Source: Macrostomum hystrix
Lineage: Eukaryota > Animalia > Platyhelminthes
Reading direction: 5' to 3'
NCBI GenBank assembly: GCA_950097015.1
Contig: CATNEN010000034.1
Location: forward strand, 1,426,001-1,490,000
DNA: 64,000 bases
This document shows positions 1 through 64,000 of the stretch, in pieces. The first letter of the stretch is position 1. Each line of letters starts with the position of its first letter. The translations under genes were made by a program, and so were the position numbers. A model generated the notes under the pieces. It was not told the DNA's origin. It was given only the letters and a program-made list of their open reading frames with translations, and searched no databases.

Positions 1-962
1 GGATGGAATATAAATTAAAATTTACTAGTGTGAAAATAATTATGTAATTATCCTAGTATAGCCTGTTCTTAATATGATGTTTACGATTCTGCGAGTACAT
101 ATGATTATGTTAGTATTGTGTTAAGTTAAAAAAGTACTAATAACTTTGTTATTTGCAATGGGGCTGTCGGCATTGATGCATATCGTTTAATTTGGCGGCA
201 GTCAGCATGCAGCTAATGTGACTAAGCCAATTAATTCCACTCTTACCTTCCTGTTATACACTTCTATAAAAAGCGTATACAGATACTCTCGCTCGCATAT
301 CATAAGTCGCTAACAGGGGTGTGATAAATATTTAAACGGAAACAAAGTTAAGCTGAGGAAGATGGATTTGAGCTCAATTAGATAACGCCAGATCATTTAA
401 TAAAAAAACTCATAGTTGCCGTTTTACGGACCAGTGAATAATAAAAGAATGAACTGATCTGTGCAAAAACATTGTGTCTTTAATAGAGAGATTGTTATTT
501 TCAATTTATTTAAAAATATGCTCAAACTTTTCTATTTTCTTTCCTGTCTTAAACTTTTCGTAAGTTAAGTCGTTGTACCCTGATACGTTTTTTTAAAGCT
601 CTTATTTTCTAAGAAACCAATGTTTGGTGCGATTTTATTGGCGATTCACTACGCAAGGTATATATAAATTCTCTACTTCGTTTCTTGCAGACACTAATTA
701 CGCATTTATTCTCTATGCAACTAAACGTGAAAAAATCTGCACATTTTAAGTTTCATTTTACGTCGGGATCGTTTTAGTGTTAGACATTACATTTGTAACA
801 GCTTAAGATTTATTTTATTTTGCTTATATGAAAAGTAAACAGCATCGTAAATAATAGGATATAAATTATAAACTAAAACTGAAAGTTTTTTTGCTTGCCG
901 TTCTAGCCTTGTCCAGTAAAGTTAACACAGGTTCTTCAACAGATAACCAGCAGGATAAACCG

Positions 963-3900
963 ATGACTTCAAGGGCACACTCCAGCTCAAGCTGCAGTCC
1001 TAGAAAGTTTGATGAAAAGATTGCATTGTTAAAGGCAAATGAGTCAGAATCCAATGAAAAGTTTGACAGGTTGTTGTATGAATTGAACGTTCTTAAAGGG
1101 CATGTAAGTATTTTTAAAAAGCTGTCATTTGTTTTAATGATATGGTTTTGTTTCTACTCTAATTTTCAATCGAATCATAGGAACTGTATGACAGAAATTG
1201 GAAATTTATTTCATATAGCTAAGCCCTAATTTAATAAAATCGTTGTCAAGCCTACGCTTAGTATACTGTACATTGTTTTATTGTATTTTTTATCCTCAAC
1301 ATTTTATCCACTATTGCCTAGCTAGGCCTATATCAATTTCGAATCTTGCCATTGGTATTGTACTTTATTGTACTTTATTGTAGCTATTTAGCTGCCTTCT
1401 GGGTGGCCTTAATTTTTTTGGAAATAAAATTACACTTCGAGTAAATTTACAATAAATGTACAAATTTAGGCTAAGTTAGGATCTTCTGGTGAGGTGAAGA
1501 AATGATAAAAATCTGTTGACAAATTTTGGAGATATTCAATTGCAATCAACCAAGTTAGCAAGCAAATAAGATTTTTATGTTTAGCGTAATTGTTTGGTGA
1601 TTTGGAATTTTATGTTTCTTTGTAATATAGAAAGGCTAAAAGAAGCAAGTCCACTTTGTTGCAACTTATGCCTATTGTTTTATTTAATTGTTGTACTGAT
1701 TTTATAACTTGCATAAAATCATATATAAAAAATGCATACATATAAATATGAACCTAAATTTACTTCCAGAGCTAATAACACATGGCATTGCCTGTCATGA
1801 ATTAGTGAAAAAATGGAGGTCATAAATGCTGATTGGTGTAGCTTATGTAGTTTCTATGTCCTAATTAATTTTTTTTCAATGACACATTTTCGATTCTTGG
1901 AAATGGCCAAATAACTTGCTTGTTTTCTATTTAAAATTAAAGAAATTGACAGGAAATGACAATTCAATTGACATTAAAGAAATCACAACATGTTAGGATG
2001 TGCATAATTTTTAATAAACTTGTTTTTGGCAGAAAATTTGAATGCCTAAAGTAGCTTATGGCAGAAATATGCTAAGTAGGCAGTTGAATACTTCAATCTG
2101 TTGTCAGTTAAATGAAATTAAATTGAAAGATATTTTGCACTTTAAGCCACTTCCATGCTGTGTACTTAGGTGTCATTACTGCCCTACACTGTCCCCCCCG
2201 TTGAGTGCAGCTCAGCCCGAACTCTCGTCGAACAGTTTCAACGCCAAATGTAGCTTCGCAAAACTCGGCCAGCCAAGCTGCTGCCCAAGCCGCCGCAGCT
2301 GCAGTGGCCAGCGATGGGCTTGATAATCTCGTTGCTAATGACGCTACTGTCGGCGCTGTTGCAGCGGCATCTGGCGGCCACGGCAGCAGCAGTTCCCCGG
2401 TGCCCATAGCTGCCGGCGGTTGGTACTCCACCAATGCGGCGGCGGCAGCGGCGGCCATTTCTGGGTGTCACTTCCCGGCTGCCGGGCAGTACGGCGGCTC
2501 CAATTACAATGTCAGCTGCACACCGCCATCGGCTACTCTCACTGGCTGCCCGTCGTGTCCCCTAGTAGCTGCTGCTCAGTACGGCGCTAGCGCTGGCATC
2601 GGAGGCAACGGCGCCGGCGTCAGCGGAGGCGGTGGCTACGCCGGAAACGCCGCTGCCTACGCTTCGTCCGCTCAGTGCACGCCGAAGAGGCGCGTTCGCG
2701 ACATGGTCATGTCTCGCGTGCAGCGCTCGCATCCTTATTCCCCTACTAGGGATAGATTCTTTCCCGGCTCTGCTTCCAGCGAGCAACAGCAGCAGCAGCA
2801 GCAGCACTTTTATGTGCAACCTTTGGGAAAGGTATTTTTCAACAGTTACTTTTTCAATTTTAATGTAATATAAGATAGAAATGACACAAAAAGGTACCCA
2901 AAGTTTTATTAAAAAGCAGCTGGGTGAACTTGCTCAAACACAAACTGTTCCCGCCCCAATTACGTATTTCCATTCGACCTTTCAGCAGCAGCAGCAACGC
3001 CACTATCAGCAGCATCACCAGTCGCAGCACGGCCAGCAGTTGCCGTTGGACGACGATGCTCAACAACTGCCAATGTTTCCGCAGCCGAGGCGCGCTTCGT
3101 CCGACACGAACATTGCCGAGCGGCTTCTTCAGCGTCGCTCGCCGTCTGAGCAACCCTCAGCAGAGCAGCAGCAGCAGCAGGTGTTGTTGCAGCATCAGCA
3201 GCAGCAGTTCATGATACCTTTGTCGGATGAGCCATTTAGCCAGCAGCAGCAGGCGGTGGATCTTCAACAGCTGTTCCAGTACCAACCAGTTCAGCACCGG
3301 CCTAGGCTTCACGATGACATGATCCGGCTTAGTCTCGGCAGCTTCGCCGGCCATTTCGGCCAGGCCTCTCTAAGTTGCTCCGCCTCCTATGCCGAGCAGT
3401 TGGGCCTGCATGCGGATCCTAGCAGTGCCGGTACTCCTGCTGCTGCTGTTTCCGCGACCCCTGGCGCTATCCCCGAGATCCAGGTCTGTGTGCCGCCATC
3501 TGGAATCTGAGGCTGGTTTGTGGAATCTGAGGCTGGTTTGTGGTATCTGTGGCTGGTTTTTGGAATCTGAGGCTGGTTTGTTGAATCTGTGGCTGGTTTG
3601 TGGAATCTGTGGCTGGTTTGTGGAATCTGTGGCTGGTTTGTTGAATCTGTGGCTGGTTTGTGGAATCTGTGGCTGGTTTGTGGTATCTGTAGCTGGTTTG
3701 TGGTATCTGTGGCTGTTTTGTGGTATCTGTGGCTGTTTTGTGGTATCTGTGGCTGGTTTGTGGTATCTGTGGCTGGTTTGTGGTATCTGTGGCTGGTTTG
3801 TGGTATCTGTGGCTGGTTTGTGGTATCTGTGGCTGGTTTGTGGTATCTGTGGCTGGTTTGTGGTATCTGTGGCTGGTTTGTGGTATCTGTGGCTGGTTTG

Positions 3901-6900
3901 TGGTATCTGTGGCTGGTTTGTGGTATCTGTGGCTGGTTTGTGGTATCTGTGGCTGGTTTGTGGTATCTGTGGCTGGTTTGTGGTATCTGTGGCTGGTTTG
4001 TGGTATCTGTGGCTGGTTTGTGGTATCTGTGGCTGGTTTGTTGAATCTGTGGCTGGTTTGTGGTATCTGAGGCTGGTTTGTGGTATCTGTGGCTGGTTTG
4101 TGGTATCTGTGGCTGGTTTGTGGTATCTGTGGCTTGTTTGTGGTATCTGTGGCTGGTTTGTGGTATCTGAGGCTGGTTTGTGGTATCTGTGGTTGGCTTC
4201 CATCCACTGAAATAGCTAAACATCTGACCACTAAAGAAGTTAAGGGGGCTTCTGCCCATCGGCTCATGGACTTTCAACAGTATTTGGGATTGTAAACACG
4301 GTTGTTTTTTAATTCGCAGAGGTATTTTTCAGCTGGCTGAGGCTTCAGGTAGCTTTGTGTATTCTTTTCTGACCAGCTTTGATTAGGCCTGTCATTTTTC
4401 TGTCGTTAAAAATATATTGTAAAATCTGCCGTAACGCACCTGATGCCCGCTGTTTGGGATAAGGCCAGGTTCGCGGGTTGGAATCAAGGGGGATTTTCTA
4501 ACCGCTCAACCACCGCCCCCGCCCATGCAGGTGACGCACAGCATGTGCCAGAGTCCGAGCGTGTATGGTGAAGACTGCTGCGGCGACGACGTGCCCGAAG
4601 CTGCGGGCGTCGCGGTTGGAATTGGCGACAATTCTGACGCGCCGCCGGATCAGCAGGATCAGCTCGGACTGTTTGAGACCGACGAGGATATGAACAATGC
4701 GGGTGAGCCCGCTATTGTTCTGAGCAGCCTTCTGAGCAGATTATTCAGAATCAGGATGAGTGTTACTGATGCGCGGGTTATCACTGATAAGCATTTGGGA
4801 TATAAGGGATTATCAGGATTAAGGATTACTGAAATAAAGGATTATCATGTCTAAGGATTGCTGAGATAAATGACTATCAGGTAGTGGAATTAGCAATGCG
4901 GCGGATTATTAATGATTTTTAATATTTTTTTATATATGGGATTTTCGGGATTAAGGGTTCCTGTAATTAAGGCTATAATAAAGGATTATCAGTATGAGGA
5001 TTAGTGATGCAGCGGATATCAGTGATCCACTGATCGAGTTTAATTAAGCCAATATCCGGATAATTAAGGACAAATATTGGGATAGCAGGGGATCATTCGG
5101 ATCAGAATTATAGCTAAGGAGGATTATCTGAGATATGAGTTAAGAATGAAGTACGCTATTGAGAATCGGGAATGATACCTGGACATTTCATGATTAAAAG
5201 ACAGCAATCACTATTTGGCCTCGGCTTCCGAGCAGAATTGCAATTAGATCAACTGAAGATTCTTTCCCTCCTGCGCATCTGCACTGAAGGATCCGCCTGA
5301 ATCGCAGGAAAAATTTAATCTCTTCTCCTTCCTATTTACTTAGCTGCGGGATTTTCAATAACTGCCCTGTCCCTATCCTACACGTCCCTATATGCCTCGC
5401 GTGTTCCCAGCATCTCACTTCAGCGCATTTCCCTTTTCAATGGAGCAGCTCGCATGGCAATTGGCTAGCGCCCTGATGGGATTCCTCATTCACTATCCGC
5501 TACATTTTGTATTATCTGTCCCACTTTTAGGCCCTTATAATTTTCCCATCAGCTAGCTATTACGCGTTGCGTCTTTGTTATTTTGCTTTGCCTCGAGTTT
5601 CTAAGCGAATGCCTATTATTTCCTACGCAAAATCACGGAAAAAAGTACACGACAGTTTCATTTTTACATTTTAACAGACTTCGATTAGCACATTCGGTAA
5701 TAACCAGCCAAGAGTGAGCTTTATTCTACATTTACCATATATTCCTATACTCGTATTCTGATTGGCTAGTGAGAGACGAGATTTATTGAACATTTTGCCA
5801 GACCTCCCTATTCTCGTATTCTGATTGGCTAGTGAGAGACGAGATTTATTGAACATTTTGCCAGACCTCCCTATTCTCGTATTCTGATTGGCTAGTATAA
5901 GATGAGATTTATTGAACATATTTTGCCAGACCTCCCTATACTCGTATTCTGATTGGCTAGTGAGAGACGAGATTTATTGAACATTTTGCCAGACCTCCCT
6001 ATACTCGTATTCTGATTGGCTAGTGAGAGACGAGATTTATTGAACAATTTGCCAGACCTCCCTATACTCGTATTCTGATTGGCTCGTGAGAGACGAGATT
6101 TATTGAACATTTACTAGGGCTTCCCATACTAACATTCTACTTGGCTAGCGAGACGGGAAATTACTCGTATTTCTGATTTTCTGGCTTCAATTCTACTGTC
6201 GCCATTAGCTAAAGAAAGTTTCTAGAATTGTTTTAAAAAAAACAATAAACAGGGAAGCCCTACTAACCTACTTAGCCACTAACGGATTAGCTGAATATTC
6301 GGATTCTAATAACTGCATAAAGCTGCTAATAAATGTGGATTAAATTTACTTTCTCTCGCCACAGCACACTACGTTTGTTTATAGTTTCATTTCGGCCTGT
6401 TTACACAGTAAAAAATCAAGAGACTGCTTCAAGAGACTGCTTTAGAGGCTCTAGTTTAGGGAGTCACGTGTGGGCAAGGGGGAGAAAGTGGAACTGGATA
6501 GGCTAGGAATTTCCTAAGGGCCTTAGTGAGAGGCCTCACCGAGCAGGCAAAAGAGGTATAAATAGAAAGCCTTAGGTCTGGGAAAAATAGGGATAGATAG
6601 ATGTGGAGCTCCCGAGTAGGGATTTTTAAGTACACTGATGCAGCAGCAGCAGCAGCAAGGGGACTGCTCGCCGTCTGCTCAAACTCCCCTTCAAGCATAG
6701 GTGAAAAAGCGAGAGAGAGAGAGAGTGATGAGATTCGACAACCGTATACTGGAAAGCTTTCTCTCTACCCCATCGGTTCGCTGCTCCTTCCTTGCCGATT
6801 TCTGCTTGTGCCCGAGGCCTGCGGCTGTTTATGAAATGAGGGGCGCTAGTGGCAGTTGTCTATGGGGACAACCGCTTTGTGTGTGTTTTTTATCCATTTG

Positions 6901-8770
6901 TTATCCAATGTCTGTCTGTCTCACTCTCTTTTCCTGTTCGTCAGTTTGTCCTGGGTCCAGTTCATCCATTTATCCATCCTTAGTGCGATCTTAGTATGAT
7001 CTACCTCTCTGTCCTGAATGTCTGTCTATAAATGTCTGTTCTTTTTGTTTGTCTATCCATCAACCTGTCTCGGGTATCTGTCCATCTATCTGTCTGTAAC
7101 AGGTGTCCATTAGTCCATTAGTCTGTCCCGAGTGTCTGTCTATTCATCAGTCTGTCCCGAGTGTCTATCCATCCATCAGTCTGTCCCGAATGTCTGTCCA
7201 TTCATCAGTCTGTCCCGAGTGTCTGTCCATCCATCAGTCTGTCCCGAGTGTCTGTCCATTCATCAGTCTGTCCCGAGTGTCTGTCCATTTATCAGTCTGT
7301 CCCGAGTGTCTGTCCATTCATCAGTCTGTCCCTAGTGTCTATCCATCCATCAGTCTGTCCCGAGTGTCTGTCCATTTATCAGTCTGTCCCTAGTGTCTAT
7401 CCATCCATCAATCTGTCCCGAGTGTCTGTCCATCCATCAGTCTGTCCCGAGTGTCTGTCCATTCATCAGTCTGTCCCGAGTGTCTGTCCATTTATCAGTC
7501 TGTCCCGAGTGTCTGTCCATTCATCAGTCTGTCCCTAGTGTCTATCCATCCATCAGTCTGTCCCGAGTGTCTGTCCATTTATCAGTCTGTCCCTAGTGTC
7601 TATCCATCCATCAATCTGTCCCGAGTGTCTGTCCATTCATCAGTCTGTCCCTAGTGTCTATCCATCCATCAGTCTGTCCCGAGTGTCTGTCCATTTATCA
7701 GTCTGTCCCTAGTGTCTATCCATCCATCAGTCTGTCCCGAGTGTCTGTCCATTTATCAGTCTGTCCCTAGTGTCTATCCATCCATCAGTCTGTCCCGAGT
7801 GTCTGTCCATTCATCAGTCTGTCCCGAGTGTCTGTCCATCCGTCAGTCTGTCCCGAGTGTCTGTCCATTCATCAGTCTGTCCCTAGTGTCTATCCATCCA
7901 TCAGTCTGTCCCGAGTGTCTGTCCATTTATCAGTCTGTCCCTAGTGTCTATCCATCCATCAGTCTGTCCCGAGTGTCTGTCCATTCATCAGTCTGTCCCG
8001 AGTGTCTGTCCATCCGTCAGTCTGTCCCGAGTGTCTGTCCATTCATCAGTCTGTCCCTAGTGTCTATCCATCCATCAGTCTGTCCCGAGTGTCTGTCCAT
8101 TTATCAGTCTGTCCCTAGTGTCTATCCATCCATCAATCTGTCCCGAGTGTCTGTCCCGAGTGTCTGTCCCGAGTGTCTGTCCATCCGTCAGTCTGTCCCG
8201 AGTGTCTGTCCATCCGTCAGTCTGTCCCGAGTGTCTGTCCCGAGTGTCTGTCCATCCTTCAGTCTGTCTTTAGCAGCCCTGTTCGCCGCGCCCTGCTGGC
8301 TACCGCCTGTCCGTAGTCTTGATTGTCTTGACACGCTCGAGTTCCGGTCCGCCCACCTGAGTGCCTGAGACTATGGGCTAAACTGATGGCCTTCGCTATC
8401 GCTGACTGTGCTAGCATCTCATTGCTCTCTGCATCCGACCGCTCCTCTTCTCTTCACCCCTTCTCCTCTGTCCTCTTTGTCAGTTCTCCTCTCTCTTCTT
8501 CATCCCCTTTATTTTTCATATTTATCCCATTTTCTCGCTCCTCTTTTCATTCCCGTCTCCACCTTTCTCATGTTTCTTTTCGCCACCTTGCCTCTCCTTT
8601 TCCAATATTTAGTTTGGCTTTTCTGTCCCATCTCAAGCACTTCTTCCTGGCTTTTTGTAGCCCGTCGCGACTCGTACACAATGGCCACTGAGGTCCTCGC
8701 CAGTCTTGACAACAGCGTCGACGGTGCAACCGGAGATGACTTAAGGCATCGTAAGCAGCAACAGCAATAG
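963..8770 (+). CDS. CRTC: CREB-regulated transcription coactivator (CRTC/TORC)-like, multi-exon; proposed exons 963-1103, 2211-2831, 2986-3483, 4531-4702, 8661-8770
   Basis: Exon 1 encodes SPRKFDEKIALLKANESESNEKFDRLLYEL, matching the CRTC N-terminal CREB-binding motif (PRKFSEKIAL...). RRASSDTNI resembles the CRTC RxxSDS phosphosite. IPEIQ|VT resembles the C-terminal IPNIILT motif. GT/AG junctions are phase-compatible. The last exon is less certain and small exons may be missed. Confidence 0.72.
3500..4196. repeat. 20-bp minisatellite (TGGTATCTGTGGCTGGTTTG)n, ~35 copies, in CRTC intron 3
   Basis: Visible 20-nt periodicity starting just after the donor at 3484. It explains all repetitive ORFs at 3370-4295. 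Confidence 0.97.
5745..6170. repeat. 63-bp tandem repeat, ~6.5 copies, each with ATTGG (CCAAT) inside a CTCGT...ACGAG inverted pair
   Basis: Unit CTCGTATTCTGATTGGCTAGTGAGAGACGAGATTTATTGAACATTTTGCCAGACCTCCCTAT(A/T) starts near 5750, 5813, 5876, 5941, 6004 and 6067. Confidence 0.93.
7110..8255. repeat. 29-bp minisatellite (TCAGTCTGTCCCGAGTGTCTGTCCATTCA)n, ~39 copies
   Basis: Visible periodicity; source of the repetitive ORFs at 7103-8368. Confidence 0.96.
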
Positions 8771-9279
8771 CAGCAGCAGTAACTGCTGCTGTAACATTCA
8801 ATTAATCAGTGGTCAAACGTTATCTTCTCTAGCCTGTTCTTTTGTCTAATTTATTTGCTGTTTTCGCGGCTCGTAGGTCGTATTTTTCACTTATGCTCCT
8901 ACATAGTTGTAAATGACTTTTCAAGCAATTAAAATCATTATATCTTATTGCTTTAGTCTCTGCAGTGTCCATTTTCATTGTCATTTTCTTACTCCAAGCT
9001 GTAACGCATTATATATACATCGTGTAACCAACTTTACACAGTTTCGACGAAAAGATTATTCAACGTCCGCTGAGTATCACAGCCGAGTAATTGCAGGTAG
9101 CGAAACGAATTAAAATTTATTGTATGCTTTTCTCAGCTTTACTGGTTGACTACTTGTTTACGCTAATTTTCTAGTCCTGATTTATAATTGATGTACTTCA
9201 GTACATTGATGTATACTAGCGAAAGCTATTTCGAAAGTTCTGTTTGCACCGCTTGACCGGAGGATAATTTGTCACAAAT

Positions 9280-9820
9280 CCTGTGTTCCTACCCCGATGT
9301 ACATTCAGATCCGACCCTCATTTCCTACCCGAATATACACCCAGATCAGACAAATTTCCTACCCCTATAATGTACATTCAGATCCGACCATAATTTCCTA
9401 CCCCAATGCACACCAGATCAGGCTTATATCCTACCCGTTTGTACATCTAGATCAGACTGCCACTTCCTTCCCCAATGAACATCCAAATTAGACTAATTTC
9501 CTACCACTATGTACATTCTGATCAGACTAATTTCCTACCCCTATTTACATTTAGATCAGACTACTAATTTCCTACCCCTATGTACATCCAGGTCAGACTC
9601 ATTTCCTACCCCAATGTGCATCCAGATCAGACTAATTTCCTACCCCTATGTACATCTAGATCAGACTAATTTCCTACCCCTATGTACATCCAGGTCAGAC
9701 TCATTTCCTACCCCAATGTGCATCCAGATCAAACTAATTTCGGACCCCTTTATACATCTAGATCAGACTCATTTCCTACCCGAATGTACATGAAGATCCG
9801 ACTCATTTTCTACACTAATG
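9280..9820. repeat. Degenerate minisatellite (ATGTACA...AGATCAGACTAATTTCCTACCCC)n
   Basis: Repeated ATGTACA/AGATCAGA/TTTCCTACCC blocks with variable unit length; related to the 11120-11720 array. Confidence 0.85.
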
Positions 9821-11119
9821 TATGTCTTCAAAGTGACTGCTATATAAATTTCCTGAGATTAGAACTACATCATTTGGCTGTTTAATTTATTTTTGCTTTG
9901 AAAATTATAACTTCGCTGTAAACCCTTCATTGAAATTCTGTTAACAATTTCCTGTCATTCTGTGTGCAGTTCCTTTGACATCGTCAGGCCCCCACCTGTT
10001 TAGGCCTGTTATCGTCTGTTGTTTTATGTATTGTCTTTCGGGAAAAAAGGGGGATTGTAAAATTAAACTTTTTGACTCGAATTTTTCTGTTGTCAGGCTT
10101 CTCTGCATCAGTTCAGATTTTTTACCTGATTCAATTTTCCTTTTTTACACCGTTTTACTACATTCGAACTAATCAACGCACACGTGTTTTAACTCAGAGT
10201 ATTCAGGCTTTATAGATGATTTAGCGCAGCCGTGTTAGTTTTTATTTTGGTATTCTATTTATTTGTGATCCAATTCTGTTTTCGTTGCAGCTTTCAGTAT
10301 TGTCCGCTTTTTCATTTTTGTTTTCTAACCTTGTCGTAGACATTTTTGTATTGAGAGTCTAGTCGGGTACTTTTTGATTAAATATATTTATTGACTATTT
10401 ATTATTCGCATTTTTGCAAGCTAAATTTGGTTTATCCATGATTAATAATGAAACATCTGTTTCGTTATTTTAGTCATTTTTACACAATTGTAGACCAACC
10501 TCAATTCCGTTAGTCCCTTCATTTTTATCCCTTTCACTTCCCTCGGAAATGGGGACCAGCTGTTTCGTTTTGCTTAAATATCAGCACCTTATCAGGGACT
10601 TATACTTCCCATTTTGAAATTGTTGCCTATTAACTTGTATTCAACTGAAAGAACAGTTAAGCTTGACGAGCTTGCAACAATGAGCATTTTTGCTTGAATT
10701 TTACCGAGGCAACCGAACAATAGCCTCTTTTATTTTACTGGTCAACTTTTAGGCAGGAATCTTGAAATCTATTTAGTCATATTAAGCTTTATTTTCTTGT
10801 CATGTCATGTCATGTCATAAAATATTTTTTTATATTGTTGTGCCCCTGTTAGGCAGATAAAGGTGTCTCATTGTCTTTTTCGAACAGTTGTTTTCATCAG
10901 TTAGTTTTTGAGTTGATAATTATAAAATCGTCTGTCTGTGTGTATGTTTTTGTGCTCTAAAAACTTGCCAAAAATATGTTGATCTGTTTTTTCGTCTTTT
11001 CTTTTGTTTCAGACTGCTATGATTTTATAGTTATTACCAAGGCATTGTTGAAAACTATATTTAGGGCTTCTTCACACAGTCATCAGATGAGCCAACCCAC
11101 TCATATTTACCTTTACTTC

Positions 11120-11720
11120 CTATCGCAATGTACACCATGATCAGACCTAATTTTTTACCCGAATGTACACCTAAATTAGACCTTTATTTGCTACCCCAAT
11201 GTACACCAAGATCAGACCCTAATTTTTTACCCCAAAGTACACCCAGATAAGAACTTTTTGCTACCCTAATGTACACCAAGATCAGATCCTAATTTTCTAC
11301 CCCAATGTACACCAAGATCAGATCCTAATTTTCTACCCCAATGTACACCAAGATCATATCCTAATTTTCTGCCCCCGATGTACACCAAGATCAGATCCTA
11401 ATTTTCTATCCCAATGTACACCAAGATCAGATCCTAATTTTCTGCCCCAATGTACACCAAGATCAGATCCTAATTTTCTGCCCCAATGTACACCAAGATC
11501 AGATCCTAATTTTCTGCCCCAATGTACACCAAGATCAGATCCTAATTTTCTGCCCCAATGTACACCAAGATCAGATCCTAATTTTCTGCCCCAATGTACA
11601 CCAAGATCAGATCCTAATTTTCTATCCCAATGTACACCAAGATCAGATCCTAATTTTCTGCCCCAATGTACACCCAGATTATAGTTTTTTTCCTACCCCA
11701 ATGTGCACCCAGATCAAACT
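11120..11720. repeat. ~35-bp minisatellite (AATGTACACCAAGATCAGATCCTAATTTTCTGCCCC)n
   Basis: Near-perfect tandem copies at 11260-11680. Confidence 0.93.
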
Positions 11721-11903
11721 CACAATTATTTACCAAAATTTACGCCTAGATCAGACAGGAATTTTTTCGTAGCGATTGGCTAAATAGTTTAGTTAGATAA
11801 GTAAGGCAAAATATTTGAAGAAGGCTAAAAAGGCAGTTAGCACTGGCTATTAGAAATCAAGAATCGGACAGGGGGAATCAAGCGCGGATTCTGCTGCTTT
11901 CAG

Positions 11904-14828
11904 GTCACCATAGCCTTGGACCAGTTTGACTTCGTCATTGTTGGCGGCGGCATTGCCGGGGTCACCTGTGCTGAGACCCTGGCCGTGGTGGAGCCCGACG
12001 CTAGCGTGCTCCTTGTGTCAGCTTCTCCAGTGGTCAAAGCCGTCACCAATTTGCGGCGCGTCACCAAACTACTGGAGGAGTTTGATGTTGAGGTACCTGA
12101 TCTCTTATGGTAGGGTTCACTACCTAGGCTGCCCTGCGCCAGATGCCGAGAGCATCTAGCAGTCACCATAAGCATCTACCAGACGCCATAATCATCTTCC
12201 AAATGACAGATGACCAGACACTATAAATATTGACCAGACACTATAAACATTGAATAGACACTATAAATATTGACCGGGCACTATAAATATTGACTAGACA
12301 CTATAAATATTGACTAGACACTATAAATATTGACTAGACACTATAAACATTGACTAGACACTATAAATATTGACTAGACACTATAAATATTGACTAGGCA
12401 CTATAAATATTGACTAGACACTATAAATATTGACTAGACACTATAAATATTGACTAGACACTATAAATATTGACTAGACACTATAAACATTGACTAGACA
12501 CTATAAATATTGACTAGACACTATAAATATTGACTAGGCACTATAAATATTGACTAGACACTATAAACATTGACTAGACACTATAAATATTGACTAGACA
12601 CTATAAATATTGACTAGACACTATAAATATTGACTAGACACTATAAACATTGACTAGACACTATAAATATTGACTAGACACTATAAACATTGACTAGACA
12701 CTATAAATATTGACTAGACACTATAAATATTGACTAGACACTATAAATATTGACTAGACACTATAAATATTGACTAGACACTATAAATATTGACTAGACA
12801 CTATAAACATTGACTAGACACTATAAATATTGACTAGACACTATAAACATTGACTAGACACTATAAATATTGACTAGACACTATAAATATTGACTAGGCA
12901 CTATAAATATTGACTAGACACTATAAATATTGACTAGACACTATAAATATTGACCAGACACTATAAATATTGACCAGACACTATAAATATTGACCGGGCA
13001 CTATAAACATTGACTAGACACTATAAATATTGACTAGACACTATAAACATTGACTAGACACTATAAATATTGACCGGGCACTATAAACATTGACTAGACA
13101 CTATAAATATTGACTAGACACTATAAATATTGACCAGACACTATAAACATTGACTAGACACTATAAATATTGACTAGACACTATAAATATTGACTAGACA
13201 CTATAAATATTGACCGGGCACTATAAACATTGACTAGACACTATAAATATTGACTAGACACTATAAATATTGACTAGACACTATAAATATTGACCAGACA
13301 CTATAAATATTGACTAGACACTATAAACATTGACTAGACACTATAAACATCGACCAGACACTATAAACATCGACCAGACACCATAAATATCTACCAGACA
13401 CGATAAACATCTACCAGACACCATAAACATCTACCGGACACCATAAACATCTTCCAGATGCCATAAAAATGTGCTGATTGTGCATTCGCGCTAATGAAAA
13501 ACGGTGGACCCTCTTTCAAAACCGTTGAATATCTCGACTTTCTTGAGAGGAGGGTCATACAGGTGTATAAACGACTTTCTCATCGTCAGGCAGTGTACAC
13601 AGGCAGTGTACACAGGCAGTGGAGGTTGGCCCTCAAAGGCGTAAATTGCACGGCAAGCCCCTAGGCCTTCTCTTCGCGGCTGCGCCCCCCAAATAAATGT
13701 ATCGTCGCCGCGGAATCGAGCTCAGGGACCTTGGTGCGAGGGGCAAACGCGTTAACCGCTCTGCCCTGCGATAAGCTTGCGATGGTCTACTTATTGGCTG
13801 ATCGACCTTGCACAACCGGCCGCGCCCTGCCCTCCATAATCCCCAGGAGCAGCCGCTGTCGCAGTTCCAGCAGCGCAGCGGCGGCGTCAAAGTCCTGCAC
13901 GCCCGCTGCGTCGGCTACGACGCCGAGTCGCGTCGGCTTCGTGCCGTCCCGGCCGGCTCGGACGCCGAGGTGACCGTCGGCTACGGTGAACTCTGCCTGT
14001 GCACTGGCGCCGCGCCGAAGCTCATCGCCGAGAGTCGTCGATTTCCGGACCGAGTTGTCGGCATTCGCGACACGGAGACGGTGGCGGAGCTGTCCACGCG
14101 GCTTGCCAGCTGCCGCCGAGTGCTAGTTGTTGGCAACGGCGGCATCGCCACGGAGCTAGTCTACGAGTTGCGCGACGTCCAGGTGGTTTGGGCCATTCGG
14201 CAGGACTCCATCGGGGCCGTGTTCTTCGACGCTGGCGCAGCCCAGTTCCTGCTGCCCAGCCTGCTGACCGACGGCTCGGAGTCGCGGGCCGACAAGCCGG
14301 CTCTGGCCAAGCATCAGAGGTGATGGGGCCGGTCCGTCGCACATAGTTATATTTGACATTTCATTTAGCTAGCTACTGGAGCAGCAGAAATAGTAACAGC
14401 AAGTCTTTGACAGTAGAATAACCAGCTATTTTCCCCCTAGGGAAATACCCACTGCCTACTTCCAGTTAGCTCCCAAACCGAATGACCGATTTTTGAGAAA
14501 GTCCACCATCTGAATAAAAATTTTCCGTCCTCTACGATGAATATCTTTCAAAGCCATCCGAGTCAGCATCGGCGAGATATTCAGCTATTCCTGTCGGAGT
14601 CCCTGGTGACAAGGACAACTAACATTGCTCTGAACAAACTTCTATGGCGAATCCATATTGGTTCAAAAATGAAAAATAAACTGTTTAATCAATCCAAAAT
14701 AGTCAACAATAATAGTCGACATGGTTTGTGTTTTGTGATTCTGTAAGTTGTTTAATCAAAAACGAATAATGGTGGGTTTTAGTACAAGTTTTCCCATTCG
14801 TGACAAAACAGGTTTGCGGTTGACAGCG

Positions 14829-14862
<34 letters not shown>

Positions 14863-14875
14863 GCAGCAACAGCAA

Positions 14876-14906
<31 letters not shown>

Positions 14907-16090
14907 AGCAGCAGCAGCAGCAGGAGGTGTACAGGTAACAATAATTATCTTAACCAAGCCATATCTCCTTGGTTGGACCCAATCGAATGTGGCCTCGCCG
15001 CGAATTCGAGCTCAGGTTGGACTGGGAAACGCGTTAACAGCTATCCCACTCACCTCCCCCCTCTGAGCGCAGGCAAAGTCGGGCCCACCTGGGAAGCGCT
15101 CTCGGCCCTGACTGGTCCAGCGGCTTCAGCTTGCACGGTTGCGCCGCAGCTCCCGAGTGGGCGGCTTCCGCCGAAGCCGCCTCAAGCGGCACCAGAATTG
15201 TCTACTCGGTTGAAGTAGTGAAACTCTTGACTCCTTCGGAAGCCGTCGACTCAACCAGCTGGCCAGTGTTTGCCCAGATGAGCAACGGTGAACTGATCGG
15301 AGTCGACCTGATCGTCAGCGCCACCGGCGTGACGCCCTGCGCTCTGCTGGCCGACAACAATTTGGGCCCGTCGTTGGACCCAGACGGCGCCGTGGCTGTC
15401 GACCGGGCGATGTGCAGCTCCCTGCCGCACGTCTTCGCAGCCGGCGACGCGTGCGGCTGCGCCGGCTGGTCGGTGGGGAAGCCGGATGAGGCGGAGGAGA
15501 CCCGGCTCTGGTTCCAGATGCGGCTGTGGTCGCAGGCTCGCCAGACTGGCTGCTTCGCGGCGCGCTGCATGTCGGCGCTGCGGCGCGGACAGACGGCGCC
15601 TCCGTTGGACATCGGCTTCGAGTTGTTCACTCACGTGACTCGCTTCTTCAACTATAAGATTGTGCTGCTGGGTGAGGATAATTATGTTTTGCTGCAATTG
15701 TTATTGTACTACTATGAGTAGTGCGTTAGTTTACAACTTTTTACTTTCTTGCGTTTTTTGTTTGTCATTTCCTTTTATAACATACGTCACTCTCAAATCT
15801 CACATTTCGCTTATCTCACCTCTCGCATATCACGCCACCCTCTGTCGCCAGGCCTATACAACGCGCAGGGCCTATCCAACGGTGAGTACGAAGCTCTGGT
15901 TCGAGTCACACCGGGCGTTGAGTACGTGAAATGCGTCATGCTCAACGGCCGCATGCAGGGCTGCGTGCTGATTGGCGACACGGACCTGGAGGAGACCTTT
16001 GAGAATCTCATTCTCAACCAGCTGGATCTTAGCCAGTTTGGCGAGCACCTGCTTGATCCCGGTGTCGACATTGACGACTATTTCGACTGA
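11904..16090 (+). CDS. PYROXD1: Pyridine nucleotide-disulphide oxidoreductase domain-containing protein 1; exons 11904-12092, 13847-14319, (14827-14934 candidate), 15073-15671, 15852-16090; no genomic start ATG found
   Basis: Motifs [26 protein letters not shown]...[80 protein letters not shown] and [13 protein letters not shown]...DIDDYFD* all match PYROXD1. GT/AG junctions are phase-consistent. Confidence 0.95.
12215..13465. repeat. 20-bp minisatellite (CTATAAATATTGACTAGACA)n, ~60 copies, in PYROXD1 intron 1
   Basis: Visible 20-nt periodicity with degenerate ends. Confidence 0.97.
13573..13772 (-). mobile_element. tRNA-derived SINE, family A
   Basis: Reverse complement begins GGCAGAGCGGTTAACGCG...GAGCTCGATTCC (A- and B-box-like). 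The body GACTTTCTCATCGTCAGG...GGAGGTTGGC is shared with copies at ~19935-20045 and ~26600-26845. Confidence 0.75.
14827..14934 (+). CDS. PYROXD1: Candidate symmetric (phase 2-2) PYROXD1 exon encoding E-Q31-EVY
   Basis: TTGACAG| acceptor and AG|GTAACA donor; 108 nt; in frame with the flanking exons; mixed CAG/CAA codons. Confidence 0.5.
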
Positions 16091-16424
16091 GGCCTTAAAA
16101 ACTTGCACAAAATCAATCCTATTGGCTGAGCTCTGATTGGCTGGCGATGCTAACCAATCAAGCTTTAAATAGAAGCCAAGCCGTACTTTGTCTAAAGTTC
16201 TACGAGCTAGTTGGCTGTCACAAAAGCTTTTTAAATTTCATTTTGCCAGCTACATCTATTTTGTACACAGATTTTTAATAAGATCTTGGCATATGCAAAA
16301 CATCGTGCAAATAAATCATTTGTTGTTTGTTTCATTTGTTGACTTTTGCTGACATACGGAACTCACAGTCGTGTTTTTCGCTACTTTTACTGTTGTCGTT
16401 AAAACAAAAAATGAGAGGATTCTT

Positions 16425-17832
16425 CAGAGAGTCCAACTGAAGGATTGGAGAGAGTCCAACTGAAGGATAGGAGAGAGTCCAACTGAAGGATAGGAGAGAG
16501 TCCAACTGAAGGATAGGAGAGAGTCCAACTAAAGGATAGGAGAGAGTCCAACTGAAGGATGGGAGAGAGTCCAACTGAAGGATGGGAGAGAGTCCAACAG
16601 AAGGATAGGAGAGAGTCCAACTGAAGGATAGGAGAGAGTCCAACTGAAGGATAGGAGAGAGTCCAACTGAAGGATAGGAGAGAGTCCAACTGAAGGATGG
16701 GAGAGAGTCTAACTGAAGGATAGGAGAGAGTCCAACTGAAGGATAGGAGAGAGTCCAACTGAAGGATAGGAGAGAGTCCAACTGAAGGATAGGAGAGAGT
16801 CCAACTAAAGGATAGGAGAGAGTCCAACTGAAGGATGGGAGAGAGTCCAACTGAAGGATGGGAGAGAGTCCAACTGAAGGATGGGAGAGAGTCCAACTGA
16901 ATGATGGGAGAGAGTCCAACTGAAGGATGGGAGAGAGTCCAACTGAAGGATAGGAGAGAGTCCAACTGAAGGATAGGAGAGAGTCCAACTGAAGGATGGG
17001 AGAGAGTCCAACTGAAGGATAGGAGAGAGTCCAACTGAAGGATGGGAGAGAGTCCAACTGAAGGATAGGAGAGAGTCCAACTAAAGGATAGGAGAGAGTC
17101 CAACTGAAGGATGGGAGAGTCCAACTGAAGGATAGGAGAGAGTCCAACTGAAGGATGGGAGAGAGTCCAACTGAAGGATAGGAGAGAGTCCAACTGAAGG
17201 ATGGGAGAGAGTCCAACTGAAGGATGGGAGAGAGTCCAACTGAAGGATAGGAGAGAGTCCAACTGAAGGATGGGAGAGAGTCCAACTGAAGGATAGGAGA
17301 GAGTCCAACTAAAGGATAGGAGAGAGTCCAACTGAAGGATGGGAGAGTCCAACTGAAGGATAGGAGAGAGTCCAACTGAAGGATGGGAGAGAGTCCAACT
17401 GAAGGATAGGAGAGAGTCCAACTGAAGGATGGGAGAGAGTCCAACTGAAGGATGGGAGAGAGTCCAACTGAAGGATAGGAGAGAGTCCAACTGAAGGATG
17501 GGAGAGAGTCCAACTGAAGGATGGGAGAGAGTCCAACTGAAGGATAGGAGAGAGTCCAACTGAAGGATAGGAGAGAGTCCAACTGAAGGATGGGAGAGAG
17601 TCCAACTGAAGGATAGGAGAGAGTCCAACTGAAGGATGGGAGAGAGTCCAACTGAAGGATAGGAGAGAGTCCAACTGAAGGATGGGAGAGAGTCCAACTG
17701 AAGGATGGGAGAGAGTCCAACTGAAGGATGGGAGAGAGTCCAACTGAAGGATGGGAGAGAGTCCAACTGAAGGATGGGAGAGAGTCCAACTGAAGGATGG
17801 GAGAGAGTCCAACTGAAGGATGGGAGAGAGTC
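16425..17832. repeat. 23-bp minisatellite (GAGAGAGTCCAACTGAAGGATRG)n, ~60 copies
   Basis: Visible periodicity; explains the 540-aa and 455-aa repetitive minus-strand ORFs. Confidence 0.97.
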
Positions 17833-19934
17833 TTAAAGGCTGTTGGTCGATCGGCATGAACTTCCGGACAGTCGCTAAGGTTCCGAATCGGTTGCTGATC
17901 ATCTGGAGCCAACATTTCATACTTCTTAGAAAGGAAAGTTGACAATATGCACACTGTAGGGCTTGAACGATGGTAGACTATTCTGGGGTTTCAGAATTTT
18001 CACTGGTTTTAGCCAGCCCAATAAGCCAGTGTTTCACTATTGCCTAAGTTTATCTACTATACAACAGGCAGCTGCTTCGGGACCCGGCATCGAAGCTCAC
18101 CCGAAAGCCGCAGCTTGTCCAGATACAGAATGCTTCTCGCGCCTTCCCTTCGTATCAGTTTGTGGCATGTGTCAGTCAAGGGATTACCAATAACTCTATC
18201 CTCTCTGCTTTGCCCTGCTTCTGTTGGCTTGTTATCGGCCTGAAATGCAACCTCAACGTTCCGAACTGATTTTGGTTTTCCAGCCCAACAGCTGTGCGGG
18301 CTGGTTGCACTAAACAACGAGGAGTCTGAAGTGCGAATCGATCATATTGACGATAGTTGCTATGCTTTGAGCAGTGCTCATTCTGATCTTTGTAATTTGT
18401 AAGACTAATTAGTGTGAGCAAATAACATTATAGCCAGATTTTGCGATCCAGAGCGCGCGTCTCTCTGCCTGAGTTGAAAATTAATAATGGCGAAGAAACT
18501 CAACAAGAGAAGAGTGGAGTGGGAGGGGATGCTATCTCCAGTTCTCTCATGGCAACAACTCAAGCAGGCACCTATTAGCGAACAGCGGCTGATATCAGCG
18601 CCAATGCCGTCTGTGCGGGCCTGGCCGGGCACAGGTTATAATGATGGGCGGAGAAGTGCCACTTGAAGATTTGTGTCTGCTGAAACTGTGGTCACAGTTT
18701 ATATACACTTCTGAATCCATTATTACGGCTGGCCTCAGCGCCGTCCTCTTTACCTTCTGCTGCCGCTGCTGCTTTTTCTTCTTCAATAGCGACACGGGGT
18801 GCCTTCGACCCGCCGCCCCTCCCCCCCGGCCTTCAGGGCTATCCACAGGCCTTCTATAAAAACTCATTCTCTAAAGCCGCCTGGGAGGCACCGCCACTTG
18901 AGAAGCAAAGAGAGAAAAGAAAGAATTAGAAAGAAGGACGGCTGCTTCTGCGGACCCATTGTCCCATCTCGTTATGCCGCTGCTGCTGCTGCTGTTGTTG
19001 CCGCTGCTGCTGCTGCTGTTGTTGCCGCTGCTGCTGCTGCTGGGGACTCTTTAGTTAGTCTCTTTCTCTGTCTCTCTCGTTGTGTCTCTATCTGTCCTAG
19101 CGCCTGCCAGGAACCTCACAAAGGCTCTGCTACTACTCAACCGAAGCCATGGCATCCTCTTCAGGGCCACGGGAAGCTGTCAATCATGTTGGAGCAGGGT
19201 GAGAGAGGGACGGAGGAGGGGCGACTGCGGGGGTCCTGTGTGGGTGAATAAATTATTAATTGCTAGGCCAACCTATGCCACACCTGCATCGACTTGTTCT
19301 GCGAGTGGATTGTGCAAGCAGAGTCCATCGGCTGCAGCCAATCAGCGCTTACCTCGCTCCGGATTGGCTGAGCCGCCTAGTCCGTCACTGCTCTGTATCT
19401 ATCTATTTCCTTTCTCGCTTCACCTTCCCATCAGCAACTAAAGGAAGAAAATATTTTTGTGTTGGAGTGGGAGAAAAATAGAGACAGGCATAATAAATAA
19501 TAGGCGGAGCAGTTACAACGCTTCCACTGTGCACTGCCGCTTTCTTTTCACCCCAACCCAGTTTCTCGTTGTCAGTCAATCGCTGACGCAGGATTGGAGG
19601 CGGAACAGATTCTGTAATAGCCGGCATTGGCGCGCGCAACATTGGCGAGACCTGCCAGCCTCCCTAATTGGAGCGGAGAGCGAATCATCGGAGCCAGATA
19701 AATCAATCTGAATAAATTTGCGGCGCCAGCCCAAACAACCGATAGATGCCGGAGTTGCATTGACCCCGCCACTGCAGCACCGAACACTTCACAACTGTTG
19801 CGCTTCATTTACGAGGACAGGCCATGCGGACTGTCGCCTTTACTTCGGTTTGGTGAGTTTTGTCTCAGAAATACCATAGAAGAGGGACTGGGGCTGGCAT
19901 AGAGACAATTCTACTTATTCCGCTGACCCATGAG

Positions 19935-20045
19935 CACACACTTGCACAGGTGTGTTCACCATACTCTAGCTTTCTCATCGTCAGGTGGGTGTACACCCTC
20001 ACTCTCCCACTCTAACAAGGCCTTGGGAGGTTCGCCCCTCAAAGC
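19935..20045 (-). mobile_element. Partial SINE family A copy
   Basis: CTTTCTCATCGTCAGG..GTGTACAC...GGAGGTT shared with the 13573 and 26661 copies. Confidence 0.6.
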
Positions 20046-20084
20046 CCTCCTGGGGGCTGGGGGCTCATGGGCGGATAGAAGGAG

Positions 20085-20320
20085 GTTGTGGTCTTGTGGT
20101 TCGAGCGTCGGAATCACGACTTGACGACTTGTAGGTTGGGCGTTCGATTCCCGACTCGATTCAATTCAAGAGAACAATTTGTGTCCTTTAGCAATACAAA
20201 TAAATCTGCAATGCTTCAGTTCACCCAGCTGTTAAATGGGTATACTAGTATTAGATGGGGTAATTGAGGGTGGGTGTGGCGTCCCCCCAGTCCATGGACT
20301 GAACTGCTGTACTCAGCCTT
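20085..20320 (+). mobile_element. tRNA-derived SINE, family B (CORE-like central block)
   Basis: B-box-like GTTCGATTCC followed by TGTGTCCTT...CTTCAGTTCACCCAGCTGTTAAATGGGT. The same 28-mer occurs inverted at ~63727-63754. Confidence 0.7.
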
Positions 20321-21018
20321 CAGATGCTCAGCGCAATAGCTGCGGCTGTGCTGTCGACTGCACATCTGGCCCAACTGGGCAGGTGTAATCAACTATTTAA
20401 ATTAAAATTATTACGCTTATCCAAATTAATGTGGCCTGAGCGCAGATTCGAGCTCAGGGACCCCCTTAAGAAGGGGCTTAGACAGAAATGACATTAGTCA
20501 GGCAGCCGCACCTTGTTGCGTTTCTTGCCTCCTTTGTGAGTCAGCAGCTCAGTTCTATAGAATTGCAGCCTGGAATTGGAAATGAAACACTATAGAGAAC
20601 AGAGGAGGCCAAGCAGGGGAGAAAAAAGATGCTTTTTTTAAAGAAAATATGTTTCTTTTTCTCTGAGGTCACTGTGCTTACCAACCCCAGCCCCCGAGGG
20701 CGTGAAGGTTCCGCCCATTCCTGCCTTTTATGCGACTGTATTACCGGGGTCTTATATTGCTGCTCTACTGCCTTTGAATTCAATCTTCTTCTCTTTTCTT
20801 CTGTTCCGCCTTACTTGCTCCGCTTTTTTCAGCTTTTCTCCCCATAGTCTTTTTAACTATTGAGAACAAGGCTTTGTAGGCCTGGGTTATGTAACAAATC
20901 CACTGGGTTGAGTCTGGAGTTAGGATTGAAGCAGATTTCTATCAATTAGCAGGCTTTTTCTCATTCCTTTCATATGCTGTACTAGTGGCGAGTGAAATGA
21001 TCGATGGCTGTGGTTTTT

Positions 21019-21748
21019 ACCATAGACAGTTGCGTTTTGGGTGGTTTAGTTGAATACAATTTTATTTTAACCAGAAAATATTCAGTATAATATATGCCGT
21101 TTAATTCATCATAGTCTATGGTTAGAATGTCCGAGGCTGCGTTTAATGGTCTCGAAGCGAGCGTAGCGAGAATGTGAATGTGAATGTGAACCACAGAATG
21201 TGAGTTAAACGGCGTTTATTAGGCCTATTTACGTCAAAGCAGGGTCCCGATTTTCGCATTCCGTCGGGCACTTGGCTTTGGACCAAAGACAAATAATATT
21301 TTTGGTGCAATGAGCGAGAACAATATAATACGATGAAATTAGAATTTTCGTTCTTTGCATTCCTACCAAACAACAGCACTTAGATGTCTTTAAAAAGCTC
21401 AAGATACTTCTGTCTATGGTCCAAAGTCAATCTCCCGGTGGTTCGTTTAAATATTGTTTGAAAATATTTTCTCTGATTATAACACGATTATTATATACAA
21501 CAGAGTGGATTAAATGCTTTTGGCCAATTAATTTCGGCCAGCGACCAAGATTCTTTTAATGCTCACTTTTGGTAGATTAATATCTTCTTTAGTCTATGGG
21601 CAAGACAATCTACGAGTACCAGAGTCATGAAAAATTAATATCGGTTATTAAAACTCTGTTCTTAGACTTTTCTATCTAAAATGTCTATGGCCCAACAATG
21701 CTGCACGCGTAACGGTGCGTTACCACCCGCACTTTTCTTGTCTATGGT
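21019..21748. other. Cluster of six CCATAGAC/GTCTATGG motifs
   Basis: Exact 8-mers at 21020, 21114, 21412, 21592, 21683 and 21740. Confidence 0.85.
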
Positions 21749-22016
21749 AAAAATTAAATTAATGAGTGGCAAAATTTTTCGACACCAAAAAGCATAGATT
21801 TTCTCTAAAAAATGCTAACAAAAATCGAAGTTGCTAATCATAGCCGTGGGCAATATGAACTCTCTTCTAGTAGATAATGTGGGTTAACAATGTTTCTCTA
21901 AATATTTCTCTCCCGTTGAAAATGGAAGCACCGAAGTGTCAAGCCGCGGAGTGCTCAAGAGGTTTGAGTTAGACAGGACATCGCCCTGATACTGTGCCAC
22001 TTCTGCTGCCGCCGCC

Positions 22017-22050
<34 letters not shown>

Positions 22051-22512
22051 AACCGCTCTTTTGCAGTTTGAGTGACAGGCGCGGGGGTTATAAGGCTGGG
22101 GGGTGGAAGCCGGCAGAAAATGAAGTGGCAAGCGCACAAACGGACAAAAAATACACTAGAGAGGATAGAGAGACAGAGCTGCGGAGCTCCTCTTCAATAG
22201 AGTGGGCCAGTTCTGTTGTGTTGTGTATTAACTGGCCTACCAATGCCAGCTATTGCTGAGTGCGCTTCGTGTTTCAGTCACTCAGTTGCGGCCCGGGCTG
22301 CCACTGCGGGGGGGGGCGGGCGGCAAGAGGCCCAAGTTGCAGAGCTCTTCTTCAGCTCAAGGCTTGTCTGTCTCTAATACATAGCTAGTGTAAGCTTCTG
22401 AGCACAGCGGTCAACGGCAATAAGGGCTGAATTGACAGCTGACACAGTGGTGCTGGGAGCAGAGAGGGGTCACTGACTGATCCTCTGATCCCTCTACTGT
22501 GGGGGTCAGCGG

Positions 22513-22757
22513 GTGTCAGTGGATTGAATGTGTCAGTGGATTGAATGTGTCAGTGGATTGAATGTGTCAGTGGATTGAATGTGTCAGTGGATTGAATGTG
22601 TCAGTGGATTGAATGTGTCAGTGGATTGAACGTGTCAGTGGATTGAATGTGTCAGTGGATTGAATGTGTCAGTGGATTGATTGTGTCAGTGGATTGAATG
22701 TGTCAGTGGATTGATTGTGTCAGTGGATTGATTGAATGTGTCAGTGGATTGAATGTG
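22513..22757. repeat. 17-bp minisatellite (GTGTCAGTGGATTGAAT)n, ~14 copies
   Basis: Visible periodicity. Confidence 0.95.
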
Positions 22758-24139
22758 CCTATGGTCAGTGCCCCTAGGAATTGCAAATTCATTCATTTGA
22801 ACTGAAAGCATCCGTGTAGCACTATTTCAGACGCAATGTGTGGCAGTGGGTCGCAAACGCGTCTACCTAAGCACCTTAATTTAGAATCGTCATCAAAACA
22901 CCGCATGGGAAAATGGGAATCAGAGAGTGAGTGAGCGAGCGATGGAAGTGTTGGGCCGGGGGTTGGCGGAAGACAGTAGATGGGGCGACAGATAGGCCCT
23001 CAATATAGGCGGTTTGGGCGAGTGTGGGGGTAGCCAAGGCCGTAACTTGGCTCTTTGGCCGGGGTGGGCGGGCCGAGGCGAGTCCAAAGCCAACAAACTA
23101 TAGCCGACTAACTTATTATTCTTCTCTTTGCCCTAAATATGGCGGGTCGAACTACCAGGTTCGAGGAATTAGGAGAGCGGCATCCGTCAGACAAAAAATA
23201 TCCCATGACCATTCTATATGCCCTCATTCTTCCACACCTCAAGAATGGCCAGTCCCTTCCCTGGCAACCCCAGCCAAAGCCTTGCCGCCTGAGTTGACTG
23301 ACAGGCCAAACTGACCGGGCAAAATGGGGGCGCGAAAATCCACGGCTTCTTCTGCCCAACTGGCCCTAGACTCTCTGACTCTGACTGTCAGTCGCTTTCC
23401 GCATGCATCCGAATTGATGCGTGCTCCACTCACAACTGAAGCAAGCAATCGCTTGTAATTTCCTGCTCCTACAGTAAATTGGACTGTTCTAGCAGTAGTA
23501 ATTATTACTCAAACTGTGGAGTCAGCCACCAGGGCCATTGTTGCGTGATTGTGGTGGCTGTAAGGCACGGACAGACCGCTGAGAGGCCGACGAGTGGCGC
23601 AGCTGGGGGGTCGGAGGGACTGGCAATTATGTCTCATTCGACAGAAACAAAAACCTGTGTGTAGGAATCCTTTCAAATTTTCCCGAACGCAGCATTGGCG
23701 ACTATGGGTGGTGGGGGCAATGACTAGACTCTGTGGATAGCCAGGGTCTCAATCAATGCAGTCGAGATGTTTTAAGCCTCTGAGTGATCCGTCCCCTTAA
23801 AATTATAGACAGAAATGTTTCGACGCGCAGTGCTAAAGGCCGAGAACTATGCTCAGAACTATGCTCAGAACTGGTGCTGTTGTTGCAGCAGGCATTCATT
23901 AGCTCCCGCATATTGCTGTCTGCCCATGAGAGTTGCTAACTTTGTATCTGAATTAAACCTGATCTGTCAGTCAGCGGGTTTCCTCAGCTGTCTGTTCTGC
24001 GGCGACAGCAACCAACCCCCCTCCCTCAAAACCCGGCCTGCCCAGTTCTAGGATCAGAAGCCGCTGGCTCAGGCGGACGAGGGTGGACAAGAGGCGGAGA
24101 GTTTCCCGCTTCTAGTAGCTGGCCCGTCAGCTCAGAAGA

Positions 24140-24175
<36 letters not shown>

Positions 24176-24779
24176 CCCAGCATGCATTGTGTCGAGAATT
24201 TGTGCCGCGACCCAATGCATCGCACACGCTGCCATAAGAGTCGACTCGCTTGATTGTCCATTTAGCTCCCCGGAGGGCAGGGCAAAGTCGCTTAAAGTTT
24301 GTTAGAGAGAGAGAAAGAGGGGAGGTCAGAAAATCAACTATATAATGCTTTTTTCCTCATCGCAGCATCTGGGAATGTGGTGTGGGGGGAATCGAGACAG
24401 TTGGTTGCAAGTCACGCTAACTTAAGTGAGCTGCCAGAGCTGCCTACTGAATTCCGTGAGCAGCAGCCTCTTCCATCGATTCTCCGGAAGCAAATCCCAG
24501 AGAGGAGGGCCCGGCGGGGGGTGGACGGTTTCGCATCGATGCATTTCTGCAGCTGCAGCTTCCCCTTCGCGTGAACTGCTTGGAGAGTTTTTTGCCATTG
24601 TGCCACACACTGCCTGGCTGCGAAATAGGGCCGCGTGCGAGGAGAGATCATTGTGTTTACCATGCGGTACTAATGCCGCCATATTCATATAATTTTATTG
24701 GCTTGTTACTAATCTATGGAAGGATTGCAATCTCTCATTTTATTCTATCTCACCCTAATAATTTCTCTCTTTTAGTCTC

Positions 24780-25000
24780 TCTCTGTTAATCTCATCCTGT
24801 TAATATCATCCTATTAATCTCACCCTGTAAATCTCACACCATAAATCTCACTATTAATCTGACCCTATTAATCTCTTTACATTAATCTCACTTAATTCAT
24901 GTCACTGTAATAATCTCGCTGTATTAATCTCACCCTATTAATCTGACCCTAATAATCTCTCTATAAATCTCAATCGATTAATCTCACCTTATAATCTCAC
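24780..25000. repeat. Degenerate AT-rich repeat (TTAATCTCACCCTAT-like) just upstream of the Frizzled first coding exon
   Basis: Recurrent TAATCTC units. Confidence 0.7.
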
Positions 25001-25001
25001 C

Positions 25002-28000
25002 ATGCCTGTCCACTGCCCGCAGCCTTCTGCTCCTGCTGCAGCTGACGGGTCACACGGGTCTGGGCCAGTCGGGTGGCCCGGGCGGTCGCCACTTATCCGG
25101 CGGCCCGGATTTGTCCGTCTCGGCGCCGAAAAAATGCCAACTGATCAACGTGCCGATGTGCAGGAACATCGGCTACAACTACACCTCCATGCCAAATCAG
25201 CACGGACACGAGAGTCAGGAAGAGGCCGGGCTTGAGGTGAGGTCTCGATAAACAGTTGTTTGTCGAATTGTATTCATTTAAATTATCCACGGTTCTTACC
25301 GGAGTTCTCATTAGATTCAGCGCAGAATTGCAATGTCGGCTGGGAGATTTCCCTGGTAAGATGGGCAGCAATTAAGCGGCATTCAATTGGGCGTAACAAA
25401 AAAATAGCAGACAGTTTATTCGGGAGGATGTTCGGAATCGAATCTTTCGCGGCTGTCAGTAATTGTTGGGGGGGGAGGTAGCTGTGTGGGCCAGGCAGTC
25501 CACTTAGGCAGTATTGCAGTAGAAAGCAAAGCTAGCATTAGATGATTATTCGAGAAATAACAAGCCGCATCTGCAAGGTTGGTAACTGGGGGGAGGTGGT
25601 GGGGTCTGGGTTGAATGAAGAGGGACTGCGATTCCGGACCCACCGCCCCAGTGACAGCCGTCAATCCATGCAGCTCTTGGTGGGGATTCTTCGATGCTGA
25701 TGATGATGATGATGATGCTGATGATGATGATGATTTCTCGACTGGGATTTGATTCCAAATCTACAAAGATGCCACCCCCAACGAGAAGAGAAATAATACA
25801 AAGGCGAGGCGCGGCCTGTATCCCATCTCTTCGGGAAATAAATCCCGCGCTCTCTCGCCTTCAATCAGGCCTGACTGATGGGGGGTCAGTATGGGATCCG
25901 CTTCACGCCAGGCCTCGATAATTGTGGGAAAATGAAGCCAAGAAAAAGAATAGCGAAAAAAAATCATGATGAAAGAGATTTTCGCAGATCGATTCGAATC
26001 CCCGGGCCAGAGATTCTTGCGCCTCCGAGGACCAGGAAATCCAAGCAGAAATATTTCTGCCAGGATGCATTGGCTCAGTCACAGATGCTTCAGTTAAATG
26101 AAATAAACAACTCTAATAAAATAAACCGCGTTCCACATTCCCGAAGAGGATATTTCATATTCCATAGCTGGCCATGAGTGGGTCATTTGTGCCTATTGCA
26201 TCATCCTGCCTCATAGTCGAGTGTGCTGAGCTCCAAAATAAACAGTCTTTCAATTTAAAAGCTAGCCTGCCTACAAAGACCTCGCATGAACACCCGTTCA
26301 AAAGACACTTCAAAACAGAACGAAGAGATCACCAGTTCATAAAATCAGTTTAAAACTTTTATTCTAAACGGATTACATGCGTTTGAAGTCACAGATATTC
26401 TATGGCCAATGCAACTTTTTTCGGATCCTGCAGTGTTTAGAGCTTCAGAAGTCTGACCGAGAGGTCCGGAGTTCGAGTCTTAGCCCAAGGGAAATAATAT
26501 AATAGTTGCACGAGGGCTGTGGGCAATGGCAAATTATCAAGTGACATTAGACCCACAGCCAGCAATGAGGCAATTCTGCCCATTTCGCTGACTCCTGAGC
26601 ACACACGCACACAGATACTGTCTGAAAGCACACGCTCACACAGGTGTGCACATCTGCCCTGACTTTCTCATCGTCAGGCAGTGTACACTTTCACTGTGCC
26701 TTGGAGGTTGGCGCTCAAGGGCTTAAAATTGCACGACAAGCCCCAAGCAAGCTCTCCGCAGCTTCTCTCCGCCGTGACCTCGCCGCGGAATCGAGCTCAG
26801 AGACCTTGGCGCGAGGGGCAAACGCGTAAAAACCGTTCTGGCACATGATTGTAGATGTAGATGTAAATTTTAAATAGGTTGAATAAAATACACGGCTACC
26901 CGGACAAGTGCCGCATTAAAATACTTACACAATATGAGGACTCTAAAAAACATAAAAAAAAACGAATCAATTGCGGCAGGATACACGAGGTCGGTATCGA
27001 GCGGTTTTCTCTGCTCGTGCCAGACCAGATGGAGGGCGCCGCCGCCGGGGCTTCTGACCCGATCGAAGGGGATCTGAGCGGGAACCCCGGCTAAAGCTGG
27101 GATTGTTATAGAATTCTTCTGGGACCCAAACTGCTCCAGACCTTAAAAGAAGAAGAGAGAAGTTTTGAGACCAATTTTCATCCCTTCCTGGAGCAGCAAT
27201 CAATCCACCATCCGTCTACATTAATTAGCAAGCATATCGAGCCCTGGTACTGCCCTAACAGGGATCCCTCCGACCGCCAAGAAAATGGGGCGAACACGGA
27301 GCAGAGATTAGCATAGCTAGCGATGAAGAACATTACTCAATATTGTCCTTTATGTCAGCTCATGTTACTTTCTTACTTGGTTGTACTTTTAGCCTATCCA
27401 AAGAACAAGACAGTCGCAGCACACTGTACTTGTGTGTACTTTTACCAAGCTTTAATAGAATTATAATCTTCTTGAATTTGACAGGTGCACCAATTCTGGC
27501 CACTAGTCGAAATCTCATGCAGTCAGGATCTGCGCTTCTTTCTCTGCAGCATGTACGTGCCCATCTGCATGCACAACTATGACAGACACCTGCCGGCCTG
27601 CCGATCCGTCTGTCTGCGAGCCAAGCGCGGCTGCGCGCCACTCATGCGACAGTACGGCTTCAGCTGGCCAGACAAGATGGACTGCTCCAAACTACCTGGT
27701 GAGTGCCTGCTGCTGCTGCTGCTCTTCACCTCACACTGGGCTTGCCCCCGAGTCTGCCCCCCAGACTGCCCCTGAGACTGTCCCCGAGTCTGCACCTGAG
27801 ACTGCCCCTGAGACTTTGAATGCACAACTTAACTTAGAGAGCCCTGTTAATTACTGCGAAATTTGGAACTATAACGATAACGAATCAATGACAGTCGGAG
27901 AGAATCTATGAGAGAGGCGAGATAATAGAGCTAATTCCTTTATCCAGAGCTGGTATTGATCCCATTGCTATAGAGTGTCTTGTGATCTAATTTCACCCAG

Positions 28001-30664
28001 CTCAATACATCGCACTTAACTGCCACTCAAGAACTGTAGCTGCTCTTCCTGATCTCTTAGGCTGCCTAAAAATCGATTCTATTTAAGCATCAGGCTGGTT
28101 GTTAGTGTTTCTAACACGACTGTTACCGGCCCAGAACAATTCAACAGGACCGCAGCGTCACACATTCGCATTAGTTTTCTTTTCAGTGTTGAATAAAATA
28201 GTAGTTGCGAGTTGGAGAGAATGGTATTTCAGAAGCGCCTAATGGCAACTGAAGAGCTAAGGTAGAAATGGGCTGACGGAGACGGAGAGCCGGCACAGGA
28301 GAATAAAGAAAGGGGCTGGCGGCCCCATACAGGACCTTTTTTTCTGATTCCCTCTTCAAATTTTCATGCATTGGGACCAGTTAAGCTGCATCCTAAAAAA
28401 TAGATCCCTACTTTTTGTCCCTTAACGCAAAAGAGAGAGACGGAGAGAGAGAGTCAGAGCGAGATGCTGAGTAGGAAGGCGGCATTGAGCAAAATTGTAT
28501 GTTTTTTCCAGCGCATTGTTGGCCGCCGAGCTGTCGGGAAAGTCTCTTTCTTTATCTCTCTCCTCCCGTCTATCTTCCTCTGTGGATCGGCTCATCTGAC
28601 TGGGACTCACTCACAATGCCTTCTATTGTGGTAGCGCATTTTGCTCTGCCTCCGCCGCACTGCGGGTGGGGGAGGCGGCCCCTGGCAGCCAGCTTTTCCA
28701 CAAGCCCTTTTTTTACTCCAGACGACCCGAAAAAGAAGATCTTTGAATTTACATTGAAGTCATTGAATTTCTGCAACGCGATGGACGATAAACAGTGATT
28801 TATAGGAATCCTCATTCTCTAACGATTTTCGCCCTTCGATGCATGTCATCCTAACACCATCTTCAGGAACTAATTAATCAACAATTATTTAGAAATTTAA
28901 ATCTCAATTAAACTAAATAAACTAAATTATACAAGTATATTTCTAGTGGGTCTATAAGAGTGCCATGGAAGCTTGTCTGCGGCGCAACAGTACGGTTGTA
29001 CTTTCTCTTCACTGACGTGAAGACAATTTATTGAATTGATTGGAGATCACAATACTTTTTTGTGTTGTGAAATGTATCTGAAACTAATGCTTGGCCCCCC
29101 CACTCAATCCACAAACTGTGCGCAGACTTTGGCGACCCGGACATCCTGTGCATGGACGTGAACCATACCGAGTCCACCCAGTACAGAAACTCCCTGTCTG
29201 GCACCAGCCCGCCGCCAGAATCCGACGCTTCATCCGGCACCTCCGCCCCTAGCTGCGAGTGCCGCTGCCAGGCGCCTCTGGTGCAGCTGACTGAGAATGA
29301 AGCCCACTTCAACAAGGTGCACACTGCCGGCCTGCCCAACTGCGCCATGCCCTGCGAGGGCTTGTTTTTCTCGGAGAAGGATCGGGACCGGCAATTTGCC
29401 AGCGTCTGGATTGGCATGTGGTCGATTCTGTGCGCAATAAGCTCCACAGTCACTGTGCTCACATTTATGATCAATTCAAAGCGTTTTAACTATCCGGAGA
29501 GGCCTATTGTCATGCTGTCCGCTTGCTACGTGATGGTCTCCGCCGGCTACATTGTCCGCCTGGCTGTGGGGCCGCAGAGCATCGCCTGCGACGGTCGGGT
29601 GCTGCGCTACGGCTCCTCGGGACCGTGGCTGTGCACTGTCGTGTTCCTGCTAACCTACCTGTTTGGCATGGCCAGCTGCGTCTGGTGGGTGATGCTCTGC
29701 GTGGCCTGGTTCTTAGCCGCCGGGCTCAAGTGGGGCAGCGAAGCCATCGCCAAGTACAGCGAGGTGAGCGTAGCCTTAATTACAGGCTAGATTATTTTCG
29801 AAGGCTTAATAGCCTAGCATTAGCCAGAATTATTGCCGTATCTTTAATCATACACAAGCACCATTATATATGCTAAACACACAGGTATTCCACTGCATCG
29901 CTTGGTTCCTGCCGATTGCAAAGTTCATCCTAATCCTCACCTTCTCCCTCGTTGATGGCGATCCGGTCTCTGGTATTTGCTCGGTCGGCAACACCAACCT
30001 CACCGCTATGCGGCTGTTCGTACTTCTACCTCTGGTTGCCTACCTCCTCATCGGCAGCATCTTCCTGCTCACGGGCTTTGTGGCTCTATTCCGTATTCGC
30101 TCCGTCATCAAGCAGCAGGCCAGCGCCAAGACCTACAAGCTGGAGAAGCTGATGATCCGCATCGGCATATTTTCCATCTTGTACACCTTGCCAGCCTCCG
30201 TTGTGATCGCCTGCCATTTCTACGAGTCGCAGATGCGCGATAAATGGCTTCAGGAGAAGGCCTGCCGATGCCCGGGCGAGAAGCCGGCTGCCGAGCCAGA
30301 GTACGGCGTCTTCATGTTGAGGCAGTTCATGCAGCTGGCAGTGGGCATCACTAGCGGAGTCTGGGTCTGGTCTAGTAAGACTCTGCACACTTGGCGCCAG
30401 TTCTTTGGCCGAGTTTTCTGCTGCAACGGTACCGGACGCGGAGGCGGAGGCGGCGGCGGAGGCGGATTCGCTCGCGGCTCTACTGGAGGTCACCATTACA
30501 TCGGCGGTGCCGGCGGAGGAGCAGCAGCGGCAGCAGCCTCTGCGGCCACTGTCAGCCTGACTGGGGATCCGCGCTCGCATTACAAGTTTACGCAGGCCCC
30601 GGTGCAGCCGCCGCCGCTGCCACTGCTGCCGCAGTCGGGCGGAAGTCAGATGTCGCACGTGTGA
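25002..30664 (+). CDS. FZD5/8: Frizzled-5/8 family Wnt receptor; exons ~25002/25023-25236, 27485-27698, 29126-29763, 29885-30664
   Basis: CRD: KCQLINVPMCRNIGYNYTSMPNQHGHESQEEAGLE|VHQFWPLVEISCSQDLRFFLCSMYVPIC. 7TM: FNYPERPI, GLKWGSEAI, LEKLMIRIG. KTxxxW motif (SKTLHTW) and C-terminal -SHV PDZ-type end. The start is ambiguous (see findings). Confidence 0.93.
26600..26845 (-). mobile_element. SINE family A copy in Frizzled intron
   Basis: GACTTTCTCATCGTCAGGCAGTGTACAC...GCGGAATCGAGCTCAG.GACCTTGG.GCGAGGGGCAAACGCG is nearly identical to 13573-13772. Confidence 0.75.
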
Positions 30665-30774
30665 TACCGTTCGGACTAACCCGCCAACTAACCCCTCCGA
30701 AATCCCACACCCCCTGTCTGTGTGCTTGTTGACTGACAAAATATTTTCTTATGCTTGTCACGTCTTCACTGTCT

Positions 30775-30795
30775 GTCTCTCCCTGACTGTCTGTC

Positions 30796-30830
<35 letters not shown>

Positions 30831-30842
30831 CTGTCTGTCCAT
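30775..30842. repeat. (CTGT)n microsatellite downstream of the Frizzled stop
   Basis: Direct reading. Confidence 0.9.
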
Positions 30843-33800
30843 CTTTGTGTCCCCATCTTACTGCCTAAAACAAAATGCAATCGCAGACTTAACTTTATTA
30901 GAAGCTCACTCGTTGGAGTGGGTGCTAATGTCTATGGTAACTGTACAAGCCCGAACCAATGCCTTTGTACATGCAAGCTAACTATTTACTTATAGATGCT
31001 ATTGGCAAAAAAGCAACAGCCTTTAGTTTCATTTCACTCGACTTAATCGATTATATTGGATAATATTTTTCCTTTGACTTGCCACGCAATCACTCAAACA
31101 AGAATCAATACGCACGTGACTGTTTTGCACTGATGTGAACTTTTTTAGGCGATTTTAAAATACATTTTCGCATTAGATGCCAGATGCAGTTGTGAACAAA
31201 CTCTTTACTAGAACCACATTTTCTCAATCTCAACGCTTTGTGTAATATAGATCACGCAACTATGATGCACCAGACTGATCAATGCACGTCTTGCTTGCTT
31301 GTAGCAATTTTCTGTTGCTGTGTCTCGCCGTTTTCTACAATTGCATAGTCTGTAGTGGCACTTTTTCAAATTTGCTGCCTTTTATTATATATTTCTGTTC
31401 GATTGACAATGCATGTAGATTAATTTTCCCTTATTTTTAAGATGCCATGAGCAGGCCGTTTGAACACTGCTGGTTTGAGTGGCGTTAAGAATGGAAATTC
31501 TTATTTAGAATTGGCATTTCTGTTCAGTTTCTTTGTATACTATTTTCATTTCCCAATGCCTAGTGGCTCTCTGTCGCAATCGGACGGGAGACGGATTAAT
31601 GGGCGAATCAATGCACTCGGTGTACAGAATCTGTTGCATACAAAATTTTCTGCATGACCTCACTCTCACGATCTCATCTGCTTAGCTCAGGCTCTTATGC
31701 TTTGTTTTACTAGAAACAACTGGAAACTTTCAAGCTTTCTTATAGACGTTTCACGATTACGATCAAGCTCTGTCGCAAACTTGGAATGAACAAAATAACC
31801 AGACAACCCGATTAGGAAAAATCCGTCGGGTAAATATGAATAACAAATCAATCAGAGCCCATTTTAATCGACTATTTGCATGCGTTACGCACGTTTTTGC
31901 TACTCTACTTGCAGTAGAAGCACAAGCACAGGCTTGTCTTTTTTTAAACTTTGTAAAAAATCTTACAAGGCGTACCTTCTTGGAGGCTCTGTTGAGATTT
32001 TCATAGAAAACAAAATATCGAGCTTAGACTGTAAAATCCGCGTTTAATTTGCACTTTTCTGCTTTAAGAGCTTCTCACCTTTTTTGACACATTTTTTGAC
32101 TCTTGAAATCTATATTTTTAACCAGCGTCTTTTCTATTGTGCATTGTCTTGCTGGGAACAAATCTTAAACACCGAATTCGATGATCTCTTCGTCATGTGA
32201 TACGTTCGGCCAGCTAGCTAATTTTGTATATGCAGTTTGATCTAGACTCTTTGATTAGCAGCACTTGCCTGTTCCTTCAATGTGCTTTTTAGGAATTATC
32301 TTTTTAGGACCCAATGTCTGTGAGGCTGCTTGCATGCCTCTTGACTTCACGAGTCGGACAACGACTCTATATTACCAAATATAATTGGCCTTCGTGGTTT
32401 TGTCACTCCTTTATCTTGTTTTCTTTTCAGAACCTCACTCTGTCGCACAAACTATAGTTTCCCTCAAGTGTTCGTTATTTACACAAAAGTCTTATATGAT
32501 GAATCATGCTGACAGAAAAGTACAGAAAGCTGAAAACAAAACAGAAAATAAAAAACTGAGAGGCGAACAGAATCCGCTCGTATCCTATATGCCACAAAAA
32601 GCATCTTGGATCACATTAGAATTAAAGAATCAAGAACGACCAACTAAGTTTTTTTCGCACTCTGCCCATCAATAGACAACAGATGAAAAGTCTCCCTCAC
32701 TGCGTGTGCGCGTTTGGGGTGGGTATGTTCGACCGTAGTGGATATCGATTTTTCTATGGGTACATCATCAGCTTGCAAGAAAGTCTGGGAGTGGCCAGCC
32801 TAGGAGGGGTGGGTATCGATTTTTTATGGGCGTAGGCTGAGCGTCAGGGGAGAGAGAAGTAACAGCTTGGGTCCCTCTTCCTGAAAACTGTTGTCTATGG
32901 CAATTACAAGCGCAAAAGCAGCGCTGTTTAGAAGCTCCATCTATTCTAAAGTGACATTAGAGACCTTAACTGCAGAGGCGACGGCGACTGTTCGTCTTCT
33001 AGCACTTCAAAGTTTCTGTTTGGGAGCTGTTAGGTAAGTTGTGTTTTTTTTCTCTGAATAATTTGTATATTTTTAATATTTTTAATGTTATATTTATATT
33101 TTATGAGACACCACTGGCATGCATCTAAAAAATGAAATTAGCCACTCAGATGTCAAATTTACGCATGTAATCTCCCCCCTAGTGGTGGAAGGAGCTTCAT
33201 TTGTCAAATCCTAGCTAAAAGGCCTCAAATGATCCCATTATATCATAGTTAAATTCTTACTAAGTATACATTGAATAGCATGATGAATAAACTTAATATA
33301 AAGCGCTAATATATATTATCGCTTGTTGTCGGATCGTAAAGACTTTATCAAGAGAAGTAATTTATCGAAATTTTACTTCACGTTAGTGTGCTCTGATTAA
33401 TGACCGGTCATTAACTGTAAGACAAACTTCAATTTTAATTTAAAGGGCAAACCAGACAAACGAAGCCACAATTTATTTTAAATTAATTTAGGTAAAGTCC
33501 TATTAAGTCATATTAAGCTTCATATCATTAGCTGTCTTATTTATCAAACGAATTTGCATTCGGAGAAGGACAGAAGGTGCACTTGTTAAAGCTAAACTTC
33601 CCCATCGCCAGATTTTCCTGATTAACGCCGGTGATTTGCATGTTTGACACCACATTGACAAGCATTGCGCTACCCAATAACGCGCATGTGGGACGATCCC
33701 ATCCCACGCGCATGTGGGATGCGTGTTATTGTCACATTCTTTCTCTTATTATTTCTCGTTGTGTAATTTTGTGATTATCAAACGCCAACTTTTCAACATC

Positions 33801-33930
33801 TACCATAGACTATGGTGGAACTGCGAGTTTATTTTTCATATCAACGAGAAATCAACTTCAATGGTTAAGCAATGAACACTTTACAGTTTTTAGTTGTTTA
33901 TAGTTGCAATTCTCAATGACGCAGATGTCT

Positions 33931-35387
33931 CTAACCATTCAAGTTGAAAGTGCAGCCAGAGAAATGACAATCCGTGAAGATAGTTGAGACGTTCTGCCTA
34001 CTAAGTGTAATGTTCTGGTTACTCACGTCCATCAGTCCTAACCAATTCTGTGTTCGTACGAGAATCACTTGATTGCAAAGCTTCCCCCACAGTCGTAGCC
34101 ATGTCTCGCAGCGTGTGGTCACGTTTCCTCGATAGATACCGCCGAAATGTCGACTCAGATTGATGTCCCGTGATATTCATGATGTCGGACAGAGTATAGC
34201 CAGCTTCGTGTAGATCAGCCGTCCTAGTTACTCGAATGCAATGGTTCGTATACTTTTTGCTGAGCTCACACAGGGTGCTTAATCGAGTCATGAACGATCC
34301 TAACCAATTGATCCCACGAACCTGCTTAGTTGAAAACTGCAGCTGTCCTTCTTTATTTGCCATCGGTCTTGGAAAAAACGAATTGTCCTTGGTTTCGTTG
34401 GGCAGGACTTGAAGGTAGGTCTTAATGAGTTCATACTGACCGCCATAGATTCTCGCTTGCTTTGGGTTGAAACCTTTGGCCTTGACTGGATTGGCACTCT
34501 GGTTCTTGGTTCTGAGGTTAGGTAGCTCGTAATACTTCTTGCCGTCGCCGTCTTCTTTTTCTACGAGTATGTCTCTCTGACGAAGGTGTTGGAGGTGCTC
34601 TTGACCGCGCTCTCCCAAGACATACAATAAAGTGTAAATCACTTCATCCTGTAGTCGTTCTCCAGTCGAGCGATCAAAGTAACTGGACAACTTGGTTAGA
34701 TCGGCGCGCTCTATCGGTTCGTAACGCTTCACGCTCCCGCCTTTAGAATGAAAATCCCGCACCTTAACTCGAAGCATGCGATTGGCAGTAGCAAAGTTAG
34801 GATCATCGACGATGTTGAGTTCACGCATTGATAATGAAGTGAAAAAATCGCTGGATGCCGGCCCGAATGCAGACCAAGCTAGATGGCGAGTACGACTCTC
34901 CATTCGGTTTAGAAAGCCGAAAGTAGTAGAACCGCAGGTGCTCGTTGAGGCTACTGGGCTCCATTGTTTTGAGACTTTCAACAGGATGACCCAAGTCACT
35001 CATGTAGCTGGCAAACGCTTTGCCATAAAGGAACATTTGCTCCTTGGTCGATCTTGGTAGATAATCCACCTCGGCCTTGTCCATGACATCAGTAGCAACA
35101 GAAGCTCCATCCTCTTCACATTCCGGCAGATCGACACCAAGCAGTTCATCGTCAGATCGTGAATGATCGGTAATGAAGTTAATAAAGTCCTCCAGCTGAT
35201 TGTCATCTCGGTGATTGTCACTGCTCAGCTCCGCAATGAATGAGTATTCGCTGGATGAAACGCCATCGAGACTATCAACCGGCAGATGAGACCAATTGAT
35301 AAGATGCGTAGCGGTCATGTTTAAGGCAGGCAAGCGAAGACGGCTTAAAATGAAAAACTGAGAAGTCTTCGCTGTAACTTCGAACAT
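33931..35387 (-). pseudogene. YR1: Crypton/DUF3504-like tyrosine recombinase, full length, two frameshifts (~34845 in a T run and ~34050)
   Basis: Complete catalytic set: GERG (R), TKN (K), NHCIR (HxxR), TGH, RRY (Y). N-terminal core-binding region FYYFRLSKPNGESYSPSSL. C-tail FTDCHFSGCTFNLN lies in a shifted frame. Confidence 0.88.
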
Positions 35388-35432
35388 TTAAGACCAAAGT
35401 TTCTGACGAATTACCATAGACGGTATCTAAAT

Positions 35433-36345
35433 TTAGTCATGCATTATCAACCGTTTGATCTCCTGTAGGGCGACCGTCACCTCACGTCTCAGAATTCCCA
35501 TTCTCCGGGTGTGCAATGTGATGCCAAGGTTTGCTGCTGCAGCCGTATTGAGCAGTTCCGCACGAACTTCAGGCTGTGAGAGCAAGTGTCCGACGGCAGT
35601 CTTTAAGCAGGAGCCAGCCATTTCAGCCACATTTAAAAAGGGCGAGTATGGAGCCAGCTCTTTGGTGGAATGACCCAGGAACATTGTTGTGAGCGCGAGC
35701 GCCATCATGCACCAGAGTCCATGGTCCGTCCACTAGCTCATTTAACTGAAACAAAAATGCTGCGAAATGGCCGCTTGTGAATCCGCCATCCACCAGCGCA
35801 TGGTGTACCAGACCGCATTGGGGTGAAACCGCCAGACAAATTGTCAGGTTTCTCCCTCGTTGTCCGCTCGTAATCATCAGATTCCCTCCCATACCGTCAT
35901 TCAACATCCAACTCGCGAACTGCCACCGAGCCTCCTTCACCACGTCCGTGTTCCAGTTCACAGTAATCTGACGACTGGCCTTTAGAGTGATGAGCTGGCA
36001 GTCAAGCATCCGACTGAGCGTTGAAAGACTTGGTGCCTGTTGGCCAGGATTCTGAGCCTGTAGGTGGTCTCTCATGCTGGCAAGGGTGACATTGCCAGGG
36101 GTTTCTTCAATCAGAAGCTTCACACTGTCAATCAGATCTTTAGTAAGCAGCTTCGGTCGTCCGCCTCCTTGGGGTAGTCTCTCAACAAGTCCCTCTGCAG
36201 CATATCGTTCAATAATGCCCCTTGCCGTGCGCTTGTTGATTTCCAAGGTTTCAGCCAGCCGAATCCAATCTCTGCCTTCATCATACGATCGTGTCAGGCG
36301 CAATCTATCCGTCGTCGATACTGGCTTGTACGGTCCTCTCAGCAT
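35433..36345 (-). mobile_element. IS630/Tc1-like transposase, degraded (HTH domains and C-terminal D...E; first catalytic D region deleted; frameshift)
   Basis: HTH-like LAETLEINKRTARGIIERY...GGGRPK; LVHDGARAH; LAPYSPFLNVAE. Confidence 0.8.
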
Positions 36346-36654
36346 TTTGAAAACAGGATAGAGAAGGACTGCCGAATTTAAATTGCTGCGATTTTAGCAA
36401 CATATAGACACTTCACCAGTGCGAATTCAAATGCAATTTCGGCGAATTCAATCTCGACTTTTAGCTTAATTTCTATGAGCTTACTATTTTTAGACCACAT
36501 TGGCTTCTATGGGGAATTGTTTTGCAGTTTCGGCGAATTCAATTGCAAAAAGGTATAATTACGATATTAAAAAATTACAACCAGTATGAACGCATGGGGA
36601 GACTCCAAAGTTTGTCTCGTATAGTTATAGTCTGTCATAAATAGAAGACCTTGA

Positions 36655-36798
36655 TTACTCGAATACCATGTTGATCAAATTGTTGCTACCGTCAATGCTA
36701 ACACGCATCTTCTTGGTCGGACAGGCCTCGATGAGAACTGGCCGAGGAACAGGCCCGTCAATTGATGTTAGAGCGGCATCGCGACTGGTGATCGTCAT
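36655..36798 (-). pseudogene. C-terminal remnant of a YR5-type recombinase
   Basis: Manual translation MTITSRDAALTSIDGPVPRPVLIEACPTKKMRVSIDGSNNLINMVFE* matches the YR5 tail TKKMRIIADEDSNVVQFVFE*. Confidence 0.65.
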
Positions 36799-36996
36799 CA
36801 CTTGATCGTCATCACAGATTTTTGTTGTTTCGATGAGAGCTCACAGTTATATTTCACCACCAATTGTAACACGAACTGGAAAACATTTAAACAGCAACGC
36901 TTTAGATACACGATAATCTCACAGGTATAGTTACTTCGGGGTATAGTTACTTCGCACAGTTAGACGCGTCGACTGACGGTGCCGTTCTTGGACATA

Positions 36997-38468
36997 TTAC
37001 GGCCGGCCGGAAACGTGCACGTGAAATTCGCAGTGTTTGAACGTTCCAGATATGGCGGACGCCAGCATCTGCAGATCCATCCCATGCCGCACCATGGCAG
37101 GTTGCTGCTGCTGCACTACAACTCGCGCACCAGATTCCACCGTCTCCGACGCTACACACCGGGACTCGGCCGTGTCCGCAGCAGGCGCTCCCATTGCACT
37201 AATCTTGGTTGACAGCTCCGCCATTTCGGCGTCCCGCTTCCTGTTGCCACGAATGTACCTCGCGGTAGCGGTATCCGACTTATGTCCGGTGACCGCACCT
37301 ATGTCGTGAAGGGAAGCTCCAGACGCCTTCAGCTCGGTCGCGACAGTGACGCGTAGACACTGCCCGGTGTACTCCTTGCTCAGGTTGGCGGACTTGGATA
37401 TAACGCGCATCATATTTCCAAGTGTTAACCCCCACTACCTGCTTTGCGAAGTACCACGATCCGCTCAAACCGCGGACTCTAGGACGCAGGAACAGTTCGG
37501 AATTTGCCACTCCCTCCTCGCGCTTCGACTCCTTGATCTTCCGCAAGTACAGCTCGACACACTGGTATGGGCATCCGCTCTCACGAGTCTCGACCAGGAC
37601 ACTTTGCTTCCTATCCTCGGCCGACCTCGTTTCCAAGCTCCCGCGCACGTTTTTGGACTCCATTGAGGCCAACCGGAATGCACGCCGGCCATTGATGGTG
37701 CATCCGATCAGGGAATCTGTAGTCAACTTTCTGAACCATTCGCGACCCCGCAACCCGAAATGCACCGCAACTACATAGTTCTACATAGTTCTACATATAC
37801 ATCTCTTGCTGAAACTTCATCGGATCACTCCTATCGAAGTAGACGCGCAGCTTTACGAGGTCCACCGTCTCCAAGGCGCAGAATCGCATCACGGAGCCAC
37901 CTTCCTTGATGAACATTGCGGCCGTGGCCTTCAATTGCAGATTTGCCTTGGCGAAGTCTTTATCTTCGATGATATTGATTCTTCGGGTACGCATCAGATA
38001 TCTGAACACACCTGCACGCGCGGTAATCAATGAGGCCGGGGCATAGTACCCGCCATCTAGTTTGCGGATGAAGGCGTAGAAAATGCGCAGGGCGGTAACC
38101 ATCTGTTGAACACCTGCAGTCTCCAGATTGCACGGGTAGTTCTTCATTTGCAGCACCTCGTTAAATTTGCGCAAAGCCCAGTTCTCCTGCGTAAGAATGG
38201 ACCGCGGCGTGTTGTCCAGCTGCATCGTGCCCATCTCGTCCAGCAGGGCTTGCTCGGGGTCTCGGTTGCCTAACAGATCCTCGAACTCCGTCGCGTCCAG
38301 CTGCGCCAGGTCGTCAAGCATAACTTGCATAGCGGACTCCCGTTGGACTCGCTCGCCAACCTCGGAGTTAGACGCACCCACGACGTCACCTTGAGGCATG
38401 TGCACCAGTCCTAATGGAACGCCGGTACTTGCTTCGTAAATCGGATCTCCAGTCATCCTTGGGAACAT
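36997..38468 (-). pseudogene. YR2: Crypton-like tyrosine recombinase, full length, disrupted by a 10-bp tandem duplication (~37771-37797) and a frameshift (~37410)
   Basis: FYAFIRKLDGGYYAPASL, FDRSDP..FQQE, HFGLRGRE, SKN, CPY, FLRP, YTGQCLR, TGH, ARY; tail FKHCEFHV. Confidence 0.87.
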
Positions 38469-39499
38469 GGTTCTAGGCAGCCCGGTAATGCCACGGCTCG
38501 TCTCGCTGTCTTACAGCCTTCCCCAAACTGAGTTCTCTTGCTGCCCTAAGTCAGGCGGTCTACTTTTGGACCATAGACATTTCGGGCGTGACCAATCGAC
38601 AAAATAATCGATTGCTGCACGCCCCGCGAGACCGCTGGCTATATCCGCTCCGTGAGACTGATTGTTGCACGCCCCAACTGTCTTTGGTCCAAAAGTATAC
38701 AATGCCAGTGATAAACAGCTATTCGTACTGCAAAGTTTTAAACCTCGGGCGCTACGCGCCCTCGGTTAAAAACATTGCAGCACTCATAGCCGTTTATTAT
38801 TATATCATTGTTCTATGGCCCATCCGTATGCGCATGCTTTCAGTCGCCAATGTATACTCGTATCATATGTGACTTTTTAATAGGCAGTCAGAAGGCGGGT
38901 GCAGGGTCAGTTTTCTTAAATTTTGAATAGTTTTATTACATTATTATTATTTTATTATTATTATTATTAAGGTACGCATGCCGATTCGGTGCTGATTATT
39001 TGTTTATTTGATGTTTGAGGCTGAACAATTCGATTTTTAAAAAAGAAGGCGATAGGAAAACAGTAGCATGCATAAGATTAACTTTAGGTAAATGAAATAT
39101 TTGAAAAAAAACAAATTTTTGAAGTAAACAAAGGTATTAAAAAATGAAATATTGAAATTTAAAGAGAAAATTAAAACTGACTGTTTTTGTGCTCCCGAAA
39201 GTGTTTTTGTGTTTATTTGTGATTGTGTTTTTGCATTCTAACTATGGGCCTCAGGGCAGTGGCTTTTTTATCTAGCTTTAAGTATGCTTTCTATGAAGTC
39301 CACAAAACTTTCTGTTAAGTCTGTGCTTTCCTGTGTCATTAAATAAACCATTTTGTCATCAGCTGTTAGGCTTTCGAGATTTCGAACAGTACCTGCTACT
39401 TTCTCTATGAATTTATTTCTAATTGCAACATAAACGGACCAATCGCATCTAAAGAGAATATGAGTTTCGTTCTCTACCTCGACTTTACATTTTGGACAT

Positions 39500-40650
39500 T
39501 TCTGTGTTCATAGGCGATTTTCGGTCTTACAGTGCGTAATGCCTCACAGGCCAGTTTGTGCGCAATGTGTCGGGACATTGTGCGCCTTTGTTCTGGGTTA
39601 GAGATTATTGTTATGTACTTTTCTCTGGAGAAATCTTTCTTAAACGTGTAATAGAAGTGGAAGTACATAACGTCGTGAAAATGCACAATGGGAAAGCTGT
39701 ACATGCAGCACGTGTATAAGGAAACTCGAGAAAAATTTTCGATTCCTTCTTCATATGAAATGCAAACAGAGAGGAAAATAACAGTCACACAACGGGACAA
39801 GAGCTGACTATGATAAATTGTAAAGTGTTTGCTCCAGGTTCGCTCACTGTCCACTCAGCTTCAGTATTTTTCTATCGTGCACTTTATCAGGCGAAGGAGC
39901 GCTCTTTGTTCCTCGTTGAACATAACCCTTGAAGAAGCAGTTAGTGAGGCGCACGCAGCATCCCAGAACATCTGCTTCAGGGAAGTAAAACTCGCCAACG
40001 GCAGCAAAAAATTTCCGCACTCGCAAAGCACATGACGGTGATCGCAGCGAAATGAAGCATCCGAAACAGAGGCAAGCAAAATTGAACAGCCACTTTGTGG
40101 CGGGTGCTTCAACTTTCCACGGGAAATCATTTCAGTGAATTCACCGAGTGGGGTGTTTAAATTTTCGGCAGGATCTTCACCGGCAATTTTCTCCTTAAAC
40201 GTTATGTAGCCGGAAATGTTATTATTATGCCTCAGTTGTCCTTCACCTCAGCAATCGTTATTTCCATCCAAGTTCAAGTAACACAAATGCATGCCTTACC
40301 TGAAACATAATAAACAGATGCCTTTTCAGCAATTGATAGGCTCTCAGCTTTGACGTAGCAGTCATCGAGCGTCGAAAGTTCTTCGTCTGAAAGGGGCGTG
40401 TCGCAGCAAAGTCCTTTGTTGTGCACGAATCCATCCAGCTCTAACACTGTAGAGTTTCATTCGTCGGAGTCGCGTGCTGAGAAGAACTGGCTCTACTGAA
40501 ATAAAGTAATTGCCTCCGCTCATTTGGCGATAAACACCAAATTCTGCTTCCAGAGGATCACTTAGCAATTCCGCTATGAGAATGTACGTTGCACCAGATT
40601 CGCAGAGCAGTCGTTCGCATAGTTCTATGATTGCATGAATAGTGTAAGCT
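39500..40650 (-). mobile_element. 3' part of a P-element/THAP9-like transposase, degraded
   Basis: LAYTIHAIIELCERLL...YILIAELLSDPLEAEFGVYRQMSGGNYFIS (catalytic E region), ISGYITFK, SRGKLKHP. Confidence 0.72.
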
Positions 40651-40699
40651 AATGACCTCTTCGTCTCTGACGTCAGAGATTGGTGTCTTGTTCTTCCCT

Positions 40700-41281
40700 T
40701 CCCTCGCCCTCTTCGATCGGCTTATACTACTCGACGTCGCCTCCTTCTTGGTGAAACTTTCTAACCTGCACTCGAAGCATATCGTTTGCTGGCTGGAACT
40801 CTACACCGGTGATGCTGTTTACTTTCAATTTTAGAATTACACGCAGGTACCTCTGTATTCCTGCCTTATACAGACTAGAGAAGCAGGCGAATATGACTTT
40901 CCATCCTGCCGCTTCAATTTTAAGTAGAAGTACCTTAAGTACAGTTTCGGCCGGCACTTCTGAAACGTCTCTTAGTTTTTCACTCGCGAGGAAATTAAGG
41001 AAGCGTTCACCGTGAATGTACATCTGCTTCCTCGTTTCGGCAGGTAGGCTTTCAATTTCTACTCGATCCATCTCGCTAACATCAAGTTGCTCACCATCTA
41101 GGCACGGCAGTTCATTGTTAGAACGATCACTTTGAATGTAGTCAAGGAACGCGGCAGAGTCGTCGTCGCGTGGGTCGATGTTTGAAGTCTCGGAAATAAA
41201 GTTCAGTTCGAACGATTCGACATGGCCTAATTCGTTGATAGGCAGATTGCGCCAGTTGATTGGAAAATGAATGCCTTCCAT
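40700..41281 (-). pseudogene. YR3: 5' half of a YR1-family recombinase, truncated before the catalytic domain
   Basis: N-terminus INWRNLPINEL...SLPAETRKQMYIHGERF is homologous to YR1 INWSHLPVDSL...YLPRSTKEQMFLYGKAF. ANDMLRVQVRKFHQEGG matches ANRMLRVKVRDFHSKGG. Confidence 0.8.
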
Positions 41282-41774
41282 TCTATCGCGACTCTGAAAT
41301 TGATTATACTCACCCGATGAACAGCGACTCTTTAGAACTCCGTCGTCTTGACCATAGACATATCATTCTCTATGATTTCGTGTGTTCTGCTGTTGTCTGG
41401 AACTGAACTAACTGATTTTTTCTAACCCTTGGCTTTTACCATAGACGGACGGCAGATATCAATATCTGCCGTCCGTCCCCCACCCACTTTGATTTCTAAC
41501 CCCTAGCTGACAATTTGGACAATGATGGTTGTCTGGAATTGAGATTTCAGTTACGTTACGCGCTACGCACGCTCGTGCATATTTGAAGCAATGAAAAGTA
41601 CTTTAATACACTAATAAGAACCACAGACAAGATTTAAACCGAACAATTCAATACGTTTTGGTGGGAAATTCAAACGAATTCGAACAATGCGAAAATGGTC
41701 ATTTGCTTAGTAGGCAGCTCGGTAAATTTTCAGAATGTATTGTATACATTTTGCCAGTTTCAGCGACGTTCTAG

Positions 41775-42080
41775 TCACCGAGAATTGCCTGCCGAGCAAG
41801 GCAGCTCGTCAAACCTAAATTGCACGAGTGTTCTTCCGGCGCGGGCCTCTGCGGTCGGGTTGATGAAGCTATCCGCATTGGCAGCGATCTCTTGCTTGAT
41901 TGCCGCCTTCCAGTCGGGGATTGCGCTCTCAAACGGAGTCAGAAATGAGCTGCATTTTGGCAGCCTGCGAAATTCAATTGCGCCAACAGATTTCTGCAGT
42001 TCGGCGTCATTATGGCTGGATACATTATCGAAAATTATGTAGGCTGGATGCTGGATTTGAGAGTGCTCCAGGTTTCCCAT
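41775..42080 (-). mobile_element. IS630/Tc1-like transposase C-terminal fragment
   Basis: YIIFDNVSSH...RRLPKCSSFLTPFE (D...E motif). Confidence 0.7.
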
Positions 42081-42099
42081 GGTTATCTGCAGGAATTAA

Positions 42100-43250
42100 G
42101 CGAAATGCTCCTTCGTCATGCCCCTGTTGTAGCATTGGTTTGAGGCGACATGGCCATACACACCATCAGTTGGGGCCTCGCTGGCCTCCTATCACGCGAT
42201 AAGCACGAACTCCACGCTGCGCTCTCCCTTGTGATCGCCGATTCCACGTGTCGAAACCGAACTCATAATCGTAGATACATATCTTCGGCTGGTTGACGGC
42301 GTCTGCAGAGCAACACCATGTGGCGTAGGCAAAGCGTTCCTCAATAACTTCCGGAGCTTGCCACGGTTTAGCCAGGGATGCCACGGTTCTTGCGCACTGT
42401 GCCAGTGAGCAAGGTGTCCCGCTGCAGCAGCAGGCGACCAATCTTTGAGAAGTGAACCAGCTGTCCGTAAATACGTGGTAACCAAGATGAAGCAAATTTC
42501 GGCAAAGCGCAACTACAACTCTCTCGCTCATCGATAAATTCTGGCAGCCAAGTCCATCGCCAAAATGCTGATTGGCCTCAGCAGATGAGTGAATCTCAAA
42601 ATGCCACAAGTACGAGCTGGACTCATAGCTGGACTCGTAGCTGGACTCAGATTCGCAAAAGCAGTTATGATTTTATGCCATATCTATTCCTCTTCGTGGG
42701 AATTTACTGTTTGAACTGTAGTCTTCCTTTGTACAGAACAAGACTCTCATCAATCGAGAGCCGTTGACGCGGCATATAGATGGTTCTGCACAGCTCTTTC
42801 ACCTGCTGCAGAAAAGGATACATCTTAGCTAGAGGCCCAGCTGGATTTGGAATGTCCGTACAATCATAAAAGCGCAGGCAGGACAAAATCTGCTTGAACC
42901 TGTCTCTATATGGAGAGCACAATGGAAGACCGGTTCTTTTGACCAGAAGCTGGATATTTCTGGCTTTTATCAAGACCCATCAGAAGCGTGATTCCGATCA
43001 GTTTTCTCCCCTCGTCGACAGTGCAATCCTTCTAGTTAAGTACAAATTTGGGGACGGTTCCGTTATCTAAATTTTCATGGTACGTGTTCCATGCTTTTAA
43101 GTTCGTCCAAGTTTCAAGCAACTCGTCCGTCAAGTAGAGCTTGATGAAAGCAGTCTCATTTCCATCGGCCACTTCAGGTTGCTGCAACCCGGGCTGGACT
43201 CCAGGCACCCAAGAAACTCTACCAGTGGTGCTGGTCGAGAATCAGTGCCT
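42100..43250 (-). mobile_element. piggyBac-like transposase, fragmented
   Basis: RDRFKQILSCLRF, PRQRLSIDESLVLYKGRLQFKQ, LGYHVFTDSWFTS. Confidence 0.82.
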
Positions 43251-43846
43251 TCTTGAACAAGGTTCCAATTTCCGTCAGATTCGCCTTGATCTTCTTCTTC
43301 ATCACTGGAGAGCAGATCAGTAGATCAATCTACAGAATCATTATCGGCAGTAAACCAACTAGCATCTCAATGGCTATCAAAGTCTTCACTCATTTTCAGT
43401 TTCAGTTTCAAATAGAATATACAAAGAGGGACAGGGACAAGAGGAAACAGGTTGTGAATTTAATTTCCTTCATGTGTTTGAAATTATAAATATCTTTATG
43501 GTCAAACTTCATTCGATTTTTTTGTCTAATTGCCTTACATTTGGCTTCGAGCGTAAATCAGCGGATTGCCTTACTCCACTGACACTAGACAGTATAGTAT
43601 TCTTGTTTTGATTCTACATGAATTCATTTAAGCGTGCGGATATGCTTTCGTCTATGGTAAATCTTCATTTAAAATGTTAATTCTTTCAGTGCAGGAATGA
43701 ATTTTCATTTTGATTTTGATTTTGCGGGCAGGACTGCTTTAGGAACGGCCCAAGGACTTCTATATAATAGCATCTGGACTGGAAACGAGAAATAAATTTC
43801 ACAATTATTTTACCACATGAGGCCAATGTTTAGCCGAGCACAGCGG

Positions 43847-45506
43847 TTTAGCTGTTCTCCACCACCGCAGGTGAGGCCAGCCGGGAGCTGCGGCTGCAGC
43901 TGAACGACGCCCCCCTCGCGACGGACCGCCAGCCCCGGTTTCTCGGCGTCATCCTGGACCGCCTGCTGAGCTTCACCGCGCACGCCGCCAACGTCGCAGG
44001 CCGCGCCCGCGCCCGGTGCGGCGTCCTGGCCGCGCTCTCCGGTAGCAGCTGGGGCGCCAAGCAGACCGACGTACGCCGGCTCTACACTGCCTACGTGCGG
44101 CCGGTGCTGGAGTACGCGGCCGGCGCCTGGATGCCGTCGGCCTGCAAGACGGCCATTGAGCAGCTGGACCGAGCCCAGCGCCTGTGCGCGCGCGTCATCA
44201 CCGGGTGCCCTCGGAACACCAGGTCGGAGGTGCTAGAACGAGAGGCCGGCCTGCCCCCGATGGCGGTCCGCGCCGAGATGCACGCCGGCCTTCTCCTCGA
44301 GCGCGCCCTCAGGCTCCCGCCCGACAACCCGCTGCTCGCCTGCGCGGCCGCCGAGGGCCCATGCCGCCGCCTCCAGAGCGCCCGAGGCTGGCGGGAAACG
44401 GCGACCAGAGTCAGCACCGACGCGGGCCTGAGCGACTACCCGCGCGAGCCCGTTTGCGCTGTCCCCGCGACGCCTCCCTGGGCCAACCTGGACACCGTCA
44501 CCTTTGGTCTGCAGCTGTCCGCCCCCTTCTCCCGGTGCGACCCGCCTGAGGCACGGAGAGCGGCGGCTGAGCTAACGCTGGCAGGCCTGCCGCCCGCCCG
44601 CACGGCCATCTGGACTGACGGAGCGGCAAAGGATGGCGTCTCGGCCGGCGGCAGCGGCGCCCTGGTCGAGCCCGACACGGCACTGTGCGTCCCAGCCGGC
44701 CACGTGACGTCCAGCTTACACGCTGAGCTGGTGGCCATCGCCGAGGCCCTCCAGTGGGTGTTGGCGGCACCGGACCCGGCCGAGCTGTCGCCGGTCCGCG
44801 TGTGCTCGGACTCCCTGAGTGCGCTGGCGGCGCTCGAGTCCGGCCCCGGCTCGACGGGCGTCACCACTGCCGATGCCATCTGGGCCAGCCTCTCCCACCT
44901 CGCAGCCGGAGGCGTCGCTGTCCACCTGCAGTGGGTCCCGGGCCACGCGGGCATCCCTGGCAACGAGGCGGTCGATGCCATTGCCAAGCGCGGCTCCGCG
45001 CTGCCGCAGGCTGAGGCCCACATCCCGCTGGCTGCGGCCCAGGCCGCCATTCGCCGCCACTGCCTCGCCCGCTGGCACCAGCTGTACCGCGCGGCGGCCG
45101 CCGACGCTGCGGGCACGAGCTCGCTGCCCTGGCACGCCGCCTGCACCTCGGGCCACCTGCCGCCTCCTCCGCCGACTGACCTCTCGCGGCGGCACGAGCG
45201 GCTGATCTGCCAGCTGTGCGCCGACCGCTGCCATGCCCTCCGGGGCTTCCAGGCCGCGATTGGCGCCCCGGTGGCCCCCACCTGCCGACTCTGGGGCGAG
45301 GGCGACGAGACGGCGACCCACGTGCTCCTCGCCTGCCCCGCCCTGACCGCCCACCGCTGCCGCCTCTGGGGCCCCTGCCCGGAGCCCGGGCAGGTCTTTG
45401 ATTGCTGTGCTTCCGTGCTGGCCCTGCTTGGGAAGGCGGGCATCATCTGATGCCCGGTGCCATGGGCCCTGGCCCGCGCACGCCCGAAGAAGAAGAAGAA
45501 GAAGAA
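43847..45506 (+). mobile_element. 5'-truncated non-LTR retrotransposon (I-group/Ingi-like: RT thumb, RNase H, degenerate zinc knuckle) with (GAA)7 tail and GCACAGCGG TSD
   Basis: Open frame from ~43850 (PRFLGVILDRLLSF...YVRPVLEY) through RNase H (IWTDGA, AELVAI, CSDSLSAL, QWVPGH.GI.GNE.VD) to stop 45450. Tail 45486-45506. (A)GCACAGCGG occurs at 43837-43846 and 45506-45515. Confidence 0.92.
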
Positions 45507-45861
45507 GCACAGCGGCTCTCCAGAGAAACATATCTACTTAAGCCGTCACACATCTCAAGGCGCCTACATTCCAGGCATGCACATTGAATTTGGTGGAAAT
45601 CCTATGTTGTGGAGAGAAATGGAGTCTACTTTTTTCGGAGAAGCATTTCCAATTGATTTCAATGGCGTTTCAAATTGGCATTCCATCGGTCCCCAGCTGT
45701 TCACCATAGACACTTGTTCCAGAACTGCCACGACTTATGGCCACGTAGTGGCACTAATTTGAATTGGATCAGATTTCCTAGTTGTTTCATTTCATACTCA
45801 ACGCAGTTTCCTCAGTTTTCTTTGTCAAGGATTTCTGCGCCATAAAAGCATATCCTTCACT

Positions 45862-46625
45862 ATGGTGAACAAGTGTTCCGCATTCGGTTGCAAGAGCGGC
45901 TTCGCTAATAGTTCAACGCCAGGTACTGTGACATTTCATTGCTATCCACTCAACAACCCGAGTCTATTGAAAAAATGGAATAAAGCAAATCCGAGGAAGG
46001 CGTTTCAGCCCACGAAGTATTCTCGTATCTGCTCGCTTCATTTCACCACTGAGGACTTCGTCGAAACAACTCGAGATAGCAATAGCACTCGCAGAGAGAA
46101 GATAAAGGCCAGGTGACCAATCGTTATCTGAGGCAAGATGCGGTGCCAACTATCTTTCTTAATGCACCTGCATACCTTTCTTCTGTCCGGCAAGCAGCTC
46201 GGAGCACATGCTCTGCGACATCATCTGCGCGTCTGGAGGCTGAAAACATGCGTCTCAATGATCAAATCGCCGACTTCTTTGCCAAAGATTCAATTATCAG
46301 TTGCTCGCCACGAGAAATTCAAGAATTGCTCGAATCAGAGGAAACGAGACCAGATGGCTTTCTATGTGGCCAATCGAATTGAGTACTGTGGAGGCCAAGT
46401 GAGTGGATTGGACAATAATGGAGTGGTTGCTTCAACCTACTGTTGCTTCTTGATAAAGTCAATTGCAGGCAAGTACAAAGACATGGTGTCCATGTTTCCT
46501 CTGGCAAAGCTGACAGCACAGAAGCTCAGTCACTGGTTCTAGGATGTCATGGATTTGCTGCGTAGCCTGCAGTTCTCCGTCATTGCAATATCCGTTGATA
46601 ATGCACCAGTTAACAGAAAGTTCGT
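45862..46625 (+). mobile_element. 5' part of a THAP-domain P-element-like transposase, frameshifted and truncated
   Basis: THAP: MVNKCSAFGC...FH.YP...W...P...RICSLHF...LRQDAVPTIF. Then CFLIKSIAGKYKDMVSMFP and SVDNAPVNRKF. Confidence 0.82.
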
Positions 46626-47069
46626 CGCCGATTTTAACTCAGAACTCGATTTTAAACATAAATTAATAATCTGAAGAAAGGAACTAGCCAGTTAACATTA
46701 CATCTCTGGATTTCCGACATTTGAATTTCCGATCTTGCATTTCCCAATTTGACAGATTCCATAGAAAGCAGGGGAAAAACTGGCCTCATGAGGTAATGGG
46801 TATTTCTTCGCTTCCAGTCCAGATGCTATTATATAGAAGTCCTTGAACGGCCCATCCTATGCCCGCTGTCGGTCTGGGCCATAGACATATGGAATGAAAG
46901 CAAAAACAAATATATTTAATGGAGTACGGCAGCGCATAAAAGTACAACAGTAATGACAAGAGCAGTAACAATAATAACAAACAGGGGAGATGAAACAACA
47001 CACAATTAGCCACACCCATAGTCCAAGTAGTCATAGACAGACTGTGTTAAATGTAATTTCTCTGTCCGA

Positions 47070-47114
47070 ACCACAGATACTATAATAATCAACAGTTATT
47101 ATAGTATCTGTGGT
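47070..47114. other. Perfect 19-bp inverted repeat with 7-bp spacer
   Basis: ACCACAGATACTATAATAA-TCAACAG-TTATTATAGTATCTGTGGT, 27 bp beyond the YR4 stop. Confidence 0.92.
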
Positions 47115-47140
47115 CCGAACCGGCAAGAGATCAGAGACAC

Positions 47141-48700
47141 TCACAGGAAGAATAACAGGCGACTACCATTCTTTTCTAGTACAGCAGTCGGCAGAACTCC
47201 ATGAATGTCACTAGTACGCTGCTCGCAATCCATGGTAGCCACTTTGATAGTGCTCGATGTAAGTCCTACGCTCGGACCAGACGATGGAGATGTGACATAG
47301 CTCGTGGCTTGTTCAACGATCAAACCAGATGATGGCGAAGCAATGGTCAGAGCGTCTGACAGTTGCCGTTTCTTTGTTGGCGAGATCCGTTTTGTCTACC
47401 TCTGGATTGACTCTGGTCTTTTGTGACCAGTAACACATTGGATGTCGCCGACTGCAATGCCTTTGTTTGATAATGTCGTGACGACAGTAGCACGAATGCA
47501 ATGATTTGTGTACTTGCGTGATAGATTCGCCCTTGTAGAGATCCGAACCATCATGTCGTTCAGGGTGTTCTTACCGAGAACTTGAGTTGCGCTGTACCAC
47601 TGTTCCTTAGATAATTTCGCCAACGGCCTTGGAAACAAATCACTCACACCAGGAGGCAGCAAGGTTAAATAAAGGCGCACTGCGGCAACAGGACACGTTG
47701 ATGGGTTATTGGTGGCATACATCTTAATCTGCTTTCCCGTACATGGGTTGGCAGCATTAGTTGTCTTCTCTTTACCGGACATGACCAAGTCGATGCAGGC
47801 AGTCCCAGCCTCCTCAGAGAAGACAATAGCGTCCTTCGTCAGCTGGCGAAGCCACTCGCGTCCTCTGAAGTTAAAATGCGTACACAACTTGTAGAAAACC
47901 TCATCTTGTAGTTTCACTGGCGTAGTTCGATCAAAGTACGATCCGAGCTTCACAACATCCTCGTCGGTGATGGCTTGAAAGCCGCTCTGCTCTTTAACGT
48001 GTCTGTTCCGTTTCACGGATGCGGCTAGAGTAGCTTTGTAGGTCTTGTCAAACTTCTGAAAGGCTACATTGCCAATCACTTCCAAATCCCTCACCTCTTT
48101 AAAGTGACGATGGAGGCTGGCACGAAAGCCTGCCAACGTGCTGACGCTGTAGGCATCTCCGTCTGCCCTTCGTAGGGATGCAAATCATAAGCGCATGTAC
48201 TCAACAAGATGCCTTAGAGGCATGCTGTCAATACAATCAGGAAGATTCTCCTTGCGCAAAAATGTCCTAAATTTCTCCACACACTGTCTTGTTTTGGCAT
48301 CTGTAGAGGCTACGCGAGAGGCCGTCTCCACGTCTAAAATCGCACCCACTTCTTCAGGCGATAACTCCCTGAGTTGATTATCACTGTTCGCTTCGGCGGC
48401 CAAATCGGATACAAGGGCGTCCAAAACGCCGTTGTCCAACGCACGACTGTGTCCAATTCCAGGTACAGGCAGGCCGGTGTATTGGTTAAACAATCGTCCA
48501 CGGCCACGCAGTTGACACACAAAGTCGATCTCCTCGCGCTCCAGACCGTTAATCTCTCCTCCCTCTATACAGGAGTAGTCTATCATGTGTATGCGTTCTA
48601 TAACTAGAATGAACTGGAGTGACACGTAAGCTGGAATGAAAACGATATTTCTGTCTGGCTGTTCTATCTGACAAGAGAGATGATTCTCTATCGAACTCAA
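47141..48700 (-). pseudogene. YR4: Crypton-like tyrosine recombinase, single reading frame with two in-frame stops (48185-48187; 47396-47398)
   Basis: YMRL*FASLRRADGDAYSVSTL, FDRTTPVKLQDEVF, FNFRGRE, CPV, LFPRP, YTNHCIR, TGH, SIQR* followed by an in-frame tail to ...SRLLFFL*. The true start may lie downstream of 48700. Confidence 0.88.
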
Positions 48701-49144
48701 AGGCTTTTCTGGAACTGTATTCTAGAAATTTGTCTATGGTTAATAGTGGGGGCTCTGCCCCCACACCCCGTCAAGGGAGCAGAAGGCTTTTCTTCCATAG
48801 AATATCATTTTCTAGCGGGCCAAGAAACGTGACTTGTTCTTCGTTTCCGTTCAAACCAATGCAGTTTGCGTCGCGGGCCGAGGAATAACGTTTCTCGGCC
48901 CGCCCTTAGAATCAAGAAGGAATACTAATCCTTCACGCTGTCTAGGGCAGAAAGGACAGCGTGCCCTATAAAGCCTGAAGGATTCATATATTCCTGCACG
49001 GTAATAGACAGAATTGTATTTTAATAAGAACAAACAAGTGACACAAAATGAGAAATATTGACAAAGAAGAGTAACAACAGTAACGTATTAAAGCAATGGA
49101 ACACTCAAACAGACAATAGCTCGTAGATCAATTTCGATCCTTAT

Positions 49145-50676
49145 CTACTCGAAAACGAACTGCACCACGTTGGAATCCTCATCAGCGATGATCCTCATCT
49201 TCTTTGTTGACGCCAACGTAGTCGGCTCGCTTGTTAACAGCACTTCAGACTGCACCGCACTCCGAATGCCGACCGATGAAGTCTCAGAGCCAGTTCCGTC
49301 AAGAGCAATAGTCAATTGTTCACTCATACCCGCCATTATAGTGCCTCTTCGTTTTCCACGTCGAATATACCGTTCGACGGATGTACTCGACTGAAATTTT
49401 CACATAAACGTAAGAATAATTCTATCAGATGCAATGTGCAAGCTTTGCTAAGTTGTGTAAACACAGTGTAACGGTTTTCAGCTTACCTTGTGCCCCGTCA
49501 CTTTAGCGATGGTTTCTACGGCGTATCCAGCCTCGTGAAGTTCTGTAACAACGGTCGCTCTTACACAGTGACCTGTGTACGGCTTCGAAAGATTTGCCTT
49601 TTCAGATATCGTCTCCATCAGCGGCCCTAAGGTGTTGATACCAACAGCTTGCTTGGTGTACCAGATTCCGTTTGGTCCAACCTGTTGCTTCGGCCGAAGA
49701 AAGAAATCGGTGCCGTTCCAGTCGGGAACTGCAGCAATTTTCGATAGATACAGTTTGAAGGCCTCAACAGGGCAGCATTTTGATCCTGGCTTAGCAACCA
49801 TAGGAGCCTCCTTGTTGTCATCACAGTCGCGAATATCCACCGATCCCTTCACATTCTTAGAAGTGCTGCTTTGTAGCTTGATCGCCGTCATGCCGTTCGC
49901 AAGGACCGTCTCGCTGAACGAATTCGCAGTCAGGCCACGCAACCATTCACGGCCACGATTGCCATAGTAGAAGATCATATTGAAATACTGCAGACGGGCT
50001 GGTGTGCTTCGGTCAAAATAGCTGGCCAAGTTCATCAGATCATCGGATTCAATCGCATCGTAGTGCCGAATTCGTCCTCCCGATTTTAGGTACGCATTAC
50101 ACACATGCTTTACCATCAAGTTCGCAGCGTGAAAGGCTGGCTCGGCAATAATATTTAGTCCGCGCAGCTTCATAAAGTAGCGATACAACCCGACAATGGT
50201 GTCAGGAGAATAAAATCCTCCATTGGGTTTACGCTGCGAAGCATAGAAGTATCGAATCCAGCGTGCGAGTTCTTCAACAGAGACGTTCTTGAAGTCAAGA
50301 TGCAAATTGCAGCTCTCAAGCCAGTCGGTAAGACGCTTGATAATGGCCTTCTCCTTGGAAACGCTTGTTCGGCACTCATTGTCTCGTTCCAATTGGTTCG
50401 CGAGATGATCCGTCGAGATGGTTCGTCGAGCGTAGCCAGCGATTCGGGATCCGCAGATATCAGCTTGGCCAGCTCATCATCGAAGTTGACATCTGCTACC
50501 AAAGCTGTCAGTTCGTCGACAACTCTCTCTAGCTTGCTAGATGTGCCAGCTACGAGTAGAACCATCTCCTTTTTACTAACTCCACACACAGACACGTAGC
50601 GCAGGTCTATCAATGGACCAACCAAATTTTTGTCACTCCGAGTGGCCGTGGTTGATTTCAATTTTCTAAATAACAA
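49145..50676 (-). pseudogene. YR5: Crypton-like tyrosine recombinase with a 96-bp intron (49391-49486), a frameshift (~50400) and small in-frame deletions
   Basis: FYASQRKPNGGFYSP, FDRSTP, GNRGRE, SKN, CPV, FFLRP, YTGHCVR, TGHK|SSTSVERY joined by a GTAAGC...TTTCAG intron. Confidence 0.88.
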
Positions 50677-51223
50677 ACACTCTTATCACTACGTAACTAA
50701 CACCAGCCATTCTTCTTCTTCTTCTTCATTCTGCTTGCAGGATTGCTTTTGTCTGTGGTAAAAATCCTCGTGAATTCTGTTGAAACAGTTTTTGTCTATG
50801 CTAAATGTATTTTTCATGTGGGGGCTCGGCCCCCAGCCCCCGCAAGGGGACTGCGTCCCCTTAACCCCGCTTCCCGCTGCACCTCCCTTCCACTCTAATT
50901 GATCCAACAAGAATAATATTCCAGTACGAAAACTCTTTTCTTATAAAATCCGATTTCGTCGTTAATGGACGTTTAATGGGCGCATTCTAAGGCACGAATC
51001 TATCGTCTATGGTTGGAAATGCGAAGTCTTGAACCAGTGTGCCATATAATGGTCCCGAAAACGGGGGCCCATTAAGCCGTATAATGGGCGCCAAATAATG
51101 GGCCGCAAATTATTTATTGACGCGAAACGTTTCAAACATGTTTAAACAAGTAGAATAAGCGACAACTAAGTAGTTAATAGTCAGTGGCAGTAACGGTCAA
51201 TACCCAGCGTGAGGTAAACATCG

Positions 51224-51667
51224 TTAGTCGAATTTGATCTCGATCCTGCCACCCTCGATGACAAGAGACTTGACCCCGTGGCCAGCAGTGGACTTACCGG
51301 AGTTTCGGCCAGGCTCCGCTACAGCAGGTTGCCCGCTTGATGGACCACTGACGTTCGTCGGACGACTGGAGTCCTGCAAAGCGTCGGAAGCAATCCTCGC
51401 AACCTTGGCCGATGGGCCTATGTAGCGTTCAAGCGCAGCGGAACTGTGACCAGTAACCTTGGCAATCTCAGGCCTCGACATCCCAACATCACGCAATGTT
51501 GTGGCACATGTCTTCCGCAGGGACTGATTGCTGTAGCAACCAGTGGTCGGCTCAGGTAGACCGTCCATCAGCGTCCGCACTACAGAGTCGAGAGTGTGTC
51601 GCCCGAGAACCTGGTTCTGGAACCACTTCCCAGCACTAACAGCAGCTTCACTGCGAAACCAGGACAA
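51224..51667 (-). pseudogene. YR6: C-terminal catalytic fragment of a divergent tyrosine recombinase
   Basis: WFQNQVLGRHTL...YSNQSLRKT...TGHSSAALERY; tail IEIKFD*. Confidence 0.8.
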
Positions 51668-51826
51668 AAATAGGGCTATGGTGGAGTTCCGTTCGTTATA
51701 TTATTTTGCAATTTGAAATGACTGCGGACAGGTTAAACAAGTTTTACGACCAACGCAGCAACATTTAAACAACACGAGGACACTCAGAAAAGTTCATCAG
51801 AGGTTCATCAGTTCCTTATCTGTTCA

Positions 51827-52245
51827 TCAAGTTGGATAATAGTGGGACACCCAATACATGAAGTTGCCGAATGCATTGACTGGGTATAGACGGCGCCACA
51901 TGTACTCCTGCAGATGTGACTCAAATAGTGCATCCGATGTGCCATGCATCTGTCGCAGCCTGGCCTTGGCATGTGCCCAGGTGCCCTCCATGGTGTTGGT
52001 GTGAACACTTGGGTCTTGCGGATTTACGAAGTTAAGCCGATGGTTCACAGAGGCATGTCCATAGCCACGTGCTGCAAGGCCGTTGTAGGCAAGCCACCCA
52101 TCCGTGATGACTCGTGTGCCCGGCAGGATGTACTGTTGCAAAATGGGCAGCATAGTTTCTGCGCGACGATCTGGTACAATAACCATCATACATTTGTTGC
52201 TCTGGCGTTCAACCATCCCGAGCACCCAGTGGCCCTCGCGGTATA
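51827..52245 (-). mobile_element. Merlin/IS1595 (ISXO2-like) DDE transposase C-terminal part, in frame with YR7
   Basis: WVLGMVER...DRRAETMLPILQQYILPGTRVITDGWLAY...VNHRLNFV.P...HTNTMEGTW...HLQEYMWRR. Confidence 0.88.
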
Positions 52246-52905
52246 AACACAAATCGACGATGTTGGAGTCGCCATGTGCCCGAATCTTCAAACTCTTGGA
52301 CCCGCGGCCAACATACTCCGACGTGACACAGTTGGCTTGTGCAGAAACCGACACCGATACATTGGAGCTGCCTGACGCCGTTGCGACCTCGGATTGCCCT
52401 TCGATACCAGGGCTCAGAGCTGTTGTCAAGTGGCCACTCATCTTTGTGATTTCGGAGTCTCGCTTTCTACCGCGGTGGATGTAGCGCTGCACTGACGCGA
52501 CATTCTTGTGGCCGGTGACCTTTGCGATACTCTCCAGGTTGAAGCCACCTTCGTGAAGCTCCATCACCACAGTTGCACGAATACTGTGAGGCGTGTAAAC
52601 CTTTGACAATCCGGCGTTAGTTGAGATAGTCTTTAACATTAGTCCAAGCGTGTTGACACCCAGAGGAGTCTTGTAGTACCAAACGCCGTCCGCAGCACCG
52701 GCCATCTTTGGTCGTAGGAAGAAATCTTTGTAGAAGATTGCAGTTGCTAGTTGCTAGAACCGGGCAGTTGCTAGCGCCAGGCTTGGAAACCATTTCGGCT
52801 TCCTTGTTGTCATCGCACTTCTACAGATCGGTGGAGCCCTGGACGTTCTTACTGGCACCTTGTTGGAAGCAAATGGAGATACGACCATTGGCCAGCTCTC
52901 TCTCT
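52246..52905 (-). pseudogene. YR7: 3' half of a YR5-family recombinase
   Basis: ELANG...SKNVQGS, CDDNKEA, CPV, DFFLRPK, YTPHSIR, TGHKNVASVQRY; tail LKIRAHGDSNIVD. One stop and one deletion with filler. Confidence 0.87.
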
Positions 52906-53273
52906 CTAAAAACTTTATGAAACCGAACTATTTGTAATTTTTTCACTTGCAACTTCTCAATTCTCAAATTTTCGCTCAAATGAGCTGCGTCAAGTGGGCT
53001 GCAAAATGTCTATCTGGCGAATTTTGTGTTACCGGAGCATCGCCTTCATATCCCTGTCCCTGAGCTTTTAGGGTAATCAATTGCTTATCCAACGCCCTAC
53101 TTTTGGTGGCTTTGCGTACTTGAAATTAAAAACGATCATGCAAAATATTCCTCATTTGCGGCAGTGACAAAAGTGGACTTCCATATATTTCATTAACCAG
53201 GTACTCAAAATGCACCATCCCAAGTGTATGCAATGAGGAAAACGATCGCGGCGTCATGTAACTTCATAACGCC

Positions 53274-53520
53274 TCATAATTGACGCAATATGCGCCAATG
53301 CTGCATCCCAGCGTCGTTAGTTAAGTTGCGTCCCACGAGAAAATCTGCCATCAACTTGGTGGTGTACAGCAGACCGTTGAGATGTCGACTTCCTGATTCT
53401 CGTGGAATCGGCCGTGCAGTGCCTGTTGTACCTGGACAGTGCAACTTGTAATCCAAAAGCGAAAATGCCAACCTTCTTGTAACTCAATGAATCGAACGCC
53501 TTTAAAAAGACATCATTCAA
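53274..53520 (-). mobile_element. Possible degraded retroelement fragment
   Basis: Only weak hints (FLKAFDSL resembles an RT motif). Confidence 0.2.
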
Positions 53521-54726
53521 TCTTAAATTTGCTTACGACTAACTGGCTGAAAAATTCGACCGCAAATCAGGCCGTTTAACTTATTATAAACTTTATTTAT
53601 CATTCTATCCAGAAATTAAAGCGCAATAGTTGCGCACGACATTCAGACAGTAAGGCTGCATTAATTGCACAGATGAGCGACAATAGTTTAAAATAAACCA
53701 ATTGCAGAGCGCCAGAAAGCAAACAGACATTGAAAATCGAACAGTGGGTGCTGAGACAATTCGAAAGTCCACTTAGCACACTAATGGCATTTCGCTGTTA
53801 AGCTATGAGCAAATTAAAACAGAGTTTACTGCTAGTAGAGAGTCAAGAAAAGGAGGATGAATGAAGGCAACGAACAGAGCTGTCTTAGACTAGACATTTT
53901 AGTCATTACTCGCAGTAATGGCTAATATGCCTCTAATCAAACAGGCCATGTTTTACTCGAAGGGTCGCAGTATCCACAGATGCAGTTTTATGGCATCCGT
54001 TTTTAATATAAAAATAAAAATAAGAGAGTCATGACTAGACAGTAGGGGGAAAAAGTTTGGTTGATCACAATCGCGTGTGTACTAACGTTAAAAATATATA
54101 TAAAGGTATTCGACAGAAAGGAAATGCTAATAGTAGAATCTATAGTACATTTTCCGAATAATAATAAAGTTAAGAACATATTAAAAAGCAATAACTAAAA
54201 TAAATTTAACGTAGCGAAATTCGCAGCTGTCTCAATGGCCAGCTAAACTTGATGCTCTAAGAACAGTATGCATAAAAACGCGATGTCCGACGTCCAACAA
54301 GGGTTAGTAGACTAAAAAATTTTACGCACACACAGTTACTATAAGTCTACTAGCTCAAAGGTTTGGTAAGAAAACTAAAATAACATTAGCGAAACGACAA
54401 GCGTATACTACTGCCGAAAGTGTTTGTTTCGAATAAAAGAGCGAAAAATTTCCGGGCAGAAAAACTTAATGACATACTACGGCTATTCGAAAACAGAAGT
54501 GACGAATGCTATGACCCTTTTTGAATCGGTGATAACAGAAATTACGAATCGGCATCACAATCGAAAGAGTAAAACAACAATCTTAGTTGCACAGTTCTGT
54601 AGTAATCAATGCGTTGACGAAGTGTGCAAAATAATTTCCAGCCTCAATTTAAATTTTCGAGTTCTCCAAAACATTTTAGGCTCTATTTTTGTTTGGAGAT
54701 TACAAACAGAAACTAAGGTCGAGCCC

Positions 54727-56344
54727 TCACGGATCGTGATAAATGTTAGTTAACATGATGTCTCCCGTGCTCAACGTCTGACAGGCGACGGACACGCCGA
54801 CGATCGCCGGGCGAGCTAGCCGACAAGCTGGACATTGTCCAGTGACTGCGCCCGGAGTTGATGCCGAAGCTAGAGGCGATCTGGCAGTCATCAGGCTGTC
54901 TAGCAGGCGGCTGAGCTCCGCCTCCGCTTGGGCGTCAGCTGCCGAACTGTTGACTATTGGAGCTATCGCCGATGCTGGCGACGGAGATGGTGACAATGGC
55001 GATATGGCCGAAGCGGCGACGGCGGCGGCAGCAGCAGCGGCGGCGGACATCCGGTCGACTAGTGGACGGTCGCATTCTTTCCAGACTTTAGTGGCGCGCC
55101 ATTTTGCGCGACTCTCGCGCGGTGCTAGTATGGCGTTGAAGTAGACCGGCTCGTCCACCTGGGTTGCAAATTAGCCCCATTTTATGCAACATAAATTTAG
55201 CGGATACGGGCCTGAGTAGTCTAATGGAAAATACGCTGGATTGGTGCAAGACGTTCTTCTTTTAGGAAACGCCCTCAGTATAAAGACTGATAATAGTAAT
55301 AGTAAGTCTGTTTAAAATGCTTTTATGTAAGATTAAATTCTGTTAGGTAACTTTCTAGATTTGACACAGAATGAAAAACCACGTAAACTAACGACTAATA
55401 TCAACCTTCGACTATTTTTTCCGTGCTGACAGAACCAGTTCTTAAGCAATACACTTTTGATAGACGCACCCTAAAATGACGCTGCAGATCCTCAACGTGC
55501 TTGAAGATGGACCGGTCGAAGAACACATGCTCGTGCTGGCCGAGATCGATGATGCCCCACAGTCGGGAGCAGTGAAACACTCGACCGGCTCGGTTGCTAA
55601 TAGTGCGCGGTGGCTCACTGTTGTGAACACCGCCGCCATTGATGGATGAAGTGACAGCGACGCTGGCGATGGTGGAGGCAGCAGAAGTAGCAGCAGCGGC
55701 AGCGGCTGCAGCTGCTGCTGCTGCTGCGGCAGACTCGCTGATGACAATGCTGAGCCGTTGGCCGCGACGAACCGCAACCTCAGCCGTCGCCGATTCGTAC
55801 TCTGCCGAGTCTGAGAAGTCGAAGAACAGCGGACGCTTGGCCAGGAATTCTTCCAGCTCCATCTGGGTCCAGCCAATCAGGTTGCGAGCCTGCTCGGCTC
55901 CATCGCCGGGTCTGCTCGGAGACAAGCGATGGACAAATATGTACACTGTACAATATTGAGCGTAGTTGTTAAAAAAAATAGACAAAGGAGACTCACCTGG
56001 AAAGAACTGAGAATAATTTAGACAATAACATTCGGCCACCCTTTCTAAGCAGCACTTTTCGAACAAACATTACCGCCTTGTACTCGCCCGCAGACATGTG
56101 CACCTGTTGCTGCTGCTGAAAGCCATTCAAAGGTGTTGACGGCAGCGAACGCCCGCTAGAATCTGTTGAGATTAAATGATGGTGCTGCTGTTGGTGCTGC
56201 TGTTGCTGACTTAGAGCGAGAGTTCCAGGTCGTCTGACCGCACTCTGTCGAGCCCCACCGCCGCTGTTTCTAAGCGACACTAGTTCACCTTGCACTTCAA
56301 AGGCGTGTCGGTGTTTGGCTAAAAAAGCTGCTAGTTCTGCGCCG

Positions 56345-56383
<39 letters not shown>

Positions 56384-57077
56384 AGAATAGCGCGAACATC
56401 AGGCGGCGCCTGACCCAGATGGCCGCTAAGACTGCGCACTGGAACCCAGCGGTCTCGCTTTGCAGCAAGCCGCGACTGGAATATAGTAGAGAAGCGGGGA
56501 CCCGGAAATGTTGGAATTGAACCAAAGGATTTTTTGTATCATACCGATGGTACTCCTTCGAGGTCAGACTTTCTGCGTGGCATCTAGAGTAACAACATTG
56601 TCAGCTAGCTTATTTTCTACGTACCTGCAAAAAGCGCACAGCTCCGAGATCCCGCTCCAACTCTGCTGCGGCTGCTTCGGCCGATGATACCGTCGAAGGC
56701 GTGCCAGCAGAAGAAACTGCGGTGACAGAAGCGGCAGCTGCAGCGGCAGCAGCAACTGACGAGGCGGGTCCAACAGCGGCGCGAACCCGGTCGCCAACGA
56801 CGGTGAACAGCGACGGGTAGCGGCGCAGGAAGGCACGAAGGCCGGCTGGACCGCCGACGGCGTTGCGCATGTCAGCGTCGAAGTGCCGACTATGAAAGTG
56901 CGCGGCCAGGCTGGACAGTCGAATGCCGGGCAAAAACTCCGAGCTGTCCGAAGAGCCCGCAGAATCGACATTGCCAATTTGAGCTGCTGCAGCTGAGTCG
57001 CTGCTGTAGTCCGCGTCGGCGCAATTGAGCAGAATTTCCAGGAAATAGAGCATTGCCTTGTGAGCTGGATCTGACAT
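54727..57077 (-). CDS. Egalitarian-type winged-helix (LOTUS-like) repeat protein with C-terminal OB/cold-shock-like domain; exons 57077-56625, 56475-55997, 55911-55470, 55158-54727
   Basis: Repeats (AMLYFLEILL...GLRAFLRRYPSLF; VPVRSLSGHLGQA...ELAAFLAKHRHAF; AVMFVRKVL...MELEEFLAKRPLFF) resemble Drosophila Egl N-terminal repeats. GRVFHCSRLWGIIDLGQHEHVFFDRS...VYFNAIL looks like an OB fold. No DEDDh exonuclease domain seen. Canonical, phase-consistent introns. Confidence 0.7.
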
Positions 57078-60000
57078 TATGAACTAACTTTTTGCTAACT
57101 ATTTTTTGTGTCTATATCCTATGCGTTTAGAAATTGCCACGTTGAACACTATGGCAAAAAATAACTGACTTAATTTTGTCTTCCTTCTTTCAAGGTCGAA
57201 AATTCGTCCGGAAGGAAAGAAAATTAGTATTAAAAATCAAAGAAAAAGAAGAAAGAAATCGGAAACAAAATGAAGAAACTGCAAAAAGACGCCTCGTCTT
57301 TCTAACTTGACCTGAAGCGCTGAAAGAAATAGCGCCCCAGAAAATTGTGTTGAAACAAAAAGTCGAAATATGAACAAGATGACCAGCGAGGGCTCAGCTT
57401 GCCTGAAATGTCAATATAGAATTGTTTTTGATTTGACGATTATTTTATAGACAATAAAAATGAATAAAGTGTCTCATGATTGACTTAAGTTTTTTCATAT
57501 TTTTGTCTGATTAGAAATTATTTAGTAATAAAATGTATTTATAGAAGTATATCAGAAAAATACCTAAACAGGTCATGTCATTTCTTTTTTGGAAATACTA
57601 TACAAGCTTGAGATATTTGCCTACTAAAAAAGAATTCAGTAGCTAAATTATGAAGGAAAATCAGCACATGTTGTTTCAATATAAATGTAATATATGAAAT
57701 ATAAATGTGACTATGAGAATTGTGTATATGCCTTTCAATGTATATATTAAATAGAGTTAAATGGGTATCATAAAAAATACTTCTTTCAGTTTGCAATGAC
57801 CAAAAATGGCTTCTTACTGAAACAAAAATTATTTTAAATGGATATGGATATTTATATGAATCTTAATACTGCAAGCTATATTTTAAAAAAGAATTGGCAA
57901 CTCTATAGTGATTTCGAAATTTTATCAATTATCCTCTGCTTGAAATATAATTGATTAGGCTAATTTTTGCTGCAACCAATAAAAAGAGTTATATAAACCC
58001 TTTGTAGAAATATACTGGGCTGGGTTTAGCTAAAATGAAGAAATGCTAACTAAAACTTGCTAATAATATATTGTTTCCTACTGAACTTAGGCAGTACAAG
58101 CAACACCTAATCAAAATATTTCTGATGTGTCATATCACAAACATAATATTTAGAATCTCTTAGAAATGTCTTGAGTTTTTCTAGTTTTGCAATTAAACAA
58201 ATTGTGTAATATAATATTTAATAGAAGCTACCAATAATCATTATTACTTACTAGTGACGTAATAAAAACTGCCCACAGATATCCTAAGCATTAAAAACAG
58301 GAAAAAAGTCCCAGATAGTGGGTGCTTTGTGTGTTTTGCATTGAGGCACTCGAGTAAAAATTTCTGACTAAGAATAAGTAGTTAGTAGAGATAAAAAAGT
58401 TTGCAAGCTTCAATCTCTGTGCAACTACCATCAAATATTTGTTCGTGGGCCAAGCGAGCGGCAAAGAAATTTTTGTTTTCTAATTGTAATCTGTATAGAG
58501 AAAAAGCAACAATGTTATTAAATGACGAAATATCGTGACTCATTCCTTCTAATTAACTGACTTTAAAATTAGCAAAATGTTTTTTCGATTTTAAATTTGT
58601 TTCTAATACATTAGCGCTCTCAATGTTACGACAAAAGCGTAATATATTGATTCATACGTTGCAGTAGACTTGCAGTTAAGAAATCATTGTAGTCTTTGTA
58701 ACCAAATTATAGAATAGGACGTTTTTCTGATTGAGGCCAGTTTTTAGCTTGATTATTTCACTATCCAACTATATTCGCTTCTTGAATTTCCAGAGCTTAC
58801 GCTTTTTTCGATAGAGTGCTCTAGGGCTCTCTCTTCAATATTCTCCACTGTAATGTTACACTCTCACTATTACCCTTTAGTTACCAAAAGTTACTATTTA
58901 TTACTAGTAGTGCTGCCACTAAGCAGAAGGAACTGCTATCAAAGGAATGTTCCGAAGATATTCCTTATTTGCACCTTTATTCTCTAGGGTAGCGTTTCTC
59001 TCTCTCTCTCTCTCTTATACGTGTATACGTGGCCTGAGAGGTCTTTTAGCACCGGTTATGCACTTAATCCGTCAGGCGTACCTGTGGATTAGAGGGTCAC
59101 AGCAATAGGCCTTTGAATCACCTATGGATAAACTCCGAAATTCGGGTATTACTTTCGTTGTCCTCTAAGTATTCTGAACACTCCTGTTCATGCAAATATT
59201 TCCTTTCTCTGAATATTCTGCTTCAGGTATAGTTTCAAAAAAATTAAATTTCAAAAGATTTCGGATGTTTGCTTATTTGTGAGGAAGTTTGTCCCGAAGA
59301 CACACGATGAATTTCTCTCACCAAAGTTCTTGCTTATAAAATGTTTTATTTGCAATTGTTTAAACAAAATTTTATTACAAAATATATTTTTTGGTTCGCG
59401 CCTATTTTAACAAACATTTGAGAAAAAAAATTTTACTGTTCGACAATTTAAACAAATCGGAAAATATATTTTTACTTGTTACGCTTTAAACAAATTATTC
59501 TTCTCGCGTAAATTTAGCTTGCACAACTTTATGTTTTAGAGGCCTATTATTACAAGAGCTAAAATTGCATCGATTAAATGTCACACTTAAATTCTATGTG
59601 GCAGCTTCGAGTCTATACGGCGTGCTAATTGTAGAATTTCAGGTGGAAGATTTGTATTAATGCCGATTTACAATGGTCCATGTGATTCTCCCGTGATCGT
59701 AAATTAAGAGCCTTTTTGAGACGCGCAATTACTAGAGAGAATCTGTAAAGCCATGTAAAGCTTTAAATAAAATGCGTTAAATAATGACTGTTAAAGTTTT
59801 TAGTGAAACTGCTACATTAAAATCGGAAAATTGTGCATCGATCAGAGCCATTAAGTTACTAATACAACTGCTATAGTGCTATATTTATTTGCGTGCGATA
59901 TTTACGATCTCCACATGTCTCCAGTGTCTATAGAAGTCTCCATAAAGTAGTCCCTGGATTTTAGTAAGACTTTTGGTTTATTAATATCAGATTTTATTTT

Positions 60001-61459
60001 TCTCAGGAGCTTTTAAACAAAGAGTGCTTCCTCTTGCAGTCATATCGTATTCAAGCAAGGAGCGTATTTTATACATTAACTCTAGCTTATTTAAAAAAGG
60101 AAATTGCTGTTCTCTTATGGCTTACAACTACGAGAGTACACGAAGTTGGTGTGACTTTGCAGTGTACATATATTTGTGTATGGTATATTTTAATTGTATG
60201 GCATATTTGTGTATGGATTAAGTTGATGAAGTCAGTTTAAATCACAGAACTGAAAGTGTAAGCTCGCGTGCTTGTGTACAAGTTCTTCTTGTACTCCTCG
60301 AAAGTGCATGATAATTATCATAGAATCCGCTAATGTAGTGATGCTACCTTTTTGCGTTCAATTTCAACAAAACGCGTATTCTATTTAGACAAGCTGCGTT
60401 CAAATTCGTCAGTCTATATTTGGCTTACCGTTCCCGCATTCGGTTTAGACAAACTCACATTCAATTTAGCCAGTGAAGGTTCTTTTTGGACACACCCTCG
60501 AAAGACTCGAAAGAGTAAGAGGTGGTCTACGTAGACAAATCTAGCATTCAAATTAGACATTCAGCATTCATTTTAAACAATTGTATATTCGATGGCAGAA
60601 CAGTAACAGAACAGAACGGAACAATGCAGTGCAGTGCAGTGTCAGATATAAAATAAACACAGTGCAGCTCAGTCTCCATTGATTGGCACCACAGCAAGAC
60701 ATCTTGGGACAAACGTGAAGCAGTGGTTGTACCAGCGGAAGCACTTGTCTTGAGTGATGCTGTCAGCTAAGGTGATGTCCGCAAGACGGGCGAGCTCATC
60801 TCGACGAAACTCAAGCAAAGTGCGACCGGCGCTTTATAAAGTAAAGCTCTATAACATATACCGTACACATATTACAACCAATAAGCTTGAATATAAACGG
60901 ATAGGTGAAATCAAGTCAAGTTCTTGCTTAAAAATGTGTTGCAGATCAAAAAGTTTTTTCACTCTAAGAGTTAAATGAATCTACGCCCTTAAAAGAGGAC
61001 AAGTGGACACGTTTCAGCACGAGTACGCAGAATTTAGTATCTACAATTAAACACGTAATTTCGATGCTTTAAAGATGCTACATAAATATAGGAGATAAGC
61101 GTGAAAAATTAATGTGCGCATAGTGCACCACTCACCGAACTTGACGCGCACATTATCAAGATAGACCAACCAGCGCACCATTGCTAGTAACTCAACTTAT
61201 GTACACTAATGTGTTTATAAGCTACATGCGGTAAATATGCCCCAACCCCAATTCAGAAATTTGATAAGACCCAAGTGGCACTGTGCAGTGCAGAGCTGCA
61301 TACACTGTGACAGTCAGGCGATAAGAGTTAACTTTCAGTAGGCCATTTCTATTTATCTCTCTCACTCTAACCATAGCCATATAGATTCTCGTTGAACAGT
61401 CAATTTTATTTCAAATCGTTGCCGCGCATTGTTGGAAGGGAATCAAACGATACCTAACC

Positions 61460-62957
61460 ATGCCGATGCAGTCAATGATTTGCTGCCTCCTTGCCATGGT
61501 GCTGGCCTGTTTGACCTTGGTGGCCACCGTACCAACCGGAAGATTAGACAACACCGGGTACTTCTATATTCAATCGACCTCTCCTGAAGTGCCACTGTAC
61601 GTATACACTCCGATACCAGAATCCGCGGTGGCACCTCGAAATATTCACCTGTCATTCGGCGAGAACGAGACATCGATGGTAGTTACCTGGAGCACTAGAA
61701 ATGACACACAGTCGCAGGTGCAACTGATCAGTGTTCAGCCGCCAAACGCAACACAGCGAGTGTTCAGCGGCAGCTCTACGATATTCGTCGATGGGGGTAC
61801 AGCTCAGGCCACGCAGTTTGTACACAGAGTGACCATGCCGGACCTCGGCTGGGGCGGCTTATTCAAGTACGTTCACCAAATAGAACCCTCTAGATCGCTA
61901 GACCTTTTGTGTTATTACGCCCACAGTCAGTTTTATCGCACCGAGTTCGCAAATTAACACCAGGTACCGATGCGGCTCAGACGCAACCGGCTGGAGCGAC
62001 TGGTTCGAATTTCGAACTCCAACACGCGGCTTTTCTCCCCGACTCGCAATATTCGGCGACATGGGCATGGAGAATGCTCAGTCACTGCCGCGCCTCATGC
62101 AGGACACCAGCAACGGCATGTACGATGCCATCCTTCACGTTGGCGACTTCGCCTACGATATGCAAGAGCAGAACGGGACCACGGGCGATCAGTTTATGCA
62201 GATGATCCAGCCGATTGCAGCCCGTCTGCCTTACATGACTTGCGTTGGCAATCACGAATTTATGTACAACTTCTCGCACTACAAGAACCGCTTCACAATG
62301 CCTAAAGGTTTCGGTGGAGACGGCGAAAGTATGTTCTATTCATTCGATCTCGGCCCTGCTCACATAATTGGCATCAGTTCCGAGTTTTACTTCTACGTGG
62401 AGTACGGCGTCGACCAGTTGAAATCGCAGTACAACTGGCTGGTGGCAGATCTGGAGCGCGCCAGCAAAAACCGAGCCGCCCGGCCGTGGATCATCCTCAT
62501 GGGCCACAGGCCAATGTACTGCTCCAACGATGACGGCGACGACTGCACTTTTGGAGCGCTGTTCATGCGCGAAGGCTTCCTGGCGCATTGGTATCCGTTG
62601 GAGCCGCTGTTGCAGAAATATGGCGTCGATGTTGCCCTGTGGGCGCATGAGCACACTTACGAGAGAATGTGGCCGGTGACTCGCCTCGAAATTCGCAACG
62701 GAAGCTGGGTGGCGCCCTACACCGAGCCTCGCGGCACCGTGCACATTGTCACCGGGTCAGCCGGCTGCCGGGAGCGTCACGACACCTTCGGGTCGGCTAT
62801 GTACTATTCAGCATTCCGCAGTACCGACTATGGCTACACTCGCATGCAGATCTTTAACGCTACGCACCTTAGCCTGGAACAGGTCAGCGACGATCAACAG
62901 GGTCGTATTATTGACCGCGTCACCATTGTGCAGCACAACCATGGACCATTTCCCTAG
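61460..62957 (+). CDS. ACP7: Secreted purple acid phosphatase (ACP7/PAPL); exons 61460-61866, 61964-62957
   Basis: Signal peptide; PRNIHLSFG...MVVTWST; metal-binding motifs FGDMG, HVGDFAYD, VGNHE, MGHRP, AHEH; GSAG. The 97-bp GT-AG intron restores FK|YRCG. Confidence 0.93.
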
Positions 62958-63494
62958 GTTCCGGTTGAAAAATAGAAAAATTTTATCAGTCCATACGAGT
63001 TAGCTGACCGAGTTTAATCTCGAATTTAAAATATCCTATTCAATCTCGTATTCTATTTGAATATTTTTTCCGTTGAGTCAATTCAAGTTCCAAAGAGTTT
63101 TCATGAAATTTCAAGTCAAAACTGCATGATACAAAACCAGAGATTCACAACCTTTCTCTGTTCTATTTTCTTTTTAACAAACATTAGGTAGTCCATATCT
63201 TCTTAATCGAACTATAAATTATCGATAGAGTTGATTGTCTGACACTTCCAGCTTCTAGTATTTGATAGTTTCGTACAGTCCTATATATAGGATGAATCGC
63301 TTAATAACTGTTTAGTGATTTGCGATTTCTCTTGCTTTTAATTGATTTGGCGTACTAGTTACGCGAATAAATTCTCATCTAATTGAATCGATTTTATTGG
63401 CTAAGATTTTTTGTATTTTTCACATCATTTTCAGTTCTCAAAGTAAACCTTGTCTTGACATTGTTGGTGCCATTGAACTGTCTAAATTAATCTT

Positions 63495-63640
63495 AGTGGT
63501 TACCTTAGTGGTTAGAACCTCTTACATAAAGGTCGTAGGTTAGATTCCCCACCCCTCTGTATCAGTTTGTGTCCTTAAGGAAGACACTTCACTCTACATT
63601 GTTTTATTCATGCAGTTGCTAAATGGGTACCAGCACTAGC
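63495..63640 (+). mobile_element. tRNA/CORE-like SINE fragment
   Basis: TAGTGGTTAG...GTAGGTTAGATTCCC...TGTGTCCTTAAGGAAGACACTT...TAAATGGGTACC. Confidence 0.6.
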
Positions 63641-63669
63641 TAGTATACGGTCCGAGGTTGAGCACTGTT

Positions 63670-63865
63670 TGTCCATGGACTGGGGGAACACCACACCCAC
63701 CCTGAATTACCCCAACTGATGCTGGAACCCATTTAACAGCTGGGTGAACTGAAGCAAAGCAGAGTCAAGTGTCTTACTAAAGGACAAAAATGTTTCCAGT
63801 ACTGTTGAGAATCGAGCGCCTGACCTTCAAGTCGTTAATTCGACGCTCAAACCACTAGCTAGGCT
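63670..63865 (-). mobile_element. SINE family B copy (inverted homologue of 20085-20320)
   Basis: TCCATGGACTGGGGG...CCACACCCACCCT...ACCCATTTAACAGCTGGGTGAACTGAAG is the reverse complement of the 20215-20320 block. Confidence 0.72.
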
Positions 63866-64000
63866 ACAACCCCGCACTGCAGTGAAGTAGCTGATTGACC
63901 CAATCCAGCCAAAGTCGTCGAAATGAAATTGTCCTTGCTTGTTTGTTAAACTGCATCTACTAGATAGTGACTACTGGTGTGATTACTGAATAGCAAGCGA

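Follow-up and report, generated by a model that had tools for sequence, protein, structure and literature searches.

A one-strand pile-up of decayed Crypton-like tyrosine recombinase elements in Macrostomum hystrix, possibly built in part by end-directed insertion

Cryptons are DNA transposons that encode only a tyrosine recombinase (YR), and their classic signature is a short direct repeat of 4–6 bp, which arises when the circle junction recombines with a short microhomology in the target. They are reportedly the subject of a 2003 paper by Goodwin et al. No terminal repeats were found in animal Cryptons by Kojima and Jurka (2011; PMC3212892), and one described element, MarCry-1_FO, is a fusion of a Crypton and a mariner-type transposon (PMC3212892). 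For M. lignano, 436 piRNA clusters with a median length of 9.7 kb, some of them unidirectional, have been reported (PMC4604429). We found no paper on many Crypton lineages piled up in one orientation.

We scanned a 64-kb stretch of Macrostomum hystrix DNA (the window) along its whole length, using six-frame HMM searches and tblastn, and found seven Crypton-type YR-homologous units, all located between 34.0 and 52.9 kb (Table 1), with Pfam matches to both DUF3504 and Phage_integrase among them. The first-pass annotation had counted at least seven and up to nine copies, including a remnant at 36.7 kb. The seven units and this remnant were recovered, the latter as a tail of the P0001/YR5 type directly downstream of YR2 (tblastn with C-terminal queries, E 0.002–0.003, ending exactly at the stop codon; also a weak HMM match at profile 430–460), and no ninth piece was found. 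All eight pieces, which together span 33.7–52.9 kb, have minus-strand orientation, as had been stated (two-sided chance 0.008). The six-frame HMM scan detected no YR fragments in the remaining 45 kb of the window, and no extra ones were seen in ~140 kb flanking eight M. lignano Cryptons; the clustering is therefore far above background and specific to YR elements.

The array occupies ~19 kb of a ~24-kb transposon-rich intergenic stretch flanked by convergent host genes, with Frizzled on the plus and the other gene on the minus strand; at least 12 transposon families, belonging to six superfamilies, have left dead or truncated pieces in this stretch. The earlier description of the array as head-to-tail holds for the orientation of the units but not as a clean arrangement, since five or six other transposon fragments (Tc1-like, piggyBac, THAP/P-like, LINE and IS1595/Merlin-like) lie between them. 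With the nested LINE and its THAP host scored as one event, the minus strand carries 12 of 13 insertions, among them four of the five or six that are not YR elements. The YR copies had also been called genes, but every unit is broken by frameshifts, two nonsense codons or three truncations, and no intact copy is present in the array. The profile alignment shows the catalytic R-K-HxxR-H-Y positions to be intact or almost intact: the set is complete in YR1 and YR5, Gln replaces the first His of HxxR in YR2 and YR6, and YR7 is missing the box-I Arg region and retains K, HxxR, H and Y. Pfam scans of neighbouring ORFs found no reverse transcriptase beside any YR unit, and the sole RNase H belongs to the GC-rich LINE on the opposite strand. 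Elements that contain neither reverse transcriptase, RNase H nor methyltransferase are by this feature Cryptons as opposed to DIRS or Ngaro.

Table 1. Positions of YR units and other transposon fragments, counted from the first nucleotide of the window
Feature	Position	Strand	Description
YR1 unit	33727..35434	-	near full length, profile 5-417; 35434 not a placed end
YR1 coding span	34022-35387	-	ORF pieces 34022-34999 and 34824-35387
Tc1/mariner-like transposase remnant	35436..36393	-	HTH region and C-terminal DDE part, one frameshift
Eighth YR piece	36658-36789	-	C-terminal tail, P0001/YR5/YR7 type; ends in ...KKMRVSIDGSNNLINMVFE and stop (...NMVFE, stop)
YR2 unit	36997..38468	-	full length, profile 7-459; split by two frameshifts
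YR3	40703..41362	-	N-terminal fragment only (40%), profile 18-186; YR1 clade
Tc1-like DDE_3 fragment	41778-42095	-	Pfam match
piggyBac transposase fragments	42169-42672 and 42707-42979	-	Pfam match
THAP-domain DNA transposon	43751..46845	+	38-nt terminal inverted repeats, 97% complementary; AACGGCC target duplication
YR4 unit	46900..48928	-	coding 47264-48700; 46900 not a placed end
YR5 unit	48929..50927	-	coding 49148-50676; full length, profile 4-460; low-copy
YR6 fragment	50943..51670	-	C-terminal coding part 51224-51667 (profile 317-409) and 3' region
High-copy repeat fragment	51671-51891	-	between YR6 and the IS1595/Merlin-like piece
IS1595/Merlin-like DDE fragment	about 51892-52243	-	Pfam DDE_Tnp_IS1595
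YR7	52247..52913	-	C-terminal half only, profile 239-458; 51% identical to YR5

Pairwise protein identity among the YR units was 18–37%, except for YR5 and YR7, the phylogenetic tree placed the units in at least four clades, and for six of the seven the nearest relative was a protein from another locus or genome. The identity table and the tree reproduced the earlier grouping into subfamilies (YR1 with YR3; YR5 with YR7 and the remnant; YR2, YR4 and YR6 apart) and agree with the earlier statement that the array is not a recent tandem duplication. These comparisons support the view that the array copies are independent insertions of different Crypton lineages rather than local duplicates. Dispersed copies, a mark of mobility, were found for YR1, the YR4 family and the P0001 family. 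The YR1 protein is 97–99% identical to P0031, an intact 495-aa ORF on Logan contig L006 (99.7% identical to 35456–33727), which diverges from the window at 33727 and therefore appears to be at another locus. The YR4 family has ~5 copies in the genome, and its majority sequence contains neither of the stop codons of YR4: a Logan contig covering 47137–48935 at a depth of 355, compared with 75 for the neighbouring low-copy YR5, differs at positions 47396 (C>G) and 48185 (T>C), and the Tyr codon, TAG in the window copy, is TAC in this multicopy majority. YR5 is 67–71% identical at the protein level to the P0001 family, which occupies at least five loci in M. lignano with ~99.5% identity (copies 99.3–99.6%).

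Relative to the intact L006 copy, YR1 is frameshifted once, near 34838, and has lost 29 bp close to the stop codon; it bears the palindromic ACCATAGTCTATGGT at 33803–33817 and GTCTATGGT at 35413–35421, and its right end probably lies at 33727, directly after ...GTGACAATA. Between the upstream motif of YR1 and the adjacent Tc1/mariner-like remnant (Pfam HTH_32/HTH_29) there are 15 bp, and the remnant has no recognizable inverted repeats, including at its 3' side. An inverted pair of 33-nt motif-bearing arms (38558–38590 and 38668–38700) is located upstream of YR2, and motifs at 41352 and 41439 precede the ATG of YR3. The THAP element, which carries the 5'-truncated LINE (RNase H ORF 43852–45447), interrupts the loop of a 'hairpin + CCATAGAC' module. 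Both nonsense codons of YR4 are in frame, TGA at 48185–7 and TAG at 47396–8, the latter at the catalytic Tyr codon; the unit also contains a palindrome with 25-nt arms (47064–47120), and its left end at 48928 (TTAGTATTCCTTCTTG...) resembles that of the P0003 family (TTAGGATTCTTG...). YR5 keeps a conserved 93-nt GT..AG intron and has a single 8-nt frameshift near 50412; it is covered by Logan contigs 48915–50776 (no differences at its depth of 75) and 50747–50971, and its left end is probably near 50927 (ATATTATTCTTG...). The last ~200 nt of YR6 (50943–51138) form a very high-copy terminal repeat with CCATAGAC at 51005; depths in this fragment were 370 and 3000–5000, with loose ends at 50943 and 51670 in organisms A and B, and YR6 is 5'-truncated at 51670 because other copies run on past this point. 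Contig breaks and loose ends also occur at 52243–52267, between the IS1595/Merlin-like DDE fragment and YR7, which share an ORF only because two broken repeats chance to abut.

The M. lignano relatives are single-gene units of 1.9–2.0 kb with fixed ends and with family-specific repeated sites near both ends. Their insertions (n = 8) have exact ends and AATG-type 4-bp direct repeats, with no long terminal or inverted repeats; up to the junction, the right end reads ...AATG and the left flank A(A/T)TG or WTGTA. Judged from these sequences, the crossover in the M. lignano relatives is evidently a 4-bp AATG-type microhomology. One of the eight insertions, L004, lies directly on a resident right-end-like sequence ending in CCGACAATG, in the same orientation, and the remaining seven are singletons in non-Crypton DNA, mostly unique DNA. 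As a shared att or crossover site, CCATAGAC was rejected: the empty site present in L003 does not contain it, and it is subterminal, common and found in both directions. Specifically, its distance inward is 8 nt from the inner (short-form) left junction, which is itself ~110 nt in from the full left end, and ~73 nt from the right end; its density in M. lignano repeat DNA generally is 0.3–0.6 per kb; and its orientation in the array is mixed (seven plus, three minus), the upstream motif of the YR1/YR3 clade being inverted relative to the gene. One-mismatch copies were observed 2–25 bp upstream of three of four TTAG-type left ends (L002, L008 and YR4 of the window), and the 'hairpin + CCATAGAC' module recurs upstream of YR4, YR5 and the M. 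lignano P0032 and P0028. In YR4, this GC-hairpin module spans 48702–48809, and its part at 48712–48780 (71 nt) is 90% identical to the module upstream of P0032.

Unit ends in the window are placed only at 33727, 48928, about 50927 and 50943. YR6, YR5 and YR4 are consecutive, with junctions at most ~25 bp from the inferred ends: a gap of ~16 bp (50927–50943) separates YR6 from YR5, and YR5 meets YR4 at 48928. Both junctions coincide with assembly-graph breaks and end homology, their placement resting on weak homology and 21-nt contig overlaps, with no read-derived contig bridging them. They are the only abutting junctions; the other units are 0.5–5.5 kb apart with other transposon fragments between them, and YR1 adjoins the Tc1-like remnant, not a Crypton end. 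The first-pass annotation had proposed repeated insertion at a shared site, which agrees with the independent insertion of different lineages and the abutment of YR6, YR5 and YR4 but does not extend to the whole array. That the unit boundaries coincide with one regenerated att site is not supported, since only two junctions abut and CCATAGAC is not the crossover.

We give about an even chance (probability roughly 0.5) to the reading that Cryptons inserted here independently, in part directed to one another's ends, and that the resulting pile-up is now decaying. Under such a model, insertions by at least seven different Crypton lineages would have accumulated in the transposon-rich gap between the host genes, and a resident right end might have acted as a preferred secondary attachment site, because it would offer the same core and putative recombinase-binding sites, similar to attR in tandem prophage or ICE integration. 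Newcomers at this end would keep the orientation of the resident and give rise to short head-to-tail trains, candidates for which are YR6–YR5–YR4 and YR2–tail remnant, and subsequent insertions of other transposons, together with deletions, would have broken the trains up. Several observations count against end-directed insertion: only two junctions abut, YR1 having a Tc1-like neighbour; seven of the eight M. lignano insertions are not at Crypton ends, making it a minority outcome; motif copies face both ways, the one upstream in the YR1/YR3 clade being inverted, and no plus-strand YR lies beside the plus-oriented motif copies; and most non-YR insertions share the minus strand, a bias not expected from a YR-specific mechanism. 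We further suggest, tentatively and with well under even confidence, that many Macrostomum Crypton families share the subterminal CCATAGAC and an AATG core and preferentially recombine into each other's ends. If true, oriented multi-family Crypton trains would be built at many loci of the genome, a eukaryotic counterpart of tandem ICE or prophage accretion with motif-bearing mini-units and satellites as by-products.

The shared orientation could also derive from selection instead of recombinase chemistry, if the locus were a one-strand piRNA cluster or similar transposon trap; we regard this as possible, at less than one chance in two. Elements would land at random, and copies lying antisense to a long precursor transcribed from the plus strand, perhaps by read-through from Frizzled, would be kept because they yield silencing small RNAs. 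The ~24 kb filled with dead or truncated pieces of at least 12 families and six superfamilies, the minus-strand placement of 12 of 13 insertions, four of five non-YR elements included, and the fact that every YR copy here is broken, yet the family is intact elsewhere, are as a trap would predict. However, piRNA clusters account for just 0.63% of the genome in M. lignano, the array has an excess of YR elements relative to other transposons, the THAP element and its LINE have the opposite, plus-strand orientation, and two of the junctions coincide with element ends instead of being randomly placed. The coincidence of these two junctions with element ends also speaks against a chance orientation in an ordinary repeat-rich intergenic island picked out among many windows, as does the absence of YR from the other 45 kb of the window and the 140 kb of M. 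lignano flanks. We find chance improbable, even though P = 0.008 for eight of eight is not extreme among thousands of windows, and CCATAGAC is common in Macrostomum repeat DNA, so that its proximity to the units is weak evidence.

A true integron-like platform, in which a resident recombinase and a primary attachment site serially capture circular units at one end, would account for the orientation common to the units and for the 'hairpin + CCATAGAC' module recurring at YR4, YR5, P0032 and P0028. It is nevertheless highly improbable: an intact recombinase is absent and all eight YR pieces are defective, each unit encodes its own recombinase and not cargo, no single junction sequence is repeated, other transposons lie between the units, and CCATAGAC is not the crossover point. 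The earlier label of an integron-like locus thus does not suit an array with neither an intact recombinase nor an attI-like platform, in which each 'cassette' has its own recombinase. If one recombinase gene had been tandemly duplicated here long ago and its copies had then diverged, the pieces would lie close together in the same orientation, but this reading was refuted by the tree and the identity table, with 18–37% identity between units and six of seven closer to proteins of other loci or species; moreover, pseudogenes would not remain recognizable across such divergence, and we assign it almost no probability. We do not think that the array is an integron-like gene-capture machine with a dedicated capture platform; we read it as a transposon graveyard, within which the pile-up of independent, partly end-directed insertions is our preferred account.

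The array resembles bacterial integrons in its use of a tyrosine recombinase, in the common orientation of its units and in having hairpin-containing sequences close to junctions. It differs in having no platform integrase, attI or promoter and in that all copies are dead; integrons carry promoterless cargo cassettes, whereas the units here are selfish and recombinase-encoding. A possible parallel is the tandem accretion that prophages, ICEs and genomic islands undergo at attL/attR, where a circle encoding its own tyrosine recombinase integrates beside a resident relative, with the end of the resident serving as attachment site, and head-to-tail arrays of one orientation result. The present case is eukaryotic, its circles and recombination are putative, and only two array junctions fit; the core is only ~4 bp, and therefore most insertions of these Cryptons would go elsewhere. 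Unidirectional piRNA clusters (Drosophila flamenco and those of M. lignano) likewise contain dead fragments of many families in nearly one orientation, although YR over-representation and the two junctions at element ends set the array apart. As in MarCry-1_FO, Tc1/mariner-like remnants are found upstream of YR1 (directly) and YR3 in the same orientation; however, the Tc1-like and YR pair is not enclosed by inverted repeats, the two Tc1-like pieces have no detectable mutual similarity, and P0032 of M. lignano has no Tc1-like neighbour. The sharp ends, AATG-type repeats, subterminal CCATAGAC and family-specific repeated sites differ from the animal Cryptons of Kojima and Jurka. The units resemble the CryptonA group in having one tyrosine-recombinase gene each with a DUF3504/Phage_integrase catalytic region and neither reverse transcriptase, long terminal repeats nor terminal inverted repeats, and in the 4-bp direct repeats of their M. 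lignano relatives, which reflect target microhomology; CCATAGAC in turn contains TATGG, a sequence reported at CryptonS termini.

A recombinase profile was built from 17 full-length relatives and run on all six frames of the window, and homology to tyrosine recombinases (YR) was confined to 34.0-52.9 kb on the minus strand. The first-pass annotation had described seven to nine copies in a head-to-tail array, all on that strand. The strand assignment was reproduced, and seven units (YR1-YR7) were recovered with the profile, together with an eighth piece, a tail remnant, with C-terminal queries, but no ninth piece was found in the window. Both Pfam domains named for the HMM check, DUF3504 and Phage_integrase, were matched, and the catalytic R, K, HxxR, H and Y positions were present or nearly so in the units. 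These matches and positions indicate that the units are Crypton-type recombinases and not domesticated DUF3504 genes. DIRS or Ngaro retroelements were excluded, because no RT adjoins any unit.

The closest public proteins to those of the window were from the flatworm Macrostomum lignano. The array is contained in an intergenic stretch (~30.7-54.7 kb), and the Frizzled receptor gene on its left has its 3΄ end directed toward this transposon island. An intronic position within a host gene read from the plus strand, which would produce an antisense bias, was rejected, since the Frizzled stop codon is at 30664 and the gene beyond the array has the opposite orientation (minus strand).

Features of the array and its flanking genes (window positions; for YR1-YR7, the matched positions of the recombinase profile)
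Feature	Position	Strand	Description
Frizzled receptor gene	27485-30664	plus	cysteine-rich domain and seven-helix region; stop codon at 30664
YR1		minus	profile positions 5-417
YR2		minus	profile positions 7-459
YR3		minus	profile positions 18-186
YR4		minus	profile positions 7-428
YR5		minus	profile positions 4-460
YR6		minus	profile positions 317-409
YR7		minus	profile positions 239-458
Tail remnant	36658-36789		ends KKMRVSIDGSNNLINMVFE-stop; P0001/YR5/YR7 type; directly after YR2; C-terminal query search
Tc1-like transposase remnant	35436-36393	minus	
Tc1-like DDE fragment	41778-42095	minus	
piggyBac fragments	42169-42979	minus	
THAP-domain DNA transposon	43751-46845	plus	38-nt inverted repeats; 7-bp AACGGCC target duplication
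IS1595/Merlin-like DDE fragment	~51892-52243	minus	
Next host gene after array	54727-57077	minus	

Pairwise identity among the units was 18-37% (51% for YR5/YR7), and all units but YR6 were closer to a protein from elsewhere than to one another: YR1 was 97-99% identical to the recombinase P0031, YR5 67-71% identical to M. lignano P0001, YR4 46% identical to P0012 and YR3 45-46% identical to P0034/P0037. In a FastTree phylogeny the units belonged to four or more clades, and the subfamily grouping claimed in the first-pass annotation was recovered. The identity table and the tree agree in excluding local or tandem duplication, as had also been claimed, and indicate that the units are independent insertions. 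Two of the families, those of YR1 and YR4, are young. An intact gene of the YR1 family occurs on the Logan contig L006; the contig is 99.7% identical to 35456-33727 and diverges beyond, and its 41-nt tail was found nowhere in the window. When Logan contigs of the same organism were aligned to 46900-52900, depth was 355 for the YR4 unit (47137-48935) versus 75 for the YR5 unit; no unit-skipping joints marking whole-unit gain or loss between samples were found in the Logan contigs, in which the other samples had low depth. The YR5 unit was matched at ~90-95% over 49199-50816 by contigs assembled from RNA of a different species (organism D), which indicates that a close relative of this Crypton is transcribed there.

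No intact YR copy is present in the window. Relative to an intact 495-aa copy, YR1 lacks 29 bp and is frameshifted once. YR2 has two frameshifts, YR5 has an 8-nt frameshift near 50412 and keeps a conserved 93-nt intron also present in M. lignano, and YR3, YR6 and YR7 are truncated; some of the frameshifts could be assembly errors. In YR4, an in-frame TGA (48185-48187) is followed by a TAG that falls precisely on the codon for the catalytic tyrosine (47396-47398). In reads of the same organism, the multicopy majority sequence carries TGG in place of the TGA and TAC in place of the TAG, which suggests that YR4-type elements probably remain active elsewhere.

The YR units do not form a clean array but are separated by pieces of non-YR transposons. 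No similarity was detected between the two Tc1-like pieces, an exact-protein look-up of the Tc1-like ORF gave no match, and a composite Tc1 and Crypton element (MarCry-like) was rejected for lack of enclosing inverted repeats. The THAP-domain transposon carries a truncated LINE, GC-rich (66%), with an RNase H domain. YR7 and the IS1595 domain share one ORF; contigs of other copies diverge at 52243-52267, and these breaks exclude a fusion protein in favor of two unrelated broken repeats that abut.

We compared eight insertions of the Crypton families P0001 and P0003, in loci that come from the related species M. lignano and not from the window's own genome. Within each family the copies were 99.3-99.6% identical along 1.75-2.0 kb and sharply delimited, with right ends of ...GTCAAACGACAATG for P0001 and ...ATCAAATAAGAATG for P0003; left flanks ended in WTGTA or A(A/T)TG. 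One insertion (L003) lies in a satellite whose uninterrupted unit, GGGGATTGTA/CACTCG (slash, boundary), represents the empty site. Taken together, the ends, the flanks and this empty site point to crossover at ~4-bp AATG-type microhomology, the classic Crypton signature. A reference survey reported no terminal repeats at all in animal Cryptons, and a crossover signature of this type was not found there (PMC3212892). In a P0001-family element of the M. lignano locus L001 (NIVC01001476), a lox/dif-like perfect inverted repeat, CGTGCAGGAAT-GAAGTC-ATTCCTGCACG (11727-11755), sits ~100 bp inside the right end, and direct copies of ATTCCTGCACG, five or six in number, occur close to both ends; these repeats are candidate sites for recombinase binding.

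The motif CCATAGAC, which had been noted earlier, is real, with 19 copies in the window versus 1.4 expected. One copy falls in ~40 kb of genic sequence, which is not enriched, versus 18 in repeat-rich parts, so that a host promoter motif is unlikely. However, the motif is subterminal, lying at the left 8 nt inside an inner (short-form) junction that is itself ~110 nt inside the full left end, and at the right ~73 nt inside the end. It is also oriented both ways within the array and occurs at 0.3-0.6 per kb across M. lignano repeat DNA, including a 50-bp satellite. A role as the crossover site was ruled out, because the motif lies inside the ends and the L003 empty unit lacks it. A literature search for this motif or for Crypton arrays returned nothing relevant.

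A module consisting of a GC hairpin and the motif, (GGGGGCAGAGCCCCC) followed by CCATAGACAA..TAGAATACAGTTC (window 48712-48780, L007 9851-9921, L008 9839-9913), was observed upstream of YR4 and of the M. lignano recombinase genes P0032 and P0028, and in degenerate form in the YR5 left region. The copy at YR4 matches the one at P0032 at 90% identity over 71 nt, with adjoining recombinase genes of different families, and the hairpin part of L008 is an extra ~75-bp insertion relative to the locus L002. The THAP-domain transposon was inserted in the loop of a hairpin preceding a CCATAGAC site. In L001, a 50-bp tandem repeat (20854-21597), each unit containing ...AGAATG-N13-CCATAGAC, looks like a satellite of minimal Crypton-end-like units. 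The window segment 21020-21747, distant from any recombinase gene, holds six motif sites in 730 bp, five in the same orientation, and the two members of one pair flank a hairpin and ...GCATTG/TTGGGCCATAGAC, in an arrangement similar to an element junction. A palindrome after YR4 (47064-47120; 25-nt arms, 7-nt spacer) holds the motif-like GGACCACAGATAC in its arms, and one same-organism contig omits 49 nt there (47063 to 47113).

The claim of insertion at a shared site was not supported for the array as a whole; some junctions fit end-directed insertion. The YR4 left end (TTAGTATTCC..., 48928) falls inside the YR5 right terminal region, within the 48915-48935 overlap of YR5 (low-copy) and YR4 (multicopy) contigs. 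About 16 bp separate the inferred YR5 left end from 50943, where the high-copy terminal repeat of YR6-type elements stops; this repeat (50943-51138), at 40-70x the depth of neighbouring low-copy sequence in the window organism and a second organism (organism B), is probably the right end that YR6-family elements have in common with their non-autonomous derivatives. The tail remnant adjoins YR2 directly, and the M. lignano insertion L004 sits directly on, and is co-oriented with, a sequence that resembles a right end and terminates in CCGACAATG. Of four elements with TTAG-type left ends, three (L002, L008 and YR4) lay 2-25 bp downstream from a copy of CCATAGAC with one mismatch. The junctions would thus form short head-to-tail trains, at positions that derive from weak end homology and 21-nt overlaps unbridged by read-derived contigs. 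However, YR1 adjoins the Tc1-like remnant instead. Of the M. lignano insertions, 7/8 were in non-Crypton DNA, with no second YR fragment within 10 kb of any of the eight, so that homing is not the rule.

We consider end-directed accretion to be a main contributor to the array with a probability of about 0.5. The right end of a resident element would serve as a secondary attachment site for newcomers, and such a YR-specific process would explain the trains, the over-representation of YR elements and their common orientation. All of the YR pieces (8/8) are on one strand (p = 0.008), and the clustering is non-random, YR fragments being absent elsewhere. We regard chance as an improbable source of the common orientation. 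Alternatively, the locus might be a one-strand trap resembling a piRNA cluster; this would account for every copy being dead, for the patchwork of truncations and for the orientation that four of the five non-YR transposon insertions have in common with the YR units. Clusters of this kind are known in M. lignano (PMC4604429). We hold this possible, at well under even odds. The integron-like platform originally envisaged is very unlikely, because all copies are dead and other transposons lie between the units.

The locus and its M. lignano relatives supply precisely placed ends, a subterminal signal that is conserved and a candidate circle junction in which ...AATG meets the left end, and they hint that resident ends attract newcomers. 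The proposed circle-and-recombine mechanism is thereby open to direct tests in a flatworm amenable to culture and transgenesis. If the locus proves to be a trap, it would be a good instance, from neither an arthropod nor a vertebrate, of a one-strand piRNA cluster. Should end-directed insertion be general, motif-bearing satellites would have a source in it, and it would also explain how oriented arrays of recombinase elements arise in a eukaryote.

Follow-up and report, generated by a model that had tools for sequence, protein, structure and literature searches.

Subterminal repeats that bind transposase are carried by Ac/Ds (AAACGG) and En/Spm, and integrases of the lambda family use accessory or arm-type sites. 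CryptonA elements carry one YR gene, which encodes DUF3504 and Phage_integrase domains, and no reverse transcriptase (PMC3212892; Glomhopper, PMC13465315); TIRs and TSDs are absent, and short matching words are found at both ends and in the target. Animal Cryptons have been published as being without terminal repeats, and fungal DUF3504 elements as having poorly conserved ones (PMC3212892; PMC13465315). In the CryptonS elements of oomycetes and diatoms the termini are TATGG, in the form of a 5–6-bp terminal direct repeat (Kojima & Jurka 2011, PMC3212892), which confirms what the first-pass annotation of this DNA had given for one Crypton group. No conserved end motif for animal or DUF3504-lineage Cryptons is reported in the literature that was searched.

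The locus described here lies in a 64-kb window (the whole stretch of DNA that was analysed) of a Macrostomum-like flatworm genome and resembles CryptonA. Units in the window, as well as an intact ORF elsewhere in the genome (locus L005), match DUF3504/Phage_integrase; the full YR1 element is a one-gene element with no reverse transcriptase, its ends are short direct repeats that match the target, and it has neither a TSD nor a TIR (YR1; one empty site). Copies are dispersed and their flanks are unrelated. What distinguishes the locus from published CryptonA elements is an exact subterminal 8-mer present across very divergent families, together with terminal palindromes of ~100 bp and co-oriented nested pile-ups. 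The 8-mer includes CTATGG, and the 5′ termini of the elements are ATAATGG, ACAATGG or ATATGG, in both of which there is a likeness to CryptonS. However, TATGG is the terminal repeat in CryptonS, whereas exact copies of the 8-mer are internal here, 10–290 nt inside the ends, and the crossover core as mapped is A(T/C)AAT. Since AATGG or TATGG-like words are present at the true termini, the TATGG termini of CryptonS are nevertheless a relevant lead.

As in lambda arm sites, Ac/Ds and En/Spm, several copies of a short word occur in both orientations within ~300 bp of both ends, are conserved across related elements and are distinct from the cleavage point. Unlike in those systems, no arm-binding domain is evident, and the candidate word is also found outside recognisable elements. 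Likeness to integrons extends to imperfect palindromes of 80–110 bp that, as in attC, vary between families and have short conserved words at the base of the arms, and to arrays of co-oriented units. In contrast to integrons, the seams lie off the conserved word, homology continues through it, and the window contains seven YR remnants, one per unit, instead of one integrase with attI; neither an attI nor a common promoter is present.

Frequency and context of the word

The 8-mer CCATAGAC/GTCTATGG occurs 19 times in the window versus 1.4 expected (shuffle null: mean 1.43, maximum 4). This total, and each of the 11 positions listed by the first-pass annotation, proved to be exact, and both of the dyads that it had described are present in the sequence. 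The 9-mer ACCATAGAC is found 14 times in the window, as against 0.29 expected and ~2 at the genome-wide rate; across the genome there are 6,757 copies in 220 Mb, compared with 1,805 for the reversed control. One-mismatch variants are at background level, with 47 counted versus ~47 expected. Genome-wide context was taken from 200 kb of contig C1, position lists and pattern counts. Among 48 sampled sites the flanking sequences are unrelated at 47, the base at −1 is never T, and the sites share a longer, asymmetric pattern, TTTT-K-R-CCATAGAC-A. We consider the chances about even that this pattern represents a cis-element conserved in a diverse DUF3504/CryptonA-type superfamily of tyrosine-recombinase transposons in this genome. 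Minisatellites hold approximately one-third of the first 100 genome matches; roughly 4,700 copies are dispersed. The earlier remark that no copy had been noticed in host exons was upheld for the Pfam-supported host ORFs of the window, namely Frizzled (27485–27700 and 29152–30664), an Egalitarian-like ORF (55401–56066) and a phosphatase (62061–62957).

The word had been proposed as a recombination site shared by the YR units. As described below, this failed with respect to a crossover or seam, but a genome-wide tie to recombinase elements was borne out. In C1:0–3.2 Mb, all three DUF3504 genes have 9-mer copies within 3.6 kb, and 10 of the 68 non-tandem copies lie beside these genes versus ~0.5 expected; the other 58 dispersed copies do not adjoin a detected DUF3504 gene, some of them being intronic or beside host genes. 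Inverted pairs of the word 65–95 nt apart were found at 137 and 187 genomic places versus 0 in controls, and many of these places proved to be palindromes that belong to different families and have the word at the base of their arms. Direct pairs, tandem ones excluded, are about equal in frequency to inverted pairs. The seven YR units of the window all share one orientation, as do neighbouring DUF3504 genes genome-wide (16 of 18, p = 0.0007). A hairpin beside the motif was considered as a general rule and dropped, the enrichment being weak (stem score at motif sites, mean 15.4 versus 13.7; strong stems at 8% versus 4% of sites).

Position of the word in the YR units

The YR1 copy in the window (33728..35459, minus strand) has a frameshift and is truncated at the 5′ end; complete copies are 1,932 bp in length, with the YR as sole reading frame. 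A motif dyad, ACCATAGACTATGGT (33802..33816, plus strand), is located 75 nt inside the 3′ terminus and is kept in five of five copies. A second copy (35413..35421, plus strand) lies 26 nt upstream of the ATG, and homology passes through it. In YR1 both arms of the ~100-bp terminal palindrome have the word at their base. Comparison with an unfilled paralogous site showed that the 1,932-bp element had used a short A(T/C)AAT core as its insertion site, and not the 8-mer: ATAAT flanks it on one side and ACAAT on the other, and a single ATAAT is present in the empty paralogue (one family, one empty site). From the 5′ crossover it is 10 nt inwards to the start of the nearest motif copy. At locus L003 the YR1 target sits between two motif copies, 21 and 34 nt off, and a short YR1 variant at locus L002 begins 7 nt past CCATAGAC-ACAAT.

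In the YR2 Crypton unit (36842..38810, minus strand), the 5′ terminus at 38810 is common to four copies. The motif copy (38570..38578, plus strand) precedes the ATG by ~101 nt and sits 232 nt inside this terminus, and an RNA-library contig reads across it. An imperfect terminal palindrome of ~100 bp is located at 38694..38797. At the adjoining seam (38806..38810) the 5-nt CATTG is common to the YR2 end and a neighbouring 136-bp family, which ends CATTG-TTCTATGG, where TTCTATGG is one mismatch from the motif. The YR3 family is represented by a fragment (40704..41553, minus strand); full copies terminate in a hairpin (33-bp stem, 37-nt loop), and the loop contains a motif copy. Upstream of YR3 there are two copies of the word, one 70 nt from the ATG (41351..41359, plus strand) and the other at 41438..41446 (plus strand). 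Both survive in six of six family members at ~90% identity, with base −1 variable in the second.

Within the YR4 Crypton unit (46845..48954, minus strand), a motif copy in the form of a partial dyad (46879..46886, plus strand) is 68–71 nt inside the true 3′ terminus, and another lies upstream of the ORF (48732..48740, minus strand), 6 nt from a conserved hairpin, GTGGGGGC-TCT-GCCCCCAC, at 48746–48764. The ORF starts with TTG, about 31 nt from this copy, and the first ATG is ~136 nt away. The distances first annotated for the YR1 to YR4 ORFs stand. Inserted in the YR4 3′ end is a TIR transposon (43752..46844; 33-nt TIRs, AACGGCCC target duplication), which has a motif copy of its own (45703..45711, plus strand) and a nested 1.66-kb RNase H element (43852–45507); a further copy is just beyond the displaced 3′ end of YR4 (43650..43658, minus strand). 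The intact YR4 relative at L005 encodes 515 aa, scores 39.7 bits for DUF3504 and 36.3 bits for Phage_integrase, both above the Pfam cut-off, and shows R..HxxR..H..Y blocks in translation. Upstream of YR5 (49151..50676, minus strand) the hairpin-plus-motif module is seen again, with its copies decayed. The copy at 51005..51013 (minus strand) is 35 nt inside the point ATATGGCAC, which at locus L009 is the abutment of a YR3-family copy with the family of 51005..51013.

The YR units are 26–40% identical in protein, and exact copies of the word occur in each. Overall, the word is positioned just inside the element ends and not at the joints. Towards the 3′ end it is found at the similar distances given for YR1 and YR4, and in another family (L033) it is 131 nt inside the end; additional copies lie between the element 5′ end and the start codon, and families differ in how the copies are oriented and in how far they lie from the 5′ end (10 to ~290 nt). 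The idea that ~100-bp motif-bounded modules are independent mobile units was rejected in the one family tested, because homology runs 131 nt past the motif.

Alternative roles for the word

We asked which function is compatible with these positions. That the word is an att- or attC-like crossover site, and the locus an integron-like cassette array joined there, appears highly improbable, even though the YR units form a co-oriented array, CryptonS elements have TATGG termini and a few seams touch motif-like words (CATTG-TTCTATGG at 38806 and CCATAGAC-ACAAT before the L002 variant of YR1). Rather than ending at the motif, homology runs through the exact copies in every unit tested, that is, in YR1 to YR4 and in a further C1 family with multicopy relatives; this is an outcome that the first-pass annotation had itself named as refuting its proposal. 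In addition, an exact copy is present at none of the 21 mapped seams of the pile-up and at none of the 15 joints listed in the DNA and RNA runs. Because homology runs through the word and no seam or listed joint falls on it, the word is not the crossover site. The empty site, which maps the YR1 crossover to A(T/C)AAT, and the presence of a recombinase gene in each unit also argue against the cassette array, which has thus been largely refuted. It is similarly hard to credit that the word has no function and is a relic of common descent, or has hitch-hiked in repeats and minisatellites. The minisatellite matches and the many copies within multicopy elements would agree with this, but the flanks are unrelated at nearly all of the sampled sites, the word is exact across families of low protein identity, its one-mismatch decay products show no excess, and the flank preferences are position-specific.

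The main rival to a role in end recognition is a host-factor site, bound by a transcription factor or chromatin protein, acquired by several transposon classes and acting as a YR promoter or enhancer; this seems possible, if rather unlikely. Promoter element and YR-binding site had both been named by the first-pass annotation as alternatives to a recombination site: the former persists as this rival and the latter is the reading we prefer. In keeping with a host factor, copies lie 26–137 nt upstream of four YR start codons, and most dispersed copies are away from detected YR genes. A cluster of seven copies (21019..21748) occupies non-coding, single-copy sequence that lies upstream of the Frizzled exons and includes an eroded inverted pair (21265–21291/21411–37); no YR remnant was found near it. 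Other copies outside the YR units are an isolated one (6858..6865, minus strand), one that follows the Frizzled stop codon by 266 nt (30930..30938, minus strand) and one matching the 8-mer only (32893..32900, minus strand). The word is also present in each of the two 160-bp TIRs of a Tc1-like DDE transposon and in another TIR element. On the other hand, the word faces either way relative to the gene, the remaining host genes in the window are without it, several C1 sites are intronic, the RNA-library contig reads across the YR2 copy, and the lack of enrichment of one-mismatch variants is unusual for a transcription-factor site. The 3′-end copies at a conserved distance of ~70 nt and the copies in terminal palindromes also speak against it; as a promoter role would account for the upstream copies alone, copies at both ends favour an end signal. 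No promoter motif is mentioned in the paper on the Macrostomum genome, a literature search on the word found primers only, and to our knowledge neither RFX, SMAD, Cdx/Hox, RUNX and CTCF sites nor miRNA seeds fit it.

A proposed role in end recognition and in the growth of nests

The word may well be a subterminal end-recognition site of CryptonA-type transposons, an interpretation that we hold with middling confidence. The recombinase, or a co-factor that it needs, would bind the word and so mark and pair the ends, in the manner of the recombinase-binding elements and accessory or arm sites of integrases or of the subterminal repeats of Ac/Ds and En/Spm; integration proceeds via the short A(T/C)AAT(G) core, apart from the word. 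New copies would then land in or beside resident ends, since these display the same signals and cores, in a fixed orientation that would give rise to co-oriented pile-ups such as that at 33–53 kb here. Insertions beside motif copies are seen at the YR1 target in L003, at the YR3-family abutment 35 nt from the motif and for YR2 at CATTG-TTCTATGG. The intact recombinase at L005 and the shared orientation of the units also speak for this reading. A search of the recombinases against Pfam found no extra DNA-binding domain, and their N-termini look acidic and of low complexity, so that an arm-binding domain of the lambda type is unsupported. The end-recognition reading is also opposed by the majority of C1 copies that lie away from detected DUF3504 genes, the Frizzled cluster, the Tc1-like TIR copies, the roughly equal frequency of direct and inverted pairs, and the variable orientation and 5′ distance.

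A broader and more doubtful proposal is that the 8-mer is a recombinase-recognition word common to an entire superfamily of animal Cryptons, different families of which integrate into each other's ends with orientation fixed. If true, CryptonA elements would have their first defined cis-signal, and eukaryotes a counterpart to the way in which integrative elements accrete in tandem at a shared att site; resident ends, which show the word next to A(C/T)AAT(G) cores, would be open to cross-family integration. Three handles for bench tests of how eukaryotic Cryptons recognise their ends and targets were found here: an exact subterminal word common to very divergent families, a crossover core that has been mapped, and recombinase genes that are naturally intact. 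In flatworm genomes the word is a practical aid to the annotation of Crypton ends and of non-coding derivatives of these, and it may account for the build-up of these elements in co-oriented nests.

Abundance and definition of the word

The 64-kb window contains 19 copies of the 8-mer CCATAGAC, compared with a mean of 1.43 in dinucleotide-preserving shuffles. This agrees with the first-pass annotation, which had counted 19 copies and expected about two by chance; each 8-mer position that it listed carries the motif. The 9-mer form, ACCATAGAC, is present 14 times where 0.29 are expected. When we searched the genome, which comprises 220 Mb in 42 contigs and is certainly that of an animal, given its Frizzled gene, we obtained 6,757 copies of the 9-mer and 1,805 of the reversed control, in which the motif is read backwards; the word is hence 3.7-fold over-represented genome-wide, with a seven-fold enrichment of the window on top. 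Among 48 motif sites from the window and 200 kb of contig C1, 47 had unrelated flanks, and position-specific preferences were common to these sites, giving TTTT-K-R-CCATAGAC-A with T never found at base −1. One-mismatch variants of the 8-mer showed no excess over background. Since unrelated flanks share these preferences and the variants remain at background, the word is real, sharply defined and asymmetric. Direct motif pairs numbered 4,712 versus 943 in the control, roughly proportional to the overall enrichment. Numerous unrelated minisatellites on C1 (at 515.4, 750.5, 1762.5, 2124.1, 2171.1, 4861.6, 5821.5, 5891.1 and 6343.9 kb; periods 16 to 80 bp) contain one 8-mer per unit, and a 20-bp tandem array in the window (3542-3900) by chance includes CAGATACC, the reversed control word.

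Position of the word relative to element ends

The first-pass annotation had proposed that the motif is a recombination site shared by the tyrosine-recombinase (YR) units, at which homology between relatives would end. Repeat families were placed on the window by genome searches in which each half of the YR region served as a query. In every family mapped, homology crosses the motif copies and continues beyond them, as checked by alignments that included the flanks. The left end of YR1 is sharp at 33727/8, the dyad at 33802 is 75 nt internal in five of five copies, and the motif at 35413 likewise lies within the element; the YR1 ends were seen again in an independent DNA run. Both YR3-family copies are internal and are kept in six members at ~90% identity, while those of YR4 lie 68-71 nt from the 3' end and >200 nt from the 5' end, both inward. 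For a motif-bounded module on C1, the family boundary is 131 nt further out. None of the 21 mapped seams falls on an exact motif copy, nor does any of the 15 joints listed from two DNA and two RNA-library runs, and the proposal of a shared crossover site fails by the criterion that the first-pass annotation had set for it. A loxP-like palindrome (47064-47121) is situated ~220-280 nt inward of the YR4 3' end and is thus likewise internal rather than a seam.

Full-length YR1, present in three other genome stretches (L001, L003 and L004), runs past the point where the window copy is cut short. Read in the direction of the gene, its 5' end is flank / ATAAT-GGTTAGTTGT-GTCTATGG-TTTTAGGC ... GCCTAAAA-CCATAGAC-ACAATATTATTGTCTC, a palindrome of ~100 bp in which the word opens both arms. 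At C11:3829169-3829254 a pattern search turned up a paralogue of the L003 target site that lacks the insertion; the L003 flanks, joined at a single ATAAT, match it almost base for base. YR1 is thus a 1,932-bp element with one gene that entered at a core of A(T/C)AAT, in line with the mode of insertion proposed for Cryptons (PMC3212892). The nearest motif copy begins 10 nt inward of the 5' crossover. The split reading frame of the window copy is explained by two differences from the contigs of two other runs, a gap of 29 nt at 34033 and a single additional base at 34827.

The 5' termini of YR3 (AACAATGGG), YR2 (ACAATGA), YR4 (ATATATGA) and the 50943 family (ATATGGC) are variants of the TATGG ends described for CryptonS (PMC3212892). 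That paper bears out the TATGG termini which the first-pass annotation ascribed to one Crypton group; the exact motif itself is not terminal. In the literature searched, terminal repeats are said to be absent from animal Cryptons and poorly conserved in fungal DUF3504 elements, and nothing beyond a review treats Cryptons together with Macrostomum.

Association with recombinase elements

The word belongs to the YR elements. The seven YR remnants of the window share just 26-40% protein identity, and each keeps exact motif copies in its non-coding ends, where chance would give ~0.01 per 300 nt. The genome has at least 150 DUF3504 matches; in C1:0-3.2 Mb each of the three DUF3504 genes has copies of the 9-mer no more than 3.6 kb away, and 10 of the 68 listed non-tandem copies are near them, against ~0.5 expected. 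A GTGGGGGC-NNN-GCCCCCAC hairpin followed after 8-20 nt by the word is common to YR4, YR5 and two C1 sites. Inverted motif pairs at 65-95 nt spacing occur at 137 and 187 places genome-wide (controls, 0), many being imperfect palindromes that come from different families and bear the word at the base of the arms, and some carrying the YR1 loop (GAGTGGCGAAGCCAC) on otherwise different stems. The terminal hairpin at YR3-family right ends (L008-L011, copies of window 40704-41553) has a 33-bp stem, directly past which unique flanks start, and a 37-nt loop that holds a motif copy and shows flip/flop, being inverted in L008 relative to L009-L011.

All seven window YR units lie on the minus strand. Across the genome, DUF3504 neighbours no more than 12 kb apart share an orientation in 16 of 18 pairs (p = 0.0007); two of those pairs may stem from an array duplicated between C10 and C41. 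DUF3504 genes cluster in local arrays, and C10:89-111 kb and C41:556-583 kb resemble mirror duplicates. As the window units come from different families, tandem duplication does not explain their co-orientation. Insertion near resident motif copies was seen in three cases: the L003 target, flanked on each side by one of two direct copies; a YR3-family copy adjoining another family, 35 nt from that family's motif; and YR2, whose end overlaps the neighbouring family by CATTG (38806-38810), immediately followed by TTCTATGG. An unrelated TIR transposon (43752-46844; 33-nt TIRs, AACGGCCC target duplication) lies inside the YR4 3' end and itself contains a young, GC-rich, RNase H-encoding element of 1,656 bp (43852-45507), of which there are at least 14 copies at ~99% identity. 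One open frame (51827-52705) combines a C-terminal tyrosine recombinase part with an IS1595/Merlin-type DDE domain; because it spans the seam between families at 51673/4, the two fragments were probably fused by chance.

Dispersed copies and the role of the word

Most dispersed motif copies have no detected DUF3504 gene alongside, the association being a lower bound from the part of the candidates scored. Sampled C1 sites adjoin or sit in host genes (formin, an internal otopetrin exon, a Hint module), and a Tc1-like element with HTH_32 (L030:5131-6826; C1:951.1-952.8 kb) carries the motif in its ~160-bp TIRs, ~108 nt from each end. Seven copies are grouped in unique DNA upstream of Frizzled, where we found no YR remnant, though an eroded inverted pair is present, and Pfam detected no additional DNA-binding domain in the recombinases. 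These observations argue for a host-factor or promoter site, a reading that we hold to be possible but rather unlikely. The YR2 motif copy is read through by an RNA-library contig. Large repeated units of ~7.4 kb (L031-L033; C1:0.97-1.03 Mb) have 4-5 motif copies each and no Pfam matches in their ORFs; a 405-429-aa ORF recurs in L030 and L033 at 95% identity.

Homology through the motif makes it very improbable that the word is the crossover site proper, and we give little credence to a word without function. The inward position of the copies and their recurrence in divergent recombinase units suggest, with about even confidence on our part, that the word may be a subterminal end-recognition signal of CryptonA-type transposons.
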